In this document: positions 1-64,000 of the stretch, piece after piece | How positions within the stretch are numbered: position 1 is the stretch's first letter | How the letters are laid out: the number at the start of each line of letters is the position of its first letter | DNA from: a virus | Lineage: Duplodnaviria > Heunggongvirae > Uroviricota > Caudoviricetes | DNA: 64,000 nucleotides | IMG/VR virus record: IMGVR_UViG_3300021431_000083 | Reading direction: 5' to 3' (one strand) | Program-made: the position numbers and the translations under genes | The notes under the pieces: generated by a model | What the model saw: only the letters and a program-made list of their open reading frames with translations | What the model was told of the DNA's origin: nothing | Databases searched by the model: none

Positions 1-1398
1 ATTTTGTGTAAAGATTGGATATTGACCACCCAACGTATCTATCTTTGTACGATTAACTGCATTATTCCTATTGGATATTTGAAAATCAAATTCTATCTTT
101 AACATTCTATTTTTCTTTAACATTCTATTTTTATCAGAAAATATTCCGCCATAAAAATCACAATGTAAAATATCATTACTTTCAATATAAATAGGTTTAT
201 AAAAATTTTCACCATTAATATATTGTAACTGATAACGATAACCAGTCATACTTTCAATTGTATTATCTTCTATAATTAACGGTAAAGAAGAAAGCTTATA
301 AGCACCTATTAAATCTCATTGTTTAAAATTTGTTTGATGTGAAGCTCGTCGTACAACCAAATTACCTTCGCTGAGAGTATTTAGTCCTTCGCTTAATGAT
401 GTAATATTTAATTTAATTATACCATTTTCATTATCAATATTTTTAGTATATTTAATATTTATATTTTGATTGGTATAATTCTCTATTGTAACAGTCATAA
501 TGATAGAATTATGATATCCGTTATTCGTTTCATATTCAATTTTTCAATAATAAGATCCTCTTGATGTATCAACAGTACAATTAATTTCATTTTTAGCATT
601 TATGTCCGCATATATTATATTTGTATCAAAATATAATGTAGATGATGCAGATATTTCAGATTGAATTTTAATTCTGTATCAAGATAGTCATTCAGTATTA
701 TTTTTTGAATATATATTTTCATCATATTTATATTTATCAAAAGTTAAATTTCCATTAACTGATATATTAGTACTTGGAAATACTGAAGAATTATTCTTAA
801 TATTAATATCAAATGTAGGAATAAAAATAGATTTTATTAAAGTTCCAGTTGACCATTCTGAAAAATTATCTTGATTATAATTTGTATAAGCAGCTAATTT
901 TAAAGCATTTGCGGCTTTATTAGAATTACTAGTCCAATAGAAGAACTCTGTTGGATTTGAATATTCTGTAGAATCCTTGGGAAGTGCGGGATAACCATCA
1001 CTACCAGTTAAATCAAATCGTAATTGAATTTTATAGTATTGATCGGGATTATAATATGGGCTAGTTTTAATTACTTGCGGTGGTATAGTAATTTTATACA
1101 TTTTTTTAGAAGAATCTCATAAAATGTCTTTCATATTTTTTACTACGCCATTTTTTTCTTCATAGCAAGAAATAGGGTAGTATTGCGGGTAAACATTTGC
1201 ACTACCATTTTTACCCGCAAATACATTTTCATTATTTCGTTGATCTACCATTGAAACATGAATAAATCTAATTTTATTTAACATATCTTCATTATAAGAA
1301 GATAGTTTAAATCACACCTCAGCAGATTCATTATAGCAGAAAGAAGGCATAAATGTCTCTACTTGCGGTGGATATATTGTGTTTATTGTTGTTGCCAT
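1..1398 (-). CDS. Virion structural protein (tail/baseplate region), runs off the left edge; needs TGA=Trp
   Basis: ATG at 1398 downstream of AAGGAGG; frame open to base 1 with 6 TGA and no TAA/TAG; joins track ORFs 688..1101 and 316..498. Confidence 0.75.
97..132. repeat. Exact 18-bp tandem duplication (ctttaacattctattttt x2)
   Basis: Seen directly; in frame, gives KNRMLK-KNRMLK. Confidence 0.9.
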
Positions 1399-1414
1399 TT
1401 TTTATTATGCCTCC

Positions 1415-2620
1415 TTACTTACCGAATTGATAAATGATTGTTGAAGAATACGGATAATTACCATCTATACTTTGCCCATAAGAACCGAATCTATCTTTTG
1501 CAACTACAGACCAATGATATGTTGTAAGATCACCATAAGTATATCAATATCCGCCGCTATCTGATGTATTATGTCCTTTAAAACTTGGGGCAATTGGACG
1601 TCTATCTGCTTCAGTTGAATATAATATTCTTTTAAAACAACTCGACCTTCCTTTAAAAGTTTTTTTGTCTGGTAAGGTACAACCTAAAAAAATAACAAGT
1701 GTTTCAAATTGTGGTCACACTTCAATATTTTTATATAGCTTAGTAGTCATTTGTGTATTATATTCACCATATGGATGGCCACAAAGATTTTGTAAATCTG
1801 GTCAAGGAGTCTCACGTATATATCCATTTTCATTAACATAAAAAGGACCATCTAAAGCATGGCCATAACGATCATCGCTTCAGCCTAAGAATTTTTGAGT
1901 TTTTCTTAAATTAGTTATTCTTCCAGCTCAACTAGAATATTTTACTTCAGTAATTTTTTTATTTAAATATTTAACAAAATCTGTACCATATAAAATCTTA
2001 TGAAAAGGAACTGATTTTTTTGTTGTTGTTATATATTTTTTCTCTTTTTCATCGTAATATTTAAAAGAAGATTGTCCTTTTATTGCCTTTTTATTAATTT
2101 TTTTTGTAGAAGTATTAGATATATTATGAACTGTTATTGTATAAGTTGGAACAGCTCAATGTGCATATAATGTTATCTCAGGCAAAATATCATCTTGACG
2201 ATAATTAAATAAAATGTCTTTTAAGTCATTTACTTCATCAATTTGTTTTCCACCATCTTTAGCTGTTCACCACCCTAAAAATGAAGCTACATCATTATAC
2301 TTCTGTAAATCTGGCAAGCCATCTTCATATTTATAATAATAATCATTTGACTTTCTATAAAAACCATCATTATAAAATGCAAAATAAACTTTTGGAATAA
2401 CCCTTTCCATCCACTTAGGTTCCGTACCTGGGATAGGACGCTCTTCTTGATTGCTATCTTTATACGTATAATTAATATCTAAATTAACTTTGCCTTTTGC
2501 ATATATCAACTCATCTTTATTATCAGTAATAACCAGTCTATATTTTTCAACATCGTCTACTATTAATTGTCTTATAGGTTTTTCAAGATTATCGCTATTA
2601 TAAACTAATGTTGCCGCCAT
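1415..2620 (-). CDS. Putative virion/tail-associated protein, 401 aa, 7 TGA
   Basis: ATG with AAGGAG; read-through of TGA gives FLGWW and FLGWS motifs; stop TAA at 1415-1417. Confidence 0.75.
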
Positions 2621-2631
2621 TTGAACTCCTT

Positions 2632-5600
2632 TTAAATACTTCCTTTATATGTATTTGGTTTCATCGTGTGAAAATTTCACTCATATTTTTTACTATCTTC
2701 TTCACTAAAAGCACCTTCAGGACTATTTTCTCTAGCTACATTTCTTAATCTCAAAGTATTACCATCACAAGCAATTCCTCAACGACAAGTATTATATCAA
2801 TCAAATAATCGTTCAAAATTTTCTGCTAAAAACTTAAAATAAGTTTTATCTTTTTTAATTAAATAAATTGCTTTCTCTATATTATTAACTTTATTATCAT
2901 CAGTATATCCTATATAAAGATTTTGCGCAGTATATAAATTGTTTTTTATAGAAACTTTACCCATAAGAGTTGACGGTCCTTCAACAGTAAGACCTTGACG
3001 ACCTTTAACAGTGATTTTATTATCAATATTTATACCAATGCTTCCATTAGAAGTAGATGATAATTGAATAAAATGTTGTTGTTGCTGATCTAAAAGTGTG
3101 GGAGCTTTCATTTGAATAAAAGCATTTCTATTCTTTAAAGTAATAATATTTTGATTAATATCAAATTCTAATTTCATGTTTTTAAAAGTAAAAGCACCTT
3201 TTTTATCATTTATTTTTATTGAATAGCCGCCGATAGTTTTTAATTCAACCTCGTTTGGACTAATAGCAAGACCAGTTTTCTTTTCTCCAACTTGTAGTTG
3301 AATTTTAGGTTCTTTTATTGTTTTTGTCACTGTTTGATCATCATTAGTTTCTTCTTTTGAAATAATATCAACAAAAGCGTTTATTCTATAATGACCATAA
3401 TCAATTAAAGTACTAGTTGCTTCAGTTCCTTTAAGGCTACTTCCATCGACAGAAGAAAGAATATACTCAGGAGTTTTTATTCGTACATACTTTTTATTTT
3501 TATTAGCAATTTGATATTGAATAATTTCATCAGGGAATGCTATTACCATTGAATTTGTATTAATAGATAAGTTTTTATTTAATTCAATTTTATTATTATC
3601 ATCGGATTGAATTTTAACTCCAAGTTTTCTATTACTATTAATTTTGCCAATTTGAATAAAACTAACAGCTTCTGGAACAGTATTTTCATTATTACTAGAA
3701 TACTGACTTGCAGCTAATTCAATATATCCATTTTCAGCAGTACGAATACTAATACTACCCTTATCATTTTGTCCTTGTGTAATATAAGTAGTATTCATTT
3801 GAGATTGAGATCCTGCTTTTTGAGAGAATATTTTTAATATAGGAACATAATTATTAGAAGAACCTTCTGCTCTAATTTCTTGACCATAAAGTTTAGGAAC
3901 TTTTCCAAAAGCATGAATTACACCAGTGCGGCTATATGTTTTTTTATCTTGTAGTCCCGCACTAAAAAAGCGACCGTTTTCATCAAGACCAACTCGGATA
4001 AATTCTTTTCAATAGATAAGTTGACTATTCAGAGTATCCTCATCAATTTCAATTCAAGTATTACTCGAATTTTTATTTTCAAATCAACTATTTACAATAC
4101 TAGCTTTTAAAGTTTTTATGTACTTATAAGATATATTATTATTTTCAGCTATATCAATATATCCATATTGTTTTTCATTACTAGTATTTTTAGAAGAATT
4201 AACTCTTTTTTTATAATCATCATAAAAACATACTCTTATACTATTATTTTTTCAATATGTCTTAGCATAAGGCACACCTTGAAGATTTATAATACCGGTA
4301 TCATCTTTAACGCAGAGTTTGTTTTCACCTTCTGGTGGTTTTGATCCTTTAACATTTTCTTTATTAATAACTCAATTAATATTAAAATTTCAAAAAACTT
4401 CTTGTTTATTATAATTATTTGAATTATTTTGATCCTTATCTCATTGTCCTCAATTTATTTGATAAATATTTTTATCTATCATGTCAACAACGTTCTCATT
4501 AATTAATCTATAAAAAGGTATCGTGTTAATGTCAGTATTTACAGTATTTTTAATACTATCCTTCTCTGCCGTTGGAGTACCTACGCTAAAATTTTCTTTC
4601 CCTTCATTTTGAACAACAGTAAAAGTAGCAATACGTCGTTCAGTGCCAGTAGTATCTTTATCAGTATTATTGTATGTCGATAATTCTGTTTCATACCCGA
4701 ACGTTTCAAGAGTATAGGCACCTTCTGAATAAAAACTAATATATCAAGGATTTTTAGCAGTCGGAAGCGGATAACTTGAATTATTTATTGTTTTTATTGT
4801 TGTAAGATTTTCCCATCGAGTATCTTGGTTACTAAAGAATTTTGCCAAATTCGTACCATCTGTTTGGCCTGCTGCAATCGCGGTATCACTACCTTTTCTT
4901 CAAAGAATAAAATCGTATTTTTTAGAAGCATAACTACTATTTAATTTAAAATAAAAATCACATGTATTACTATATTTCATAAAAGTATATTTTCCAGAAA
5001 TAGAATTTTTTCCATCATCTAATTTTGCTGTAAAACTAATCTCACTTCCAGAACTATAATTTTGAATTGACACCACACCATACTCAGAATCAGGAGCTGC
5101 TTTATATTGCTCAGCAGAATCACTTTTAATAGTACATGAACAACAAGTATTTATAGTATATTCTTTAATATAAAGTTTTAATTTTAATTTATACTCCGTA
5201 TTTTTAATTAATCCATTATTATTAATAGAATATAAAATAATATCTGAATTATTTTGAACTGTTAAAAGATCAATTATTTCTGATTCTAATATTGCTGCAT
5301 TAATTCCATCATTATCATTTAAAACAACATAAAATTGTAAATAATTGTCCGCAGAATTATCTAAATTTATTCCAGATAAATCATAGTTTATTTGACTATT
5401 AGAAAGTTTTATCTGATAAAGACTTTTATCTGATGTATTTTTTACAGTACCTATTTTAATATCTTTTTCAATAGACCCTGTTTTATTACCTTGATCATCA
5501 ACAACTTCTTGAATATCTTTAGTGTATTCAAAATTAACCACAAAACTGTTATTTGAAACAGTTTCTTCAGTAGTACATTGCCATCCTTCACCATTAGAAG

Positions 5601-8600
5601 AACCTTCTGTACCATTTTTCCAAGTTAAATTATTTGGATTATAAGTAATAACACCAGTATCTTTATCACAAGAAAAAACAGGATTATCACCAGCAGTCTT
5701 TTTAAAATTAACTTCTGGTAAAATATCTTTAAAGAATACACTACTATTTATAATTATATTTGAATTACTCCCACTATTTACTCAAATTACATTATTATCA
5801 TCTTGATAATAGGGTTGATAATTACCATTTGCATCTGTAGCTAATGAATAGATATAATATTCTGTATCTTTTTGGGAAGTAAAACTATTAATATTTTTAT
5901 CAGCTTGATAATCTCTTACAATAGTTACATCATTATTTGATGTTACATCTCTGTAACCAAAGTGTAAATCATCTATATTTTCATCGCCAAATCCAGAAGT
6001 ATGCTGAATAATAGAAAATAATGAATTATCACCAGGATCCATTCTTAATTCAAGACTATCACCAGGACTAATATTATTATACTCATCTTGATAATTAATA
6101 TTTTGTAAATTATTATTTTTATAAACTTCACCTTTAACATGAATATAAGGCTTATCTGAACTAAGAATAATACCATGCTTATCGTGCGGCACCATGATTT
6201 TTTCTAATTTATCAGGATGATCTATATCATGTCGAATATCATAAGTACCATCAACTATATTATAAAGAAAACGATTACCAATTTTCCAGTTACCAATTTT
6301 ACTAATACCGCCAGGAATTAATTCAATACGACCTTCATCAATTCCTACATTTGAATCCTGTTCTGGTAAACCTAAATAAGTACTACCTGTTTTAGCATCA
6401 ATAAAAACGGATTGTTTTCCATTTGAATAACCTATTAAACCAACTTTTTCAGCTCTGTCAGCTTTATCTAAAACACTCTCTGTCTTATTTTGGTCTGGTG
6501 TTGCTGTATTACTAATAGCACCCATGACCATACCTGTGAAAGTATTTGTAGCACTATCTTTAATACCCGCACCTATCTGCGGTGTTAAAATATGGTCATC
6601 ACCAATTTCAACATTTGTACCATCTCAACCATTCAAAGCCGCAAGTTCATATGTATTTAAAGTCATTATAATTGGTACATATACTTTAGCAACTACATTA
6701 TCCTTATTACCTTGTTTAATATGGACAGTACCAACAACATTGTTATTCATATATAAACCATTAAAACTCTTCTTAGAGTCAGGCATAACATAAATTCAAT
6801 TTAATTGTTGCGGATTTTGACCTTTTAACAATGACATTCAAACACTTAATGTGTCAGATTCTTCTGCTACATGATACTTCTGAACATTTAAAAATAATTG
6901 TTGATAATAAGCATATATTTTTCTAATACCATCATATACTTCTGCCATTTCTTCCCCAGAAGCTTTTATAACAGCTTTAATATTTTCTTTAATATTATTT
7001 AAATCTCAATCAGTAACAATTGAAGCATACTGGTTCTTAACCTTTTCTTTTAAATCCTCGCTTGGATAATTATAATTATTATCATCAAGACGAGCATTAG
7101 TTTCATCTACTAATAGATTTAAATAAGCCATTAATACTTGAGTACACTCAACCAATAGAGGATGACCTGTATATGTAGTCTTATCATTATATTCATTTAA
7201 ATAATCTTTTATAGTTTTATCAAACAAAGTACTCTTATCTATTATCGCAGTACTACTATCATCAGAACGACTATTATAAACCTGTTTATATCTTTCAACT
7301 AATTGTTCTATATTAGAAATATCACCAACATTAGTATTATTTTGAATATGCAAACGATCTTCTGTAATAACACTTGGTCACTCACTATTTCAGATAGCTT
7401 GTACTGCATCATATGGCTTAGTACATGCGGCGTTTATATCTTGCCGCGACTCATATTCTTCTTTTATCGTTTCAAATAATTCAGAATATATTTGATAAAC
7501 AATATTAATTTGACTATTTTCTCTATCAGGACTATCTTTTAAGAAAGTATCTAGTCTATTCCAAAGTGAATCTAATTTTATCGGAATGGTTAATAAACCA
7601 TCTATAGCAATTCGCTCAATATCATTTAAGAATCTCTTAATATATTCTTGAGTATTGACATCTATAGCACCTTCCGCACAAGCTTGTCCTCTATCTTGAA
7701 TATCTAAAATCCTAGTTTGAACACTAACAACATCATCAGCAATTTTTAATGTTGTATCTCCTTCTTTTACTCTTGGAGTTTTAGATAATAATAAATTAGG
7801 ATTATTATTTGTAGGACCGCCAGTAGCAATTCATTCTAAATAACCATTTCAATTTTCTAATTCTACATGGACACCCTGATTCTCATTATAAATAGGATTA
7901 TTACCACTAGAATCATATAATACAGTTTTTAAAGTATCTTTATCTATAATCCTAATAGGATAGTGCTCATAATCATATCCGCTTTCATATTCAATCGCGG
8001 GAATACCATAAAAACTATGATAATATTTACCTTGTAAACTAACTTCTGCTTCTACAATTCTAGTATCTAATTTAGTTAAATCACCATTATATGCAATGGT
8101 ACATTCATTACTGTTATTACTAGTACCACTTACTTTATAGGTGCGGCCTTGATCTTTAGAGGTTCCCGCAATAGTTCACTTAGTATTATATCCTAATACT
8201 TGATTATTATTAGTATATAAATTAGCTTCTAAAACAGGAGTACTAATAGAATTACCATTATTATATTTAGTACTATTAGACTGTTTGATAATTGTTAAAG
8301 GTTCATCAACTGGAATATTAATAGTTGTAATTTTATCTATCTTTACAACAGTATCAGTACCATTTGTACCAATCTCACCAATTTTAGTAAATAATAAATT
8401 TGTAGTTTGTCGATATTCTGTACCATCCGCATGTGTGACAATAACAGTTAATTGATTATTGTTACATTGACTATCATAACTATCTTTAATGCTCAACGGA
8501 TAAACATTACCAGAATAATATCTTTCACCAGTAACTACATCTGTTTGCAATCCAAGAGTAGGAATATTTATTAAGGTTCTATCTTGCGGCACAACCCATC

Positions 8601-10500
8601 GAACTTTTCTAGGAGTTACTTCCGCACCTTGCGGATTATGGAATACTGCTGTTAAATCTAATACATTAATAGGATTCTTTACTTTTTCACTATTGGGAGC
8701 AATACCGGCTTCATTATATTGAAATACTTGTGATCCATTCGTAATAGTAATATAATAATTATTGTTAATTACATTCTTAGAGTTTTGTAATGTAATAGAC
8801 CCGTAACCAACATAAACTCCGCCTCTATAAACAGAACAAGAATAAATAACATAATTATTAGTATTTTTTAACTTGCAAGTAATTTGCGGCCCATGCACTC
8901 CATTTGGATATGATATATTTTCTAATTGTGAAATTCGAGTAGAATAATAAGACAATATTTCAGTTATTTTGCCGCTATTTTTACTGTCCTGAAGTTTTTC
9001 GTCTCTTTCTTTTTCTAATTGAGCTTTTGTACCATCTAAAACTATAGTACCAAACTCTTCATCTTCTTTGCTTCAAACAAAAGAAAAAGCGCTATCTGAA
9101 TATTTATCTTGATAATCACGAGTTTTACCGTTAATTAAACAGGTTAAAGTTGGACTACCTTCATTGAATTGAAAGTTTGTACCTTGATCACTTTCAATCG
9201 TAATGTTTATATCATTATTATTATTGTATAAAGAAACAGAAGCTTTTAATACAATACTTGATTCGTATGTTACAGTACAAATATAAGTATTTTCTCTTGC
9301 AGTAAGATCACCTACATTTAATACCAGCTCATCTTTTTTATTATCAAGGTATCTATATCCCGTACCTATTTTAAAATTATACCCATCAGTAGTTGAAGTG
9401 ATGGACGGGTCTTTGACTCCTCAATAAAAAACAGCATCCTTATTGATAATCTGACCTAAATAACTTAAATTAGCACTAATCTTTAAGTCTTTATTTTCAC
9501 CTTGTTTAATAGTATTACCTCAAGGAGTAGTTAATCTTAACTTATAACCATTTTCGGTAGCAGAAATTTCATCAAGAGCAACAACTTCTAGCTTGTCTAT
9601 ATATATATAAATATCATCGTCATTATCATGTGCCGCGATATCTTGATCAACGAACCCTTCACTAAAAGCGACAATAGAATCTATATATAAGAAATTTTCA
9701 CCATCAAAATTCTCTATAGTATATTGTGAAGTATAATCATAAAACCGCATTGGATTACCAGTCATTTTACTGGTATCAAGAACATAAGCAATTAATCTTG
9801 GAGGATAAACAGTTTCCCCATTTTCATCTGTTTGCGGATTAGTAGTATCCGCAAATGCAATATTTACAATAATACCATAGTTACCAATTTTATCAGTATC
9901 TATTGAAGCTTTAAACCTACTTCTAATTAATAATGCTTTTGCATTTTTAGCAGAATTACTAAATTCTTCCTCATTAATATTTACACATGGATAATTGAAA
10001 TTATCATATTTATCATTTAATTCACTAACATTACTTGGATTCCGCAAATAACAGTAATAGTAATGCATCTGAAGATGTGAATTTAAAGACAACGGCTGCA
10101 TCTTATGGGTTTTAATTTCACCCTCTTCAGCAGAATACTTATTTTCAATAATAGCATTATCACCAAGAGTAACATAGTCATTTAATAAACCCGTAGTTGG
10201 TGATTTAGGTAATAAGTCTTCACCATTTTCAGTTCTTCCGATGATAAATTTCTTTTGTCCCATATCATCTTCTGGAACTAATATATAAACTTGTTCTCCT
10301 TCTTGATAAACTTCTGTAGAACCAGACTGAGTGTATGCATAAAAACTTCCACCATTACAAGTAACAAAATACTTACCTTCAGAAGTACTAACAACTTTTT
10401 CAACAATGGCTTTAATCGTTTTATCAGAAGAAACTTCTTCTATGGTTTTATTGGCAATAATAGAAATAGCATCTAATAATGTTTTTGTTAAATTCGCCAC
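2632..10500 (-). CDS. Very large tail/baseplate-type structural protein, 2622 aa, about 26 TGA
   Basis: GTG start with AAGGAG; six track ORFs (9520, 8176, 7006, 5782, 4900, 2797) share one frame and are separated only by TGA; stop TAA at 2632-2634; function inferred from size and context. Confidence 0.8.
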
Positions 10501-10538
10501 TATTACACACTCCTTTATCTCTGAATATATTTCTATTG

Positions 10539-10574
10539 TATATAAAAATTAAAATTTATAAATTACTGTATTTT
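10539..10574 (-). promoter_or_regulatory. Candidate phage late promoter AAAAT-N4-TAATT-N16-TATATA
   Basis: Same motif and spacing at 58440-58475; variants at 11851-11886 and 38044-38079; no sigma70 consensus here. Confidence 0.45.
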
Positions 10575-10589
10575 GATATTCAAACCATA

Positions 10590-10622
10590 TAAAAAAATAG
10601 CCTGCAAGTAAATGCAGGCTAT
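10590..10622 (-). terminator. Intrinsic terminator
   Basis: Stem atagcctgca/tgcaggctat followed by a U-tract on the minus strand. Confidence 0.85.
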
Positions 10623-10628
10623 TATTTA

Positions 10629-10814
10629 TTAATTATCTCCTAAAACAATCCATTGTTTTTCTGAAGTAAGAATATAAATATCTCCAGTAGAAATACACAG
10701 AGCAGTAGAACCTCAACCGCAACTAGTTGGCAAATCGGGAACATCTGCGGGAGTTTCAAGAATATATTCTTCCCAGTCGAAGTCTCTGTCATCACTTAGT
10801 TGTTTAACTGCCAT
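10629..10814 (-). CDS. Small hypothetical protein, 61 aa, 1 TGA
   Basis: MAVKQLSDDRDFDWEEYIL...SCG(W)GSTALCISTGDIYILTSEKQWIVLGDN; stop TAA; absent from the ORF track. Confidence 0.7.
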
Positions 10815-10823
10815 AATATTCAC

Positions 10824-11132
10824 CTACTCTTGGACTGGTGGCTGTTCATTCACAAGGAATTTTTCAACCGTCTCTTTAGCATTTGAACTAGTTGCACTAA
10901 TTGTCTTAGTTGTTGAAGTAGTTGTAACATTACTTTGTAAACTTTGACCATCGACATAAGCTTCTGCAGCCGCATAAATTGCCGCACTTAATACCGCACA
11001 AACAATACCAACAGCCGCAATAATTTCATTATTAGTCGCAATAGCACTAATAGAAGCTCCAACAGAAGCTAAAAATGCGGCAACAGCCATTCAGAATTTA
11101 CGAGAACCTAACTTACTAGATAGAGATTGCAT
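10824..11132 (-). CDS. Holin-like membrane protein, 102 aa, TGA at codon 14
   Basis: MQSLSSKLGSRKF(W)MAVAAFL...; SRKFW N-terminus plus two hydrophobic segments; SD GAAAGGTGG; stop TAG. Confidence 0.7.
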
Positions 11133-11148
11133 TAAACCACCTTTCTCT

Positions 11149-11370
11149 TTATTCTTCTGTATCATTATCAATGACTTCTGGCTGAACTACTTCATTATCC
11201 TCGGGCGGCTCTTCGATAACATCCTCACCAATCTCAGTAATAACGCACCCCTGAACAATTAAATAGGCACCCTCCATTTGCTGTGCCTTCTTAATAGCTC
11301 CAACCATATCATCGGCAATATCAATAATAGTATTATTACTTCTACGAACAATATAGTATACAAAATCCAT
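11149..11370 (-). CDS. Hypothetical acidic protein
   Basis: Complete ORF with AAGGAG and stop TAA. Confidence 0.7.
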   Translation of the reverse strand: MDFVYYIVRRSNNTIIDIADDMVGAIKKAQQMEGAYLIVQGCVITEIGEDVIEEPPEDNEVVQPEVIDNDTEE

Positions 11371-11382
11371 TATAGTAGCTCC

Positions 11383-11832
11383 TTATAGAAAACGTAGCAT
11401 GTAATGATAAGGATCAAAAGCCTTCTCTGTATTCTCATGTCTGTAATTGATTAGATTGTCAAGTATATCAGATAGCTCTTTATCAATATCCTTAGTCTTT
11501 TGAGGAGCAGCATCATTCTTGGTAGGTGCGGGAGCTTTCTTTAGCTCATTAATTTCATTAGTTAAATTGGCTTTATCTTCTCTTAAAGTATCTACCAAAT
11601 CTTGAAGATAAGTAACCCTCTCTTCTAGAGTCATTTCTTTTGGTTCAGGTTCAGACTTAGAAATAATTTGTTCTTGTAGATCATCCATAATACTATTTAG
11701 ACCGACAACAAAACTATCCCCATCATATTCTGAATAAGCAGAATAATCAGCTGTCTGCATATCGCATTCCATATGATACTGACCATCTTTGTTTTCAACA
11801 TAACAAGATGCACTAAAAGAATCTGTAATCAT
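11383..11832 (-). CDS. Hypothetical protein with coiled coil
   Basis: Complete ORF with AAGGAG. Confidence 0.75.
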   Translation of the reverse strand: MITDSFSASCYVENKDGQYHMECDMQTADYSAYSEYDGDSFVVGLNSIMDDLQEQIISKSEPEPKEMTLEERVTYLQDLVDTLREDKANLTNEINELKKAPAPTKNDAAPQKTKDIDKELSDILDNLINYRHENTEKAFDPYHYMLRFL

Positions 11833-11850
11833 AAAATCTCCTTTTTCTAT

Positions 11851-11886
11851 TTAATATTAAATAATCCTTCAATATTATTTAATTTT
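11851..11886 (-). promoter_or_regulatory. Variant of candidate late promoter (AAAAT-N4-TAATA-N16-TATTAA)
   Basis: Same spacing as 10539-10574; AT-rich context weakens it. Confidence 0.3.
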
Positions 11887-11892
11887 CAATTA

Positions 11893-12777
11893 TTAAAGAT
11901 TATTATTTTTTGATAAAATTATATCATCAACCATCTCTTCTAGACTCGGTAAGCCATATTGAGAATCTTTATAAACTAAATTATTATCAGCATTACGATA
12001 GCCCATTAATAGTAATCGTCTGCATTTAGAGCAAATATTATCCGCAGACATAGTACAACGATGTTTACATACTGACCTTAGTCGAGTAAGTTCAGGTGGA
12101 ATTGATTTCGTTGGATAAGATAATGATAAATCTTGATTCATAAAGTCTAAATCACTATCCCAATCGTGATCAATAAACCATTTACGATAAAGAACTTCCG
12201 CCTTGGCCCAGTCATAGTCTACGCCGCAATCAAATTCACCAACGTCATAATATTGACTTAAAAACTCATAATCTTGCGGTCGATATACTTGAACAGATGG
12301 ACAAGTTGAAACAAGTAGACTCATTACTGGAAGCCTATTAAGAATAGTTCTTAATTTAATCCCACATTCCTCACATTGTTTATAAACTTCTTCAAGATTA
12401 TATGTTAAATCATCTGTAATATAAATACCTTTTACCTTACGAGCAAGACACCATTCCAAGAGTGAATATGAATAAATAGGCATTGTATTATCAAAAATGT
12501 AATTAATATTATTATCTTCATATTCTTGGAGGTATCGAAGTTCCCATTGGTGAATACGAATATAAACATTATCAAAATCACTACAAAGATTTATAATATC
12601 TTCTACGCTATATCCCTCTTCTGCAAATTCAATATTTATTTGATGTGATGGATACATCTTAATAAATTTTCTAAGTTCTTCAAAAGAACTATGCTCTGTA
12701 AATTTAATATTGAACTCATCTATATCTTCGTGTTTAATATAACTATCTAGAAGCTGATAAGGTGCCGCAAACTTCAT
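11893..12777 (-). CDS. Hypothetical protein with C-terminal Cys cluster (possibly U32/TIM-barrel-like)
   Basis: 294-aa ORF, CKHRC...ICSKC; family assignment tentative. Confidence 0.6.
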   Translation of the reverse strand: MKFAAPYQLLDSYIKHEDIDEFNIKFTEHSSFEELRKFIKMYPSHQINIEFAEEGYSVEDIINLCSDFDNVYIRIHQWELRYLQEYEDNNINYIFDNTMPIYSYSLLEWCLARKVKGIYITDDLTYNLEEVYKQCEECGIKLRTILNRLPVMSLLVSTCPSVQVYRPQDYEFLSQYYDVGEFDCGVDYDWAKAEVLYRKWFIDHDWDSDLDFMNQDLSLSYPTKSIPPELTRLRSVCKHRCTMSADNICSKCRRLLLMGYRNADNNLVYKDSQYGLPSLEEMVDDIILSKNNNL

Positions 12778-14239
12778 TATTTTCTTTGCACATCCTTTCT
12801 TTTGTTACTGGTTTATATCTTGTCTTATCTACATAATATACTCTACTCTTAGAAATAAGACATTTTTCTTTATCATCCCACCAATAATAATCAATAATAC
12901 AATCTAAATGACCATGATTAATTAAACCCTTAGTATAAAGAGTTTCTTCAGTGATAGTAATACTATCTTTAGCATGTTCAGCACTAACTAATCCACATCC
13001 GCAACATTTATATAATTCCTCACAATCATCGCAGTATTTAATATTAGTAGATATTTCATTATCATGATATTTATCAATAGGCTTTCCACAGCACATACAC
13101 GTTGCAGGGCCAGATAAATTTAAATATAAATTCTTTTTTACATAATTGCGGCAACACCAATAATCAGTATAATGATCTTCAATCATATCAGGATACATTA
13201 CATTCATATAGGTATATATCTTATGGCCGCAATCTATACGTTGAAAATATTCTCGAACATATTTATTGTCATAACTATGAATCATATCTCTATAACATTG
13301 GTTTTTATATTGATATTTCCATCCAATATTTTTTCTTACTATCTCTTGAACTTTATTCAGAATAATTTTAGCTAACACTTCACTTTGATAAGGATAATGT
13401 TTACCAACCAATAAAATATCTCTATGTATAAATACTAAAGTACGCCAGGACTTATTTGGAATTTTAAGACCATTATATTCAAATGGACTTATACTTCTCA
13501 AATAAGCAACTGCCGCAACATTACTATTCATCATTTCAATCGTACCTGTGGAATATGCACCACTATCAATCCAAGACATACAAGAAGTCCAACCAGTTTT
13601 ATTATCACTCATTGTAATAAAATCAACTGGATTAATACTTATAACAAGTTCAGCATCAATTTCTTTATCAGTATTAATTACACTAATATCATCACGCCAC
13701 TTATTAAATGATTTCATGTATGGAAAATTATAATATTGTAATACTTTGCGGACAGCCCTCATTATCTTTGTATCTCTTGGAATTTTCAATACTTTTCCAT
13801 TAGCACCGCCCGCAAAACATCTTTCTTCATTGGTTTTTCCAGTTTCAATATAACAATATTTAGTGTACTCTAAAATATTTCTCAACATTGAAAAAGGAAT
13901 ATCCTCAACAAGGTTGTCCCGCATCCATTCAACTAAATTATTAATAAAAATATGATTACGAGGATCAGATTTATAATATTTAAAATCGTTTACATCATAA
14001 GCAATAAAAGGTGAATAGAGACTCCTCCATTTAGATTTACGATAACTTGAATTTACTTTTTCTTTAACTGGAAAACTAATTCTAAGTTGTTTACCAAAAG
14101 CTCTAAATAAAGTACGTTTATTTTTATTCCAAGTAGATAAAATTTGTTCTATACTTTGCGGTTCTGCATTAGCATAATTAATACACCATTGTCTAATAAT
14201 CTCTTTATCTTCTGATGTTAAGCAATTAAATGGTTGCAC
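12743..14239 (-). CDS. Conserved phage hypothetical protein with C-terminal Zn-finger-like Cys pairs
   Basis: 498-aa ORF with no TGA; CMCC, CDDC and CCGC motifs. Confidence 0.8.
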   Translation of the reverse strand: MQPFNCLTSEDKEIIRQWCINYANAEPQSIEQILSTWNKNKRTLFRAFGKQLRISFPVKEKVNSSYRKSKWRSLYSPFIAYDVNDFKYYKSDPRNHIFINNLVEWMRDNLVEDIPFSMLRNILEYTKYCYIETGKTNEERCFAGGANGKVLKIPRDTKIMRAVRKVLQYYNFPYMKSFNKWRDDISVINTDKEIDAELVISINPVDFITMSDNKTGWTSCMSWIDSGAYSTGTIEMMNSNVAAVAYLRSISPFEYNGLKIPNKSWRTLVFIHRDILLVGKHYPYQSEVLAKIILNKVQEIVRKNIGWKYQYKNQCYRDMIHSYDNKYVREYFQRIDCGHKIYTYMNVMYPDMIEDHYTDYWCCRNYVKKNLYLNLSGPATCMCCGKPIDKYHDNEISTNIKYCDDCEELYKCCGCGLVSAEHAKDSITITEETLYTKGLINHGHLDCIIDYYWWDDKEKCLISKSRVYYVDKTRYKPVTKERMCKENNEVCGTLSASR

Positions 14240-14248
14240 AAATAACTC

Positions 14249-14446
14249 CTAGTAAACATCCAATTCATCCAACTTATCTTTTAAATACTGAGGAAGTTCC
14301 TGATAATTAATACAATATTCTTGTAAGAAATTATCAACTCGTTCTTTTGGGATAGAGAAATACTTATATTTATTAACAAAGTCAATAATATTACTTCCAA
14401 TTTCATTCTCAACCCAAGAGCAATAACTAAAGACTTGATTTAACAT
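14249..14446 (-). CDS. Hypothetical protein
   Basis: ORF with AAGGGAG directly downstream of a promoter. Confidence 0.7.
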   Translation of the reverse strand: MLNQVFSYCSWVENEIGSNIIDFVNKYKYFSIPKERVDNFLQEYCINYQELPQYLKDKLDELDVY

Positions 14447-14469
14447 CTTATCTCCCTTCTCTTTATTAT

Positions 14470-14499
14470 ATTATAACATAAATATAATACAAGGGTCAA
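14470..14499 (-). promoter_or_regulatory. sigma70-type promoter
   Basis: TTGACC-N18-TATAAT with TG extension. Confidence 0.75.
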
Positions 14500-14506
14500 G
14501 AAAAAT

Positions 14507-15295
14507 TTAAAAACTAAGTTGAAGTATATCGTAATAAACACCGCACATACGATCGTCATATATTCTATTCCACGTACCATCAAAATGAAAATGCCCATGA
14601 AACCATGCGTCAAAATTGAGGTTTTTCCTTAGCTCTTCTAGAAATAATTGTCCTACCGTTGAATTATATCTACCGGAAGCATCTGACCTCTTGAACCATG
14701 AGTTTATTAAAGCAGGAGCGTCATGTGTTAAAATAAAATCAAAATGTTCATTCATGTGATATTCCATAAACTCAGCATTCTTTTGAACACTCATTCGTTC
14801 TTGCGGCCACCATGATTGATTTTTAACACGAAAAAACCTATTTTGTTTTTTCATAGACCGTTTTTGTATTTTAAAATATTTATCATTAGGGTCTAATATA
14901 ACATCAGCATCATGTGATTCTGCACCTGGTATAGCTAATATATGAAAATCATTAATATCAAAAATAGTTATTTCATCAACAAAAAATACTGAAAATGACT
15001 CACCTTGTATAGTCGCTTGCCGCGCTTTACCATTAAACAATTTTACTTGTGGACAAGATTGCCAGTAATTATAGTCATCATGATTACCACCAATAACAAT
15101 AGTAGTCCAAGGTTTATCATTTAAAAATTTAAAAACATTTTCAGCTTCTTTATAACTATTAGGTCCAAAAGGCTGACCAAAATCTCCTAGCTGAAACACT
15201 ATATCTTCTTCAGTTAATTGCCGTAAACTAAGGTTTTGACGATATGAAAATCGTTCAATTACTTTTCCATGAGTATCGCCACTACAAAACAGCAT
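14507..15295 (-). CDS. Calcineurin-like metallophosphoesterase
   Basis: GDTHG, GDFG, GNHD, THD and HGHFH motifs. Confidence 0.9.
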   Translation of the reverse strand: MLFCSGDTHGKVIERFSYRQNLSLRQLTEEDIVFQLGDFGQPFGPNSYKEAENVFKFLNDKPWTTIVIGGNHDDYNYWQSCPQVKLFNGKARQATIQGESFSVFFVDEITIFDINDFHILAIPGAESHDADVILDPNDKYFKIQKRSMKKQNRFFRVKNQSWWPQERMSVQKNAEFMEYHMNEHFDFILTHDAPALINSWFKRSDASGRYNSTVGQLFLEELRKNLNFDAWFHGHFHFDGTWNRIYDDRMCGVYYDILQLSF

Positions 15296-15599
15296 CTTTT
15301 ACCTTCCGAACTACTTTAAAACCTCTCCCATTACGTTTTGCTATTGGAGAACTATATATTCTATCTAATACTTGTATTGTTTTTTTATACTCTCTATCAA
15401 CAATTTCTTTAGACTGTTTTAATGCAAATGGTCATACTTCTTTTAATTGATGATAATACTCAATATATAATTCTTCATCAACTGACCGCACGCACCCATC
15501 TTTATCATCTTCATGAATAATTTGATTTAATCTACAATCTGAATGGTCGCAATCTCAACAAGTTAAAGTGACTTGGTATAAATCTTGTTCTTCATCCAT
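15282..15599 (-). CDS. Hypothetical protein, 105 aa, 2 TGA
   Basis: ATG overlaps the upstream TAA (taatg); fills the gap in the operon only if TGA is read; stop TAG. Confidence 0.6.
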
Positions 15600-15862
15600 T
15601 ATAACATCCTCCATTGCTTTAATATCGCTTCTGGGGAATAAGGAATGCGGCAACACTTGTCTAAGAATATTACCCATATAGTTGTATCAGGATCCATTAT
15701 TAAATTGCCATTAATCATTGTTATAGGACCATCTTGTTGTAATTCAACAATATATTGTTGACCATTTTCAAGTAATATATTTTTTAAACTTAAATCCTGA
15801 GCATTAAATGCCGCAGCTTTAAAGGTTTGTGTTGGCCCTATATATTCCAATCTATATGACAT
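15599..15862 (-). CDS. Hypothetical protein
   Basis: Translationally coupled ORF. Confidence 0.7.
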   Translation of the reverse strand: MSYRLEYIGPTQTFKAAAFNAQDLSLKNILLENGQQYIVELQQDGPITMINGNLIMDPDTTIWVIFLDKCCRIPYSPEAILKQWRML

Positions 15863-16116
15863 TATTTACTCTTTCTAATTTCATAAGCCACACAATCGCC
15901 ATATCCAAGTTTATCCCAATATGCTTGTGCTTTATTTATAATTTTTTGAGCCATAGCTTTTTCATAATACTCGCCCGCATCTACGAGTTTAGTTACACGT
16001 TGACCTTTATAATTCAATGCACGAAATGTCGATTGTGGTTCAACTATTTTTTCATTTCCTTCACCATCAGGAAGTGGCATTGGTTTAATAACTTTTCCAT
16101 ATATTAAATAAGCCAT
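15862..16116 (-). CDS. Hypothetical protein
   Basis: GAAAGGA SD; first gene after the promoter. Confidence 0.75.
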   Translation of the reverse strand: MAYLIYGKVIKPMPLPDGEGNEKIVEPQSTFRALNYKGQRVTKLVDAGEYYEKAMAQKIINKAQAYWDKLGYGDCVAYEIRKSK

Positions 16117-16141
16117 GACTAATCCTTTCTTTATTTATTAT

Positions 16142-16171
16142 ATTATAGCACATATGCCGCACATCTGTCAA
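16142..16171 (-). promoter_or_regulatory. sigma70-type promoter (leftward)
   Basis: TTGACA-N18-TATAAT with TG extension. Confidence 0.85.
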
Positions 16172-16197
16172 TAAAAATTTGAAAACTAAAATTTTTT

Positions 16198-16240
16198 ATA
16201 AGTAATTGAGCTATACTTTAGTATAGCGAAAATTACTTAT
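16198..16240. repeat. Imperfect inverted repeat between divergent promoters
   Basis: ataagtaatt-ga-gctatac-ttta-gtatagc-gaa-aattacttat. Confidence 0.75.
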
Positions 16241-16341
16241 TTTTAATAAAAAGATTATAACTCAAATTAGATGAATAGAATATATCACATCTTTTTCCTT
16301 TTTGTCAAATAAAATTCTTTTTCAGATGCCTTAGAAATTAT

Positions 16342-16370
16342 TTGACAATCGTTTATCCTAATGATATAAT
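16342..16370 (+). promoter_or_regulatory. sigma70-type promoter (rightward)
   Basis: TTGACA-N17-TATAAT with TG extension. Confidence 0.9.
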
Positions 16371-16404
16371 ATATTTAAAGAATAATTGATATGAAAGGAA
16401 TTAT

Positions 16405-16602
16405 ATGACTAAATATCATGTGTCTCAATCTGAAAATGGAAAAACTATTACCTATGGTGATTTTAATGCAAATAGTCCAAAAGAAGCTATTAACATGGCT
16501 TGCGGCGTAGCTAAGAAAGCATATCCTCAGTATAACCGCAAGATACCTTTTATAGTTAAAGAATATGGTCATGAAACAGAGAAAGTGAAATATCATGAGT
16601 AA
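16405..16602 (+). CDS. Hypothetical early protein
   Basis: GAAAGGA SD, stop TAA. Confidence 0.75.
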   Translation: MTKYHVSQSENGKTITYGDFNANSPKEAINMACGVAKKAYPQYNRKIPFIVKEYGHETEKVKYHE

Positions 16603-17080
16603 ACATAGTAAAATTCTAGACTCTTGGAAAGATAAAATTATTGTAGGTGGAATTAGAGTTCCTGTTTATTATGTAACAAAGTCAAGTAAATATGGAATTT
16701 TCACTTGTTCTGTTAAACCATGCCCGCAAGATTATCCTAATATTAATGATTGGGATGGTTATCGTTTTGCTGAACGTAAGTGCGATATTGAAATTGCTCA
16801 TACTAAAGCTAAAGTATTAAAAGAACGTGCCCGTGGTATCCTCAATGTTCATAAAACTCTTCATACTAAATATAAAACAACTAAACAATATGAACTTGGC
16901 ATCGTATTAGGCGATATTTATTATCAATATGAATTAGCTCAAGAAGAGTATGAAAAAGCTTACGCTCAATATAAATATATGAAAGATTCATTCCCAGATT
17001 ATACATCCCGCATGATCGAACGTCGTAAACAGCTAAATAAGAAACTTGAAGAGAAACGTGCGGCCGAACTGCAGGATTAA
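16595..17080 (+). CDS. Hypothetical early protein
   Basis: Overlapping ORF, stop TAA. Confidence 0.8.
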   Translation: MSKHSKILDSWKDKIIVGGIRVPVYYVTKSSKYGIFTCSVKPCPQDYPNINDWDGYRFAERKCDIEIAHTKAKVLKERARGILNVHKTLHTKYKTTKQYELGIVLGDIYYQYELAQEEYEKAYAQYKYMKDSFPDYTSRMIERRKQLNKKLEEKRAAELQD

Positions 17081-17087
17081 GTATTTA

Positions 17088-17136
17088 AGCAGATATTGAG
17101 ATTTTCTTGACATCTGCTATTTTTATATGGTATAAT
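17088..17136 (+). promoter_or_regulatory. Terminator-like hairpin containing the -35 box of a sigma70 promoter
   Basis: agcagat...atctgct stem plus T-tract; TTGACA 17107-17112, TATAAT 17131-17136. Confidence 0.75.
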
Positions 17137-17158
17137 TATATAAATAGAAAGGATAATT

Positions 17159-17362
17159 ATGCTTAGCGGACAAGTTGGTAATTATAAATATTATACTTTA
17201 GACGATATACAAGATATGATTTATAATGCTCAAGATGACAATACTGAAGAAGAAGCTTGGTGTGTAATTAAAAAGGATATACTTGAAATGGCTGTATTAA
17301 TTAAACAATATGCTGAGATACTTAATGATTATGAATTTAGATATGAAGACGATGGGAGGTAA
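17159..17362 (+). CDS. Hypothetical protein
   Basis: GAAAGGA SD. Confidence 0.75.
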   Translation: MLSGQVGNYKYYTLDDIQDMIYNAQDDNTEEEAWCVIKKDILEMAVLIKQYAEILNDYEFRYEDDGR

Positions 17363-17364
17363 GA

Positions 17365-19221
17365 TTGAATAATTTATATAAAGAAGATAGTATTGAATCA
17401 TTATCTCCTTTAGAACATGTTCGGCTTCGTCCAGGTATGTATGTCGGAGATACAGCAGATGCGACACAATTAGCAATTGAAATTCTTGGTAATGCTATTG
17501 ATGAATATAATATTGGTCATGGAAATAAAATTGAAATTCAAATTGATGATAATGGTATTAGTGTAATTGACGCTGGACAAGGCTTTCCAATCAATGTTCT
17601 TCGAGATGATGGAGAAACAGTTCTTCAAGCATCTTTTGATGTTATTAATACTTCAGGAAAATACAGGGATGATGGAGTATATGAAGGAACGGCAATTGGT
17701 CTTAATGGAATTGGTGGAAAATTAACTAACTTTCTTAGTCATTGGCTAAGAGTAATTTCCTTTAATTCAAAAGGAGAATATGAAGATATTCTTTTTAAAG
17801 AAGGTATATTTGAAAAAAGAGAAACTGGGAAGAAGAATTCTCATAGTTCTGGAACAATCGTCTCCTTTCAACCAAGCAAAGAATTTTTTACTTCACCAAA
17901 AGTAAATGAAACTAAACTCCGCAATTTCTGCGAAGATATTACTTGTCTTTGCCCTGGATTAATTATTATATTTAATGGCGATGAGATTAAACACAACGGC
18001 ATTCAAGATTTACTTAATCGCTCTCTTGGAAATAGCCTTTCTATTTTAAATAATAATTTTATTATCCAAGAGCAAGTGAATAAACAAAAACTTGATTTAG
18101 CTTTAACTTATTGTGATAAATCATCTACGAATATTATTTCTTATGTTAATTGCGGCTTAACTACTGCAGGACCGCATATTACGAGTATTAAATCATGTAT
18201 TACTCGTACTTTAAATAAATGGGCAAAAGAACAAGGTATACTAAAAGAAAAGGATAAAAATCTTGAAGGTGCGGCATTGCAAGAGGGACTTGTTCTTGTT
18301 TGTAATATTACCGCTGAAAATGTTGCCTATGACGCACAGGTTAAAAGCAATATCACTAAAATTGATACTACTTTTATATCTTCAATTCTTAGTGAACAGT
18401 TGGAGATTTGGCTCGACAATAATGTTACTGATGGAAAGAATATTATTGAAAAAGCATTAATTGCTCGCAAAGCTGCCGAAGCTGCGAAAAAAGCACGTGC
18501 CGCAGTTAAAGCCAATAAAACTAAAAAATCATCTAGTAAAGTTAAGATTCTTCATCCAGATAAACTAAAAGATGCAGAATACCTTGGTGAAGATAGTACA
18601 CTTCTTTTAGTAGAAGGATTGTCAGCTGGCGCATCAATGGCTGTTGCTCGTGATAGACAAAAATATGGTATTCTAATGTTACGTGGTAAATTAATCAATG
18701 CTTTTTCCAACAGTAAAGAAAAATTAGAGAAGAATGAAGAAATTCAATTACTTCTTAAAGCATTAAATATTATACCTGGTGCATATGATCCATCTGATTT
18801 GCGGTATGGACGTGTTGCAATTTGTACAGACTCCGATAGTGACGGTTATCATATTGGTCTTTTAATTGCAACCGCTTTGCAACATTTTTGTCCGGAATTC
18901 ATCGAAGAACAACGTCTATGTTGGTTACGTTCACCATTATACATTGTTAAAACTAAACAAGGTGAACAATATTATTTTACAGATGAAGAAATGAATGCTG
19001 CTCGTGGTAAAATAACTGGTGAAGTACAGCGCAACAAAGGATTGGGTAGTCTTAGTGCAGATCAGGCTAAAGCGTCTATGTTTGGTAAAAATCAGCGCAT
19101 GGATATTTTAAATCCAACAGAAGAAGCAATTAATTTACTTAAAGCATTAATGGGAAGCTCAGGTATCGCCCGCAAAGAGTTTGTATTCAATGAAATTGAT
19201 TTTTCAACCGTACGTGAGTAG
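17365..19221 (+). CDS. gyrB: Type IIA topoisomerase subunit B (GyrB/ParE-like)
   Basis: EHVRLRPGMY, GHKL ATPase GLNGIGG, Toprim EGLSA and DSDSDG, NKGLG; TTG start. Confidence 0.93.
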   Translation: MNNLYKEDSIESLSPLEHVRLRPGMYVGDTADATQLAIEILGNAIDEYNIGHGNKIEIQIDDNGISVIDAGQGFPINVLRDDGETVLQASFDVINTSGKYRDDGVYEGTAIGLNGIGGKLTNFLSHWLRVISFNSKGEYEDILFKEGIFEKRETGKKNSHSSGTIVSFQPSKEFFTSPKVNETKLRNFCEDITCLCPGLIIIFNGDEIKHNGIQDLLNRSLGNSLSILNNNFIIQEQVNKQKLDLALTYCDKSSTNIISYVNCGLTTAGPHITSIKSCITRTLNKWAKEQGILKEKDKNLEGAALQEGLVLVCNITAENVAYDAQVKSNITKIDTTFISSILSEQLEIWLDNNVTDGKNIIEKALIARKAAEAAKKARAAVKANKTKKSSSKVKILHPDKLKDAEYLGEDSTLLLVEGLSAGASMAVARDRQKYGILMLRGKLINAFSNSKEKLEKNEEIQLLLKALNIIPGAYDPSDLRYGRVAICTDSDSDGYHIGLLIATALQHFCPEFIEEQRLCWLRSPLYIVKTKQGEQYYFTDEEMNAARGKITGEVQRNKGLGSLSADQAKASMFGKNQRMDILNPTEEAINLLKALMGSSGIARKEFVFNEIDFSTVRE

Positions 19222-19229
19222 GAGAGAAC

Positions 19230-21563
19230 ATGAATGAAGTATTAGAATTAGAAGATGTAATTAAAGAATCTTTTACTCAGTACGCAGGCGCAGTTATTCA
19301 GTCTCGTGCGCTTGTAGATGTGCGGGACTGTATTAAACCATCTGCTCGTCAGGTGTATTATAGTTTATTCACAGACAAATTTACATCCGACAAGCCTTTC
19401 AAAAAAACACTCAAAGCAATTGGTTCTGCAATGCGTTTTTATATTCATGGTGATGCATCTTGCGAAGGTATTATTATGCGTTCAGGCCAACCGTTTGCTA
19501 TGCGTTATCCTTTAATTGAAATTGAAGGTTCATATGGAACACTTACTGAAACAGGTAACTGGGCCGCGAGTCGTTATACATCATCAAGATTATCTCCAAT
19601 ATCAAATTATTTATTACAAGATACTAATAAATATACTATTGATGAGTGGATAGACAATTATGATGATACAGAACAATATCCACGAGTCCTTTCTTCTCTT
19701 GGATATTACAATATTGTGAATGGATCAACTGGTATCGCAGTTGGTCTTGCATCTAGCATTCCACAATTTAATCTTGGTGAAGTAAACAATGCTTTAATTA
19801 AACTTCTTCAAGATAAAAATGTCTCTGATGATGATATTCTTTGTTATCCTGATTTTGCAACTGGCGCAACTTTAATTAATAAAGCGGAAGTTGCTGCAAG
19901 TCTTAAACAAGGTAAGGGTAAAGCTTGTATATTACAAGCAACAATTAATTATGACGACAAAGAAAAAACTCTAATCGTCACTGATTTGCCCTATGGCGTA
20001 TATACTAATACTATTTGCGGCGAAATAGCTAAATTAGTGTCTGAAAATCCTGATATTGGAATTACTGGTATTAATGACTTAACTGGTGAAGATGTTTGTA
20101 TCAAAATTTATCTTGATAAAAGCGTAGACCAAGAAAAAATTAAACAAATATTATATGCTAATACATCACTTCAAAAATCATATAGTATTAATATGACGAT
20201 GCTTGAAGATGGTCGTTTTCCAAAAATTTATGGATGGCGGCAAGCTTTACAAGCTCATCTTGACCATGAAAAAATAGTTTATATTAATCTATATCAACAA
20301 GAACTTAACAAACTAGAGCATCGTTTAAAAATTGTTGAAGGAATTATTAAAGCAATTGCACAGATTGATGAAGTTATTAAAATTATTAAACAATCTCCTA
20401 GCACTAAAGAAGCTAATATTAATTTACAAAAGTTACTTATTATAGATGAAGAGCAGGCTAAAGCTATTCTTGATATGAAATTATCTCGATTAGCTAAGCT
20501 TGAAGTTGATAAATTCATTGAAGAAAAAATTCAATTACTAGATCGTATTTCTACTATTAAAGCAATTCTTAAATCTGAGGAATTATTAAAGCAAGAAATG
20601 ATTAAACGATTCCAAGAGGTAAGTAATAAATTTAGTGATAAACGTAGGACAGTTATTGCGGAACGAGCTGCAGCAAAAACCACTAAGACGGCAAAAGAAA
20701 AAGTTGCAGCTATACCTGAAGATGTAGTTGTTTATATGAATAAAGATAGATATATTAAATCTATCCCTGTTAAATCATATCGTCGTGGTAAAGAGCAAGT
20801 TATAAATTTATTTAAAACAACAACCGCAGATATGGTTATGTTATTTACTAGCACAGGCCGCATGTTCCGTATTAAATTAAATACAATTAAAACTTGCGGC
20901 ATGAATGATAAGGGAACTGCTGTAGGTTCTATTGTTCAACTTGAACCAGATGAATATATTTTGAACATCGTTCCCAATACAGCGCAACAAGATTTTATCT
21001 TATTCACAACTAAAAAGGGTATTGTTAAGAAAACTAAATTAAAAGATTATATTAGTAGCACTCAGAATCTTCGTGGCATCAAAGCTGTAAGTATTAAAGG
21101 TGATGATGAGCTACTATCTGTTTCTCTTGGATATGATACAGATAATATTATTCTTGTCACTGGTAATGGTTATAGTATTAGATTTGCAGCAGATGATATT
21201 AATGCACAAGGTAAAACAGCTAGTGGCGTTAAAGGTATTACTCTAAATGATTCTGATTATGTAGTTAGTACAATTCTTTGTAATGAAGAAGATCCCATTT
21301 TTATTTTTGAAGAGGGTGGTTATGGAAAAATAATCGCTAATAAAGTTTTTCAGTCTCAAGGACGTGGCGGAAAAGGACAAAAAATTAAAACAAATAATAC
21401 TATTCTATGTGCTATGAGTGTTAAAATAACTGATGAACTCTACTTAGTACATTCATCTAATAATATTTCTTCTATCAAGATATTTACAATTCCATTTTCG
21501 ACTAAGAATGATACAAGTAAAAAACTGTCATCTAAAATAGTTCTTGACATATATACCTTATAA
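19230..21563 (+). CDS. gyrA: Type IIA topoisomerase subunit A (GyrA/ParC-like) with beta-pinwheel CTD
   Basis: DCIKP, HGD, AASRYT (catalytic Tyr), C-terminal blades including QGRGGKG. Confidence 0.93.
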   Translation: MNEVLELEDVIKESFTQYAGAVIQSRALVDVRDCIKPSARQVYYSLFTDKFTSDKPFKKTLKAIGSAMRFYIHGDASCEGIIMRSGQPFAMRYPLIEIEGSYGTLTETGNWAASRYTSSRLSPISNYLLQDTNKYTIDEWIDNYDDTEQYPRVLSSLGYYNIVNGSTGIAVGLASSIPQFNLGEVNNALIKLLQDKNVSDDDILCYPDFATGATLINKAEVAASLKQGKGKACILQATINYDDKEKTLIVTDLPYGVYTNTICGEIAKLVSENPDIGITGINDLTGEDVCIKIYLDKSVDQEKIKQILYANTSLQKSYSINMTMLEDGRFPKIYGWRQALQAHLDHEKIVYINLYQQELNKLEHRLKIVEGIIKAIAQIDEVIKIIKQSPSTKEANINLQKLLIIDEEQAKAILDMKLSRLAKLEVDKFIEEKIQLLDRISTIKAILKSEELLKQEMIKRFQEVSNKFSDKRRTVIAERAAAKTTKTAKEKVAAIPEDVVVYMNKDRYIKSIPVKSYRRGKEQVINLFKTTTADMVMLFTSTGRMFRIKLNTIKTCGMNDKGTAVGSIVQLEPDEYILNIVPNTAQQDFILFTTKKGIVKKTKLKDYISSTQNLRGIKAVSIKGDDELLSVSLGYDTDNIILVTGNGYSIRFAADDINAQGKTASGVKGITLNDSDYVVSTILCNEEDPIFIFEEGGYGKIIANKVFQSQGRGGKGQKIKTNNTILCAMSVKITDELYLVHSSNNISSIKIFTIPFSTKNDTSKKLSSKIVLDIYTL

Positions 21564-21572
21564 TGATATAAT
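21544..21572 (+). promoter_or_regulatory. sigma70-type promoter
   Basis: TTGACA-N17-TATAAT with TG extension. Confidence 0.85.
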
Positions 21573-21573
21573 A

Positions 21574-21606
21574 ATAGAGTAAGGTAAAAGCCTTACTCTA
21601 TTTTAT
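21574..21606 (+). terminator. Intrinsic terminator after the topoisomerase genes
   Basis: atagagtaagg/ccttactctat stem plus T-tract. Confidence 0.8.
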
Positions 21607-21623
21607 TATAGAAAGGAACTATA

Positions 21624-22784
21624 ATGACATTGTATGAAGGCAGTCACCAAATTCCCGCTATGCGATATCATAATAAACTTAGCGATGCTAAAGTAGATGT
21701 TGCAATGACTAATGGCGAATGGTGCATGCAAGAAAAAAAAGATGGATGTTTTTATCAATTAGAAAAAATAGATAACGATCATATTTATCTTTTTTCTCGT
21801 ACCAAAAGTAAGAAAACAGGAGAACTTGCTGAAAAAGGTGGTAATGTGCCGCACATTATAAAATGGGCACGTGAATATCTCCCAGATGATACTGTTCTCT
21901 TAGGAGAGATATATATTCCTGGTGGTCATAGCAATGACGTAACTTCAATCATGGGATGTTTACCTAAAAATGCTATTGCACGACAAGAAGTATCTGATTG
22001 GGTACATTATTATGTATTCGATTGTATTTATTATGCAGGAAACAATCTTTGCGATAATACTTTTGAAACTCGTGTAGGGCATTATCTTGAATATATGCTT
22101 TATGATGCTTTTGAAGCGGGTAATTATATTGGCGGATACCAACCTGTAAACGAATACATTGAAATGGCAACTACTTATACTCTTGGAGAAAATATTAATA
22201 TAGGTATTGGATGTAAGTCATTTCAAGAAAAACTAAATGAAATATTCACGGCTGGTGGTGAAGGCGCAGTTTTCAAACGCCTTGATGGTATTTATGAACC
22301 AGATAAGCGTCCTATGACTTGTTTTAAAATGAAAGAACATGTCGATTCAGTCGATTTAGTTATAATGGATTTACTTGATCCTGTCAAAGAATATAGTGGT
22401 AAAGAGTTAGATACTTGGCCTTATTGGTATGATACTAAATATGAAGAAGAAGTTTATGTTGGGCATGGCGCTATAAAAGATTTAATTAAATCTGATAGAT
22501 ACTATCCTATTACAAAACATTATTTTTTTGGATGGAAAAATGGGATGCAACTTGGTGCTTATAAGGATGGTCAAATTATTGAGGTCGGGCGTGTAGCATC
22601 CGGTCTTACAGATGAAATGCGTGAAGACATGGCCGCACATCCTGAAAATTATCTTGGTAAAGTAGCTCAAATTTCGTGTATGAGTCTTAATAAAAAAGAC
22701 CATACTATTAGACACCCAGTATTTGAATGTATGCGGCCAGACAAAGATGAAAATGATTGTCTACTAGATGAAATATTTAATTAG
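21624..22784 (+). CDS. lig: ATP-dependent DNA ligase
   Basis: EKKDG (KxDG), EGAVFK and FKMK motifs; C-terminal OB fold ending IRHPVF...RPDK. Confidence 0.9.
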   Translation: MTLYEGSHQIPAMRYHNKLSDAKVDVAMTNGEWCMQEKKDGCFYQLEKIDNDHIYLFSRTKSKKTGELAEKGGNVPHIIKWAREYLPDDTVLLGEIYIPGGHSNDVTSIMGCLPKNAIARQEVSDWVHYYVFDCIYYAGNNLCDNTFETRVGHYLEYMLYDAFEAGNYIGGYQPVNEYIEMATTYTLGENINIGIGCKSFQEKLNEIFTAGGEGAVFKRLDGIYEPDKRPMTCFKMKEHVDSVDLVIMDLLDPVKEYSGKELDTWPYWYDTKYEEEVYVGHGAIKDLIKSDRYYPITKHYFFGWKNGMQLGAYKDGQIIEVGRVASGLTDEMREDMAAHPENYLGKVAQISCMSLNKKDHTIRHPVFECMRPDKDENDCLLDEIFN

Positions 22785-22792
22785 GTAATCAT

Positions 22793-22954
22793 ATGGAAGA
22801 ATATAAAGATAAACAATGTAAAGATTGTTTCTATGCAACATATTTTGGGCAATGTCTATATTATTATAAATATACGCTGTTAGATGCACCCGCATGTAAA
22901 TATTTTATTCCAGTTCTTACGACTAATAAAAAATATAACAATTGTGAAAAATAA
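22793..22954 (+). CDS. Small Cys-rich protein, 53 aa
   Basis: CKDC...C...C pattern; below the track cutoff. Confidence 0.5.
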   Translation: MEEYKDKQCKDCFYATYFGQCLYYYKYTLLDAPACKYFIPVLTTNKKYNNCEK

Positions 22955-22957
22955 TTA

Positions 22958-22987
22958 TAGACAGCCGCAATAGTTATATAGTATAAT
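22958..22987 (+). promoter_or_regulatory. sigma70-type promoter
   Basis: TAGACA-N18-TATAAT. Confidence 0.7.
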
Positions 22988-23075
22988 ATATGTAGAAAGT
23001 GAGAGATAAGAAATCTCTCTTATACAAGCCATAATATTTATTAATAAGTATTAAGATTGAAAAGGAGAAATTACT

Positions 23076-23330
23076 ATGGCACAGATGTTTTCAGAAAATG
23101 CACAGGCAGTACTTCGTTATCTTCAGGCAGACCCCAATGGTCAGTATACCGCTGATGATCTAGCGGATGCTCTGGGTCTAACCTCTCGTCAGATTAATGG
23201 CACTGCTACTGGTCTACAGAAGAAGGGTCTAACTGAGCGCGTTGTCGTTGAGGGTATTGAGAAGAAGGTTATTCGTCTTACCCCCGAAGGTCTCAGTGTT
23301 GATCCTGCTGCTGAGAAGCCAGCTGAATAG
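23076..23330 (+). CDS. Winged-helix DNA-binding protein
   Basis: ADDLADALGLTSRQINGTATGLQKKGLTER...IRLTPEG pattern; GC-ending codon bias. Confidence 0.8.
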   Translation: MAQMFSENAQAVLRYLQADPNGQYTADDLADALGLTSRQINGTATGLQKKGLTERVVVEGIEKKVIRLTPEGLSVDPAAEKPAE

Positions 23331-23360
23331 TTAAAATCAATACACGGAGTTAAAAGGAGA

Positions 23361-23396
23361 GGAGGGTTGTCTATATAAGGCGCCCTCCATTTTATT
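23361..23396 (+). terminator. Probable intrinsic terminator
   Basis: ggaggg...ccctcc stem plus T-tract. Confidence 0.6.
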
Positions 23397-24338
23397 ATGG
23401 AATATATTATATTATATAGTATAGCCATAATCATCGTAGTTATTGTTACACTTATATGTAAAAAATATTTAACTCTTATATCAAAGAAAAAAGAAGAATA
23501 TGAACGTTTACAAAGTGCCGTTGAAACTTTAGTAAATGAAAGAAATAGAATTAGTAATGATATTGATAAAGGTAAAACTACTCTTAATGATATCCGTCAT
23601 AAAGTTGATTTTACCGATCAAATACTTAAAGATTTAAATCAACAATACGATAAGACTAAAGACCATCTTGACAATCTTAAACAAATAGCTGAAGATAATG
23701 AAGCTAAATTACAAGAAGATTATAATAATGCTGCACAGCAATATAAGGATAAGTTAGCGCATATTAAAGAAACATGCGATGCTGAAAAAGCTATTATTGA
23801 ATTTGACTTAGAATCTTTAAAACAAACTCGTCATGCCGCAATTGAACAGTGGAGAAAACAACAACAAGATAAAAATCAACTCGATGGATATAAGTTAAAT
23901 ATTACATCACAAGATAAAAAAGATATTCAATTATTACAGAATATCCGCCTACAATTTTCGCATCCAAGAGTCATATCTAAATTAATATGGCAAACATATT
24001 TTCAACCATTGGCAAAACAACAATTTATTATGATTCTTGGTAATGAAACTAAATGCGGCATTTATAAAATTACTAACATACTAGATAATAAATGTTACAT
24101 TGGTCAATCAGTTGATATCTATAAACGTTGGTGCGATCATTGTAAATGCGGATGCGGTATAGATACTCCTAAAAACAATAAATTATATGCTGCAATGGAG
24201 CAAGATGGTATTGAAAACTTTACTTTTGAACTATTGGAGGAATGTCCAAGAGAAGAGTTAAATAAAAAAGAAGCATTCTATATTGATTTATATGAATCAA
24301 ATGATTATGGTTACAATCAAACTATTGGAGTAAATTAA
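23397..24338 (+). CDS. N-terminal TM, coiled coil and GIY-YIG nuclease domain protein
   Basis: Hydrophobic residues 3-20; GIYKITN...CYIGQS...RW. Confidence 0.85.
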   Translation: MEYIILYSIAIIIVVIVTLICKKYLTLISKKKEEYERLQSAVETLVNERNRISNDIDKGKTTLNDIRHKVDFTDQILKDLNQQYDKTKDHLDNLKQIAEDNEAKLQEDYNNAAQQYKDKLAHIKETCDAEKAIIEFDLESLKQTRHAAIEQWRKQQQDKNQLDGYKLNITSQDKKDIQLLQNIRLQFSHPRVISKLIWQTYFQPLAKQQFIMILGNETKCGIYKITNILDNKCYIGQSVDIYKRWCDHCKCGCGIDTPKNNKLYAAMEQDGIENFTFELLEECPREELNKKEAFYIDLYESNDYGYNQTIGVN

Positions 24339-24986
24339 ATGGAATTCATGACTATAGATGTTCAAGGGTTTGAATCAGCTATGCGCGGTATGCGTAATCC
24401 TCTTAAATCATATAATAAAGCAGATAGTTTTTGGCCGATTAAAGAAGAAAATCATTTTATAATAGGCCCTAATGATTATAAACTTGCAAAGAGTCTCTGG
24501 AAAGGTGGCACTGAACATCGTAAGTGGATGCGGCAAGTAATCGTTTGGGTTGAAATTACTGCACCAAGATATTGGTGGAGTGAATTTGATACTTATAAAA
24601 TTGGGACTTCCGCAAATTCAGAGAGTACAATGCATACCATTCTTAAAGAAGATTTTAATACATCTCAATTTGAGTGGCCTAGTTTTAATGGTTCAGATTG
24701 GGACATTGAAGCTGCATTTAATGACTATATTGATGTAATTAAAACTGTACGAGATCGTGCCAATGAGGTAACAGGTCAAGATAAAGAACATTATCAACAG
24801 ATTTTAAAAGCAATGCTACCAGAATCATTTTTACAAAAGCGAACTGTCTGTCTTAACTATGAAGTACTCGCAACAATGTATCATCAGCGAAAAAATCATC
24901 GTTTGCCGCAATGGTCTAAAGGATTCGTCTCTTGGATAAAAACACTTCCTTATAATGAATTTATCACGGGTGATTTCAATGCTTAA
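24339..24986 (+). CDS. thyX: Flavin-dependent thymidylate synthase-like protein
   Basis: EHRKWMRQ, APRYWWSEFDTYK, SESTMH, LPES, QRKNHRL motifs. Confidence 0.75.
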   Translation: MEFMTIDVQGFESAMRGMRNPLKSYNKADSFWPIKEENHFIIGPNDYKLAKSLWKGGTEHRKWMRQVIVWVEITAPRYWWSEFDTYKIGTSANSESTMHTILKEDFNTSQFEWPSFNGSDWDIEAAFNDYIDVIKTVRDRANEVTGQDKEHYQQILKAMLPESFLQKRTVCLNYEVLATMYHQRKNHRLPQWSKGFVSWIKTLPYNEFITGDFNA

Positions 24987-25167
24987 AATTTATGTATATG
25001 ACGGAGGAGATAATCCTATTTTAATTATTGATACAAATATTGATAAAGATGAATTTGAAAAAACACTTGAAGATTGGCCGGAATTTATTAAGGTTGATGA
25101 TAGTCGTACAGGTATAAGCTTTTGTATTCCTGCACATAGATATCCTATTGGATGGCAAGAAGAATAA
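24979..25167 (+). CDS. Hypothetical protein
   Basis: ATG at 24979 overlapping the thyX stop. Confidence 0.55.
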   Translation: MLKIYVYDGGDNPILIIDTNIDKDEFEKTLEDWPEFIKVDDSRTGISFCIPAHRYPIGWQEE

Positions 25168-25174
25168 ATTTTTA

Positions 25175-25203
25175 TTGACAATTGTAATAAAATATTTTAT
25201 AAT
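25175..25203 (+). promoter_or_regulatory. sigma70-type promoter
   Basis: TTGACA-N17-TATAAT. Confidence 0.85.
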
Positions 25204-25240
25204 ATTATTGTAAATAAAAATAGAAAGAGAGTAAATACAC

Positions 25241-26176
25241 ATGAAGAATAATTTTGAAAATTCTGTTGATGTCCGTGGTTGGGTGTTTAATCACACTCTT
25301 GCAAAGAAAGTTTCAAAGAAAGGCGTAGAGTATATTGGCGGCTCTATTAATGTCGCTACAGATGTAGATGCTGTCAATGTTGTTCCGGTAAATTTCATGT
25401 ATGTAGTTCCAACTTTTAAGAATGGTAAACCAAATACAACTTATTCATTCTTAGAGCAAATTATTAATGAAAATAATACTTATGAAATGAATGGAGCTTC
25501 AGCAACAAAAATTCGTATTGATGGTGATGTTGAATGCAATGACTTCGTAACCCGTGAAGGTGATATGGCTTCTCCAAAACGTGTTCGTGGTAGTTTTGCT
25601 CATCCTGAGACTGGTGATATTGCAACAGTAGGTTGCGCGAAATTCAAGACCGACATGCTTATCGAGGGTTATCAAGAAGTTGAAGTTGAAAATGGCGATA
25701 ACTATGGCCGCATCCGTGGTTATGTTTTCAATTTCAAGAATGATTTCCTCCCAGTAGAATATACAATTCGTACAGCTGGTGGTATGAATTATTTTGAAAA
25801 AGCGGATATTAGTATTAGTGAACCAATGCTAACCAAGGTTTGGGGTAATATTGTTTGTACAACAATTGAGAACCGTACTGAAACAGAAAATGCTTTTGGT
25901 GCTCCAACTGTAAATATTACAACTCGTACTCTTCGTGCCTGGGATATTGAAGGCGCATCTGTTGATCCAATGGAATTTGGTGATGAATCTACAATGACTG
26001 CAGAGGATGTAGCAGAAGGTAAAAATAATCGTGAGCTACACCTTGTAGAAGTTCGTGCAAATCATGATGAATATCAGAGGTCTAAAGATAATGCTTTTAA
26101 TGATGATCCTCCTTTCAGTGGAGCGACTACCGTAAAGTCTGCATCACCAACGGCTGCGAAGAATTTTAAATTTTAA
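25241..26176 (+). CDS. Putative single-stranded DNA-binding protein
   Basis: Beta-rich duplicated OB-like pattern; adjacent to a recombinase-like ATPase; tentative. Confidence 0.55.
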   Translation: MKNNFENSVDVRGWVFNHTLAKKVSKKGVEYIGGSINVATDVDAVNVVPVNFMYVVPTFKNGKPNTTYSFLEQIINENNTYEMNGASATKIRIDGDVECNDFVTREGDMASPKRVRGSFAHPETGDIATVGCAKFKTDMLIEGYQEVEVENGDNYGRIRGYVFNFKNDFLPVEYTIRTAGGMNYFEKADISISEPMLTKVWGNIVCTTIENRTETENAFGAPTVNITTRTLRAWDIEGASVDPMEFGDESTMTAEDVAEGKNNRELHLVEVRANHDEYQRSKDNAFNDDPPFSGATTVKSASPTAAKNFKF

Positions 26177-26190
26177 TTAGGGGGTAGTAT

Positions 26191-27198
26191 ATGGCTAGTG
26201 TTGATATTTTTGCGGTTAAACCGCACGTAGTATCAAGAGATCTAAAGGGCTATACTATACTTCTATACGGTGCTCCTAAAACTGGTAAGACAACTATAGC
26301 TTCAAAGTTCTCTAAAGCTCTTCTTCTCGGTTTTGAAGCTGGTTATCTTACCATCCCAGGGATTATGGCTCTCCCAATTAACTCGTGGGCAGAATTTAAG
26401 AGTGTTCTTAAACAGCTTAAAACTGATGAAGGTCACGCAGCTTATGATAATATTATTATAGATACTGTAGACATTGCTTATGATCTTTGTGAAAAATATG
26501 TCTGCAACCGCGAGGGTGTAGAAAATATTGCTGATCTTGCTTATGGTAAAGGTTATAACATGGTATCGAAGGAATTTGATGAAGCTCTTCGTTTAATTCC
26601 ACAAATTGGTTATGGCCTTGTTATGATTAGTCATAGTCAAGATAAAGTATTTACAGATGAAAATGGTAAAGAATATAATCAAATTTGTCCTACTCTTGGA
26701 AACCGTCCTCGTTTAATTGTAGACCGTATGAGTGACTTAATTATTTATGCACATCCAATCCAAGAGGAAGATGGAACTATTCATACTGTTGGGTTTATGC
26801 GGCAAACACCTCGATTTGTAGCTGGCTCTCGTTTTAAATATACACCCGATAGTATTGAATTTAATTATGACAATCTTGTAAATGCTATCGGTGATGCTAT
26901 TGATAAACAAGCTGCAGAATATGATAATAAGTTTGTTACAGATGCCCCAACAAAAATTGAATCAGTGCCGCAAACTCCAGATTTTGATGAATTAATGAAT
27001 CAATTTAATACGTTGGTTGAAAAAATTCAAGAAGCAACTGGTGCAACTTTTGGTACTAACTGGGCACCGCGCATTGTTGAAATTACTGATAAGTATCTTG
27101 GCAAAGGAAAGAAAGTTTCTGATGCCACACCTAAGCAAGCTGAACAGCTTGAGTTGATTGTAAACGAGTTAACTGAACAAGTTGGGCTTGGTTTATAA
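26191..27198 (+). CDS. Sak4-like AAA ATPase / recombinase
   Basis: Walker A GAPKTGKTT, Walker B IIIDT. Confidence 0.8.
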   Translation: MASVDIFAVKPHVVSRDLKGYTILLYGAPKTGKTTIASKFSKALLLGFEAGYLTIPGIMALPINSWAEFKSVLKQLKTDEGHAAYDNIIIDTVDIAYDLCEKYVCNREGVENIADLAYGKGYNMVSKEFDEALRLIPQIGYGLVMISHSQDKVFTDENGKEYNQICPTLGNRPRLIVDRMSDLIIYAHPIQEEDGTIHTVGFMRQTPRFVAGSRFKYTPDSIEFNYDNLVNAIGDAIDKQAAEYDNKFVTDAPTKIESVPQTPDFDELMNQFNTLVEKIQEATGATFGTNWAPRIVEITDKYLGKGKKVSDATPKQAEQLELIVNELTEQVGLGL

Positions 27199-27257
27199 CT
27201 TTCTTTATAACGGTTGTCAAGGTAATTCTTGACAGCCGTTATTTTTTATGCTATAAT
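27192..27257. promoter_or_regulatory. Terminator hairpin built from two opposed -35 boxes; rightward and antisense sigma70 promoters
   Basis: aacggttgtcaag/cttgacagccgtt stem; + TTGACA-N17-TATAAT; - TTGACA-N17-TATAAA. Confidence 0.75.
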
Positions 27258-27286
27258 ATTATTATAAATAGCTTTAGGAGAATATT

Positions 27287-27781
27287 ATGGCAAAACTTCC
27301 AGATGTAAAATGTCCATATTGTAATGAAACATTCTCTCGTGAAGAAAATCCTGATTGTATTCATATTGGTCGTAGATATTATCATAAAGAATGTTATGAT
27401 AAAAAGATGGAAAATGAAGAATATTATAATAAAATTCACGAATACTGTAAAAATAAATATGGAACAAATTATAGTAAACGAAGAATTGATCAACAAATAA
27501 AAGAATTAATTGAAGATGGTCGTTCAATGACTGGAATTTATCGTAGCTTAGTTTATTGGTATGATGTAAGTGACGGTGATGTTAGCAAGTCTCATGGTAG
27601 TATTAGAATTGTTGGTTATATATATGATGATGCAATGAGATATTATCAAAATAAATGGAGATTAGAACAACAGCAAGCAGAATTTCTAAAAGGATCTTTA
27701 GATTTAGGCACTGATATATTTTATATTAGTCCAACTCCAATAGAAAAACCTAAAAGAGTAAAATTATTTGATATTCATTAA
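27287..27781 (+). CDS. Zn-finger protein upstream of the helicase (possible loader)
   Basis: CPYC...HKEC; function inferred from position. Confidence 0.7.
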   Translation: MAKLPDVKCPYCNETFSREENPDCIHIGRRYYHKECYDKKMENEEYYNKIHEYCKNKYGTNYSKRRIDQQIKELIEDGRSMTGIYRSLVYWYDVSDGDVSKSHGSIRIVGYIYDDAMRYYQNKWRLEQQQAEFLKGSLDLGTDIFYISPTPIEKPKRVKLFDIH

Positions 27782-27793
27782 GGAGGGATTGAC

Positions 27794-29314
27794 ATAAGTA
27801 AGTATTATGATTCTGCATCTATTATTCAAGTAATAGGATGTACAATGCTCAATCCATCTTTATTAGAACAAGATGGTAAATATTTTTATAATGAAAATGA
27901 CTTTATGAGTGACTTTCATAGAGTCGTTTTTGGTTGTATTAATAATCTTTACCAGATGGGTGCAAAAAAGGTTACGACTCTAGATATTGAAAATTATCTT
28001 GAAGGGCGTCCAGAAGCAAAACAAATTTATATGGCAAGTAAAGGTAGTGAATGGTTAACTGAAATAACTCAAAATGCTGACCTTGCTAATTTTGAATATT
28101 ACTATAGCCGCATGAAAAAAATGACTCTTTTAAGAGGATATGAAGCTTGCGGCATGGATGTTCGTTTTTTATACAATCCAGATGAAATATTTAATGAGCA
28201 ACAAAAGAGGCAACAAGAAGATTATTTAGACAGTTTGTCATTAAATGAAATTGCAGATTTAATTGATAATAAAATATTAGATATACGTGCTAAATATGTA
28301 GATAATGCGACAGATGAAGCAACTTCAATTGGTGACTCAATTTTTGATTTATTAAATAATTTGAGTCAAGAACCTGATATGGGCAAACCAATGTATGGTA
28401 AATATATCAATACTGTTACAAGAGGTTGTCGTTTAAAAAAAGTTTATCTACGAAGTGGTGCAACCGGTCAAGGTAAAAGTCGTACTATGATTGCTGATGC
28501 ATGTTATTTAGCATGTGACCGCATGTATGATAAATCTTCTAACTCTTGGATTGAAATTGGTGATAAAAATCCAGTTACTTTTATTAGTACAGAGTTAGAG
28601 TTATCAGAACTTCAAACAATGGCTTTAGCATTTATTGCTGATGTAAATGAAGAGCATATTTTATCTCATAAGTATGATTTTGATGAATATGAAAGAGTAA
28701 AACGAGCTGCGGAAATATTAAAGACAAGTCCTATTTATATTGAAGAACTTCCTGATTTTAATTTAAAAGATATTGAAAATACTATTAAAAGAAATATTAG
28801 AGTAAATGAATGTCAGTATGTGTTTTTAGATTATATTCATACATCAATGAAAATTCTTGAAGAAATTAGTCATCGTTCTGGTGGCGTTAAACTGCGAGAA
28901 GATAATATTTTGTTTCTTTTAGGCGTTAAATTAAAAGATTTAGCTAATCAATTTGGTGTTTTTATTTTATCAGGAACTCAGCTTAATGCAGACTATAAAA
29001 CGTCTGACACACCTGATCAAAATCTTCTTCGTGGTGCAAAATCATTAGGTGATAAAATTGATGTTGGTATGATTTTGTTAGAAGTTACAAAAGAAGATCA
29101 AGAAGCAATTCAAGGCATTGTGGAAACTCAAGGTTATATAATGCCAAATGTAAAAATGTCTATATATAAAAATAGGCGTGGTTCATATAATAGATTATAT
29201 TTATGGATGAATGCAGATAAAGGAACTTGCAGATTTAATCCAATTTTTGCAACAGATTATCAATATAATCCAATTCCAATAGCAGATACAGAAATTAAAG
29301 TGAAGGAGGTATAA
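27794..29314 (+). CDS. dnaB: Replicative DnaB-family helicase; probable ATA start
   Basis: Walker A GATGQGKS, FLDYI, SGTQLN, KNRRG; frame open upstream of the track ATG (27845) to an ATA 7 nt after AGGAGG. Confidence 0.88.
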   Translation: MSKYYDSASIIQVIGCTMLNPSLLEQDGKYFYNENDFMSDFHRVVFGCINNLYQMGAKKVTTLDIENYLEGRPEAKQIYMASKGSEWLTEITQNADLANFEYYYSRMKKMTLLRGYEACGMDVRFLYNPDEIFNEQQKRQQEDYLDSLSLNEIADLIDNKILDIRAKYVDNATDEATSIGDSIFDLLNNLSQEPDMGKPMYGKYINTVTRGCRLKKVYLRSGATGQGKSRTMIADACYLACDRMYDKSSNSWIEIGDKNPVTFISTELELSELQTMALAFIADVNEEHILSHKYDFDEYERVKRAAEILKTSPIYIEELPDFNLKDIENTIKRNIRVNECQYVFLDYIHTSMKILEEISHRSGGVKLREDNILFLLGVKLKDLANQFGVFILSGTQLNADYKTSDTPDQNLLRGAKSLGDKIDVGMILLEVTKEDQEAIQGIVETQGYIMPNVKMSIYKNRRGSYNRLYLWMNADKGTCRFNPIFATDYQYNPIPIADTEIKVKEV

Positions 29315-29315
29315 A

Positions 29316-30389
29316 TTGACTTTTAATAAAGACCAAGTTAAAGAACAACTTGAATTTGAAGATATTTATACCCTCCTTGAAGATTTAGGTGCTGAGCCAC
29401 AAATATTTAATGATACAATTCATTGTTTAACAATTTGTCATGGCGGTGATAGTCACAAATTATATTATTATAATAATACTCAACTATTTCGTTGTTATAC
29501 TCATTGCGGTGATGCTTTTGATGTATTTGATTTAATTTCTCGTGTAAAAGATATAGATTTAAATACTTCTATTTATTATGTTGTAAACTTTTTTAATATG
29601 CAACATAAACTTGAAGAAGTCGAAGATGAATTATTAACCGATGAATGGAAATTATTTAGACGCTATAGAAATCTTAGAGATATAACCATTAATAATGACA
29701 AGATTGAACTACCTGACATTAATCCAGATATTCTAGAGCATTATCCGCAACCAAGATATGGAGCATGGGAATCTGAATATATATCTAAAGAAATTTGTGA
29801 TCATATGAATATTCATTATGACCCTGTCTCTGGCGGTATTTTAATTCCGCACTATGATGAAAATGACAGATTAATTGGAATTAGAGAAAGAACTCTTGTC
29901 CAAGAGAATGAAGTATATGGTAAATACAGACCCGTAAAAATCGGTGGTAAATTAGCTAATCATCCATTGTCATTTAATTTATATGGTTTAAATAAAGCTA
30001 AAGAGCGCATCAAAGAAATCGGTGTAGCAATGGTATTTGAATCTGAAAAAGCTGTTCTTCAATCAATTGGCTATCTCGGATTAAAAAATAATATTGCTGT
30101 TGGCATGTGCGGCAGTACACTGTCTAATTATCAATTTCATCTTCTTTTGGATGCTGGCGCTAAAGAAATTTGCATAGGTGTCGATAGAGATTTTAATAAC
30201 TTATACGATGAAGAATATATAAAAGTATTAAAGAAAATGGAAAAGATGTATCAAAAGTACTCTCCATCTTGCAATATAAGTTTTATGTTAGATACAAAAG
30301 GTTTGACTGGATATAAACACAGCCCTACAGATGATGGCCGTGAAGTATTTTTAAATTTATGGGAAAATAGATTAATTCCAAATAGCTAA
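29316..30389 (+). CDS. dnaG: DNA primase
   Basis: N-terminal Zn-binding CH...C..C; Toprim FESEKA and GVDRD; TTG start. Confidence 0.85.
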   Translation: MTFNKDQVKEQLEFEDIYTLLEDLGAEPQIFNDTIHCLTICHGGDSHKLYYYNNTQLFRCYTHCGDAFDVFDLISRVKDIDLNTSIYYVVNFFNMQHKLEEVEDELLTDEWKLFRRYRNLRDITINNDKIELPDINPDILEHYPQPRYGAWESEYISKEICDHMNIHYDPVSGGILIPHYDENDRLIGIRERTLVQENEVYGKYRPVKIGGKLANHPLSFNLYGLNKAKERIKEIGVAMVFESEKAVLQSIGYLGLKNNIAVGMCGSTLSNYQFHLLLDAGAKEICIGVDRDFNNLYDEEYIKVLKKMEKMYQKYSPSCNISFMLDTKGLTGYKHSPTDDGREVFLNLWENRLIPNS

Positions 30390-30399
30390 GGAGGATTAG

Positions 30400-32142
30400 T
30401 TGAGATATAAAACATATTTAAAACAAACATGTCCCACATCAACTGAACAAATATTATATGGTAGAGGCGTTACAAATATTAATGCTTGGCTTAATGCAAA
30501 TATAAACGATATAGCATCTTGGAGAACTCTTTGTAATATAGATTGGGCTGTTTCTCAGTTACGACATACTATTGAAGAAAATTTAAACGTTTGTATTATC
30601 GTAGATTGTGATGTAGATGGGTATACAAGTGCGGCAATATTAATAAATTTTTTATACAGTTTATTTCCAGATTGGGTAAATAATCATTTAACATATCTTC
30701 ATCATAGCGGTAAAGAACATGGACTTGTTGATATGCGAAATCTTATACCAGAAGATACTCAATTAATTATTTGTCCTGATAGTGCAAGCAATGATTATGA
30801 AGAACATGAATATTGGTTTAATCAAGATGTTGATATTATAATTCTTGATCATCATGAAGCTTTAAAAATGTCTAGTTTTAATAACACTATAACAGTTAAT
30901 AATCAATTATGTAATTATTCTAATAAAGAACTTAGTGGAGCAGGTATTGTTTGGCAATTTTGTAGAGCTTTTAATGATATGAATCTAGCAAATGGCGATG
31001 AAGGGATAGATTTATGTGCTCTTGGAAATTGTGGAGACATGATGAGCTATAGATCTATTGAAACAAAAGCAATTATTCAGGAAGGATTAAAAAATGTCAC
31101 TAATCCATTTTTTAATGAAATGTTAGAGTTAAATGAATTTACATTAAATAAATATGGTGGACCGCACTGTTATAAAGCTATTGCTTTCGCAGTCGTACCA
31201 TTTATTAATGCGACAGTTCGATCTGGTACTCAAGAAGAAAAAGATATTGTCTTTAGAGCTATGTGTAAACCCTGGTGTTTTGAAAAAGTTCCTAATACCA
31301 AAAGAGGACATAAAGGTGAAGAATGGCCTTTGTATCAGCAAGCTGCCTATCTTACAAGTGCAATTAAAAGACGCCAAACCAAATTAGAAACTGAATCTAT
31401 GGCTCTTTTAGAAAAAAAGATCGCTGCACAACACCTTCTTGATAATAGCATTTTGGTGTGTTGTTGTGAACCTGGTGAAGTAGAACCTAATATCAGAGGT
31501 CTTGCCGCAAATAAACTTGCTAGTAAATATCAACGTCCGTGTTTAGTATTAACTAAAAGTAAAACTAAAGATGATGATGAATATTACTACAGAGGTTCTG
31601 GCCGCAATTACAGCATGAGTGAAGTTACTGATTTAAAAGCTGTTGAAGAATCTACTGGACTCATTGAATATGCACAAGGACATGGCAATGCTCACGGTTT
31701 TGGAATAGCAGAGCGTAATCTTGATGCATTTATCGCAACGATGAATGAAAAATATAAAGATGTTCCAAAAGAAGCTGTATATTGGGTTGATTATATTTGG
31801 AATATGACAGAGGCTAGTCCTGATAAATTGTTAGAACTTGCGGAAATGAGTAATTTCTGGGGACAAGATATGCCTGCAAGTCAAATTGCTATTGAAAATA
31901 TTGATTTAAGCCAATGTCAAATACGTTTATGCGGTGCTAAAAATAACACTCTCCGCATGATACTGCCGAATGGATTAGTACTTGTTAAATTTGGCATTGA
32001 TGAAGATCAATATGAAGAATTACTTCAACCGAATACTTATATGACTTGCATTGTTTCACCTAGTAAAAATGAATATATGGGTAAAATAAGTGGAGAAGGA
32101 TTTATAGATGATTATATTTTAGAAACTAAATGGAGATTTTAG
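30400..32142 (+). CDS. recJ: RecJ-like ssDNA exonuclease (DHH family)
   Basis: DCDVDG, DHH, GSGR and GHGNAHG motifs. Confidence 0.9.
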   Translation: MRYKTYLKQTCPTSTEQILYGRGVTNINAWLNANINDIASWRTLCNIDWAVSQLRHTIEENLNVCIIVDCDVDGYTSAAILINFLYSLFPDWVNNHLTYLHHSGKEHGLVDMRNLIPEDTQLIICPDSASNDYEEHEYWFNQDVDIIILDHHEALKMSSFNNTITVNNQLCNYSNKELSGAGIVWQFCRAFNDMNLANGDEGIDLCALGNCGDMMSYRSIETKAIIQEGLKNVTNPFFNEMLELNEFTLNKYGGPHCYKAIAFAVVPFINATVRSGTQEEKDIVFRAMCKPWCFEKVPNTKRGHKGEEWPLYQQAAYLTSAIKRRQTKLETESMALLEKKIAAQHLLDNSILVCCCEPGEVEPNIRGLAANKLASKYQRPCLVLTKSKTKDDDEYYYRGSGRNYSMSEVTDLKAVEESTGLIEYAQGHGNAHGFGIAERNLDAFIATMNEKYKDVPKEAVYWVDYIWNMTEASPDKLLELAEMSNFWGQDMPASQIAIENIDLSQCQIRLCGAKNNTLRMILPNGLVLVKFGIDEDQYEELLQPNTYMTCIVSPSKNEYMGKISGEGFIDDYILETKWRF

Positions 32143-32750
32143 TGAACGAAGAGTATATAATTTATATTTATTATAATAATATGAATAAAATCTTGTATAT
32201 TGGAAAAACGAATAATTTTATTCAAAGGCAAAAAGAACATCTTATGAGAGGAGAAGAATATATGTTCTCCTTCTCGTATGTTGAAAAATATCTTTTTAAT
32301 AGTGAGCTTTATAGGGATATTTATGAGCTCTTTCTTATTAATAAAGAAAAACCATATTATAATGAGCAAGGGCTAGCCAAAGTTTCTGAAGAAGAACTTA
32401 AAAAACTTGAAACATTTCTACCAAAGGGAAAACTAGTTGAACGGATATATCGAAATGACTGTGATTTTTTAATAAAACGTGACAATTTTTTACCAGAATT
32501 AGAATACATGACTTTAGTAGAATTAACAAATAAAATAATTCAAAAATATCCAGAAGCACAATCTTGGAATAATGAAGAAACATACAATTTCTTTTTTAAA
32601 ACTGAAGAAGGATGGAATTTCTATTTGAAAGAATATTATCTAAAAATAAGGGAAAAATGGTATACAGAAAAACAGTTTAAAGATAATTTACATAGATTTA
32701 GACAGAATCATCCTTTTCAAAGACAAATAGATAAGGATAATAATGAGTAA
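32130..32750 (+). CDS. GIY-YIG-family nuclease-like protein
   Basis: YIY...LYIGKT...R..EH...YELFLINKEKPYYN; start uncertain. Confidence 0.75.
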   Translation: MEILVNEEYIIYIYYNNMNKILYIGKTNNFIQRQKEHLMRGEEYMFSFSYVEKYLFNSELYRDIYELFLINKEKPYYNEQGLAKVSEEELKKLETFLPKGKLVERIYRNDCDFLIKRDNFLPELEYMTLVELTNKIIQKYPEAQSWNNEETYNFFFKTEEGWNFYLKEYYLKIREKWYTEKQFKDNLHRFRQNHPFQRQIDKDNNE

Positions 32751-32982
32751 TTATGAAAAATATGTAACTATAAAAGCTAAAGACCTTGAAAGACTTTTAG
32801 ATGATGCTGAATTTTATTTACGATTAGAGCAAGCTGGAGTTGATAATTGGATTGGTTTTGACTATGCTCGTAATGAAGGTCATGGATATTCTGAAGATAA
32901 AGACTACTGGGAATTTTGTAGCCTTGATCTTTTAGATAAATGTGATATTGCAGATGTTAAAGTGTATGAGTTATATGGATAG
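32743..32982 (+). CDS. Hypothetical protein
   Basis: LEQAGVDNW motif; stop TAG. Confidence 0.7.
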   Translation: MSNYEKYVTIKAKDLERLLDDAEFYLRLEQAGVDNWIGFDYARNEGHGYSEDKDYWEFCSLDLLDKCDIADVKVYELYG

Positions 32983-32984
32983 TT

Positions 32985-33013
32985 TTGACAAATGTAAAAT
33001 TTTATGTTATAAT
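32985..33013 (+). promoter_or_regulatory. sigma70-type promoter
   Basis: TTGACA-N17-TATAAT with TG extension. Confidence 0.85.
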
Positions 33014-33049
33014 ATATTTAAATAAAGGGATATATTAGAAAGAGGTTAT

Positions 33050-36000
33050 ATGGGACGATTTGAATGTCATAGTCATACTATGTATAGTAATATTAGATTA
33101 CTGGATAGTATTAATCGTCCAGAAGATTTAATTAAAAGAGCAATTCAACTTGGTCTAGCAGGTATCGCGGTTACTGATCATGAAAGTCTTTCTAGTCATG
33201 TTGAGCTTGATCGTTTAATTAATAAATATAAAGAGATAAATCCAGATTTTAAAATAGCTCGTGGTAATGAAATTTATCTTGTAGATGAGCGTAAATCTGG
33301 TCAACGATATTGGCATTATATTTTAATTGCATGTGATGCAATTGGTCATAAAATGCTACGAGAGTTGTCATCTACGGCTTGGATTAATAGTTATTTTGAT
33401 CGAGGTATGGAACGAGTTCCAACTTTAAAATCTGAACTTGAAGAGATAGTAAATAAATATGGACAAGGTCATTTAATTGCATCAACCGCATGTTTGGGTT
33501 CTGAATTAGATGGTCTTATTCTTGAACTTTGCAAAGCTCGTAAAGTTGGAGATAGCATTACTGAAGAAGAGACATATCAAAAAATTGTTGATTTTCTTTC
33601 TTGGAATAGACAATTATTTAATGATAATTTTTATCTTGAAGTTCAGCCCGCACGTTCAAAAGAACAAATGACTGTTAATAAAATGATGGGATCTATTGGT
33701 GCCGCATTTGATATTAAGATTATTGTTACAACTGATGCTCATTATCTTAAAAAAGAAGATAGATGGGTTCATAAAGCATTTCTTAATAGTAAAGGCGGAG
33801 AACGTGAAGTTGACGAATTTTATGAATATGCTTATCTTCAATCAACAGAAGATGTAATTAATAATCTTGAAGGAACTGGATTAGACTATAATGAACTTGA
33901 AGCTAATACCCTAGAAATTTATAATAAAATTCAAGATTATAGTCTTGCAAGAAATCAACATGTTCTTGAGATTAACGTAAAAGATTATCCTAAATGCCCT
34001 AATTTTACAATGCCAACCAGATATAAGATTCTTGAAGATATGCTTAATAGCGACAATATTCAAGAAAGATATTGGGTTAATTATTGTATAGATAAACTTA
34101 TTGAAAAAAATTTATATAATGATGAATATTTAACAAGACTTGCTGAAGAAGCTGATATTAAAAAACATATTGGTGAAAAACTTAATACCTGTGTTTTTGC
34201 ATATCCTAACTTTCTTCAACACTATATTAATTTATTCTGGAAATGCGGAAGTCCTGTAGGTGCTGGTCGTGGATCAGCTGGCGCTGGATTAAACCATTAT
34301 TTATTAGGTATTACGCAGACAGATCCCATTAAAACCAACGCACCTTTTTGGCGTTATATGAATAAAGACCGTGTTGAAATGCCTGATATTGATTTAGATT
34401 TAAGTCCGTCTAAAAGAGAAGATATTTTTAAAAAAATTCGTGAAGAGCGTGGCGAGTTAGGATGTGTTCAAGTTTGTACATTTGGAACAGCAACAACTAA
34501 AAGCGCTGTCCAAATTGCTTGTCGAGGTTATCAAACAGAAGAGTATAAAGATGGTATCGATAATGACACAGCTTTATATTTATCATCTTTAATTCCGTCT
34601 GAGCGCGGTTTTCTTTGGCCTATTAATGATGTTGTTAATGGAAATAAAGAAAAAGGACGTAAACCAAATAAAATTTTTATTAATACGATTAATCAATATC
34701 CTGGATTATTAGATATTATTATGGGTATTGAAGGATTAGTAGTATCTAGAGGTATTCATGCATCCGGTGTTGTTTTTTATAGTGATGATCCATATGATAC
34801 AGCATGTTTTATGAAAGCAACAAGTGGTGCAATTATTACGCAATATTCACTTCACGATGCTGAGTATTGCGGTGATGTAAAATACGATTTTCTTGTTACA
34901 GAACAAATGGATATTATCGCACAATGTATTCAATTACTCCAAGAGAATGGGTATATGGATAAAGATTTAACATTGCGGCAAGCATATGATAAATATGTCC
35001 ATCCAGATAAACTCCCATTAAATGATGATAAGCTTTGGGATGTTATTGATAGTACAAACGTTTTAGCATTATTCCAACTTAATACAGCAGTTGGCGGTAA
35101 TGTTGTGCGGCAATTGCTTCCTAGAAACGTAGAAGAGTTAACAGCTTGCAATGCTCTTATGCGATTAACTGGTGAAAAAGGTGCGGAACGTCCTGCAGAT
35201 AGATATAAGCGTTTAAAGAATGATATTTCTCAATGGTATAGAGAAATGGATAATATTGGTCTAACGAAAGAAGAACAAAAAGTTCTTGAAAAATATATGT
35301 TGATTGATTATGGAGCACCATCTTCACAAGAAGTATTAATGACGATTTTAATGGATCCTGATACATGTGGTTTTACTCTTGCAGAAAGTAATGCTGCACG
35401 TAAAATTGTTGCTAAAAAACAAATGGATAAAGTATCTGAATTAAAAGATAAAATTATCTCAAGAGCAAAGCGTCCAATTTTAGGACAATATATTTGGGAT
35501 TATGTTATTATGCCGCAAGCAAGTTATTCATTTAGCCGTATTCATGGATATAGTTATTCATTAATTGCTTGCCAAGCAGCATATCTCTCATCTTATTATC
35601 CTTCTATCTATTGGAACACAGCATATCTTCGAGTAATTAGTGGTCTTGATGCGGATGCAAGTTCTAATTACAATAAAATTGCTCGCGGTGTTGGCGATAT
35701 TATTTCTCATGGCGTAAACGTATCATTAATTGATATTAATAAATCTGGTTATATGTTTGAACCAGATGAAGAACATAATGCAATTCGTTTTGGTCTTAAA
35801 GCATTAAATGGTGTCGGTGGAGAAATTATTGAAGAAATTATTGCTAATAGACCATATGAAGATATGTATGAATTTATGGAAAAAGTTAAATGCAATAAAA
35901 CTGTAATGATTGCACTAATTAAAGCAGGTGCATTTGATCAATTTGATACTCGTGAAAATATAATGAAAGAATATTTGTGGACTACATGTAGTCCTAAAAA

Positions 36001-36871
36001 ACGTATTACAATGCAAAATTTTAATATGTTAAATGAACAAGGGCTACTGCCGCAAGAACTTGATTTTCAAAAACGAGTATTTGTATTCAATAAAGCATTA
36101 AAGAAAAATTGTAAGGTGGGTAATGGAACTTTTTCCGTATCAGATAACTATTATGAATTCTATCAAGAATTTTTTGACACAGACTTCCTCGAACCAAGAG
36201 ACAATGTGTTATGTATATCGGAAACGAAATGGAAGACTTTGTATGATAAGGCTATGCTCCCAGCAAAACAATACATCACCGCACATAAAGAAGAATTATT
36301 AGAGCAACTAAATAATTCATTATTCCAAGAGGAATGGAATAAATATGCGGCTGGGTCGTTAAGTACATGGGAAATGGCTTCTCTTGGTTTCTATTATCAT
36401 GATCATGAATTGATTAATGTTAATGATAGTCAATACGGTATTGTTGAATATAACACATTGCCAGAGCAACCAATTGTTGATTATACTTTTAAACGTAATG
36501 GTAGAGAAATTCCTATCTTTAAAACATTTAGATTATGCGGCACGGTAATTGCAAAAGATGATTTAAAATCATCAATAAGTATCTTAACTAAAGGTAGTGG
36601 TGTTGTAACTGTTAAAATGACCCGTGATTATTATGCAAGATATAATGCTCAATTATCTGAGGTCGGTATTGATGGTAAAAAACATGTAATGGAAAAAGGT
36701 TGGTTTAAACGTGGAACTTTAGTTGTTGTGAATGGTTATCGTCGTCAGAATCAATTTGTAACAAAGAGTTATAAACGATCAAAGTCACACCAATTATATA
36801 AAATAACTGAAATTCATCAAGATGGCAGTATTAATATGACTAATTGTAGGTGGGGCGAAGAAGATGAATAA
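33050..36871 (+). CDS. dnaE: Family C DNA polymerase (Pol III alpha)
   Basis: PHP domain HSHT and TDH; GRGS; PDIDLD; C-terminal OB fold; no intein; no TGA. Confidence 0.95.
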   Translation: MGRFECHSHTMYSNIRLLDSINRPEDLIKRAIQLGLAGIAVTDHESLSSHVELDRLINKYKEINPDFKIARGNEIYLVDERKSGQRYWHYILIACDAIGHKMLRELSSTAWINSYFDRGMERVPTLKSELEEIVNKYGQGHLIASTACLGSELDGLILELCKARKVGDSITEEETYQKIVDFLSWNRQLFNDNFYLEVQPARSKEQMTVNKMMGSIGAAFDIKIIVTTDAHYLKKEDRWVHKAFLNSKGGEREVDEFYEYAYLQSTEDVINNLEGTGLDYNELEANTLEIYNKIQDYSLARNQHVLEINVKDYPKCPNFTMPTRYKILEDMLNSDNIQERYWVNYCIDKLIEKNLYNDEYLTRLAEEADIKKHIGEKLNTCVFAYPNFLQHYINLFWKCGSPVGAGRGSAGAGLNHYLLGITQTDPIKTNAPFWRYMNKDRVEMPDIDLDLSPSKREDIFKKIREERGELGCVQVCTFGTATTKSAVQIACRGYQTEEYKDGIDNDTALYLSSLIPSERGFLWPINDVVNGNKEKGRKPNKIFINTINQYPGLLDIIMGIEGLVVSRGIHASGVVFYSDDPYDTACFMKATSGAIITQYSLHDAEYCGDVKYDFLVTEQMDIIAQCIQLLQENGYMDKDLTLRQAYDKYVHPDKLPLNDDKLWDVIDSTNVLALFQLNTAVGGNVVRQLLPRNVEELTACNALMRLTGEKGAERPADRYKRLKNDISQWYREMDNIGLTKEEQKVLEKYMLIDYGAPSSQEVLMTILMDPDTCGFTLAESNAARKIVAKKQMDKVSELKDKIISRAKRPILGQYIWDYVIMPQASYSFSRIHGYSYSLIACQAAYLSSYYPSIYWNTAYLRVISGLDADASSNYNKIARGVGDIISHGVNVSLIDINKSGYMFEPDEEHNAIRFGLKALNGVGGEIIEEIIANRPYEDMYEFMEKVKCNKTVMIALIKAGAFDQFDTRENIMKEYLWTTCSPKKRITMQNFNMLNEQGLLPQELDFQKRVFVFNKALKKNCKVGNGTFSVSDNYYEFYQEFFDTDFLEPRDNVLCISETKWKTLYDKAMLPAKQYITAHKEELLEQLNNSLFQEEWNKYAAGSLSTWEMASLGFYYHDHELINVNDSQYGIVEYNTLPEQPIVDYTFKRNGREIPIFKTFRLCGTVIAKDDLKSSISILTKGSGVVTVKMTRDYYARYNAQLSEVGIDGKKHVMEKGWFKRGTLVVVNGYRRQNQFVTKSYKRSKSHQLYKITEIHQDGSINMTNCRWGEEDE

Positions 36872-37184
36872 ATGGGCCGCATATGATTTATTTGGACCTA
36901 TGCGGTCCTCTACTTTACAAGAGCAAAAAGCTTATAAAGAAATGCTAAGTAGATATTCTGACTCAATTGAAAGGAATATGTCAAGTATGAATAATATCGA
37001 AATAGATTATTGCGATATATGCCATAAGAAAAAGCAGATTAAACGAAAATACTATTATTATGATGTTAATTGTGATTGTTGTGGAAGTTCACAAGGACAT
37101 TTTGAAATTGTGAGATATTGCGATGAATGTACTCCTAAACCACCAAAGAGAATTAATATCATGATGGAGCCATATAATGATTAA
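36864..37184 (+). CDS. Small Cys-rich hypothetical protein
   Basis: CDIC, CDCC, CDEC. Confidence 0.7.
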   Translation: MNKWAAYDLFGPMRSSTLQEQKAYKEMLSRYSDSIERNMSSMNNIEIDYCDICHKKKQIKRKYYYYDVNCDCCGSSQGHFEIVRYCDECTPKPPKRINIMMEPYND

Positions 37185-37192
37185 GGACTATT

Positions 37193-37405
37193 ATGCAAGA
37201 TTATATAATTAATACATCAGCGCCGCAAACACAAAGATTCTATGATTGACAAAAAGATAATAATAAATGATGTATTAAAAAAGAATATTGTGGCAATTGT
37301 CACGCAAATTTAAATTGAAAGTGAGGATTAATGTATTTTTGTCCTAAGTGTGGCTTTAGGCTTATCGGAGTAAATAATCCAAATCCACCAGAAGAGGAGC
37401 AATAA
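37193..37405 (+). CDS. Zn-ribbon protein, 70 aa, 4 TGA
   Basis: MQDY...CGNC...CPKCG...; TAAGGA SD; stop TAA coupled to gmk; invisible in the standard code. Confidence 0.7.
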
Positions 37406-38055
37406 TGGTTTATGACGCAATAGTCTCAGATAAAATTAAACAATGTAAAAAACCTGTTATTATAGCCATATGCGGCAAAAGCGCTACTGGTAAAGATACT
37501 CTTGCTGATTGACTATTTAGTATGTTAAAAGTGAATAAAATACCTTGTAATATTATTGTTAGTGATACAACTCGGCCTCCACGACTTTTTGAAGAAAACG
37601 AAGTTGATTATAATTTTTTAACAGACACAGAATTTCATAATAAAATAAATAATGAAGAGTATCTTGAATATACGTCTTTTAATGGATGGTTCTATGGTAC
37701 TGATGTCAATGCTATTTTAAAAGATAGCGTTAATATTGGTGTTTTTAATTTAGAGGGTATGTCAAACTTAGCAAATCATCAAGATAAGTTTGAGATTATT
37801 TGTGTATATCTCCAATGTAATTTTATCCAACGACTTTTTCGTTCATATGAGAGAGAACGAAAATTCAAAGTAGAATATATTCGTAGAGCACATGCAGATT
37901 ATTGTGATTTTAAAGAAATTAAATCTTTACTAAGACGTTTTCCAAATAAATTTATTTTTGATAGTCATCATACTCCTATTGTTTCAATGGTAGATCATAT
38001 TATCTGGCGATTAAAAATGAAAAATCTTCTGCCATCTTATAACAAATCAAGATAA
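37405..38055 (+). CDS. gmk: Guanylate kinase-like protein, TGA at codon 36
   Basis: P-loop GKSATGKDT lies upstream of the TGA (37510-37512), in frame with TTRPPR and NGWFYGT. Confidence 0.88.
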
Positions 38056-38079
38056 TTTGTTCAAGCTAATTTTTAAATA
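38044..38079 (+). promoter_or_regulatory. Candidate phage-type promoter TAATT-N16-TAAATA upstream of nrdD
   Basis: Spacing matches 10539 and 58440; no sigma70 consensus found here. Confidence 0.3.
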
Positions 38080-38149
38080 TATTAATGAAAAGAAATTTTT
38101 TGTATTAATTTTAAATTTAATACAATATTTAGTGTTCTGAGGTGATTAT

Positions 38150-40354
38150 ATGATTGTTGTTAAAAGGAATGGCACTCCAGTTGACTATGACTTAGAAAAA
38201 ATAAGTGTAGCTATAGAAGGAGCATTTGAAGATTTGGGGCACACTTTTGAGAGTGCTGTAACTTTAGATGAAATTGATTCTATTATTAAAGAACGTTATT
38301 CTGAACGAATAACTGTTGAACAAATTCAAGACATTGTCGAAGAAATGCTTTGTGAAAACGGATACATTGATGAAGCTCGTGCTTATATTAAATACAGATA
38401 TGACCATGAGCTTGCCCGCAAGAAAAAACTTGAAGATGATATTAAGGCAAAACTTTTAACAGAGAACGTAGAGAATCAAAATGCGAATGTTGATGAATAT
38501 TCATTTGGTGGCCGCAAAGGTGAAGCCGATGCAGTATTTATGAAGCAATATGCGTTAGATCATCTGGTATCAAAAATGGCTAGAGAAAATCATTTAAATA
38601 ATGAAATTTATATTCATGACTTAGATTCTTATGCTGTTGGAATGCACAATTGTCTTTCTATTCCTTTTGATGATTTACTAGCTAATGGTTTTAATACTCG
38701 TCAAACAGATGTTCGTCCTGCAAATAGTGTAAATACTGCTATGCAGTTAGTAGCAGTAATTTTTCAACTTCAATCACTTCAACAATTTGGCGGAGTTTCT
38801 GCGACACATTTAGATTGGACAATGGTTCCATATGTTCGTAAATCTTTTAATAAACATTATTTAGATGGTATGCATTATCTTTATGATGGTGATATTTGTC
38901 CAGATTTTAAAGAGTATAAAGATGAATCTATTGATGCAAAAATTTATAAATCAATTCCAAATGTTTATAAATATGCAATAGATATGACAGAAAGAGAAGT
39001 TCATCAAGCAGTTGAGGGTATGTATCATAATCTTAATACACTTCAATCCCGCAGCGGAAATCAGTTACCTTTTACTTCAATTAATTATGGTACTTGTACT
39101 TTACCAGAAGGTCGTATGATAACCAAGGCACTGCTTGAAGTAAGCATTGAAGGATTAGGTAAACTTCATAAAACTAGTATTTTCCCTTGTGGAATTTTTC
39201 AATGTATGAAAGGAGTAAATCGTAAACCTGGTGATCCTAATTATGATTTATTCCAGCTTGCTTTAAAATCAACTGCTCAAAGATTATATCCTAATTATGC
39301 AAATGTCGATTGGTCTGGTAATGCAGGATATGATTCAGATGATCCCCGTACATATTTTAGTACAATGGGATGCCGCACAGCCAATGGTTTTGATATTAAT
39401 GGTTTTGGACAGCTTAAAGATGGACGTGGAAATATTTGTCCAGTAACTATTATTCTTCCTACTTTGGCAAAGAAAACTATTGATCACTATGGTAATTGGT
39501 ATTCTCAAGAAGAAACTATCAGTAAATTCATGGAATTACTTGACCAGAAAATTCATGAAGCCAAAGATATGCTATTAGAACGTTTTGAGTGGATTTGTGC
39601 GCAAGATCCTAAATCTGCATCCTTTATGTATGAAAATAATACTATGGCTGGATATATTCCAGAAGAAGGAATTCGTTCAGCACTTAAACATGGTACTATT
39701 GTAATTGGTCAACTTGGTCTTGCAGAAACACTGCAAATTTTAATTGGATGTGACCATACTGAAGAAAAAGGTATGGAATTAGCTAAACAAATTGAACAAC
39801 TATTCAAAGATCGTTGTGCTCAATTTAAACAGGAATATAAACTTAATTTTGGCGTTTATTATACTCCTGCAGAAAACTTATGTTATACCGCAATGAAAAA
39901 ATTCCGTGAAAAATATGGCGTTATTCCAAAAGTAAGCGACAAAGATTTCTTTACTAATAGTATGCATGTGCCGGTATGGAAATCAATTGATCCATTTGAA
40001 AAAATTAACATTGAATCACAATTAACTGGATATAGCAGCGCAGGATGTATTACTTATGTTGAATTAGAATCTACAGTTAAAAACAATATTGAAGCATTAG
40101 AAGAACTCGTTAATTACGCAATGGATAAAGATATTCCTTATTTTGCTATTAATGTCCCGAATGATACTTGTCTAGAATGCGGCTATACCGATGAATTTGA
40201 TGATAAATGTCCTATGTGCGGCAGTCATCATATTCAACAATTACGTCGTGTAACTGGATATTTAACAGGTAATTATACTACAGCATTCAATTATGGTAAA
40301 CAACAAGAAACCCGTATGAGAGTTCGTCATGACGGGAGCCAAAATGAGATATAG
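38150..40354 (+). CDS. nrdD: Anaerobic (class III) ribonucleotide reductase
   Basis: ATP cone MIVVKRNG; Zn CLEC/CPMC; glycyl-radical motif RRVTGYL. Confidence 0.95.
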   Translation: MIVVKRNGTPVDYDLEKISVAIEGAFEDLGHTFESAVTLDEIDSIIKERYSERITVEQIQDIVEEMLCENGYIDEARAYIKYRYDHELARKKKLEDDIKAKLLTENVENQNANVDEYSFGGRKGEADAVFMKQYALDHLVSKMARENHLNNEIYIHDLDSYAVGMHNCLSIPFDDLLANGFNTRQTDVRPANSVNTAMQLVAVIFQLQSLQQFGGVSATHLDWTMVPYVRKSFNKHYLDGMHYLYDGDICPDFKEYKDESIDAKIYKSIPNVYKYAIDMTEREVHQAVEGMYHNLNTLQSRSGNQLPFTSINYGTCTLPEGRMITKALLEVSIEGLGKLHKTSIFPCGIFQCMKGVNRKPGDPNYDLFQLALKSTAQRLYPNYANVDWSGNAGYDSDDPRTYFSTMGCRTANGFDINGFGQLKDGRGNICPVTIILPTLAKKTIDHYGNWYSQEETISKFMELLDQKIHEAKDMLLERFEWICAQDPKSASFMYENNTMAGYIPEEGIRSALKHGTIVIGQLGLAETLQILIGCDHTEEKGMELAKQIEQLFKDRCAQFKQEYKLNFGVYYTPAENLCYTAMKKFREKYGVIPKVSDKDFFTNSMHVPVWKSIDPFEKINIESQLTGYSSAGCITYVELESTVKNNIEALEELVNYAMDKDIPYFAINVPNDTCLECGYTDEFDDKCPMCGSHHIQQLRRVTGYLTGNYTTAFNYGKQQETRMRVRHDGSQNEI

Positions 40355-40823
40355 TAGTATTAATACGTGTGAATGTACAAATGGACTAGGATGGGGTGTT
40401 TCTTTATTTACACAAGGATGCCCAATTCATTGTAAAGGTTGCTTTAATCCTGAAACCTGGGATTTTGATGGCGGTAAGGAATTAACCAATTATCAAGAAT
40501 CTCAAATATATAAAGCATTAAAACCAAAATATATTACTCGTTTTAGTGTTCTTGGAGGAGAACCTTTAATAGACTCTAATTTAGAACAATTAAATCGATT
40601 ACTTTGTACTATTAAATCTAATTATCCTAATATAAAAATCTGGATATGGACTGGTTATACTTGAGATGAACTCCAAGAGAAAAGAAAAAATGCAAATCCT
40701 GATAAATTACTTATTACTTTTAAATATGCTGATTACCTTGTGTGCGGCCCTTATATAGAAGAAGAAAAAGACTTAACCCTTTTATGGCGGGGCTCCCGCA
40801 ATCAAAAAATTATTAATCTATAA
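40344..40823 (+). CDS. nrdG: Class III RNR activase (radical SAM), 1 TGA
   Basis: QGCPIHCKGCFN, GGEP, WTGYT(W)DEL, GPYIEE, WRGSRNQ; stop TAA. Confidence 0.92.
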
Positions 40824-40850
40824 AGATAAAGGATATTAATAAAATTACAT

Positions 40851-40890
40851 AAAAAAAAGGAAGTAGGCTAACCTACTTCCTCTTTTTCTT
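40851..40890. terminator. Bidirectional intrinsic terminator
   Basis: aggaagtagg/cctacttcct stem with A-tract and T-tract flanks. Confidence 0.85.
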
Positions 40891-41878
40891 TATGAAATCT
40901 TTGTCTTAGTGGAGTTAAATAGTCTTGATAAAAAAAATTAAAGTCTTTACCTTTTCTAATATTAATGAAATCATGCCAATACTCTTTTAACAAAATGTCA
41001 TTCTCATTATCAAAAAATTGAAATACTTCTTTATAATATAGATAAGAATATTCTAAAAGTCTCTTTTTTATTGTTTCATTATTTTTGATTATATCTTGGT
41101 TCTTATAATAATAATCATAAATATCGAACAAATGTTTGAATCCATACCATTCTGATCGTTCTCTTGGAACTTTATCCTTAAAACGTCTATAGGTATAAAT
41201 GAAATTCATGACATATCCTCTATAACCTTCACTATAATCATATTCTCCGTTATTCTTCCGAGTTAAACTCTCTTTATTATAACTAGACCAATAATATAAA
41301 GGCTGACATATCCAAACAGTACAATCGTGACCTAAAACATATTGATATTGACAATTAAATCCAACATCTTCATTCCCATAACTACAATCTTTATTTGTAT
41401 TAAATCTGAAGTCATATTGATTAATAACAGATCTCTTATATAATTTAGAAAAAACCCAACTTAATTGAATATCAACTTCTTCTGTAATCATTGTCTCTGT
41501 ATTTAAATCATAAAATTTACCCATACTTATCGCTTTATCTGGATATAACGAGAATCCTCTTAACAAAGTTTCTGCGGCTACGGGTGCAAGCATATCATCT
41601 GCATCTACAAACATAATATATTCATTATAAGTATGATCTATACCATACTGTCTTGCATAACCAGGGCCGTGATTTTCATCATATCTTAATATTTGTATAG
41701 GCACAAATAGCCGTATTTTATTAAATAGTTCTTCTAATTTATCATTAAAAATAGAAGAACCATCATCAACGATGGTTATTTCAAGTTCTTCAACAATGGT
41801 TTGTGCGGTTACTGACAACAAACATTTTTTTAATTGCCGTATATCAACATTATAAATTGGTATAATAATATCAATCAT
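40868..41878 (-). CDS. Family 2 glycosyltransferase
   Basis: IIIPIYN, VDDGS, GPGYARQYG, FVDADD, ED motif; own promoter and terminator. Confidence 0.9.
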   Translation of the reverse strand: MIDIIIPIYNVDIRQLKKCLLSVTAQTIVEELEITIVDDGSSIFNDKLEELFNKIRLFVPIQILRYDENHGPGYARQYGIDHTYNEYIMFVDADDMLAPVAAETLLRGFSLYPDKAISMGKFYDLNTETMITEEVDIQLSWVFSKLYKRSVINQYDFRFNTNKDCSYGNEDVGFNCQYQYVLGHDCTVWICQPLYYWSSYNKESLTRKNNGEYDYSEGYRGYVMNFIYTYRRFKDKVPRERSEWYGFKHLFDIYDYYYKNQDIIKNNETIKKRLLEYSYLYYKEVFQFFDNENDILLKEYWHDFINIRKGKDFNFFYQDYLTPLRQRFHKEKEEVG

Positions 41879-41897
41879 AAAAACCTCCTTTTGATAT

Positions 41898-41964
41898 ATT
41901 ATATCAAATTATTTACGTATTTGTCAAAAATTTTTTGACAGAACCTTTTATTATATGTTATAAT
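41898..41964. promoter_or_regulatory. Back-to-back sigma70 promoters
   Basis: TTGACA-N18-TATAAT on both strands. Confidence 0.85.
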
Positions 41965-41989
41965 ATATATATAAAATGAAAGGAGTATT

Positions 41990-42409
41990 ATGGATAAAAT
42001 TGAAATGGAAATGAATGAAGATGGATCAATTTCAACTAATTCATTATATGCATTAAATCAACAAGCCTATGATACTGTTAGTCCACTTGGTATTAAAGAA
42101 AAACATGAACAACTTAATAATATATATGAATGGGTAAAAGAACAACGTTGTGATTATACGATGCTTTTGTGCCATGACCGCAGAGATTATACTATTTTTA
42201 GATATAAAACTCGTGAAGATAAAAAATATCACAATGGTACTTTTAATGATTTGAAAGAATGTTTAGAGAATCGCGGCAAGATTTTAGATGTTCGTTATCT
42301 TCAAGACCAAGATGCTTGGGAGATATGGATTAGAATTTTTGAAGATGGGGGGCATCAAAATTATATGTACATGTTCTTTAATGCTGAAGGATTTATCGTG
42401 GAGGTATAA
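41990..42409 (+). CDS. Conserved phage hypothetical protein
   Basis: AAGGAG SD; complete ORF. Confidence 0.8.
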   Translation: MDKIEMEMNEDGSISTNSLYALNQQAYDTVSPLGIKEKHEQLNNIYEWVKEQRCDYTMLLCHDRRDYTIFRYKTREDKKYHNGTFNDLKECLENRGKILDVRYLQDQDAWEIWIRIFEDGGHQNYMYMFFNAEGFIVEV

Positions 42410-42663
42410 TGAAAAATTTATATATCTATGCTTATCCCGCACAGATGTTAACTTTTCAATTAATTGAAGATAATCAAATCTTAACAAATGAAAATTGTAA
42501 TTTTGAAGATAACGTGCGGATGACTGCTAAATATCTTAAAGAAGAGCCAATTGATTCAATTTTTATTATTGGAGATACCCCTTTTGCAGATAAAATTGGA
42601 ACTATGCTGCATACCAATTTTGAAAAAAGAGTAAAGATTGAGAGGATTAAAAAAAATGCTTAA
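42409..42663 (+). CDS. Hypothetical protein
   Basis: Coupled ORF. Confidence 0.75.
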   Translation: MKNLYIYAYPAQMLTFQLIEDNQILTNENCNFEDNVRMTAKYLKEEPIDSIFIIGDTPFADKIGTMLHTNFEKRVKIERIKKNA

Positions 42664-42943
42664 ATCACTTATTAAAGCAACAAATGAAGTTCGTGTAGAA
42701 ACTGAAGAAGAAGCAGACCAGTTTCATAAAGAACTTCAACAGGAAGCAGAAAAAATTGGGTGTATTCTTTCAACCTTTACGAAAACTCTTCGCCAAAAGA
42801 AGTCTAAAGGTGAAGTAATTGATGAATATTATCAAATTAAATATACTTATGTATTTAATGATATTAAAGAACCTTATACTTATTTAAAAAATATTGAGTA
42901 TAATATGACCAACTCCGCGGAAGAAGGTGCTTTATCTTGGTAG
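42656..42943 (+). CDS. Hypothetical protein
   Basis: ATG after GAGGA; overlaps both neighbours. Confidence 0.7.
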   Translation: MLKSLIKATNEVRVETEEEADQFHKELQQEAEKIGCILSTFTKTLRQKKSKGEVIDEYYQIKYTYVFNDIKEPYTYLKNIEYNMTNSAEEGALSW

Positions 42944-43362
42944 AAATTTCAATTCACTATTTACCAGGTTCACCACATCTTGAAGTAACTGATTATGGTG
43001 GGTGTATTGACCTTTATAACTATGAAGAGATATGTTTAAAAGAAGGTGAAAAAGGGTTTATCAACTTTGGTATTTCAATGAAATTACCAGAAGGGTATGA
43101 TGCGCTTATTTTTCCTCGCAGTTCCACCTTTAAACGTTATGGTATTTTAATGACAAATTCTGTTGGATATATTGATAATAGTTATAATGGAACTGATGAC
43201 TATTGGAAAGCTTGCGTTTATGCAACTCAAAATATTACAATTCCAAAAGGAACAAGATGTTTTCAATTTAGATTAATTAAAAAACAACCTTCTATTGATT
43301 TTGTTCAAAAAGATACCTTAAATAGTGTTAATCGTGGTGGATTCGGATCGAGCGGTGTATAA
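42937..43362 (+). CDS. dut: Trimeric dUTPase
   Basis: PRSS, GYIDNSY, QF, RGGFGSSG motifs. Confidence 0.92.
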   Translation: MVEISIHYLPGSPHLEVTDYGGCIDLYNYEEICLKEGEKGFINFGISMKLPEGYDALIFPRSSTFKRYGILMTNSVGYIDNSYNGTDDYWKACVYATQNITIPKGTRCFQFRLIKKQPSIDFVQKDTLNSVNRGGFGSSGV

Positions 43363-43856
43363 TGTTTTATTTAGCATTAGATCAAGCTCTTCAAACTAGT
43401 GGTTATGCTATTTTTGAAAATGATGAACTAATTAAATGAGGAACTTTTTCAACAAAAGCATCAGATCCAATAGAAGAAAGACTTTATACAATTCAACAAG
43501 AATTAACTAAATTAGATCAACAATATAACATAGGGTACGTATTCTTTGAAGATACACAAAAGCAAGTTAATTTAGATACTTATAAACGCTTATGCTATGT
43601 TCAATCTGTAGTTATGTTATGATGTAGAAATCGTGGTGGTATTAGATATAATATCTTATCTCCAAGTCATTGACGAAAGATATTAAAAGATAAATATAAA
43701 ATCAACTGAGGCCGTAAGCGAGAAGAACAAAAACAAGCTGCTTTAAACTGGGTGCAGCAAGAATATAAAGGTGATTTCACTACAGACTCTGCAGATGCAA
43801 TTTGTATTGGTAAAGCAGGATTGTTAGAATTAAATAAAAATAGGAGTGCTTTTTAA
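43362..43856 (+). CDS. ruvC: RuvC-like Holliday junction resolvase, 164 aa, 4 TGA
   Basis: LALDQA, FFED, SPSH(W)RK, DSADAICIG; absent from the ORF track; stop TAA. Confidence 0.85.
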
Positions 43857-43931
43857 ATGTATATTTTAATTATTGGCACAATTATTTTTGTTTTAACATT
43901 ATTAGCATTAATATTAAGAGGAAAAGGATAA
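43857..43931 (+). CDS. 24-aa single-TM peptide
   Basis: AGGAG SD; hydrophobic core with basic tail. Confidence 0.4.
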   Translation: MYILIIGTIIFVLTLLALILRGKG

Positions 43932-43936
43932 AGGAA

Positions 43937-43963
43937 AAAGGGCACTCATAATGAGTGCCCTTT
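43937..43963. terminator. Bidirectional terminator between convergent modules
   Basis: aaagggcactcat/atgagtgcccttt. Confidence 0.9.
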
Positions 43964-43967
43964 ATTT

Positions 43968-45641
43968 TTATATTCGAGTAATTCTTACTGCATCTATTGG
44001 ATTCTTTAAATCTCCCGCGAAAGTGTCTTTTGAATTACCAGTATCTTTATTACCAATCATTCAATCGTGTCATTCGCCATTAGTTGTATGAACTTGATAT
44101 TTAATATTAGAATTTGGAATTTCTAGTGCCAGAATATTAGACCCATCTCCAGCCATACCATTTTCTTCATCCTTCTTATCAAAATGATCGACATAACTAA
44201 GTCATTTATTTGATTCGGTATAGACTCTATAGTCACCTACTCCGTTAATGCCAATGTAAATACAATTATTTCCGATAATACCAGCATAATCGTCATTGCT
44301 ATCACTTGAATCAGTCAATCCTTCCATCGTCTCTAACCATTTATTTTGTTCTGTATATACAGCATATTCTGGTTGTTCTTTTGTAGACTGTGTTTGCGGC
44401 GATACCTTGATTGAATTTGAATTAGAAGTCTTTGTTCCGCATAATTTCTTTCAATCTTCTTTTGTTCCGTAAAAAATATTACAATCAAGATCTCAAGAAT
44501 ATCCTTTTATTTTTCGTGTAGAAGAATACTGATAAATTGTCATTTTAGATCAAGCACCTGTACTCCAAGTATTATCTGGCTTATTTACATAACCAGAACT
44601 ATTTGTATATTTATTAAGGTAACTTGCCATTCATAGAGGATATTGTTTAATAGATGAACAATTAACTTCATTTATATATCCCGCACGTGCATAAAACAAA
44701 GGGGTTGCTCCTGTTTTTTTAGCAACGGTATCTAATCATTCTTTTGCATAAGATACTGGAAATGATTCCGCAGTTTCTTCTCAGTCTAAACATAAGATAG
44801 CTTTATTTTCATATCCTTTAATCTGCTTTAAGAAATGCTCTGCTTCAGAAGTGCCAGTACGTTTTTCACCATATTCTCCTGCAAAATGATATAACCCTAA
44901 AAGCTTACCTGCTTTTAATACTTTATCTGCATTTTGTTTTCAAAGAGGATTTACATATGGATGTGCCGCAGAACCACCAGAAACTTTTACTATAACGAAA
45001 TCAGCTTCAACTTGAGCAATATTAATATTGTGTTCATCTTGATGACTTGCTATATCAATACCATTTAATGTTTTTTTATTGGCCGGTTTTGTATTAGTGC
45101 TATTGGTATTTGCTTTACCATTATAGTGAAGAATACCATTCCAAGGATAGTTATAATATCCATGAATAACACTTTCTCCACCTGTCTGGTCACCAGATTT
45201 ACCATGAATGCCGCCAGTTTCTGCTAATGCAAATTCGCCAAGACAATCATATCCATAGACATTGTCGTTTCCACCATCTAGACACATTGCTGTGTGATTA
45301 GCTTCATTAAGATATATATCACCCCTAACAGCATTAAAAGACATTGGCTTTCATTCAAACAAACCAGAATTTATAAATACTTGCCGCATATCACCAGTAT
45401 AAGTAGCTCCAGCAAGTTTTCCTTCATACTTGGTTCCTATTAAAGCTTCTTGTCAAGAATCAATAATTGCTGAACTACAATCACGGTCACCTTTATAAAA
45501 ATTAGAAGTATGCCCTTCGCATTTTACTTGGCAAGTGCCCTTAGAAGCATCACCTCATCGTTCTGATTGAGAATAGCCATGCTCAGGACAATTACATAAA
45601 TGCTCCATATTGGTAGCAGCTATATTAGCTAGATTCGCCAT
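43968..45641 (-). CDS. Endolysin, 557 aa: CHAP/NlpC-like domain, GH25 muramidase and three Trp-containing C-terminal repeats; 13 TGA
   Basis: DRDCSS...HTAM; GIDIASHQ, LD(W)E, PL(W)MA, YQYSS; stop TAA. Confidence 0.9.
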
Positions 45642-46128
45642 TTTGTTCCTCCTGCTTCTCTTCAACAGTAAAATAATCATCTACTGCAGTTGCAACAGAT
45701 TCAATACTATCACCAGTACCCTTATTTGCTACAGCTGAAGCTAATGCCGCAACAATTCTAACACCTTTCATAGATTTATCATGTGATGCTTCATAGTTTA
45801 TTTTGGCCGCTGGAGAAATTGGACAATCTTTAATCATAACATATCATAAAATAAGAATTACAAAGATACTGCCAATGATATACCCAAAGAAAACCATATT
45901 AGAGAAAAAATTAGATAAACCTTCTGAAGTAGTCATGTCTGTTTCAAAATAAAAAGTAGACATAGAAAGCATATAAAAACATCCAAATACAATTAATAAA
46001 GTACCAGCAATAGCCATTAATACTCTAACTTTTGCTTTTGGATGAAGGTTCTTCGGACGGAAATCAGATAACTTGATTGTACCTCTTTGATCATTTTGTA
46101 TTGCGTGTTTTGGAGTATTTTCTTCCAT
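45625..46128 (-). CDS. Two-TM membrane protein upstream of the endolysin (holin candidate), 1 TGA
   Basis: Track ORFs 45844..46128 and 45625..45837 are one frame joined by TGA; AAGGAGG SD. Confidence 0.7.
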
Positions 46129-46145
46129 ATAAATTACCTCCTTAA

Positions 46146-46181
46146 ATAAAAAAGGTTTACTAGCTTAGCTAGTAAACCTTT
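46146..46181 (-). terminator. Intrinsic terminator downstream of the tRNA
   Basis: 13-bp stem aaggtttactagc/gctagtaaacctt plus U-tract on the minus strand. Confidence 0.88.
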
Positions 46182-46215
46182 ATATCTTTACACTGTTTAG
46201 AACAATGATTATATC

Positions 46216-46312
46216 TGGCAAGCGGCGGAGGTGTCGAACCCCAAGGACCCTTGTGGAGGGGGGCCAGCGGTTTTGAAGACCGCTCCTGTTAGCCGCACAG
46301 GTAACGCCGCCT
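46216..46312 (-). tRNA. tRNA with anticodon UCA (reads UGA), long variable arm, 97 nt
   Basis: AGGCGGCG TTA CCTG TGCGGCTAA CAGG A GCGGT CT[TCA]AA ACCGC (23-24 nt arm) GGGG TTCGACA CCTC CGCCGCTT G CCA. Confidence 0.93.
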
Positions 46313-46314
46313 AC

Positions 46315-46488
46315 TTAACATGTAACAATCCTATACTTATTAAAAGTTTTAATAACTTTATAATTATATAATTTATTATCACATTTAATACTAAAAGAAG
46401 GAATATGCGGATTATTATTTCACTCTGCCGCAAATAATATAGATTCTAAATCAATTAACTGATTTAAATTACATTCTGCTATAATCAA
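46315..46488 (-). CDS. 57-aa ORF directly upstream of the tRNA, 1 TGA
   Basis: TTG start after AAGGAGG; TGA at codon 23; stop TAA 2 nt before the tRNA 5' end. Confidence 0.6.
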
Positions 46489-46510
46489 CTTTCCTCCTTT
46501 CAATATTTAT

Positions 46511-46539
46511 ATTTTATCATAAAACTTAAATACCGTCAA
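46511..46539 (-). promoter_or_regulatory. sigma70-type promoter of the small ORF/tRNA unit
   Basis: TTGACG-N17-TAAAAT with TG extension. Confidence 0.8.
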
Positions 46540-46568
46540 TTAAAATTTTATACGACCGCATAAAGTTT

Positions 46569-47069
46569 TTAATTGCCTAACAATGACTCTCCATTACGAT
46601 CAAGACCCCATTTATCCGCAATATTAATTACATTTTGAACATCGCTATCTTGTTTAAACATATCTAATTGTTTTCCCATACTGCCAGCCATTCCATCTGT
46701 GAATGTCTGAATAACATCAATGAGACTACGAAGAGAATGAGCTGCTTCTGTATACTCTTCAAACCAAATAACTCCAAGAGAAGCAAGATAATCTAAAGAC
46801 TCTGAATGCTCTGCAATCATTTGATCAATGGTTTCATCTTCAAGAAGTTCTTTCCATGTAATTAATGGAGAGCCATTTTCCAAGAGAGAAGTATTAATTT
46901 GTTCTGCTTTATCTTCATAGAGAATACGTGCGGCACATATATATAATGCACGTTCAAACACATAACTATTTACAAAACCTTCGTCATCTGCCATATCAAT
47001 TGCCGCAGATATAATTTCATACATCTCTTGGGGTGTAAAGACATTGTTTTTTTCTTGCTCAAGATTCAT
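46569..47069 (-). CDS. Conserved acidic hypothetical protein (tail-region)
   Basis: Complete ORF, no TGA, AAGGAG SD. Confidence 0.8.
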   Translation of the reverse strand: MNLEQEKNNVFTPQEMYEIISAAIDMADDEGFVNSYVFERALYICAARILYEDKAEQINTSLLENGSPLITWKELLEDETIDQMIAEHSESLDYLASLGVIWFEEYTEAAHSLRSLIDVIQTFTDGMAGSMGKQLDMFKQDSDVQNVINIADKWGLDRNGESLLGN

Positions 47070-47106
47070 ATTTTTTAACTCCTTTAATATCCTTTATCAC
47101 AATTAT

Positions 47107-47136
47107 ATTATACCATTTAATTACAACAATTGTCAA
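47107..47136 (-). promoter_or_regulatory. sigma70-type promoter
   Basis: TTGACA-N18-TATAAT with TG extension. Confidence 0.85.
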
Positions 47137-47143
47137 AAGATTT

Positions 47144-48550
47144 TTAAAACAAAACATTAGTTCCTATTGCAATTTTTGTTGACAAAATAGCATTAATTTG
47201 TGTTTGATAATTTTTTAAAATTTGTTGTTCATCTTTTTTTGAATTACCACTAGATATTTTTTGTTGTTTCTGAATATAAGTAGGATGTTTAATTACACCC
47301 ATATTAAAAATATCATTAGTATCATTTCTAATACTTCCAAAACTACCACGAGATTTTTTTGAGTAATAATTAGAAGTAGCTTTAATAATAGAATTAATTG
47401 TTTGAATTTTATTATTAACCGTTAATGTTTGTACAAAAGTTCCACTTGTAGTTGCACGAACAGCTAATACATCATATAAAGCTAATAAATAAAATGCTTG
47501 GCGAGTATTATCTCAATTGTTTTTATCTATGTTTTTTTCTCCAGCTTTATCTAAGTATGGTTGCAAGCGTTTTTGTCAATAATCAAGATAAAATTGAGAA
47601 TTTAATTGTTTATCTATACTATTTAATAAATATTTAACTGTATATATATTTGATTGAGTTTTTGTAGATGTTATCATTAAACGTTGATTTCGCATAGCAT
47701 GTTGAGATAATTTAGTAGAATCTGCTAATGAAATATTTAATATTTCATTATTATTACCATCAATAAAAGATAGTTCAACAATTGAGTCAGCAACTTCTTG
47801 TTTGCCAGTATTAGATTTCAATCCACCTGTTTGACGCCCCTTTGCTTTTACTTTTCCTCCACTTGCTTTAAAGGCTGTATTTAAATTGGGCATTATTTCA
47901 TTAAAATATTTTTCCAATGCTTTTTCACGGGCTTTAAAAGAAATATTTTCTCAAAGTATTTGACCAGTAACATTTTGTAAACTACGATTAAAACCTTGTA
48001 GAACAGAATAGTCTCCTCTTAATAAAGCACCATATTTTTTAGACATACTCCTAACATGGTTTTGTAAATCGCCTATGTCTGCTCCGTCTTTAATTTCTGG
48101 CATTATTTCAGCAAATTTATTCAAAAATTGCTCAGGATTCTGTATTTTAATAATTTCTCCTAATTGACTATGTCCATTTGGAAAAGCTATCTTAATTAAA
48201 CCTCTAATAGTAGATATTGCTTCATCAAGATCTTCAGCTAAATGATCTTTTCTAATTGATGTTACTCTTACATTAGGGTCACCATTAGGATCAAAAAAAT
48301 TTTTACCAGCAAAATAATCTTTTGGTATATTTTGTAACATTTCTGTTAAAATATCAGAATATATTTTTAAAAATTCTGGACTTCCAATTCCATTAACAAT
48401 TTGCTCTAATTCAATGATATCTTGTTTAATTCCGGTTTTATTAATTGAATTTATAACCATTTTATCAATCATAGATTCAATCATAGAAATATTTATAGGA
48501 GTGTATGAAGGAAGGTTTCTATAACTTTTTATAAAATCTACAGCAATCAT
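47144..48550 (-). CDS. Hypothetical protein, 468 aa, 3 TGA
   Basis: Joins track ORFs 47951 and 47576; ATG after AGGAG; stop TAA. Confidence 0.75.
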
Positions 48551-48574
48551 TAAAACTCCTTTTATACTAAAATA

Positions 48575-48602
48575 AGGCACCCTCCGCAGAGGGAGAGTGC
48601 CT
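48575..48602 (-). terminator. Hairpin after the tail tube gene
   Basis: aggcac-cctc/gagg-gtgcct imperfect stem. Confidence 0.45.
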
Positions 48603-48621
48603 ATATTTAATTAATTTTTAA

Positions 48622-49647
48622 TTATGCGCCGCTACGACTTACTGCGGTTGCACTTGCTGCATTATAGTCTTTTGTTACACCTTTAGCTTCACTATGTGCT
48701 TCAGAAGTAGAGATATTATCAATAATATCAATAGCATAAAGAACTTTCTTTGAGCTATCAAGAGTACGAACAGAACCTACAGTACAGTCAATAGTAAAAT
48801 CAAATGTACTAGGATCGCCGCTAGAAGCCATGTTAAATGTAAAGTTACCAGAAATCTTACCCTTCGGGATGATAAATGTTGCAGGGAAGTCATGACCAGT
48901 AGCTTCATCACGGAATAATGTTTCAGCTTCAATATAGAAAGTACCACCGAAATTCTCGGCATCAACTGTTAAAGTAGTAACCTTAGCCGTTGTTACAGCA
49001 TAGCAGTCAACACGACAAAGATAACCATCATAAGTTTGATCGCCAGTCTTAGTCTCGTCAATATCTTTTAGTGGACCTTTAAGTGAAATTGTTCAATCAT
49101 TACCTGCAGTTGGTCTAGCATTAGGTTGAGTAATTTCTTGATCACCAAGATAGTCAATAACTTGACCATTATTATCTAAAATCATTGCATAGGCATTTAA
49201 GTCAAGACCATACTCAGGAAGTTGTGAATCGGCAGTAGCAGGAGCTACAGGAGTATAACCGGCAAAATTTTCTTTTGGTACAACAATAGAAGCATTACCA
49301 TTACCACTACCAGCTTTAATTTCACCATCAACAGTAATATGGACAATCTTTTCTGAAGGTTTACTATCAAATACACCAGCACCAGAAAGCATTGAGAATG
49401 AAATTGGTGAAAGTAAAGCATCTGTAACAGTGAATGTTGCAGTTTTTTCACCTTCCCAAGCAATTAGACGAGCATTACCACGACCACCTTGAGCATAAAC
49501 AGTGGTTGTTGCAACTTCCATATTAGAAGCTGTAGCAGTATCAATATAAAGACAAGGCTGCATCTTATCAAAGTGCTGACTACCAATATCAAGCTTGGCT
49601 AATGGACGAAATGTAACGTTGCAAATTTCGCGTACACCAAATCGCAT
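48622..49647 (-). CDS. Probable major tail tube protein, 341 aa, 1 TGA
   Basis: MRFGVREICNV...VYAQGGRGN.RLIAWEGEK...F.VTDALLS; C-terminal NFTFNMASSGDPSTFDF; follows neck genes. Confidence 0.7.
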
Positions 49648-49754
49648 ATTTTTTCCTCCTTATAGAAATGTTGTATACAATATTTCCTTGTTATATAGAA
49701 TACTCGCGCAATATTCTATTTCTTTATAATAAACTGAGATAAGGCAGTCTCAGA

Positions 49755-50504
49755 TTATTTGCTATATAAATTATCTGTTCAACTATCAGGTTCTTCCATT
49801 TTAGAAGTATCCATCATTGGCATAGTAGAAACCCTTTGATAAAAATCGCTACTAACTTTTTTCCAATAACGAGTAAAAGTATCATATAGTTGAAAAGGTG
49901 TATAATTAAGTAATATATTAATATCAATATTCATTCCAACAGCAAGAATAGAAATATATGAAGCAAATAAAGAAGGTGAGTCTTCACCTTTACCCTTTTT
50001 CTTTGCTAATATCTCTGCACGTTTTTTGAACTTATCCGCAAGCTCTTTTGCTTTTTTATTTGCGGGATTATATTTTTTTTCAGAAGATAAACCAAATAAA
50101 TTGTTTATAGTCTCGCAAAAAGCTAAATAATTAAAAGGATTAATCATTCCAACTCGATTTTCACCATCATAAAAACTAATATCTGTATCTCTAATTTCTA
50201 TGGTATATCGTGGGAATATAAGTTCAAAAAAACTATTCACATTATTTTTTACATCAACACTTTGATTTAACATTGCCATTAATAATTGAAAATCAGAATA
50301 CTCACCTATTAAAGGATTGTTATCTCTTATTTTTTGTATATTTTCATCAATATTACCAAATAGCTGAACCGCACTAATAAAACTACTTTCTTTAAATAAT
50401 ACGATTTGTTTAATAGTTGGTTGATGCACTATAATATTACACTCTTGTATTGGAACGTCTTGTCCGCTCAAATAAAGAGCAGCCTGATCTCCTTGTAATC
50501 TCAT
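49755..50504 (-). CDS. Hypothetical protein in the neck/tail region, 1 TGA
   Basis: Extends past the TGA to WTDNLYSK-TAA. Confidence 0.75.
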
Positions 50505-50513
50505 AAAACCTCC

Positions 50514-51113
50514 TTATTCAAGAGGTCAAGTATCTTCAAAACTATCTTTATCATCATTACCATGTGTAGCTATATAGCGAACAAGCATTCCACCATGTTC
50601 TTCATCAAGAACAATTTGACTTGCACCCATAAATTGAAGAGTACCAATGCCACTTAATTTACAATTATTTAAAATACCATCAATATATCCTGCAATTTGT
50701 GTATGTCGCATTTTATAGTCATCTAATTCTCATTTTGTTAAAGGACATACAATTGTAAAAGAAATGGTACAATCACGATAATGAGTATTGCTTGTTGGAA
50801 CAAAATCATCAAATTCAATTAATATATGTGATTTAAAATTATCATGAATTAAATTTTCAATTCTTGGGACGGTGAGAATATAATCTTCTTCTTTCATCTT
50901 ATGAACTGAATAACTATTAATTAATTCTTGGTATTTTGTTTGATTCGGATCAAGACAATCAGATTGATCAATTATTAATAATTTTTTAAGAATATCACTA
51001 TATGGTTTACTCTTTACAAAAAGTTTATTAATAATTGTTTCCATATCTTTCTCACAAGAAAGAAAAGATGCTTGGAAATCTTTTGGATTCATTCTATTTG
51101 TTAATGTTGGCAT
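50514..51113 (-). CDS. Putative tail-completion/neck protein, 2 TGA
   Basis: Joins track ORFs 50730 and 50526; stop TAA. Confidence 0.7.
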
Positions 51114-51122
51114 CTCTCCTCC

Positions 51123-52001
51123 TTATAAAGATAAAATATTAATTGGTAAAATATATTCATTATCATCTGTTGTGTAAATAAGATTAAATTTACTCTTTTT
51201 ACCAGCAATAATTTCGATATTACATTTACCATCTTGTTGACTTATAATATTAGCTTTAGTTAAATCATTAACACTAAAAGTTCCTGTTATATCATTAATT
51301 TGATAATTATATTCTTCATAGGGATAAACTTCTTGCGGTCCAATTATTTCACTGTTAATATCAAGATGATTAACTTCAACAAGATCTTCTGTTAAACTAT
51401 CAAAATATTCTTGAACTTCAAGTTCGATAATTCCAGGAACCGTTAAAACATCAACAACTTTAACTTGTCAAGTATGTCCATCAATTTTTAATTTAGTAAA
51501 ACGATTAAAAAAGTTTCTTGTTTGCTCATTATTTTCAATGTAAACAGTACCAGAAAAATTTAAATCATTTCAATTTAAGTCCCGCTTAAAATTTCAACGA
51601 ATAGTTGTTTCAGTTGGCCCCTGAAAATAAATCCAATAGTCAGTATCTTCTATTGTTATCTGATATCTACAACGGATAATTTCAGATTTAAAATAAGCAA
51701 TTTCCACTAAGTCTTGTAAATAAATCATTCAATGAGTGTTATCATCTAGACATTCAAATACGTCTCCAGGACCAAGACCAGATGAAAAATCAACACTAAC
51801 ATAACGTTTATCATAATCAGATTTAGTATTATCATCATTAATTAAAGCTTGAAACTCTTCTCCAAGAGGAGTAAGAATAGTTCTTGAATTATAATCATTT
51901 TTTAATGCCGCATAAAAAGATTTTAATTTTTGCTGTTTAATGCGGCCCAGGTTATTTCCACCCATATAATCAATTCTAGTTTGAAGCGTTTTTAAAGACA
52001 T
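51123..52001 (-). CDS. Putative head-closure/neck protein, 292 aa, 4 TGA
   Basis: Frame open to TAA at 51123; role inferred from position. Confidence 0.7.
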
Positions 52002-52010
52002 TCTTCGCTC

Positions 52011-52325
52011 CTAACTATTAAACTGTTTTTCAATATTTTGAGTTAAAGAACAACATTCAAAAATAATGCGGCGGAATCATTGAAATTCAATTTCTTCTCC
52101 TTGAGCTTTTAAACCTTCTAATTTAGCCAATAATTCAAATATTTTAATATCTTCTGGAAATAGATTGGATAATCCCGCAATTTCAAGTATAATTGTATCC
52201 AGAGGTTTTAGCCAATCTTCTCCTTCTTCATTCGCTGGCAGAAGATGAAATATTTGATTTTTTAACCTATTAAGATTAAAAGCTATTACTGAATTATCTA
52301 CTTCACTATTATATATGGTCATCAT
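52011..52325 (-). CDS. Hypothetical protein, 1 TGA
   Basis: Extends to TAG at 52011. Confidence 0.7.
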
Positions 52326-52789
52326 TATTTTACCTCCATAATAGTGTCAAAAGTAGTCTTATATTGCCCCTCATTATCTAAAGTGCGGCGACAATAAAGT
52401 CGCTGAAGATGAAAGCCATGTCGTTCATAATCTTGTTTCATGGCAATTAATTGTTTCATATGAGAAGCTTGAGAAGTAAATTTAAAATCACTACCACTAT
52501 ATTTTTGACGTATATTATCTATAGTTGCAAGCTGATAACCAATTCATTCTGCAATCATATATTGACGAATAATCATCATTTCTTCATTTGTTAAATCAAC
52601 AACAAAGGAACGATTTTGTAGGTCGATATTATGCAATTGCGGCTGTTTAGGAAATTCAAAAGACGGTAGCGCCGCAATTAGAATTTCATCTAATATAGCT
52701 TTAGTGTCATCTTCTGTTAGTTCCATATACATGTCATCAGTTATACCCGCAAGAAAAAAATCTTCCATCGTATCAAAGGATGTAGCCAT
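52325..52789 (-). CDS. Putative head-tail adaptor, 1 TGA
   Basis: YMIAE(W)IGYQL...DFKFTSQASH; stop TAA overlaps the next ATG. Confidence 0.7.
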
Positions 52790-52812
52790 TTAAACCTCCT
52801 TTGGTATAAATT

Positions 52813-53367
52813 TTATTCCGATGCACGACGTTGATTTTGTGATGCACCTGTATTAGAAACAACTCGACGAGTACCACGAGAAGGAGTCTCTTCTTTTGGA
52901 TTCTCTAATTCTACATCCAATTTAATCATATTACCAACATCGCGACCAGTAAATTCTTGAATTGCAGCTAGTTTGTTATTGTCAGGTATCCGCAACTCAA
53001 TAGCTCTATCAATAATAAGCTGTTTAATACCTTCTGGGCCAAACTCTAAAGCATCCTTTAAAGCGTCTAGTGATCCAGTTTGAAGAACTTCATCAACTTC
53101 TTTTTGAGTCCATGAATACTCATGGTCAAATACGTCTGTTGAAATATTAAATTCTTGTGCAAGTTCTCTATCTTTAATACCTAAATAATCTTCAATTAAT
53201 ACTCTACCGCCCTTAGTACCATATAAAGATCTAAGTTCACCAGCGGTAATATCTTTACGTAATTGTTGACCAGAAAAACGTCTAACATTATTAGTTTCAG
53301 GTATGATATAAGAAACAGTACTTGCTGTTAGATTTTGAACTGGGATAAGTTTGTCGTCTCTAATCAT
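52813..53367 (-). CDS. Hypothetical protein after the major capsid gene
   Basis: Start reassigned to ATG 53367 (AAGGAG). Confidence 0.75.
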   Translation of the reverse strand: MIRDDKLIPVQNLTASTVSYIIPETNNVRRFSGQQLRKDITAGELRSLYGTKGGRVLIEDYLGIKDRELAQEFNISTDVFDHEYSWTQKEVDEVLQTGSLDALKDALEFGPEGIKQLIIDRAIELRIPDNNKLAAIQEFTGRDVGNMIKLDVELENPKEETPSRGTRRVVSNTGASQNQRRASE

Positions 53368-53395
53368 TATTTTCTCCTTGTATCTCTTGGAAAGC

Positions 53396-53424
53396 GGGGC
53401 AACTATCAATATAATAGTTGCCCC
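53396..53424 (-). terminator. Hairpin downstream of the major capsid gene
   Basis: ggggcaactat/atagttgcccc; weak U-tract. Confidence 0.6.
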
Positions 53425-53449
53425 AGCAATCATGTTAATTTAAATTAAC

Positions 53450-54511
53450 TTAGCGAGTTTGGCTAAGTGAAGAGTTAGTATAAGCACCAATAAAGTGTTT
53501 GCCCTCAAGCTGAGCAATAGTGCCAACGCCAACCTTTACATAAGTTTGAAGATCTGTGCTCCAGTCATCATTGTCCTCAACGGAACGAGTTTGAGCTTGA
53601 CCCTCAAAGACAATCTTAATAGGCTTTTCAGTTCCTGTGGGAATCATATAAGCAATTTGAGGATTAACTACCTTGGTTTTATTATCAATATCAGTAAAAG
53701 ACTGAGCTAGAACAACTACATTGTGACCCTTATAGTTACCGAGCCAACCATTATCCCATAGACGGTTCTTCATATCGCCACTCATACGAGCGTCACTAGG
53801 AACCATCTTATTAGCAAATTCTTGGGTGCAATAAATAGTGGCCTTGCCATAAGTATCAATTGCAGCAAGTAGATCATCAAAGTCATCCTCTATAAAGCCA
53901 TTACCAGTAGCCTTATTCTTAGCAGGTAGAGCTGCAGCTAGAGCCGCGAGTTCATCCATAATTGTCTTATAAATATACTCGTCAATGCCCTCCATGATTA
54001 GAGTTGTAAACTCAGAGAACTCCCAACGACCATCAAGGAATTCTTCAAAGCCAATACGAGCAGCACCAGCGATGGCACTTGTCTGGACCTCTAATTCCTT
54101 ACCGTCAAGCATGAAGGTTTCATAACGACCAGCAAGACCGGCACGAGTAACAAAAGTCTTAGCACGACGCTTAGAAGCATCGGTTACCTTTAGACGGAAA
54201 ACTGCACGGTCACCTTGCGGAATTGTCTTAACTTCAGCAAACTGAGCATATTGAGCTTCAACACGAGGAGGAAGAACCTCAGTAATTGTCTCTTCAATTA
54301 GCTCGAAAATAGTATTTTCATTCTTCTTAAATGTGCGATAGCTGCAACCCTTGCCTTCGACATAGCCGCAAAGATCACGGAATTCCTTAGCAACTGCCTT
54401 GGATAGTTCTGCAGAAGTAAATTTTTCTTCGCCGCAAGAATAAGCGACAGGAGCGTTCTTTTCAGCACCGAATGCAGCAACGCAAAGTTTCTTTAGATCA
54501 CTAAATTCCAT
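53450..54511 (-). CDS. Major capsid protein (probable)
   Basis: 353 aa after portal, protease and decoration genes; strong GC-ending codon bias; no TGA. Confidence 0.8.
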   Translation of the reverse strand: MEFSDLKKLCVAAFGAEKNAPVAYSCGEEKFTSAELSKAVAKEFRDLCGYVEGKGCSYRTFKKNENTIFELIEETITEVLPPRVEAQYAQFAEVKTIPQGDRAVFRLKVTDASKRRAKTFVTRAGLAGRYETFMLDGKELEVQTSAIAGAARIGFEEFLDGRWEFSEFTTLIMEGIDEYIYKTIMDELAALAAALPAKNKATGNGFIEDDFDDLLAAIDTYGKATIYCTQEFANKMVPSDARMSGDMKNRLWDNGWLGNYKGHNVVVLAQSFTDIDNKTKVVNPQIAYMIPTGTEKPIKIVFEGQAQTRSVEDNDDWSTDLQTYVKVGVGTIAQLEGKHFIGAYTNSSLSQTR

Positions 54512-54531
54512 GTTTTCTCTCCTCTCACAAA

Positions 54532-55083
54532 TTATTGGGCATCAGCAATAATACGAATTTTTACAGCTGGAGTAATAGCATCAGGAAGCGTATACTCCTT
54601 AATAACCTCAGCGAAAGCAGTCTTACCAGTTGGAACTGTACTAGAAAGTAGACCTTGAGCATTAGGATAAAGCTTAGCTCCAACAGCATAAGAAGCTGCA
54701 TCTGCTAATGTATTTGTAGTATAAATATCGCCAGGCTGGACGGCAAAAATACGAGGAACTAATTTACCATCAGTAAAATCAGCGGCCTTCATAGAATAAT
54801 CACGATGTGACTGCTTGCGCTCATCATAAAGTTTTTCTTCATTAAAGACCATGTACCAAGGACCATCAGTAGCATTATCCATATTTAGATTGCCATCAAC
54901 AGCGTCATATTTAACATACATGCCATTCTCTAGTTCAGTAATAGTGCTAACAGCTTCATACTGAGCATAGACTTGACCATTACGGGGTGCGGACAGATGG
55001 TTAGGTTCAACAACACCTTTCTTACCGGCATCAGCATTTGCTGTTTTACCATCTGCGCTCTTACGATAAATCGCAATAGACAT
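54532..55083 (-). CDS. Head decoration/capsid-associated protein (probable)
   Basis: Between scaffold and MCP; VEPNHLS...GQVYAQ...ENGM; no TGA. Confidence 0.65.
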   Translation of the reverse strand: MSIAIYRKSADGKTANADAGKKGVVEPNHLSAPRNGQVYAQYEAVSTITELENGMYVKYDAVDGNLNMDNATDGPWYMVFNEEKLYDERKQSHRDYSMKAADFTDGKLVPRIFAVQPGDIYTTNTLADAASYAVGAKLYPNAQGLLSSTVPTGKTAFAEVIKEYTLPDAITPAVKIRIIADAQ

Positions 55084-55112
55084 ATTTCCTGTCCTCCTTC
55101 TAAAAATTATAA

Positions 55113-56447
55113 TTAGTTATTCTTGGCATCACGAAGTGCCTGTAGCACAGGAGACACTACAGTTGTGTCTACTGCGGCATCTAGTGAAAAAGTTGTAATG
55201 GGGTCTGTATCGATTTCTTCGACTTCAGCCTTTTTACCATCAACTTCACTAAAATCAACATTTTCTTTAACAAATGCTAAAGCAAGCTTGGATTCAATTT
55301 CTTCAATAGTATATTCATTTTTATGATCAGAAATTTCTTTACGAGCTTCATCACTTAGCATATGATATTTAGCAATAAGTGCATCCTTTTGCTGATTTTC
55401 AATCCCTAGTTTAAATTCACGCAGAGATTCAAGCTCAGCCTTTGTAGCTTCAAGTTCAGCTTTTACTGCTTCAAACTGACTTTCAATCTCTTCTAGGGCA
55501 TGATTCTGACGAGGTTTCTTCTCACCAGTTTCGTCGTCATCTGCGGCCTGCTCTTCATCGTCAGACTCTTCTTCCTCGCCAGATTCTTCATCATCTTTAT
55601 CATCATCATCCGCAAAGGAAGTTGGAACGACATCGTCAGCATTGGATTCTGCTTGGAACTCAGTTTCCTCTACTTCAACTTCTTCTGTAGTTTCTTCCTG
55701 AACTTCTAGAGCAGTTTGATCCATATCTGACCCTCCTTCGTTATATTGTAAAGCATCTTTTAATTCATTCATCATAGTAAACAATGTATTCATAAATTCA
55801 TCTTTTACAGTAAAATCTTTACTTACTTGTTTGTCAGTAACAGCCGCACCTTCAAAACAAGGTTCAACGTCAGAACCTAAAATACATAGTTTACTAAAAG
55901 TTGCATCATTAATAATAAAAAATTCAACACCAGATTTTGTATTTGTAGCCCAATGTCCATCTAATGATGCTTCGTCTAATTCCATTGATTGCGGCAAACC
56001 CTCATCAATAGCTTTCTGCACTTCAGGATATTGTCCTGTTCAAAGGTATCCCGTAGTCATTAGATATTTACGAGTAGTTTCATTACCAAATTCATCTGTG
56101 TCAACAAAATCTTTAAACCAGACTTTTGCATCAGGGGCAACGAAACCATAAGGTTGAGTCTTACAAGAGAACTTTATTTCTCCATCTTCAATTGTGACAA
56201 CATGTCCATGATCACCAAAATCATCTTTGTTTTCAATAAAAGCTGCAACGATTGGTGTGCCGGGGAGAGAATTCGCCATGTCTTTAGCAACATCCTCCGT
56301 GATGTAAGAACCGTTGCGGTTCTCTCCCACGTATAGGACTTTAATTTCACACTGAGAGATTAAAGGATTATAAGGTTCAATGTTAAGAAACTCAGGTGCC
56401 GCAATTGTAGCAACTGATTGATTTTTTAACATATCACTCACTCTCAT
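55113..56447 (-). CDS. Prohead protease/scaffold fusion, 444 aa, 1 TGA
   Basis: GENRNGS, TTGYL(W)TGQY, QSME, CILG..VEPCFEGA; acidic linker; coiled-coil C-terminus. Confidence 0.8.
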
Positions 56448-56449
56448 TT

Positions 56450-58036
56450 TTAGCCAGAAGCCTCAATATTACGGAGAGTCTTTTCAGACTTTTCGTCATC
56501 TGGCTTTTCTGGTCTCCCGCCCTGTGATTTTTCTGACTGGGCGTTGTCATCTTTCTTTTCTGTTGTTTTATTTCTACCTGAATCGGGTGCCTTAGTTCCG
56601 CTCATTGTAGAAGACATTTGAGGTGGAACAAACAAATCGTTTAATGAAAGCATACCATTTTCAAAACATGCAGTTGCAATAATTTCACTTTGAGACATTC
56701 CAAGAGCAACCTGAGGTAATAATTTGGAAAACCCAATTTGAGTTTGTTCTTTATACATCTTAGACAAATCTTTATAATTATAGATTGTCGTAGGTAAAAT
56801 AGAAACAGTGTATTTAAGCCTCTTGGGGTTCCTATTGAATGCCGCAAGTAGACGTTCCGCATATTTCTCAAATTGTAATAACAAATCAGTCATGGTAGCT
56901 TCGTCATTTGCGATTGATTTGTCCAAAGCAGTTTGACCGTCTGTATTGAATTGTTTCTGGCTAACGCCCGCTTCATTATAAAGTGAACGTTCAACCCTCT
57001 CCAATTCATCTACAGAGGTTAAATTACTTCTGTCTGATAAGTCAGCAACATCAACATCCGCAAACGTTGTTAAGACACTAATTCCAATAGTATCACCCAA
57101 CATTGCAACCGCATTATTATGCAGAGCATTTGCTTCTTGAACATCAAAGATTAAATCACCATTTTTGTCAATTGGCATTTGTTGAATAATAATCTTTAAT
57201 AATTGTTGTGCCATCTTATCTCTATCTAGTTGTTTCGCATCTTCCAAATCTAAAATTGCGGGAATCACAGGTATAAACAGTGGCGCGTCACTGTTACACA
57301 GAGAAAACTTTACAACTTTAGACGGATCGAGTAAAAATCAACCACTATCATCGCCATTAAAATCTTTTGGTAATTTACCTTCTTTATAGGCGATATATGC
57401 TTTTTGAAATTCCTTTGGAAATGTTTTTAGTACACGGAGTTTATAAACATTATCAGTAAAGAAATCATCAAAAAATTTTATATTGAATTCAACCGCTGGT
57501 ATACCATCAATCTCGTAACGAGAACGACAGTAATCAGGGTGTAATTCCTGTAAGAATGCGGCTGTTCCTTTATCTAAAATATATCCATAGTAACAGCCAT
57601 TTTTTATAACACTTAATGCATATAAACCGAAATTTCTTTTAAGATTAGATTCTTCTAAATACTTAGTAGCTTTTATCCATCCCTCTATAACTTTTTCGTC
57701 TTTAACTTTATCATCATATCGCTGTGGCGTTACGGTCCAGTCATATCGGTATAGGTAAGCCATGTATCGACATAGTCTTGAATAGATACCGCTTGTTTCA
57801 AAGAAATAATTTGAAATACGTCTCATTTCTTTGATATCGCGTCTATTAATTGCGCGTTCAACGGTTTGTTTATCGTAAAGACGATTGGAAGATTTGTAAT
57901 AATTAATTAAAGTTGCAATCTCACCATTTAAAGTATTTTTACCTACTTTAATTTTAGAAAAGTCAAGAGTGGAGGTATTTGTTGTATTAGAGTGTAATCT
58001 AAAATCTCTTTGATGCTTTTCTTTGTAAAAAGCCAA
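56450..58036 (-). CDS. Portal protein (probable), 528 aa, 1 TGA
   Basis: Joins track ORFs 57338 and 56450 through SG(W)FLLDP; TTG start with AGGAGG; between terminase and protease. Confidence 0.8.
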
Positions 58037-58046
58037 ACCGCACCTC

Positions 58047-58406
58047 CTAATAACCGTTAATCAGATTCATTAAATAATCATAGGTTAATCGGTTTTCTTC
58101 TGTAAATGGAATAGTTATTAACCTATATCCATGTTCTAAGCAGTATCTTCGTTTTAATGTATCGTTATGCTGTTGACGGAAAAGTCCTTTTTTACCACCA
58201 AATTTACTAACTGGTACATAGTGTTGACGTCCATTATATTCAATGAGACAATCAATATTTCCATCATCATCAAAACAACAAAAATCAAAACGTAAATGTT
58301 TACCATTTTCTGCGGTTAAATCATCAAAAATATATTCTTCTTCAAAAGGGATATTTCCATAGGTTAAAAATTCATGAATTTTAATTTCACCTTGGCTTGA
58401 TAACAT
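58047..58406 (-). CDS. PD-(D/E)XK / Vsr-like endonuclease
   Basis: S.GE..I...L, LRFDF, IEYNGRQHY, D..KR.YC. Confidence 0.8.
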   Translation of the reverse strand: MLSSQGEIKIHEFLTYGNIPFEEEYIFDDLTAENGKHLRFDFCCFDDDGNIDCLIEYNGRQHYVPVSKFGGKKGLFRQQHNDTLKRRYCLEHGYRLITIPFTEENRLTYDYLMNLINGY

Positions 58407-58439
58407 TTAACCACCTCCTTAACATCTTACGTTCTAATA

Positions 58440-58475
58440 TATATAAATTTTGTGAGATAGGAATTATTAAATTTT
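58440..58475 (-). promoter_or_regulatory. Candidate phage late promoter AAAAT-N4-TAATT-N16-TATATA
   Basis: Matches 10539-10574 in boxes and spacing; heads the portal-capsid operon. Confidence 0.45.
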
Positions 58476-58499
58476 GATAAAAATACTAAAAAATTTTTT

Positions 58500-60269
58500 T
58501 TAGTGCATAATGGGTTTTGTATACATCATAAAATCTGATATATTGCGGCTAGAACGTTTTCTACCTTTATCTTCTTCTAACTTACAATAATATAATCCAT
58601 ATATCAAAGCAGAAAATTTATCGTGTTTAATTTTTTTATTTGCGGGCTTGAGCAAAATATTGGCACCTTCAGATTCTTCAATTAAATTTGCCATCTGTTC
58701 CCGCAATATATTTGTTTGAACATACGGAAGAAGATATTCCGCACGTTTTTCAGGTGTCATTTTTTTACCTTGGGCCTGAGCCATTAATTTATTTTTAGCA
58801 ACACTATCATCAATTAAGAACTTAATTTTACCATGCTGTAATTGAGTTTGACAATATGAATACATTTCAGTATTTAATGGAGCAGTTGCTTTCATTATAT
58901 ACATTGCATTATGAATAGTATCTGGTGTTTCAAATCTTTTATATTTTTGTCGTTCATCGTCATCTTTGTATTGAACACCTCAATTATATAGTGTTTCACC
59001 TGTCTCTGGATCAATTTGATCTGTTACTAAAAAGTCAACTAAACCACTACCAAGGCCATTTCCGTCTACAACCGCAATTTTACAACCATATTGATTAAAC
59101 AACTGTTTAATTTTAAGAGCCTGAATACCGAAATGTTCCGCATCAATAGTATAAATATTAACGAGTTGTTTTAAAGGCACCCCACTTGGTGCAGGAGATA
59201 CTTTAAAAACACAAATTTCTGTCGTACAATTAAAACGTCCAACGTCTACTCCGAGTATATAATATGTCTTACTACTATTTCGACCATTAGGTTTATATTC
59301 TGGAAGATTTAATATCCTGTTACGATCAAATACTTCATAACTAAAGAATGCGGATTCAATATCTCCTCCTCAGTTACTATTATATTCTCGATCAAAAGTT
59401 GCTTCATTAAAAGTACCTTCCATCTTTAAGTCTGATACGAAACTACCAGGAATAAGTCCTTCTTTAACAGGAATACGTCAATCTCCACCAAAAATAAATG
59501 CTTCTGTTGGTCGTGCAACCATTTGACAAAGCATTTGAATAAGTCTATCATATGCATAAGTATTTTTATATCCCGCAGAAGTAATAAATGTTTGAGATTG
59601 ATTAAGTATTTCATTAGGATCTACATCACCATTAGGGAGACGTCTTGAAACATTCATTGTAGGAATAATAACTTGCTGCAATAAATCTTGGTCAAGAGTT
59701 GCGGCCTCTTCCATTAGCCCTGCTTGGAAACGTCTACCACGAGTTTTATCACTGCATGCAACATTCTCTATAGTACTACCATTACGGAAAGTATAAATAA
59801 CACTGTCTTTAGTTTGACGTGTTTTTACATTTGCCATACCACGAGTATCCCATAAAATTTCTTTATTAAAAGCAGGTATTAATTTACATATTTCACTAAG
59901 CTTATCACTCAAAATTGAAGCTGACTGCTCTTTACCTTCTGAAACTGTGAACAAGTGCGCTCCAGGATATAGTATAGCTTTGATCATTAATGCCATAACC
60001 GATAAAAATGATTTAGAATACGCACGACAGAAAACCGCATATGAATACTTGTGCCGCATAATTACCCGCAACGTGATACGTTGGAAAAAATAAAAATGAA
60101 ATGCATTATCTGGATTGAGACTACATAAATAATCTACGAATCTGTCTGGATACATTCTCCAATAGGCAATAACATGACGATATTCACTTATATTTTGCCG
60201 CAATAAATCTTCTGTTATTTCGATTTGTGTATTATCTTGTTTAGCGGTAAGTAAATTACTAAGAGCCAT
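58500..60269 (-). CDS. terL: Terminase large subunit, 589 aa, 3 TGA
   Basis: CRAYSKS (Walker A-like), RGRRF, MEEA (Walker B), ITSAG, GVDVGR nuclease motif, KHDKFSAL; stop TAA. Confidence 0.9.
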
Positions 60270-61477
60270 TATAACTCACCCGCAATCATACGTGCTTCTT
60301 CTTCAATTTCACTCTCAAGATATTGATAGAATTCTTCTGCTTCTTGATCAGTGATTGCGTTCGCTTCCTCATCTGCCGCAGACAAAATAAAATTATCATT
60401 CATCATATCTTCACTCGCAGCTTTGTCTTTTTCAGCTTGTTCAAGTTTTTCAATATATGACTCGATAAGATTGCCTAATCCCAGTTCTTTTGTTACTAAA
60501 TTATAATTGTATTGTTTCATATCTTTAATACAGAAATCTATCTTATCTTCTGGATAATCATCTGGTAATGGAATTTGCGGGATGATTCCGCCTTCTTTTT
60601 CACAGAACAGGACAAGTTCTCCAATAGAGTCAAGATAGCGAGTTTGCCCTTCTTTATTTTGAGCTTCTGTGAACTTAGCAGATTTGCGGAGAGCGTCATA
60701 TGAAGATTGTAATGATTTATATGTTGAAGCATCGCCCACGTCTAAAGCTTGATCCATTTTAAGCTCAAGTTTACAAATTTGTTTAAGCGTAAGTTCACGG
60801 TCTACATTAAGTTCATATTCATTAGCATACTTAGTATAAGTATCTTCCATATGTACTCATTCAGAAGGTTTATATACGATGCCCCACTTAGCCGCAAGCA
60901 TCTTTTTATCTTCATCTGTTAATTCTGCTAAAATGTCATCTTCATTTATACCTATTTGCTCTTGGTCAAAAGTGTATTTGCGGCTTTGCTGTCTTTCCAC
61001 TCCCCGCATAAGAGGATTAAGAGTATCAAATTCTGCTTGAGAAATTTCTCCCGCATCGAGTTTAGCTTGAAGATTCATAAATTCTTCTTGCTCATTTTCA
61101 TTAGTTAAACTTACTCGTGCGGCTGCTTCTTGTTGGCGTTTTTCTTCTTCTGCGGCTAGACGTGCTGTGTCTGCGTAAGTGAGATTGCGATATTGTGTCA
61201 TGTTCATGCGCCGCAAGTAACGACCAATAACTGAAGCTCCTGAAAAGTTTGCGGGATTTTTATCATAGGCATTTTGAGCTTCTTCTTTTCAATCTCGTTC
61301 AATATAGGGTACATCGAATTTTTCAAGTATTCATTTAAATGTTGAAGGGTCGCTGTTATCTATGTACATTGTGAGACAAGTTTTGCATACTGGATAACGT
61401 TCATGATTTTTCATCATGAAAAATTCTTTTTCAGCCTTCTCTCTGCCGCACTGTGTACAAGCAATTTTTTCTGGCAT
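60269..61477 (-). CDS. Zn-finger protein upstream of terL (small-subunit candidate), 402 aa, 3 TGA
   Basis: CTQC...CKTC; joins track ORFs 60857 and 60269; stop overlaps the terL ATG. Confidence 0.75.
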
Positions 61478-61486
61478 AGTCTCCTC

Positions 61487-62569
61487 CTATTTTTTCTTTT
61501 TTTTGGTAGAACGGCATTCTTTACACTGTGGATAATATCCATCACTAGAAATAGGAGAATGATCAAAGAAAAGAGGGTTTGCGACTTTCCATTCGCCGCA
61601 TTTAGAACATTTTTTCCATAGCCCGTATTCTTCTTGGGTAAAATGTCAAGTAATTCATTCTTTGCGGGCTTGCTTGGCTAAAATGTTTGGAATTTGTTTA
61701 CGTCAAAGAGTAGAGTAATATTGTTCTGAATGTACGACACCATGCTCTTGCCGCATAAGTTCAACAATATCTTTATTTTTTAAACCATCTATTTTTCAAA
61801 CAATTAAATCATATAAAATTGGATTATCAGGATTGTCTTTTAAAGTTCTATCTATGAGATCTTCTAAATCTACAAGCAATCACCGCAAATCACTATTAAG
61901 ATCTTCATCAATTTCTTGTTTTAATTGAGAATAATAGTTTAGTAAGAATGATATGTGTTCTGGTTTAAGGAGTGTTAAAGTTGATTTAATTTCTAGCTCA
62001 CCATCTGGTAAAACTTTTACTTTTTCTTCAAGATCTATATATCCCATTTGCCGCATTTGCGGGGAGAGTCGTCCGGTTGCATTCTGTTTATATGATGCTT
62101 TAATAATATAGATTTCTTGTCATGTTTCAATTATTTGTTGTTTTAGTTTGAAACGTTTTGAACTATCTGTTGTAGATTCAAAAGCTTTTTTAAGAGATTG
62201 TATTGTTCTCATTTTCTCTTGGAGAGCAGGGTCGTTTAAAGCTTCTTCTTCTGAAACTTTTTCTTTACGATCTAATAATTGGTTTTTATCATTATTAATT
62301 AATGCATGAAAAGCATCTTCTCCACCTTCTAAGCTATTAACAATATCTTCATATGATTTTTCTCTTTTTTTAATAATTGTTTCTCTGTTCTTTGTAATTA
62401 AATTATGGCCTTTCGTTTGACCTTTTTCTCTGATAAATAAAATATAATCACCTAAATAATTAAGATATTTTTGAGTTAACTGTTCTTTAGGAGTGGAAGC
62501 TATGACTTCTTCAACACATTTAGCTCTTTCTTTTGGTGTTTTAAGTGAATAATCTAATTTTACTGTCAT
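61487..62569 (-). CDS. Putative transcription regulator (sigma region-4-like HTH plus C-terminal Zn finger), 360 aa, 6 TGA
   Basis: V(W)KIDGLKNKDIVELM...SEQYYSTL(W)RK; CSKC...CKEC; stop TAG. Confidence 0.65.
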
Positions 62570-62596
62570 TTATATCCTTCCTTTATTCCTATTTCT

Positions 62597-62626
62597 ATTA
62601 TATCACGGGTAAAGCAATGCTGTCTA
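62597..62626 (-). promoter_or_regulatory. sigma70-type promoter for the regulator-terminase operon
   Basis: TAGACA-N18-TATAAT with TG extension. Confidence 0.75.
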
Positions 62627-63041
62627 GAACTTTTTTTGACAAAAATTAAAATTTAAGCTATATTATATAATTTTAAGGTAGAGGAGGTTGCCGAAATTTG
62701 ATATATTGAAAAATTTTAATTTAAGAAATTTGGGGTACGTTCTTTTAAAAATGAAATACGTTCTTTGGATTGCGAGGCAAAAGACATTTCACAAGTCAAT
62801 ACTAAAAAATCCTAAAACCACCCCCCCGACAAGAATTTATTTATCATCGCGATGGCATAACAGTCTTCTATGCTCGATCGATAAAATAATAGCAACAATG
62901 TCCATACCCTCCCATCACTCCAAGAGAAGATAGTTTGTGCGGCCCGGCTGTCTGGCTCGCTGGCACGTCTTCGCAAGCTTTGTGCAAGCTTTGCGCGGTC
63001 TTGTGCACACACTCTCACGCACACTTTCTCGTAGAGCTCGC

Positions 63042-63068
63042 TCGCTCGTGTTGGGCCAACACGAGCGA
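63042..63068. repeat. Palindrome copy 1
   Basis: tcgctcgtgttgg-g-ccaacacgagcga. Confidence 0.9.
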
Positions 63069-63175
63069 ATTGCCATTTGCGCACACTAGGAATAAAATAG
63101 TTTTTGTTTTTTATATTTAAGACTAATATCTCATATCCTGAAACTTATGTAGATATTATGAATATGGAATAGTAC

Positions 63176-63204
63176 TTGACAAACAGAGCCGGCTGTAGTA
63201 TTAT
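63176..63204 (+). promoter_or_regulatory. sigma70-type promoter
   Basis: TTGACA-N17-TATTAT. Confidence 0.8.
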
Positions 63205-63234
63205 GTAATCAGTGAGAGAGAGAAAGGACTTGAC

Positions 63235-63432
63235 ATGACTACCACATCTAGCTACTTCCACGTCCAGGGCCACACCTGCGCTGGCGGGTTTATCGCTGCA
63301 CGTTTTGACTCTGAGCGCGAAGCCTTGGAGTTTTGGGGTGCTGACTCCGACTGGCAGGACGGAGACGTAGTCGAAGAAATCTTCGAGCCTACCAGGCGCA
63401 GCTATCGCGTAATTAGGAGGGTTGGGTTCTAG
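63235..63432 (+). CDS. Small GC-rich hypothetical protein
   Basis: Promoter plus GAGAGAGAAAGGA SD; stop TAG. Confidence 0.75.
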   Translation: MTTTSSYFHVQGHTCAGGFIAARFDSEREALEFWGADSDWQDGDVVEEIFEPTRRSYRVIRRVGF

Positions 63433-63458
63433 CCCTCCTTTCCCTAGCAAGCGCTTGC

Positions 63459-63483
63459 CGCTCGCTATGGGCCATAGCGAGCG
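63459..63483. repeat. Palindrome copy 2
   Basis: cgctcgctatgg-g-ccatagcgagcg. Confidence 0.9.
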
Positions 63484-63611
63484 AAATGTCACTTACACGC
63501 ACTTAGAGAAAAAACTCTCACACTTTTGCAATACTTACACAATTAATTCAATCCTGAAAAGAAGAAGCCTGAGCTGTTCACCCAGGCTTACTTTTGTCTG
63601 TAGCATTCAAG

Positions 63612-63869
63612 CTATGCGGCACGGCGGCGTTTCAGCTCTTCCACAGCAGCCCTTACAGTTTCAGCGATTTCGCGGCGTTCAGCGCGAGTCACGCTGTAGT
63701 CATCGCTCATTTCAGCTTCGAACACCCGTTCGTCAGCTTCTTGCATTGCGGCTTCCAGGGTTTCTGTGGTGAAGTGTTCGCAAGTTTTAGCTTCTGCTAC
63801 CATTTCGTACGCTTCACGGGCGGCCATTGCGTTGTAGCGCTTTTTGTTATTTCTGCTGTAGTTCGTCAT
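63612..63869 (-). CDS. Small GC-rich hypothetical protein
   Basis: GAGAGAGAAAGG SD and upstream promoter. Confidence 0.75.
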   Translation of the reverse strand: MTNYSRNNKKRYNAMAAREAYEMVAEAKTCEHFTTETLEAAMQEADERVFEAEMSDDYSVTRAERREIAETVRAAVEELKRRRAA

Positions 63870-63902
63870 CTCTGTGCCTTTCTCTCTCTTGCTTACAGCT
63901 AT

Positions 63903-63932
63903 ATTTTAGCATGAGTCAGCGCAATACTGCAA
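63903..63932 (-). promoter_or_regulatory. sigma70-type promoter
   Basis: TTGCAG-N18-TAAAAT with TG extension. Confidence 0.6.
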
Positions 63933-63977
63933 GACTTGTGGTGATATCTCCACACAATCTACACAATTAAGTGATGG

Positions 63978-64000
63978 CGCTCGCTGTGGGCCGCAGCGAG
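63978..64000. repeat. Palindrome copy 3 (cut by the window edge)
   Basis: cgctcgctgtgg-g-ccgcagcgag. Confidence 0.8.

Follow-up and report, generated by a model that had tools for sequence, protein, structure and literature searches.

The window analysed here is a 64-kb stretch of phage DNA, which we read with code 4. This reading gives 56 ORFs, 55 of them complete, that cover 92% of the window, and the principal features are as follows:

1-10500, minus strand: three large late ORFs, probably of the tail region, called at 1-1398 (running past the window edge), 1415-2620 and 2632-10500 (2622 aa); 39 TGA versus 11 TGG
10824-11171, minus strand: small holin-like protein, predicted to carry two transmembrane-like segments; a single TGA, in SRKF(W)M, no family match
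11383-15295, minus strand: left block of four TGA-free ORFs, including a metallophosphoesterase; 0 TGA, 24 TGG
17365-36871, plus strand: replication block of 14 ORFs, including GyrB, GyrA, ATP-dependent ligase, AAA_24, DnaB helicase, RecJ, Pol III alpha and two GIY-YIG genes; 0 in-frame TGA, 72 TGG
37405-38055, plus strand: guanylate kinase-like gene; one TGA, at codon 36, within the matched domain
38057-40354, plus strand: NrdD, anaerobic ribonucleotide reductase; sole TGA at codon 28 of the longest ORF
40293-40823, plus strand: NrdG activase; TGA at codons 9 and 124
43362-43856, plus strand: RuvC-like Holliday junction resolvase; 4 TGA, 1 TGG
43968-45680, minus strand: endolysin with ELLD and GH25 muramidase domains; 13 TGA versus 3 TGG, a bias stronger than anywhere else in the window
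45625-46128, minus strand: holin-like ORF with two transmembrane-like segments, directly upstream of the endolysin; 1 TGA
46151-46181, minus strand: terminator-like hairpin, intrinsic type (14 bp plus a T run), directly 3' of the tRNA
46216-46312, minus strand: tRNA(UCA) of 97 nt, beside the lysis genes, with encoded CCA and G73; anticodon at 46276-46274
46511-46539, minus strand: sigma-70-like promoter match (TTGACG, 17 nt, TG-TAAAAT), a consensus match only
46569-62569, minus strand: head/packaging module of 17 ORFs, virion proteins included; 27 TGA, 22 TGG
56450-58036, minus strand: portal; 1 TGA
58500-60269, minus strand: large terminase; 3 TGA
61487-62569, minus strand: sigma-factor/HNH-like gene; 6 TGA

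Most of the late proteins yielded no Pfam family, Pfam and PHROG searches gave no match for the tail-region ORFs, and megablast of 23 kb against GenBank phages found nothing. The related phage G003 aligns across 1927 aa of the 2622-aa tail-region protein, with mainly TGG where the window has TGA. For portal, terminase, lysin and RuvC, family matches extend across the in-frame TGAs. The earlier note had spoken of a holin and a protease; neither label has a family match behind it, but both holin candidates do carry two transmembrane-like segments.

Of the 55 complete ORFs, 42 stop at TAA and 13 at TAG, and none at TGA, as the earlier note had stated. As a sense codon, TGA occurs in frame 94 times, spread over 26 ORFs. 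The other 30 ORFs, all 14 replication genes among them, are free of in-frame TGA; together they hold 113 TGA in frame +1 and 659 in frame +2. ORFs without TGA are also found within the head module, at 52813-55083. Among Trp-like codons, TGA makes up 0/72 in the replication genes and 0/24 in the left block (0/96 together); nucleotide-metabolism genes have a share of 0.27, head genes of 0.55, tail genes of 0.78 and lysis genes of 0.83, and lysis, tail and head genes combined give 81/117 (Fisher p = 9e-28 for TGA-free versus TGA-bearing genes). TGG and TGA together amount to 12.9 per 1000 codons in the TGA-bearing genes, versus 13.2 TGG per 1000 in 20 genes without TGA: TGA makes up exactly for the Trp codons that the late genes would otherwise lack. 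The base that follows sense TGA does not differ significantly from that after TGG (p = 0.39) or after all codons (p = 0.29).

Coding density follows the same division. From code 11 to code 4, greedy ORF density over the whole window goes up from 0.79 to 0.93, with rises from 0.54 to 0.89 at 1-10500 and from 0.72 to 0.96 at 43362-62569; in the replication block it is 0.96 under both codes. Annotation under code 11 wrongly splits about 40% of the late region into fragments. The recoding had been described as genome-wide, which the 30 TGA-free ORFs contradict; it affects only the late genes and part of the middle genes. The window is a clean case of early and late genes written in two codes, most strongly so in the lysis genes.

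Several TGAs near the 5' ends of ORFs probably lie outside the genes. Codon 28 of NrdD overlaps the Shine-Dalgarno sequence of a likelier start at 38150, and NrdD probably has no TGA in its real coding sequence. The real start of NrdG is probably at 40344, downstream of the codon 9 TGA, while codon 124 is inside the gene. With those of ORFs 16342 and 16565, this makes three to four N-terminal TGAs that probably lie upstream of the true start, within or adjoining a Shine-Dalgarno sequence, and the N-terminal TGA of ORF 36822 is possibly placed likewise. We considered that N-terminal TGAs might act as a lock on middle genes, and dropped the idea for NrdD, NrdG codon 9 and ORFs 16342 and 16565 because better starts with Shine-Dalgarno sequences lie just downstream of these TGAs. 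Since such TGAs are likely upstream of the starts, about 22-23 genes really need read-through, somewhat fewer than the 26 uncorrected ORFs and the roughly 25 genes first proposed to be full length only with TGA read through. At the other end, two TGAs sit 3-7 codons from the end of their ORFs and could be leaky stops. In the ORF at 10824-11171, an ATG immediately follows the TGA.

To assess which residue TGA encodes, we aligned proteins from 47 related phage loci, which gave 26 informative TGA columns and about 770 aligned residues. These are W 442, Y 85, F 49, L 36, S 18, G 4 and C 1, and the profile at TGG columns matches. W is the majority in 16 of the 26 columns; the other ten have Y, F, L, I, R or S, which resembles the non-W minority of TGG columns. 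Mean BLOSUM62 score per TGA column is highest for W (5.9; Y 1.6, F 0.7). Among close relatives, TGA and TGG are exchanged like synonymous codons, with 62 exchanges (41 with TGA in the window and TGG in the relative, 21 the reverse) and other codons nearly absent at those sites. The Trp enrichment of these columns bears out the earlier note, which had favoured Trp over Gly, Ser or Sec from seven motifs. Each motif is present in the translated code-4 ORFs with TGA at the named residue: in the lysin, LD(W)E at residue 300 as well as PL(W)MA at residue 350, then TGYL(W)TGQY in ORF 55113-56447, WTGYT(W)DEL in NrdG, PSH(W)RK in RuvC, SRKF(W) in the holin-like protein and GGD(W)RIP in the terminase. 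Only part of the claim that the GH25 TGAs occupy family-typical Trp sites survives: solved GH25 structures have W at the PL(W)MA site, as they do at lysin residue 377, but I or L at the LD(W)E site. Altogether, the sequence comparisons strongly support TGA as Trp rather than Gly, Ser or Sec.

The recoding agent is the phage's own tRNA(UCA). Its stems measure 8 bp (acceptor), 4 bp (T) and 6 bp (anticodon), and it carries a long variable arm at about 46265-46245, whose loop shows U-CCA at 46257-46254. The promoter match lies about 200 nt upstream, with a small TGA-bearing ORF in between. Three relatives (G001, G002 and G003) keep the tRNA, with compensatory changes in its stems. Searches with the exact 19-mer of the anticodon arm, and with a first pattern that included the window's T arm, matched only the two nearest relatives, and 27 related loci showed no tRNA closer than 10 kb to the portal. 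Neither a TrpRS nor an RF1 gene turned up among the window's predicted proteins or on the relatives' contigs, and four relatives, one of them 96% complete, showed no RF-1 or class Ib synthetase domains. Given a lineage with neither a synthetase nor a release-factor gene, this single 97-nt tRNA would therefore have to carry the whole code change.

The form of the tRNA is also what might recommend Ser, Sec or Cys as the residue inserted, and code 25 would give Gly; we regard such readings as very improbable. ARAGORN labels the tRNA SeC, it combines an 8-bp acceptor stem with a 6-bp anticodon stem and a long arm, and it scores 42 bits on Rfam tRNA-Sec; that score is below the gathering threshold of 47, and Rfam at gathering thresholds found nothing in the whole window. 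A long variable arm and G73 are the main identity marks for SerRS, and so some Ser insertion would be compatible with the sequence. Against these readings, S, G and C account for 18, 4 and 1 of the ~770 residues at TGA columns, compared with 442 W; G at 4 is too rare for code 25, as is C at 1 for selenocysteine, and a SECIS element at each of ~90 TGAs in 22-26 genes would be implausible. Closely similar tRNAs have been assayed. A tRNA that differs from the window's at 3 of 97 bases, tRNAUCA-26, gave a UGA-reporter signal of 48431 (wild type 69124, no tRNA 5403), and both it and tRNAUCA-20, which is identical to the tRNA of G003, suppress UGA in E. coli extract (bioRxiv 10.1101/2025.10.30.685624). 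In the same study, mass spectrometry found Trp inserted by 13/13 phage tRNAs(UCA), which are not named there.

Trp at TGA would also be expected if the host itself used code 4 and the phage merely matched it, as mycoplasma and spiroplasma phages match their code-4 hosts. TGA is never a stop in the window and it means Trp, both of which fit such a host. Low-GC code-4 organisms, however, use TGA for Trp in all genes, and here the share is 0/96 in the replication and left blocks versus 81/117 in lysis, tail and head genes. The phage also brings its own tRNA(UCA). The portal's relatives include standard-code and TAG-to-Gln phages, as well as phages of Enterococcus, Bacillus, Clostridioides and Lactococcus, and the endolysin carries a GH25 muramidase, which implies a walled host. 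We therefore consider a code-4 host improbable. From the TGA-free early genes (0/96), the phage-borne tRNA(UCA), the codes of the relatives and the ELLD plus GH25 endolysin, we infer a standard-code host. A pattern scan of genome contigs returned mostly true Caulobacteraceae selC genes that carry the motif by chance; among its matches, the phage-type tRNA was seen on only five gut or rumen MAG contigs, too weak a signal for host assignment.

The explanation that we hold very likely is that of a tailed phage of about 140 kb with a Gram-positive host, whose early genes keep the standard code and whose late and middle genes come to read TGA as Trp through the phage tRNA(UCA). The window would be 64 kb of this genome, the host would be of Bacillota type and live in gut or rumen, and the phage would be kin of the Agate/phAss-1 group. 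Replication (early) genes, free of TGA and with Trp always as TGG, would be translatable by the unmodified host, while lysis, tail, head, packaging and some middle genes would present TGA at Trp positions. Because the window's predicted proteins and the relatives' contigs revealed no TrpRS gene, the host tryptophanyl-tRNA synthetase presumably charges the phage tRNA(UCA) with Trp. The charged tRNA would then compete against the host's release factor 2 and have TGA decoded as Trp, and full-length late proteins would appear only once the tRNA had accumulated, which would gate lysis and assembly. TGA would never be needed as a stop. The timing of late expression, like a role of the variable arm in charging, is something we infer.

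A late-gene code switch has already been described for the Agate and Jade phages, code-4 phages of gut Firmicutes from animals and humans (bioRxiv 10.1101/2021.08.26.457843; Nat Microbiol 2022), and the phage described here is a further case. The earlier note was right to compare it with the recoded phages of Borges et al.: like Agate and Jade, this phage has low GC and a genome of ~130-140 kb, TGA at Trp sites in structural and lysis genes, replication genes that keep to the standard code, the strongest bias in lysis genes, a suppressor tRNA(UCA), and close relatives on other codes. Its TerL is 52-55% identical to those of three 135-kb contigs whose tRNA(UCA) nearly matches that of the Agate representative and those of cattle phages; the link to Agate is one of pairwise identity. 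Unlike the Agate representative, whose tRNA has a tRNA-Trp-like body, this lineage has a Sec-like (8/4) body, and unlike the Jade phages it lacks the TrpRS/RF1 "code-change operon". A further comparison is phAss-1, of the proposed Phassvirus (PMC10607447), a large siphovirus with a tRNA array, a portal 38% identical to the window's, recoded virion genes, phage suppressor tRNAs and no synthetase gene. phAss-1, however, reads TAG as Gln (code 15), and the long arm of its 88-nt Sup-CTA tRNA shows CUGA, not UCCA. The code 4 of Mycoplasma and Spiroplasma likewise reads TGA as Trp with an anticodon UCA tRNA, but throughout the genome and with RF2 absent, whereas here only late genes are affected, the tRNA is phage-borne and the host is walled.

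Bacterial tRNA-Sec (selC) and the allo-tRNAs (Mukai et al. 2017, PMC5389517) share with the window's tRNA the UCA anticodon, the long variable arm, the 12-bp branch of an 8-bp acceptor and 4-bp T stem, and G73. The window's tRNA differs from them in its sub-threshold tRNA-Sec score, in serving ~90 Trp-site codons, apparently without SECIS elements, and in a variable loop that shows the Trp anticodon. TrpRS normally reads C34-C35-A36. A candidate role for the long variable arm is that of a spare, or pseudo, Trp anticodon arm with the loop xU-CCA-Ax, which would let the host TrpRS accept a tRNA with the anticodon UCA; we see this as evenly balanced. The arm could alternatively be the relic of a duplicated anticodon arm, or serve in processing, in modification or as a nuclease decoy.

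To survey such arms, we collected IMG/VR tRNAs selected by the anticodon arm alone, which gave 54 long-arm tRNAs(UCA) and, as a matching sample, 30 long-arm tRNAs(CUA). Among the tRNAs(UCA), the variable region has UCCA in 39/54 and the Gln-type motif in 1/54; among the tRNAs(CUA), U(C/U)UG(A/C) is present in 25/30 and UCCA in 0/30. In 41 sequences the arm forms a hairpin with a 7-nt loop, with both-sided compensatory changes in 4/4 predicted pairs, and neither U-C-C-A nor G73 varies. The motif is found on tRNA-Trp-like and Sec-like bodies alike. In the published screen, 13/13 tRNAs(UCA) with the arm were active in E. coli extract (26.7k-59k), compared with strong activity in only 2/18 others, but tRNA lineage and low-confidence tRNA predictions both confound this gap. 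The spare-anticodon reading also depends on how the TrpRS dimer would sit on the variable arm. The window's own variable loop is 10 nt long (CCCUCCACAA) and not a clean 7-nt copy of an anticodon loop, some genuine Caulobacteraceae selC genes also carry GUCCAAAAG in the variable arm, and one screened tRNA(CUA), number 44, has a UCCAAAG arm.

If the spare-anticodon reading is right, the device may be general to code-switching phages, with CCA (Trp) on UGA readers and CUG/UUG (Gln) on UAG readers; host synthetases would load both, and the arm rather than a phage synthetase would be the key device here. This wider proposal could fall either way with equal chance. Such an arm would offer a directly testable answer to an open question of Borges et al., namely how host synthetases charge phage suppressor tRNAs. 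Our literature searches did not find a description of the extra-arm suppressor tRNA, although the tRNAs themselves have already been assayed. The nearest parallel is synthetic: in engineered pseudo-anticodon V-arm tRNAs (Mukai 2020, PMC7590224), made for HisRS fusions, a second anticodon-like hairpin in the variable arm recruits the anticodon-binding domain of the synthetase. The arms described here, by contrast, are natural and widespread in phage suppressor tRNAs, with a putative function, and could be useful parts for engineered genetic codes.

The earlier note on this DNA had proposed a genome-wide recoding of TGA to Trp; its observation and main interpretation are borne out, save for the term "genome-wide" and a few details of annotation. 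The window has a G+C content of 31.7%, and with TGA as a sense codon it holds 56 ORFs, most with a preceding Shine-Dalgarno sequence, which lie in long co-directional blocks and cover 92% of its length. All complete ORFs (55/55) stop at TAA (42) or TAG (13), as had been claimed, and the seven motifs quoted in support of recoding are all present with TGA at each stated position. Family searches resolved the following gene content.

Gene content of the window by family searches
Left end of the window: three very large ORFs without a family match
17365-36871: replication block, with GyrB, GyrA, ligase, AAA_24, DnaB, RecJ, Pol III alpha and two GIY-YIG genes
Nucleotide-metabolism and recombination block: guanylate kinase, NrdD, NrdG, dUTPase and RuvC
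Lysis: ELLD+GH25 endolysin, with a holin-like ORF upstream
Head and packaging module: includes the portal and the large terminase

For four window ORFs, none of the four nearest relatives (IMG/VR contigs) has a counterpart, and the genes on either side are 85-92% identical in these relatives; the four ORFs resemble insertions that are mobile or swappable.

ORFs without a counterpart in the four nearest relatives
1415-2620: unknown protein of 401 aa
32130-32750: GIY-YIG endonuclease
40868-41878: family-2 glycosyltransferase, on the opposite strand
47144-48580: unknown protein of 478 aa

There are 94 in-frame TGAs, spread over 26 ORFs. Based on a greedy non-overlapping ORF set, coding density rises from 79% of the window under the standard code (code 11) to 93% when TGA is read as Trp (code 4). 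The gain is limited to 1-10500 (0.54 to 0.89) and 43362-62569 (0.72 to 0.96), while the replication block has a density of 0.96 in both codes. Reading TAG instead of TGA as a sense codon gave little gain. Several N-terminal TGAs are followed just downstream by likelier start codons with a Shine-Dalgarno sequence, which the TGA overlaps or adjoins, at 38138-38152 (NrdD), 40317-40346, 16387-16407 and 16586-16597; ahead of NrdD, for example, the sequence reads cTGAGGTGattatATG. Thus, the longest code-4 ORFs of these genes are too long at the 5' end, and several of their N-terminal TGAs probably lie outside the true genes. The TGAs corrected in this way are NrdD codon 28, NrdG codon 9, those of ORFs 16342 and 16565, and perhaps that of 36822. 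The number of recoded genes, put at about 25 in the earlier note, is therefore overstated: 26 ORFs do contain TGA, but start correction leaves approximately 22-23 genes and 90 TGAs.

To assign a meaning to the codon, we translated the window proteins with X for each TGA codon, then aligned the products with 47 related phage loci. Residues at TGA columns are predominantly tryptophan (W 442, Y 85, F 49, L 36, I 29, R 27, P 26, S 18, G 4, C 1), the same profile as at TGG columns, and when every column counts equally, W makes up the majority in 16 of the 26 informative ones. The mean BLOSUM62 score per TGA column favors W (5.9) over Y (1.6) and F (0.7). Against the four nearest relatives, a window TGA faces TGG 41 times and a window TGG faces TGA 21 times; other codons are scarce at these sites, so TGA and TGG act as synonyms. 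The combined frequency of TGG and TGA in TGA-bearing genes (12.9 per 1000 codons) is close to that of TGG alone in 20 TGA-free genes (13.2). These comparisons identify TGA as tryptophan, as had been argued, and exclude Gly, Ser and Sec/Cys as its main meaning. The lysin motifs had been presented as family-typical Trp sites, which holds for only one of them: solved GH25 structures carry W at PL(W)MA and at lysin residue 377, but the LD(W)E position is occupied by I or L and is therefore not a typical Trp site.

The use of TGA is strongly partitioned among genes (Fisher p = 9e-28, TGA-free versus TGA-bearing genes), which refutes the description of the recoding as genome-wide.

Share of TGA among Trp-like codons
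Replication genes: 0/72
Left block, 11383-15295: 0/24
Nucleotide-metabolism and recombination genes: 0.27, before start correction
Head genes: 0.55
Tail-region genes: 0.78
Lysis genes: 0.83

The TGA-free genes contain 113 and 659 TGAs in their other two frames, so the lack of TGA in frame 0 reflects selection. Mainly on the basis of this partition, we infer that the host itself does not read TGA as Trp. The same partition, with lysis genes likewise the most biased, has been described in Agate and Jade phages, the TGA-recoded gut phages of Borges et al. (bioRxiv 10.1101/2021.08.26.457843), which provides the precedent that the earlier note had invoked. Late-gene TGA-to-Trp recoding is established in Firmicutes-type gut phages, and the TerL of the window is 52-55% identical to that of contigs bearing Agate-type tRNAs; therefore, the recoding seen here belongs to a known type.

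Within the head module, three consecutive ORFs of 206, 353 and 183 aa (52813-55083, minus strand) lack any TGA, while their neighbors have it; these are possibly the scaffold and major capsid genes, and use of the recoded codon may be disfavored in virion genes expressed at very high levels. An ORF at 61487-62569 (minus strand), which matches a sigma-factor-annotated PHROG and has an HNH/endonuclease VII-like C-terminus, contains six in-frame TGAs, and therefore this possible transcription factor would itself need the code switch. In the holin-like ORF (10824-11171, minus strand), an ATG directly follows an in-frame TGA (SRKF-TGA-ATG) just ahead of the first transmembrane segment. This ORF could yield a long product by TGA read-through and a short one from the ATG, which would resemble a dual-start holin/antiholin arrangement.

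Portals related to that of the window occur in phAss-1, Enterococcus phage EF1, and large phages of Bacillus, Brevibacillus, Lactococcus and Clostridioides. The closest portals are on the four IMG/VR contigs G001 (98% identity), G002 (94%), G003 (72%; a 139.8-kb contig judged 96% complete) and G004 (59%). Judged by ORF opening, the portal family (47 loci, 42-98% identity to the window) includes standard-code, TAG-read-through and TGA-read-through contigs; therefore, the genetic code has switched several times within it. Borges et al. (bioRxiv 10.1101/2021.08.26.457843) also describe changes of code across short evolutionary distances.

More interesting than the recoding itself is how the single phage tRNA is charged with Trp. 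This tRNA (46216-46312, minus strand), the only one in the window, separates the lysis genes from the head module, with a promoter-like site approximately 200 nt upstream and a strong terminator-like hairpin immediately after it. It has anticodon UCA, G73 and an encoded CCA. Its 8-bp acceptor stem, 6-bp anticodon stem and long variable arm explain why ARAGORN assigns it as tRNA-SeC and why it reaches 42 bits with Rfam tRNA-Sec (threshold 47). G001, G002 and G003 each have a homolog at the corresponding position, with numerous compensatory changes in the stems. A small ORF of approximately 57 codons (46314-46487, minus strand), which starts with TTG after a good Shine-Dalgarno sequence and contains a single in-frame TGA, occupies the gap downstream of the promoter-like site and stops 2 nt short of the tRNA. 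It may be co-transcribed with the tRNA, and its flanking sequence is conserved in the same three relatives.

No RF-1 or TrpRS domain was matched by those window ORFs that were screened against Pfam, or in six-frame searches of the four relatives' contigs; therefore, the host TrpRS would have to charge tRNA(UCA), which in turn would have to outcompete host RF2 at UGA. In a published dataset (bioRxiv 10.1101/2025.10.30.685624, supplementary table), tRNAUCA-26, which differs from the window tRNA at 3 of 97 positions (two being conservative changes in the variable stem), gave a UGA-reporter signal of 48431 (wild type, 69124; no tRNA, 5403). The signal of tRNAUCA-20, identical to the G003 tRNA, was 26699. 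According to the text of that study, 13/13 tRNAs(UCA) analyzed by mass spectrometry inserted Trp.

The variable arm itself may bear on charging. In G002 and G003 its stem of 7-8 bp shows covariation between the two contigs, and the shared 7-nt loop, GUCCAAA, matches a tRNA-Trp anticodon loop in both shape and sequence; the window arm loop is CCCUCCACAA. We sampled tRNAs blind to this motif by scanning IMG/VR for the anticodon arm alone. UCCA occurs in the variable region of 39 of 54 distinct long-arm tRNAs(UCA), of which one has the Gln-type motif, while 25 of 30 long-arm tRNAs(CUA) carry U(C/U)UG(A/C), which corresponds to the tRNA-Gln anticodon and its flanking bases, and UCCA is absent from all 30. 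In an alignment of 41 UCA tRNAs, the shared fold adds a variable hairpin with a loop of 7 nt to the cloverleaf; all four predicted arm pairs show both-sided compensatory changes, and U-C-C-A and G73 are invariant. The motif is found on both tRNA-Trp-like and Sec-like bodies, the window tRNA being Sec-like. By our reading of the table from the published E. coli extract screen, 13/13 arm-bearing tRNAs(UCA) were active and 2/18 others strongly so, a contrast confounded by tRNA lineage and low-confidence tRNA predictions; the arm is not discussed in bioRxiv 10.1101/2025.10.30.685624. Altogether, these comparisons leave the chance that the arm works as a spare anticodon about even, given that UCCA also occurs by chance in some true selC genes, that one screened tRNA(CUA), tRNACUA-44, has a Trp-type arm (UCCAAAG), and that the long arm together with G73 could equally attract SerRS. 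What we add regarding the arm is the UCA/CUA cross-control, a link to the published activity of a nearly identical tRNA, and a synthetic precedent.

A phage-type tRNA(UCA) with a UCCAAA arm is also present on two low-GC contigs binned into rumen/gut MAGs, L473 (CACXHH010000254.1, "Clostridiales bacterium RUG11260") and L483 (Bacilli MAG140). Their ORFs open under TGA read-through, and they are probably phage contigs, which give a weak hint of the host of the window phage. The published description of phAss-1 (PMC10607447), which reads TAG as Gln, makes no mention of the arm of its suppressor tRNA; this tRNA (L138:15343-15430, minus strand, in the phAss-1 record) adjoins NrdD.

Follow-up and report, generated by a model that had tools for sequence, protein, structure and literature searches.

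Within 64 kb of a large, AT-rich and TGA-recoded phage (positions 1..64000, the whole stretch analysed and hereafter called the window; GC content 31.7%), the asymmetric pentamer TGCGG and its complement CCGCA occur far more often than composition allows, which raises the question of what keeps so many copies in place. Our counts refer to this window of a larger genome, and the genome-scale spread is seen in a 96%-complete relative of 140 kb, in which 412 copies (77 expected) are spread evenly.

TGCGG(C) is a DNA-level word

The window contains 221 copies, 97 as TGCGG on the plus and 124 as CCGCA on the minus strand, with a mean spacing of 288 bp in coding and non-coding DNA, where 27.5 are expected from composition (about 8-fold). 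No other pentamer exceeds a first-order Markov model by as much (z 33), and the word is 3.3 times more frequent than the next one of the same composition (66 copies). The first-pass annotation had described a strong excess on both strands from 28 copies in bases 1-10,100, 18 in 59,700-61,450 and a GC content of about 27%; our recounts are identical, and its GC estimate is close (27-30% in the first 10 kb). As refutation it had named a loss of the excess upon shuffling or a similar excess of control pentamers, neither of which is the case. TGCGG/CCGCA stays top-ranked under each shuffle tried, be it of synonymous codons with table 11 (188 observed vs 56, z 28) or code 4 (208 vs 55, z 26.7), of codon order (188 vs 32, z 27) or of synonymous codons with every dinucleotide preserved, codon junctions included (208 vs 117, z 14.8; highest count in 150 shuffles, 134). 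In the latter, the best form of the word, TGCGGC with 103 copies in the window, is found 98 times vs 35 (z 15.8). Enrichment is graded, from 3.8-fold for GCGG via 8-fold for TGCGG to about 24-fold for TGCGGC. The flank logo of GCGG features T (0.72) at -1 and C (0.42) at +1 and no information outside T-GCGG-C, and around GCGGC a 5' T (81%) is much more common than a 3' A (47%).

Enrichment (2-13 fold) extends to each of the six strand-by-frame classes, and density is 3.9 per kb in non-coding vs 3.4 per kb in coding DNA. The recurrence of otherwise rare codons in the context of the word, already noticed in the annotation, can now be quantified: CGG is used in 44% of cases after TG vs 2% elsewhere and CCG in 65% before CA vs 6% elsewhere, such that rare codons are confined to sites at which they complete the word, while shifted-context controls show no comparable codon effect. 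The annotated example ccg caa atg cgg caa corresponds to GCCGCA and TGCGG 2 bp apart at 62051..62063, where the letters of the window are GCCGCATTTGCGG, and was thus read on the minus coding strand. Enrichment in all frames, the non-coding density, the confinement of rare codons to this context and survival of the dinucleotide-preserving shuffle together show that TGCGG(C) is a DNA-level word and neither a protein nor a codon effect. Codon choice is bent to keep it at 8-24 times chance, which calls for something that acts on the DNA itself, by reading or by driving it.

It is very improbable that the excess lacks any reader and merely follows from avoided restriction sites, from codon-pair bias or from G+C-rich codons that cluster locally. 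Such an origin would agree with the depletion of palindromic CpG words (CCGG 0.47, TCGA 0.37) and of GATC (119 vs 176), with phage SPO1, where a GCGGC excess is due solely to an in-frame Ala-Ala codon pair, and with some 3-base periodicity around GCGG in distant relatives. However, non-palindromic CpG words are depleted as well (0.4-0.9) with the exception of CCGC (3.8), the excess extends to antisense frames, and a GCWGC deficit of about 28 copies is too small for a surplus of about 190. The CpG-word, codon-context, frame and dinucleotide-shuffle results have already largely refuted this explanation.

Along the DNA, the two orientations are equally frequent and follow each other in random order (97:124, runs test z +1.5 in the window; 212:200, z +1.8 in the 140-kb relative), and neither sequence exhibits polarity, an orientation switch linked to GC skew or terminal clustering. 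Gaps between copies are Poisson-like (CV 1.2, maximum 2,563 bp), which indicates that there is no selection against long gaps. The densest stretch (59573..61596, 20 irregularly spaced copies on both strands in about 2 kb) lies within the minus-strand late genes 58500-60269 and 60269-61477; in a per-2-kb histogram, 60-62 kb holds 21 copies at a local GC of 35%. The sparsest stretch in this histogram (2001..6000, three copies in 4 kb) is part of a TGA-rich ORF of 2,622 aa and shows that density varies, though the gaps overall fit a Poisson process.

Site-level bias towards the word

The GCGG core is kept in 13 of 13 IMG/VR relatives, while flank preferences shift along the phage phylogeny from T-GCGG-C here to S-GCGG-C and G-GCGG-A/G in distant relatives. 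Conservation amounts to 0.61 for the word vs 0.42 for composition-matched words. Where changes would be synonymous, each of the four G/C positions of the word is protected, with 13-33% changed vs 47-59% in controls, and the protected synonymous third positions include the non-CpG positions 2 and 5 (p 0.03 to 0.0002, comparisons L006, L002 and L003). Transitions that create the word were observed 10 times vs 2.4 expected at generic rates (about 4 times), and gains at positions 2, 3 and 4 occur at similar per-donor rates. Exchange with neighbour words takes place mostly at the central CpG (TGTGG<->TGCGG<->TGCAG). These data show that a weak per-site bias slows loss and speeds gain of TGCGG(C), keeping the 8-fold (pentamer) to 24-fold (hexamer) excess, and they fit weak per-site selection or an equivalent drive. 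The earlier proposal of a selected DNA signal is thus supported by frame independence, density in non-coding DNA, construction from rare codons, synonymous protection and faster gain. The site-level, polarity and spacing tests are new, as is the absence of a conserved methyltransferase: neither a C5-methyltransferase nor Vsr was found in five relatives, one of them the 96%-complete genome, and the sole DNA methyltransferase found is an N6/N4-type cassette in one relative only. This argues against the modification site that the annotation had offered as an alternative.

An equivalent drive might consist in context-specific mismatch correction or biased gene conversion towards G:C inside the word, brought about by a host- or phage-borne enzyme. 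In such a rather unlikely case, the word would accumulate without function against strong AT-ward mutation pressure, as with Vsr at Dcm sites. In E. coli, Dcm/Vsr very-short-patch repair leaves CCWGG enriched and CTAG depleted. In both cases a short word with a T:G correction target is in excess throughout the genome and equally on both strands, the flux being CpG-centred here and equivalent to T-to-C on either strand, as in very-short-patch repair. The layout indeed resembles that of a mutational process, being strand-symmetric, uniform, Poisson-spaced and equal in non-coding DNA; the graded enrichment points the same way, and so does GCAGC as the most depleted pentamer (52 vs 80). On the other hand, protection of positions 2 and 5 matches or exceeds that of the CpG, which a one-position repair cannot achieve, and the similar gain rates at positions 2, 3 and 4 are equally at odds with it. 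The clade differs from the E. coli case in the missing C5-methyltransferase and Vsr, and an 8-24 fold excess far exceeds the known Dcm/Vsr effect. We know of no enzyme with such word-wide mismatch-correction behaviour.

The phage lineage also keeps a second, independent dispersed word, TCCAAGAG.

Gene setting and the core in cultured phages

A replication/recombination module on the plus strand (16565..43856; PHROGs and Pfam matches) encodes, among others, both subunits of topoisomerase II, ligase, GIY-YIG nucleases, an AAA_24 ATPase, helicase, primase, RecJ-like exonuclease, DnaE-type polymerase, dNMP kinase, NrdD/NrdG, dUTPase and a RuvC-like resolvase. At 3.1 TGCGG per kb, it is about as dense in the word as the remainder of the window. 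Its predicted gene content places the phage among the SPbeta / Enterococcus H1 / Enterocloster PMBT24-type phages of Bacillota; the gene order is common to phage H1, and all cultured phages sharing the helicase or polymerase (tblastn relatives) infect Bacillota. A milder excess of the core, in the form D-GCGG-C, is a further new finding and occurs in the cultured Enterocloster phage CB473P2 and the Bacillus phages SPP1 and phi29 (GCGGC 40 vs 12.2 in the latter). The excess is absent from SPbeta, phi3T, an Enterococcus phage, a staphylococcal phage and an unrelated gut phage. SPP1 and phi29 have unrelated replication machineries and one host in common, which points to a host-borne process and would also suit mismatch correction; temperate SPbeta and phi3T, however, replicate with the B. 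subtilis chromosome and yet lack the excess.

The word could instead serve a phage-encoded reader, as start or recognition site of the phage's own primase or replisome or of another phage DNA-binding or -modifying protein, which we regard as improbable. The primase gene (29316..30389, plus strand; phrog_47 DNA primase, E 1.4e-32) adjoins that of the DnaB-type helicase (27845-29314, plus strand; phrog_19 DnaB-like helicase), and the predicted primase, as the sole phage-encoded single-strand sequence reader identified within the window, is the candidate here; the word would then provide G+C-rich primer templates in A+T-rich DNA. Sites of known phage primases comprise 3-5 nt. Helicase and polymerase are encoded along with the primase, a copy roughly every 0.6 kb on each strand falls in the range of Okazaki-fragment spacing, and the flank preferences follow phage phylogeny. 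Still, the core excess is present in SPP1, which uses the host primase, and in phi29, which is devoid of a primase and replicates by protein priming; Enterococcus H1 and SPbeta, conversely, have the replication module in common but not the word. Neither a strand switch nor regular spacing is seen, and the single methyltransferase cassette does not help a phage-borne modifying enzyme.

Another host factor, unrelated to AddAB and reading duplex DNA in either orientation, is conceivable though unlikely; examples would be a protein that organises or repairs DNA, or a defence system that spares DNA tagged by the word. Synonymous-site protection and faster gain bear the signature of selection, while a duplex reader or genome-wide tag would go well with the equal, interleaved orientations and the even coverage. 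The core is common to unrelated phages of Bacillota hosts, including phi29 without free ends, the enriched form in SPP1 and phi29 differs from canonical Chi, and TCCAAGAG implies that multiple genome-wide words exist. The strong 5'/3' asymmetry, in contrast, is more often a mark of words read on a single strand or by a monomer, and the lack of the word in Staphylococcus and Enterococcus phages means that such a factor would not be universal in Bacillota. It also counts against this explanation that, to our knowledge, Bacillota have no GCGG-specific candidate factor besides AddAB.

A possible Chi-like site

Tentatively, we favour a Bacillota host enzyme that reads the GCGG core on a single strand, with an AddAB/RexAB-type helicase-nuclease as the leading named candidate and the word as a Chi-like site. 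Phage DNA may break anywhere through restriction, CRISPR, fork collapse or at headful-packaging ends; the enzyme would enter at either end, come upon a copy in the right orientation within some 0.6 kb and there go from degradation over to RecA loading and repair. With breaks possible anywhere and a genome that is probably circularly permuted like those of cultured relatives, both orientations would be useful throughout, which would explain the lack of polarity. Different host enzymes might account for the varying flanks, which are T-GCGG-C here, D-GCGG-C in phages of Enterocloster and Bacillus and, in distant relatives, S-GCGG-C or G-GCGG-A/G. A 3' GCGG core is also what AddAB recognises in B. 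subtilis (AGCGG) and S. aureus (GAAGCGG) (bioRxiv 10.1101/2021.07.08.451572; PMC4614115), and PMBT24, one of the cultured relatives, has a circularly permuted genome of the pac type (PMC11035940). Both points favour this reading, as do the asymmetry expected of single-strand reading, the Bacillota hosts of all helicase- or polymerase-sharing phages and the lack of a conserved phage methyltransferase or Vsr.

The Chi-like reading, already put forward in the first-pass annotation, is weakened by the absent polarity and terminal clustering, which set the word apart from all documented Chi-rich phages (PMC12315714), by Poisson-like gaps and by several controls. SPbeta and phi3T do not accumulate the Chi of their host (AGCGG 41 vs 47 and 25 vs 25), nor does the staphylococcal phage (zero GAAGCGG in 50 kb). 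B. subtilis AddAB reads the 5' A through specific hydrogen bonds (PMC4614115), though SPP1 favours D-GCGG-C over AGCGG, the latter being enriched only if C comes next and GGCGGC exceeding AGCGGC. The same core excess is found in phi29, whose DNA ends are protein-capped. The phage's own RecJ-like, AAA_24 and RuvC-like genes likewise weaken the case. Lambdoid phages with their own recombination genes have few Chi sites. The annotation's additional argument, by which a word present in both orientations suits the protection of a linear genome, makes sense but is not diagnostic.

The word resembles AddAB/RexAB Chi in being short and asymmetric, in having a GCGG core on the 3' side and a 5' extension that varies, and in a density comparable to that of pentameric Chi in a host chromosome; it differs in the 5' T, the strong contribution of a 3' C and the lack of polarity, S. 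aureus 'Chi' being 89.7% co-oriented with replication (10.1101/2021.07.08.451572). Chi-rich phages, which typically lack their own recombination module, carry octamers at about 1 per 2 kb, strongly biased in orientation and concentrated close to a genome end (Zheng et al. 2025, PMC12315714; Bobay et al. 2013, PMC3784561); orientation is 20:3 in LLS and 32:0 in MD8, and P1 is position-structured (PMC12315714). As in E. coli LLS and P1 and Pseudomonas MD8, a candidate recombination-type signal lies far above chance and is apparently selected, but here it is a pentamer/hexamer that recurs every 0.29 kb on average and is spread uniformly without polarity, and the phage has recombination genes of its own. 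The uptake signal sequence (USS) of Pasteurellaceae holds a GCGG core within AAGTGCGGT. Given that the logo carries no information outside T-GCGG-C, the USS 9-mer is absent, and the lineage is one of Bacillota and not Pasteurellaceae phages; shared features are the high density on both strands and TGCGG itself, which is the inner core of the Hin-type USS.

Excess and shape of the TGCGG word

TGCGG/CCGCA is the top pentamer of the window (z 33), with 221 copies on both strands where 27.5 are expected. The excess described in the first-pass annotation is thus real, and the counts given there (28 copies in positions 1-10,100 and 18 in 59,700-61,450) are exact. Among 20 pentamers of the same composition, the runner-up reaches 66 copies. 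The core GCGG occurs 305 times against 81 expected, and the excess peaks at TGCGGC (103 versus 4.4). The word remained on top under every null run, including those preserving the amino acid sequence. Synonymous shuffling gave 56 expected versus 188 observed copies with translation table 11 (z 28) and 55 versus 208 with code 4 (z 26.7), while shuffling of codon order gave 32 versus 188 (z 27). When synonymous shuffling kept all dinucleotides, 117 copies were expected (maximum 134) and 208 observed (z 14.8); under this null TGCGGC is found 98 times with 35 expected (z 15.8).

The same annotation had pointed out that otherwise rare codons keep appearing in the context of the word, and this holds: their use is almost confined to sites where they complete it. 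CGG makes up 44% of arginine codons after a codon ending in TG and 2% elsewhere, CCG 65% of proline codons before CA and 6% elsewhere, CGC 66% of arginine codons between C and A and 6% elsewhere, and TGC 74% of cysteine codons before GG and 22% elsewhere. The effect is absent from controls with shifted codon context. The word is enriched 2-13 fold in all six strand-by-frame classes, and its density in the window is 3.9 per kb in non-coding and 3.4 per kb in coding DNA. It appears very improbable that such a pattern is a by-product of other constraints. As a word of five to six bases reshapes codon choice genome-wide, a sequence-specific process must act on the phage DNA all through its evolution.

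The flanks of the core carry T at position -1 (72%) and C at +1 (42%) and no further information, which differs from the Hin-type USS with its 9-mer AAGTGCGGT and AT-rich downstream tract. Hairpins, repeat elements and periodic arrays were rejected, given the lack of flanking information, of hairpin pairing and of preferred spacing. A palindromic TGC-S-GCA dimer site was likewise dismissed, because sub-words account for the 7-mer and the flanks are asymmetric. GCGG/CCGC accounts for about 23% of the CpGs in the window; the observed/expected ratio of CCGC is 3.8, whereas all other NCGN words are at or below 1.2 and mostly depleted. Compared with synonymous shuffling, the window is short of GATC (119 versus 176, z -6.1), TCGA, CCGG and TTCGAA-type words, a pattern typical of restriction avoidance. 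A restriction-modification target would be expected to be avoided as well, yet TGCGG is enriched while GATC, TCGA and CCGG are depleted. The most depleted pentamer of the window is GCAGC/GCTGC.

Code, gene content and affiliation of the phage

The window has a G+C content of 31.7%, and recoding of TGA is confirmed. With crude longest-ORF calls, the coding fraction rises from 81% under the standard code to 94% with TGA read as an amino acid, readthrough fuses fragments into an ORF of 2,622 amino acids with 26 in-frame TGA codons, and ARAGORN finds one UGA-reading tRNA in the window. In a distant relative, IMGVR_UViG_3300001487_000212 (53% polymerase identity), the coding fraction increases from 0.81 to 0.93 upon reading TAG and to 0.83 upon reading TGA. 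It looks TAG-recoded rather than TGA-recoded, and the genetic code therefore seems variable within the clade.

A replication and recombination module occupies 16.5-44 kb. It encodes both subunits of a topoisomerase II, an ATP-dependent ligase, two GIY-YIG nucleases, an AAA_24 ATPase, a RecJ-like exonuclease, a RuvC-like resolvase, a DnaB-type helicase, a primase, a DnaE-type polymerase, a dNMP kinase, NrdD/NrdG and a dUTPase. It is followed by a GH25 endolysin and the late genes. The endolysin gene (43968-45680, minus strand) encodes two ELLD domains plus GH25 and contains 13 in-frame TGA codons. A gene for a sigma-factor-like protein (61487-62569, minus strand; phrog_5767, E 4e-38) has six; the C-terminal zinc-finger region of the protein has further matches in the endonuclease VII, HNH and Lar-like families. 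A gene for a family-2 glycosyltransferase (40868-41878, minus strand) is transcribed opposite to its neighbors. Its homologs with at least 47% identity are found in this phage clade only. Identity then drops to about 36%, and the next tier (about 33%) includes a gene, taken for bacterial, whose location is a 208-kb phage unrelated to this one and equipped with a T4-type portal. As the homologs sit on phages, the glycosyltransferase belongs to a phage-borne family rather than being a recent acquisition from a host.

A nucleotide search of the phage collection with the window yielded no match. The deposited phages closest in polymerase and helicase all infect Bacillota; they include the B. subtilis SPbeta group, phages of Enterocloster bolteae, staphylococcal and lactobacillal siphoviruses and Enterococcus phages of about 138 kb that share gene order with the window. 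Searches with the endolysin retrieved matches to the N-terminal domain only (43-53% identity) in Coriobacteriia from the ruminant gut (Eggerthellaceae, Atopobiaceae). With about 60% G+C, these bacteria would be odd partners for a phage with 32% G+C. The matching loci show no excess of the word, and the matches are not treated as host evidence.

Evolution of the word and its possible readers

The GCGG core is enriched in all 13 IMG/VR relatives, whose polymerase identities range from 95% to 49%. Close relatives prefer T-GCGG-C, distant ones GCGGCG, GCGGCC, GCGGGA or GGCGGA, and these variants hold under synonymous shuffling. Between genomes of about 90% identity, 61% of the words are conserved, but only about 42% of G+C-rich pentamers. 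At synonymous third positions outside the word, 47% (non-CpG) to 59% (CpG) of G/C differ; inside it, the figures are about 33% for CpG positions and 13-27% for the non-CpG positions 2 and 5 (p 0.03 to 0.0002 in comparisons with the relatives L006, L002 and L003, which are mutually non-independent). Gains and losses were polarized by majority rule among four roughly equidistant lineages, since turnover rendered the distant relative L004 unreliable as an outgroup. On these small counts, word-creating transitions number 10 against a generic expectation of 2.4, i.e. about fourfold, and TGTGG changed to TGCGG in 27% of cases versus 4.5% for other NNTGG to NNCGG changes. Slower loss combined with faster gain fits a weak advantage per site of about e^2, or a transmission bias of the same strength, which would match the roughly 8-fold excess at equilibrium. 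Neither protection from mutation alone nor correction of a single position fits both.

A drive by mismatch correction or conversion could provide such a transmission bias, and we regard it as a doubtful but serious explanation. For a VSP-type drive, however, the cognate enzymes were not found: neither C5-methyltransferase (PF00145) nor Vsr (PF03852) occurs in five relatives, one of them the 96%-complete genome, while control genomes matched; this applies to phage genomes only. Furthermore, the effect extends beyond the deaminable cytosine, with 13-27% of positions 2 and 5 changed versus 47-48%. These five relatives, the near-complete genome among them, lack the N6_Mtase family (PF02384) as well. 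An N6/N4 methyltransferase (PF01555) was found solely in the 140-kb relative (G001:C1:36138-36839, E 1.5e-38, two in-frame TGA codons), where its gene lies between those for a RecJ-like protein and the polymerase. In the window, the corresponding slot (32130-32750) is taken by a GIY-YIG nuclease; the gene is thus a swappable cassette and not the common cause. The earlier proposal of a modification site for a phage protein is weakened accordingly: among the five relatives no methyltransferase is conserved, and the N6/N4 type is left in one of them.

Among named mechanisms, a Chi-like signal read by a putative host factor is the leading candidate, albeit a tentative one. The earlier suggestion stands insofar as the GCGG core matches known AddAB words, the phage is affiliated with Bacillota phages, the word is asymmetric and over-represented beyond composition and codon usage, and the genome is likely permuted. 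The polarity expected of Chi sites is not seen. The two orientations occur 97:124 times in the window and 212:200 times in the 96%-complete 140-kb relative, their order is random (runs z +1.5 and +1.8, respectively), neither sense nor antisense copies predominate (110:97 and 205:178), the distribution is uniform along both sequences, and in neither does orientation switch where GC skew or gene direction flips. Published Chi-rich phages carry strongly polar, terminally clustered sites (LLS 20:3, MD8 32:0), and Chi in P1 is position-structured (PMC12315714; bioRxiv 10.1101/2021.07.08.451572). Unlike the LLS/MD8 class, in which the phages typically possess no recombination module or nuclease inhibitor of their own, the phage studied here has a non-polar, uniformly distributed word and genes for RecJ-like, AAA_24 and RuvC-like proteins. 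A credible match to the Mu-Gam inhibitor was found neither in strongly nor in weakly enriched phages.

Cultured phages weaken the simple Chi reading further, and these comparators with a milder form of the word are new here. The temperate B. subtilis phages SPbeta and phi3T (AGCGG 41 versus 47 and 25 versus 25), Staphylococcus phage PG-2021_5 from S. epidermidis (no GAAGCGG in 50 kb), Enterococcus phage H1, which has the gene order of the window, and the unrelated 208-kb T4-portal phage from the gut (29% GC) all lack an excess of the core; SPbeta, phi3T and PG-2021_5 are likewise without an excess of the Chi of their hosts. The core is in excess in Enterocloster bolteae phage CB473P2 (GCGGC 99 versus 34, z 13.4; TGCGGC 32 versus 8.9, orientations 17:16), in the virulent B. 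subtilis phage SPP1 (GCGGC 191 versus 88, z 14.8) and in B. subtilis phage phi29 (GCGGC 40 versus 12.2, z 9.6, followed by GGCGG and TGCGG). In B. subtilis phage SPO1, the excess consists of an in-frame Ala-Ala codon pair only. CB473P2 probably shares the pac-type packaging of the related, circularly permuted PMBT24 (PMC11035940). According to a table of xGCGGy words, all three enriched phages follow D-GCGG-C; SPP1 and phi29 are not enriched for AGCGG as such, and in SPP1 AGCGG is enriched only with C next to it, GGCGGC exceeding AGCGGC. Although the AddAB enzyme of B. subtilis recognizes the 5' A specifically (PMC4614115), phages of this bacterium show no preference for that base. Moreover, phi29 exhibits the core excess despite protein-capped ends and the lack of a primase. 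Lack of polarity, lack of a 5' A preference and the core excess in phi29 are the reasons why we hold the Chi-like reading with reserve. CGCGG, in turn, has zero copies in phi29 and SPO1 and is depleted in SPP1, which suggests strong avoidance of CGCG in B. subtilis phages.

Reading by a host factor of another kind is rather unlikely in our estimation, and a reader encoded by the phage, for instance its primase, still more so. The phage does encode its own primase, but primase sites would be strand-specific relative to the fork and spaced for each Okazaki fragment; here there is no strand switch, gaps between words are Poisson-like (CV 1.0-1.2) with no deficiency of long ones, and the primase-less SPP1 and phi29 also carry the core excess.

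It is conceivable, though we propose it with caution, that GCGG-core words constitute an unrecognized genome-wide signal with lineage-specific flanks in virulent Bacillota phages, from the model phages phi29 and SPP1 up to rumen phages of 140 kb with recoded TGA. Its reader might be a conserved host factor outside canonical Chi-AddAB, or AddAB specificity may be broader than AGCGG; the rumen clade would be extreme (24-fold) because it is so A+T-rich. The literature searched contained no description of a GCGGC/GCGG bias in Bacillus phages, and TGCGG combined with phage retrieved primer noise only. If host end-processing is at work, this would be the first predicted Chi-like sequence for Clostridia-type hosts of gut and rumen, and the word could tag uncultured phages for host assignment. 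A repair or conversion drive would instead exceed any bias of this kind known from viruses. Given the milder form in phi29, SPP1 and cultured Enterocloster phages, the question is accessible to bench experiments in laboratory systems.

A second dispersed word

Independently of TGCGG, the window contains 38 copies of (T)CCAAGAG/CTCTTGG(A) where 3.8 are expected; for the 8-mer form the numbers are 31 and 1.3. Orientations are 19:19 and every copy is intragenic, examples being located at 7770(-), 18066(+), 24246(+), 36325(+), 46880(+) and 62920(+). No enrichment was detected in distant uncultured relatives, Enterocloster phages or B. subtilis phages. Close relatives are enriched 8- to 25-fold and Enterococcus phage H1 5-fold, such that this word and the GCGG word are distributed differently.

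Follow-up and report, generated by a model that had tools for sequence, protein, structure and literature searches.

The window, that is, the whole stretch of 64,000 nucleotides that was analysed, carries a single tRNA gene (46216-46312, minus strand, anticodon UCA), and this tRNA is the phage's own opal decoder and sole UGA reader. It appears to be a divergent member of a class of two-arm tRNAs, representing a rare structural variant with an 8-bp acceptor stem and a 4-bp T stem (8/4). The extra (variable) arm of this class, judging from its loop and the covariation of its stem, is a copy of the anticodon hairpin of tRNA-Trp(CCA), with 5 bp and a 7-nt UCCA loop. Phage-encoded opal suppressors for Trp are already known, but for the architecture seen here no description was found in the literature; the present study adds the 8/4 subtype and its variants, a closed genome walk, a blind census set against tRNA-Sec, and a link to the published activity of a variant differing at three nucleotides. 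It is considered probable, on balance, that the CCA copy in the extra arm restores recognition by the host TrpRS together with A1-U72 and G73.

ARAGORN labelled the gene tRNA-SeC, and the best Rfam family was tRNA-Sec as well (RF01852, with 42.0 bits and an E value of 2e-6, short of the gathering score of 47), so that the mislabelling by automated tools foreseen in a preliminary description of this DNA did occur. The 97-nt gene, encoded CCA included, was also found with the group-A covariance model. The UCA anticodon, G73, the encoded CCA and the long arm, all listed in that description, are borne out by ARAGORN and the sequence, with 24 nt separating the anticodon stem from the T stem; the anticodon does lie at 46274-46276, as had been reported, except that the gene is on the minus strand and the plus strand reads the complement, TGA. 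Base pairing and the minimum-free-energy (MFE) fold indicate the following layout. The 5' strand of the acceptor stem (46305-46312, tRNA positions 1-8, beginning with A1) pairs with the 3' strand (46220-46227, positions 86-93, the last base being equivalent to U72) as A-U, G.U, G-C, C-G, G-C, G-C, C-G and G-C; the D arm (46285-46301) has a 5-bp stem, CCUGU/ACAGG, and a 7-nt loop; the anticodon arm (46267-46283), placed by ARAGORN and by pairing, has a 5-bp stem and the loop CUUCAAA, with UCA at 46276-46274. The extra arm (46245-46265) is a 21-nt hairpin, the loop of which contains UCCA (tRNA positions 56-59, CCA at 46256-46254), and the T arm (46228-46242) consists of a 4-bp stem, GGGG/CCUC, and the loop UUCGACA. 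The discriminator G73, which is G94 in gene numbering, is followed by the encoded CCA end (46216-46219). The linkers are short, with 2 nt between the acceptor and the D arm, 1 nt before the extra hairpin and 2 nt after it.

The 8/4 division, rather than a 7/5 one, agrees with the preliminary description and is supported by the pairing potential, by the MFE fold, which reproduces both the 8-bp acceptor and the 4-bp T stem, and by the base preceding the T stem; this base is a U facing C, where no pair is possible, so that the T stem has 4 bp, and in one variant the U is changed to C, again opposite C. The acceptor and T stems of the subtype variants showed no covariation and no base changes. A comparison of the branch with the 8/4 allo-tRNA/tRNA-Ser format found, on pairing potential, the same 8/4 division, along with the long extra arm and G73. 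An 8/5 Sec fold, suggested earlier as a check, was looked for, and the format of bacterial tRNA-Sec was rejected, since the branch is 8+4 and not 8/5, the D loop has 7 nt and not 4, and the Rfam score is sub-threshold. The extra arm can be registered in two ways, with the 7-nt loop CUCCACA closed by C.A or with a 10-nt loop, and the MFE fold favours the 10-nt loop with a bulge. The major determinants of bacterial TrpRS are the anticodon, G73 and the 1-72 pair, and G2-C71, G3-C70 and G4-C69 are strong Trp determinants in B. subtilis (PMC9976931). The acceptor of the window tRNA contains G73, A1-U72 and G3-C70, the three Trp-type signals recognised previously, as well as G5-C68; G2.U71 and C4-G69 deviate.

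The meaning of TGA as Trp in the phage genes of the window, also claimed in the preliminary description, is confirmed at the level of sequence comparison by the alignment columns of the endolysin, by TGA/TGG exchange with relatives, and by codon counts in late and early genes. The GH25 + ELLD endolysin (45680-43968, minus strand) contains 13 TGA codons, and in an alignment with 120 homologues 12 of them fall in Trp-dominated columns and none in a Ser-dominated column; a named GH25 enzyme from Collinsella carries W at five of these positions. Across the window, the relatives show TGA 49 times, TGG five times and any other single codon at most twice at the positions of TGA. The late genes contain 80 TGA and 33 TGG in 9226 codons (1.22%), and the early genes contain no TGA and 82 TGG in 7139 codons (1.15%); TGA thus accounts for about 70% of the Trp codons in late genes. 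The stop codons of 37 genes comprise 29 TAA, eight TAG and no TGA. The plus-strand block at about 16.5-43.4 kb is open under the standard code, and two minus-strand blocks require readthrough of TGA to be open, with 26 in-frame TGAs in a single minus-strand protein of 2622 aa. The genetic codes could not be told apart by totals of six-frame ORFs, and long-ORF cover was used for the code comparison in their place.

The G+C content of the window is 31.7%. The plus-strand block encodes gyrase, ligase, DnaB, RecJ, Pol III alpha and NrdD; the portal, terminase, tube and SPbeta-type structural families (YonB, YonD, YonG, YomU, YomV and YomW) encoded in the minus-strand blocks identify these as the late genes of an SPbeta-like phage. 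A megablast search with 20 kb gave no match among GenBank phages. The proteins of the window recur on contigs of 140-141 kb, which are circular permutations of one another, and the genome of about 140 kb considered here, walked until the ends met, combines near-identical contigs that come from several samples; the two ends of the walk join inside the tape-measure gene, closing the circle. The rest of the genome contains about 15 tRNAs, including an array (Thr, Asp, Met, Leu, Gln, Ile, Glu, Met, Asn, Lys, Trp(CCA), Arg and Ser(GCU)) that RNA-ligase and kinase genes adjoin, one tRNA-like gene in which a tetraloop replaces the anticodon loop, and, outside the window, a ROOL RNA.

The preliminary description had advised searching the rest of the genome and its relatives for other UCA tRNAs, TrpRS and the release factor RF1. 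No second UCA tRNA occurs across the composite genome, the gene tables of which contain no Pfam match to TrpRS or a release factor, and none of the three was found in the IMG/VR relatives G001 and G002 either; a canonical tRNA-Trp(UCA), which had been named as evidence to the contrary, is absent. No SelB-, SelA- or SelD-like Pfam match was present in the gene tables of the genome. As the only UCA tRNA in the genome, the window tRNA must serve all Trp-TGA codons, about 80 sites in the window alone, and, there being no phage TrpRS, its charging is left to the host. The phage tRNA-Trp(CCA) (L355:2773-2849) differs from tRNA(UCA) in the acceptor and is not the parent of the tRNA(UCA) gene.

On the minus strand, the tRNA stands in a cassette that runs from a promoter-like site (46539-46511, in the upstream part of the segment 46315-46539) through a 62-aa ORF with an RBS and one in-frame TGA, which ends just before the tRNA (46503-46315), to the tRNA itself, a strong terminator, a holin-like gene and the endolysin gene. 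The terminator, placed directly 3' of the tRNA (46151-46181, minus strand), is an intrinsic terminator-like hairpin of 14 pairs followed by a T run; the holin-like protein, encoded directly downstream (46128-45625, minus strand), has two membrane segments and one TGA codon. The 62-aa ORF and its TGA are kept in L004 and L005. Borges et al. (bioRxiv 10.1101/2021.08.26.457843) proposed that recoding is linked to the timing of lysis, and this layout agrees with their proposal. Searches of Pfam and PHROGs gave no match for the 166-aa protein encoded upstream (46569-47069), the holin-like protein, and the 478-aa and 2622-aa late proteins. In three runs, the metatranscriptome contigs extend only over 46506-46810, a segment outside the tRNA.

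An IMG/VR scan with a 20-base pattern, in which the anticodon arm and the T loop were fixed and the extra arm was left unconstrained, yielded 53 unique long-arm tRNA(UCA) sequences. In 37 of them the loop of the extra hairpin contains UCCA at one fixed register; the other 16, which lack a UCCA loop, are tRNA-Sec of the ordinary type, having G1, 8 bp in the acceptor and 6 bp in the D stem. A looser pattern, CTTCAAA N{24,40} GGTTCGA, was dropped, nearly all of the matches listed being due to chance. A second scan based on the T arm only gave the same partition, UCCA being present in all 12 non-Sec tRNAs and in no tRNA-Sec. G73 is found in each of the 37 UCCA-arm tRNAs, the first pair is A1-U72 in 30, G1.U72 in five and G1-C72 in two, and many members of the class have an acceptor and a D arm typical of bacterial tRNA-Trp. 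Reading TGA through raised the long-ORF cover of two-arm loci by 0.15 on average and by up to 0.49, compared with 0.04 for Sec loci. Among 185,579 species genomes the pattern used recovered just five class members, all on small contigs, and the two-arm class is therefore essentially a phage class; the five lie in assemblies of Coriobacteriia, Oscillospiraceae, Treponema and one more, and the scan of species genomes otherwise returned mostly true tRNA-Sec with a chance TCCA.

The extra arms of the class show a clear covariation signal. In 38 distinct arms the five pairs adjacent to the loop are formed in 93% of cases, compared with 53% in shuffled arms and at most 51% when the register is slid; all five pairs have double changes, and the covariation score is 1.06, compared with 0.27. 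The sixth and seventh pairs form no more often than at random. UCCA is invariant in the 38 arms, within a 7-nt loop N-U-C-C-A-A-N, and the base following UCCA is A in 33 of the 37 members and in more than 90% of the distinct arms; in 13 members the loop is CUCCAAA, as in the anticodon loop of tRNA-Trp. The five-helix fold was predicted by RNAalifold unaided. In several members, e.g., L014, one hairpin nearly repeats the other, and in most members the second hairpin is preceded by 4-6 nt and followed by 3-5 nt. Conservation and covariation of this kind point to strong selection on the CCA hairpin. The long arm had been taken in the preliminary description as a SerRS-type arm, which no longer holds, as it belongs to a family that apparently copies the anticodon hairpin of tRNA-Trp(CCA).

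The placement of the window tRNA in this class is suggested by a class covariance model built with the 8/4 subtype left out, which scored it at 53.1 bits (E 8e-13, the best of 26) and aligned its UCCA to that of the class; separation by this model is poor, true Sec tRNAs scoring 41-49 bits. A standard member of the class, with a 7/5 fold and the loop GUCCAAA, occupies the same locus in the related phage L005, before the holin and endolysin genes as in the window; its acceptor differs from that of the window tRNA, and the T arm, A1-U72, G73 and the long arm are common to both. A subclass including L013, L154, L177, L182 and others shares the long D stem, the extra stem of 6-7 levels and the short linkers of the window tRNA, and only in the window's subtype has the acceptor stem gained one pair at the expense of the T stem. 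The 7-nt loop CUCCACA of the window tRNA needs a C.A closure, as in five other members, and has C at position 6. Four variants of the 8/4 subtype are known. Among these near-identical tRNAs the anticodon stem exists in three fully compensated versions, and a D-stem pair is compensated from U-A to A-U in the variant L230; the variants further differ by U or C at one position of each linker, and a pyrimidine mismatch in the extra stem is swapped. The compensated changes in these copies, together with the published activity of a 3-nt variant as a UGA suppressor, argue that the tRNA gene is real and not a chance match.

The origin of the scaffold is less distinct. When the D arm, acceptor and T arm were aligned with 481 unique tRNAs to find their nearest neighbours, no isotype-specific likeness emerged, the best matches (Lys, Sec, His, Ser and Arg) having equal scores, and neither the D arm nor the acceptor specifically resembles the phage's own tRNA-Ser(GCU). 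The preliminary description had offered a Ser scaffold converted into a Trp acceptor as one of two readings; the Trp acceptor proved to be the better of the two, with TGA at Trp sites and a 3-nt variant that suppresses UGA, but the Ser scaffold lacks any specific Ser likeness. The likeness to Firmicutes tRNA-Ser(UGA) given in the preliminary description is, as a sign of distant origin, neither borne out nor contradicted by this comparison.

Seki et al. (2025 supplement, bioRxiv 10.1101/2025.10.30.685624) reported the activity of 31 phage tRNA(UCA) with stop-codon reporters in E. coli extract. One of these, tRNAUCA-26, differs from the window tRNA at three of 97 nt, located in a linker and in the extra-stem mismatch; in that work it gave 48431 units on the UGA reporter (5403 without tRNA, 69124 for the wild type) and nothing on UAG or UAA (bioRxiv 10.1101/2025.10.30.685624). 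The 3-nt variant is thus shown to need no phage factor for its processing, charging and use by E. coli components. Reading of the 31 sequences in the present study identified 13 two-arm tRNAs, all of which were active (26.7-58.9 thousand units), compared with two of the remaining 18 above 25 thousand units (Fisher p 5e-7), a contrast confounded by the relatedness of the 13 to each other and by several low-confidence tRNA predictions among the 18. The class-I tRNA(UCA) numbers 12 and 18, which have no extra arm, were also active in E. coli extract (bioRxiv 10.1101/2025.10.30.685624). Mass spectrometry detected Trp inserted by all 13 tRNA(UCA) analysed, which are not listed individually (bioRxiv 10.1101/2025.10.30.685624); since just 15 tRNAs were active, the set analysed must have included no fewer than 11 of the 13 with two arms. 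Insertion of Trp by tRNAUCA-26 is therefore likely, and the exact tRNA of the window presumably inserts Trp too. Opal suppressors are tryptophanylated in E. coli according to work cited by Borges et al. (bioRxiv 10.1101/2021.08.26.457843), and this, together with the activity of the tRNAs without an extra arm, implies that TrpRS can accept U34 without a decoy. Neither Seki et al. nor Borges et al. mention a variable or long arm, a CCA loop or an 8/4 fold, and no account of an extra arm bearing CCA turned up in full-text literature searches.

In phages that reassign UGA in standard-code hosts, the UCA tRNA must pass a host enzyme that checks the anticodon. Of the code-4 phages studied by Borges et al. 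(bioRxiv 10.1101/2021.08.26.457843), only 35% were found to have a suppressor tRNA, and phage synthetases were few. In the scheme considered probable here, the change of the first anticodon base from C34 to U would weaken the identity signal for TrpRS, and the CCA loop of the copy, acting with A1-U72 and G73, would make up for it at this enzyme. The hairpin at the normal position would read UGA on the ribosome through UCA, and the CCA loop of the variable-arm hairpin, as a copy of the anticodon arm of tRNA-Trp(CCA), would be read by TrpRS. The host TrpRS would then charge the phage tRNA(UCA) with tryptophan, and the charged tRNA would let the TGA-rich late genes, both structural and lysis, be translated in a standard-code host. 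An anticodon-arm-like hairpin bound by a synthetase outside the tRNA context is known in the thrS mRNA operator of E. coli, which is bound by ThrRS; that mimic lies in an mRNA and represses translation, whereas here the mimic would sit in a tRNA and promote charging. For the strict form of the scheme, a true decoy in which TrpRS reads CCA on the variable arm and the ribosome reads UCA, so that charging and decoding signals are split within one tRNA, with the 8/4 decoy rigidly mounted at the position of a class-II arm, the chances seem evenly balanced. Three features strain the scheme as a whole: the linkers of 1 and 2 nt should project the arm as in class-II tRNAs, away from the anticodon site of TrpRS; the loop of the window tRNA has C, not A, after CCA and an ambiguous register; and a long arm with G73 is also a SerRS signature (Mukai 2017, PMC5389517).

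The most serious competitor, though itself rather unlikely, also sees a working Trp-inserting opal suppressor here, but one in which the CCA hairpin is no TrpRS determinant: charging would proceed via A1-U72, G73 and a TrpRS tolerant of U34, and the arm would descend from a tandem duplication of the anticodon arm, kept for another role, such as folding or stability, processing, interaction with a protein of the phage or the host, or drawing off an anticodon nuclease. It draws on the activity of the class-I numbers 12 and 18, on the near identity of the two hairpins in members such as L014, on the RNA-ligase and kinase genes beside the tRNA array, which are expected where anticodon nucleases matter, and on the linkers of the window variant, which are ill suited to TrpRS reaching the loop. 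The invariance of UCCA and of the 7-nt format over 38 covarying stems, however, suggests that the tRNA-Trp loop sequence itself is selected, and all 13 two-arm tRNAs were strongly active with foreign E. coli enzymes while most one-arm tRNAs were not. An improbable relative of the decoy has two L-shapes alternating, with the CCA hairpin presented to TrpRS and the UCA hairpin to the ribosome, so that UGG might be read too. The spacers flanking the second hairpin in most members would let either hairpin stack under the D arm, but the 1-nt and 2-nt linkers and the 4-bp T stem of the window tRNA leave no variable loop for a swapped form.

Insertion of Ser would mean that SerRS charges the tRNA via the long arm and G73, as with 8/4 allo-tRNAs, and that UGA encodes Ser; the long arm, G73 and 8/4 fold are indeed those of the phage and bacterial 8/4 tRNA-Ser (Mukai 2017, PMC5389517). 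This is very improbable in view of TGA codons that stand at conserved Trp positions, swap with TGG and never align with a Ser-dominated column, and of a combined TGA and TGG frequency in late genes equal to the TGG frequency in early genes. The Trp inserted by every phage tRNA(UCA) examined by mass spectrometry (bioRxiv 10.1101/2025.10.30.685624) speaks against it as well, as does G2.U71, standing where G2-C71 is expected. The second reading of the preliminary description, a Ser-inserting suppressor with the true tRNA-Trp(UCA) elsewhere, fails in a genome of about 140 kb that has no other UCA tRNA and in which the one present has some 80 Trp sites in the window to serve. A true selenocysteine tRNA is scarcely credible: the ARAGORN label, the best Rfam family, the 8-bp acceptor and the long D stem recall one, but the sub-threshold score, the 8/4 branch, the 7-nt D loop, the roughly 80 in-frame TGAs at Trp sites and the gene tables devoid of SelA/SelB/SelD-like Pfam matches tell against it.

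With TrpRS recognition through the copied hairpin as the preferred reading, the window tRNA can be compared with known systems. It shares with the suppressor tRNA(UCA) of the code-4 gut and rumen phages of Borges et al. its position as a UGA reader just upstream of the lysis genes, and its phage, like theirs, has recoded late genes and early genes in the standard code and leaves charging to the host; tRNAUCA-26 of Seki et al. is the same tRNA but for three nucleotides and suppresses UGA in E. coli extract. What is added to both accounts is the arm as a conserved, covarying copy of the tRNA-Trp anticodon hairpin. The 8/4 tRNAs described by Mukai et al. in 2017 (PMC5389517), comprising allo-tRNA, phage 8/4 tRNA-Ser and tRNA-His, and selC* tRNA-Cys(UCA), have the same 12-bp branch split 8/4, a long extra arm and an occurrence in phages, and selC* tRNA-Cys(UCA) also combines A1-U72 with a UCA anticodon. 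They differ in being acceptors of Ser, His, Ala or Cys, those of Cys being marked by U73 (PMC5389517), and Trp is unmentioned in that paper; the window tRNA is set apart by its G73, its CCA-bearing extra loop and the Trp codons that it serves. Bacterial tRNA-Sec (selC, RF01852) has in common with it UCA, the 8-bp acceptor, a long D stem, the long extra arm and G73, and differs in the 8/5 branch, the 6-bp D stem with a 4-nt loop, and the need for SelA, SelB and SECIS; the UCCA loop occurred in none of the 16 tRNA-Sec of the blind sample. Canonical bacterial tRNA-Trp(CCA) and the class-I tRNA-Trp(UCA) found in code-4 bacteria and phages share A1-U72, G3-C70, G5-C68 and G73 with the window tRNA, but class I tRNAs have a variable loop of 4-5 nt and a single anticodon hairpin.

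If the scheme is true, a copy of the cognate anticodon arm carried within the tRNA itself would solve the problem of charging in a simple and general way and would be a new kind of identity element, and a TrpRS reading an anticodon loop from the position of a class-II arm would represent an identity mode undescribed for any synthetase. Genes of two-arm tRNAs are labelled tRNA-Sec or missed in annotation. The strong activity of all 13 two-arm tRNAs in the published screen may help in the design of efficient UGA suppressors. The DNA sequencing runs in which all or part of the stretch occurs carry the labels gut, goat, bovine and sheep gut metagenome.

The tRNA(UCA) of the window and its near-identical counterparts on three other contigs (L002:2205-2301, L004:9817-9913 and L230:84-175) were compared for the stem of the anticodon arm, which occupies positions 46267-46283 (-) in the window. 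Three versions of this stem were found among the copies of this 8/4 subtype, differing from each other at all or nearly all of the five pairs, with every change compensated; outside the anticodon stem, the copies are nearly invariant. The turnover is unusually fast and limited to this single stem.

A promoter-like site, a strong ribosome-binding site and a 62-aa ORF with one in-frame TGA are located upstream of the tRNA gene (window 46315-46539, (-)), and only 2-4 nt separate the stop of the ORF from the 5' end of the tRNA. Both the ORF and its in-frame TGA are kept in L004 and in the related phage L005, the latter sharing the ORF despite having a tRNA of another subtype. The 62-aa ORF may represent a leader, the translation of which depends on the tRNA encoded directly behind it. 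Another promoter-like match (11/12) was found at window positions 46208-46237 (-), where the -35 hexamer is the tRNA T loop and the -10 element lies behind the CCA end; it is probably a chance match, since a terminator is located approximately 30 nt downstream. The coverage by metatranscriptomic RNA contigs (three runs from two studies) was confined to window positions 46506-46810, comprising the tRNA-cassette promoter region and the 3' part of a TGA-free ORF (46569-47069). The 166-aa product of this ORF is acidic and conserved in L005; Pfam and PHROG searches revealed no match for it.

The two-arm design is not used by UGA readers only, since the cattle-phage tRNACUA-44, listed in the supplement of bioRxiv 10.1101/2025.10.30.685624, combines a CUA anticodon and a Trp-like body with the same GUCCAAA extra arm; according to the same supplement, this tRNA strongly suppresses UAG in E. 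coli extract. In four IMG/VR loci with two-arm tRNAs (L169, L201, L210 and L166), the gain in long-ORF cover was larger with TAG than with TGA readthrough, being at most +0.23, and the cover was low with all codes tried; these loci possibly have a different or double reassignment, or else represent tRNA-rich regions.

In near-identical contigs covering the remainder of the phage genome, the tRNA array includes a tRNA-like gene (L355:6415-6486, L356:15896-15967 and L221:5393-5465; 31 bits with the Rfam tRNA model), in which the place of the anticodon loop is taken by a GCAA tetraloop, closed by a stem rich in G+C, making decoding impossible. A full-length ROOL RNA (L356:7800-8375; Rfam RF03087, 334 bits) is encoded immediately upstream of the array. 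Adjoining both are genes that form a set characteristic of tRNA repair (L356:1626-7400 and L361:11407-17181), namely those for two RNA ligases (PF09414 and PF09511), an AAA_33/Zeta-toxin-like kinase and a metallophosphoesterase.
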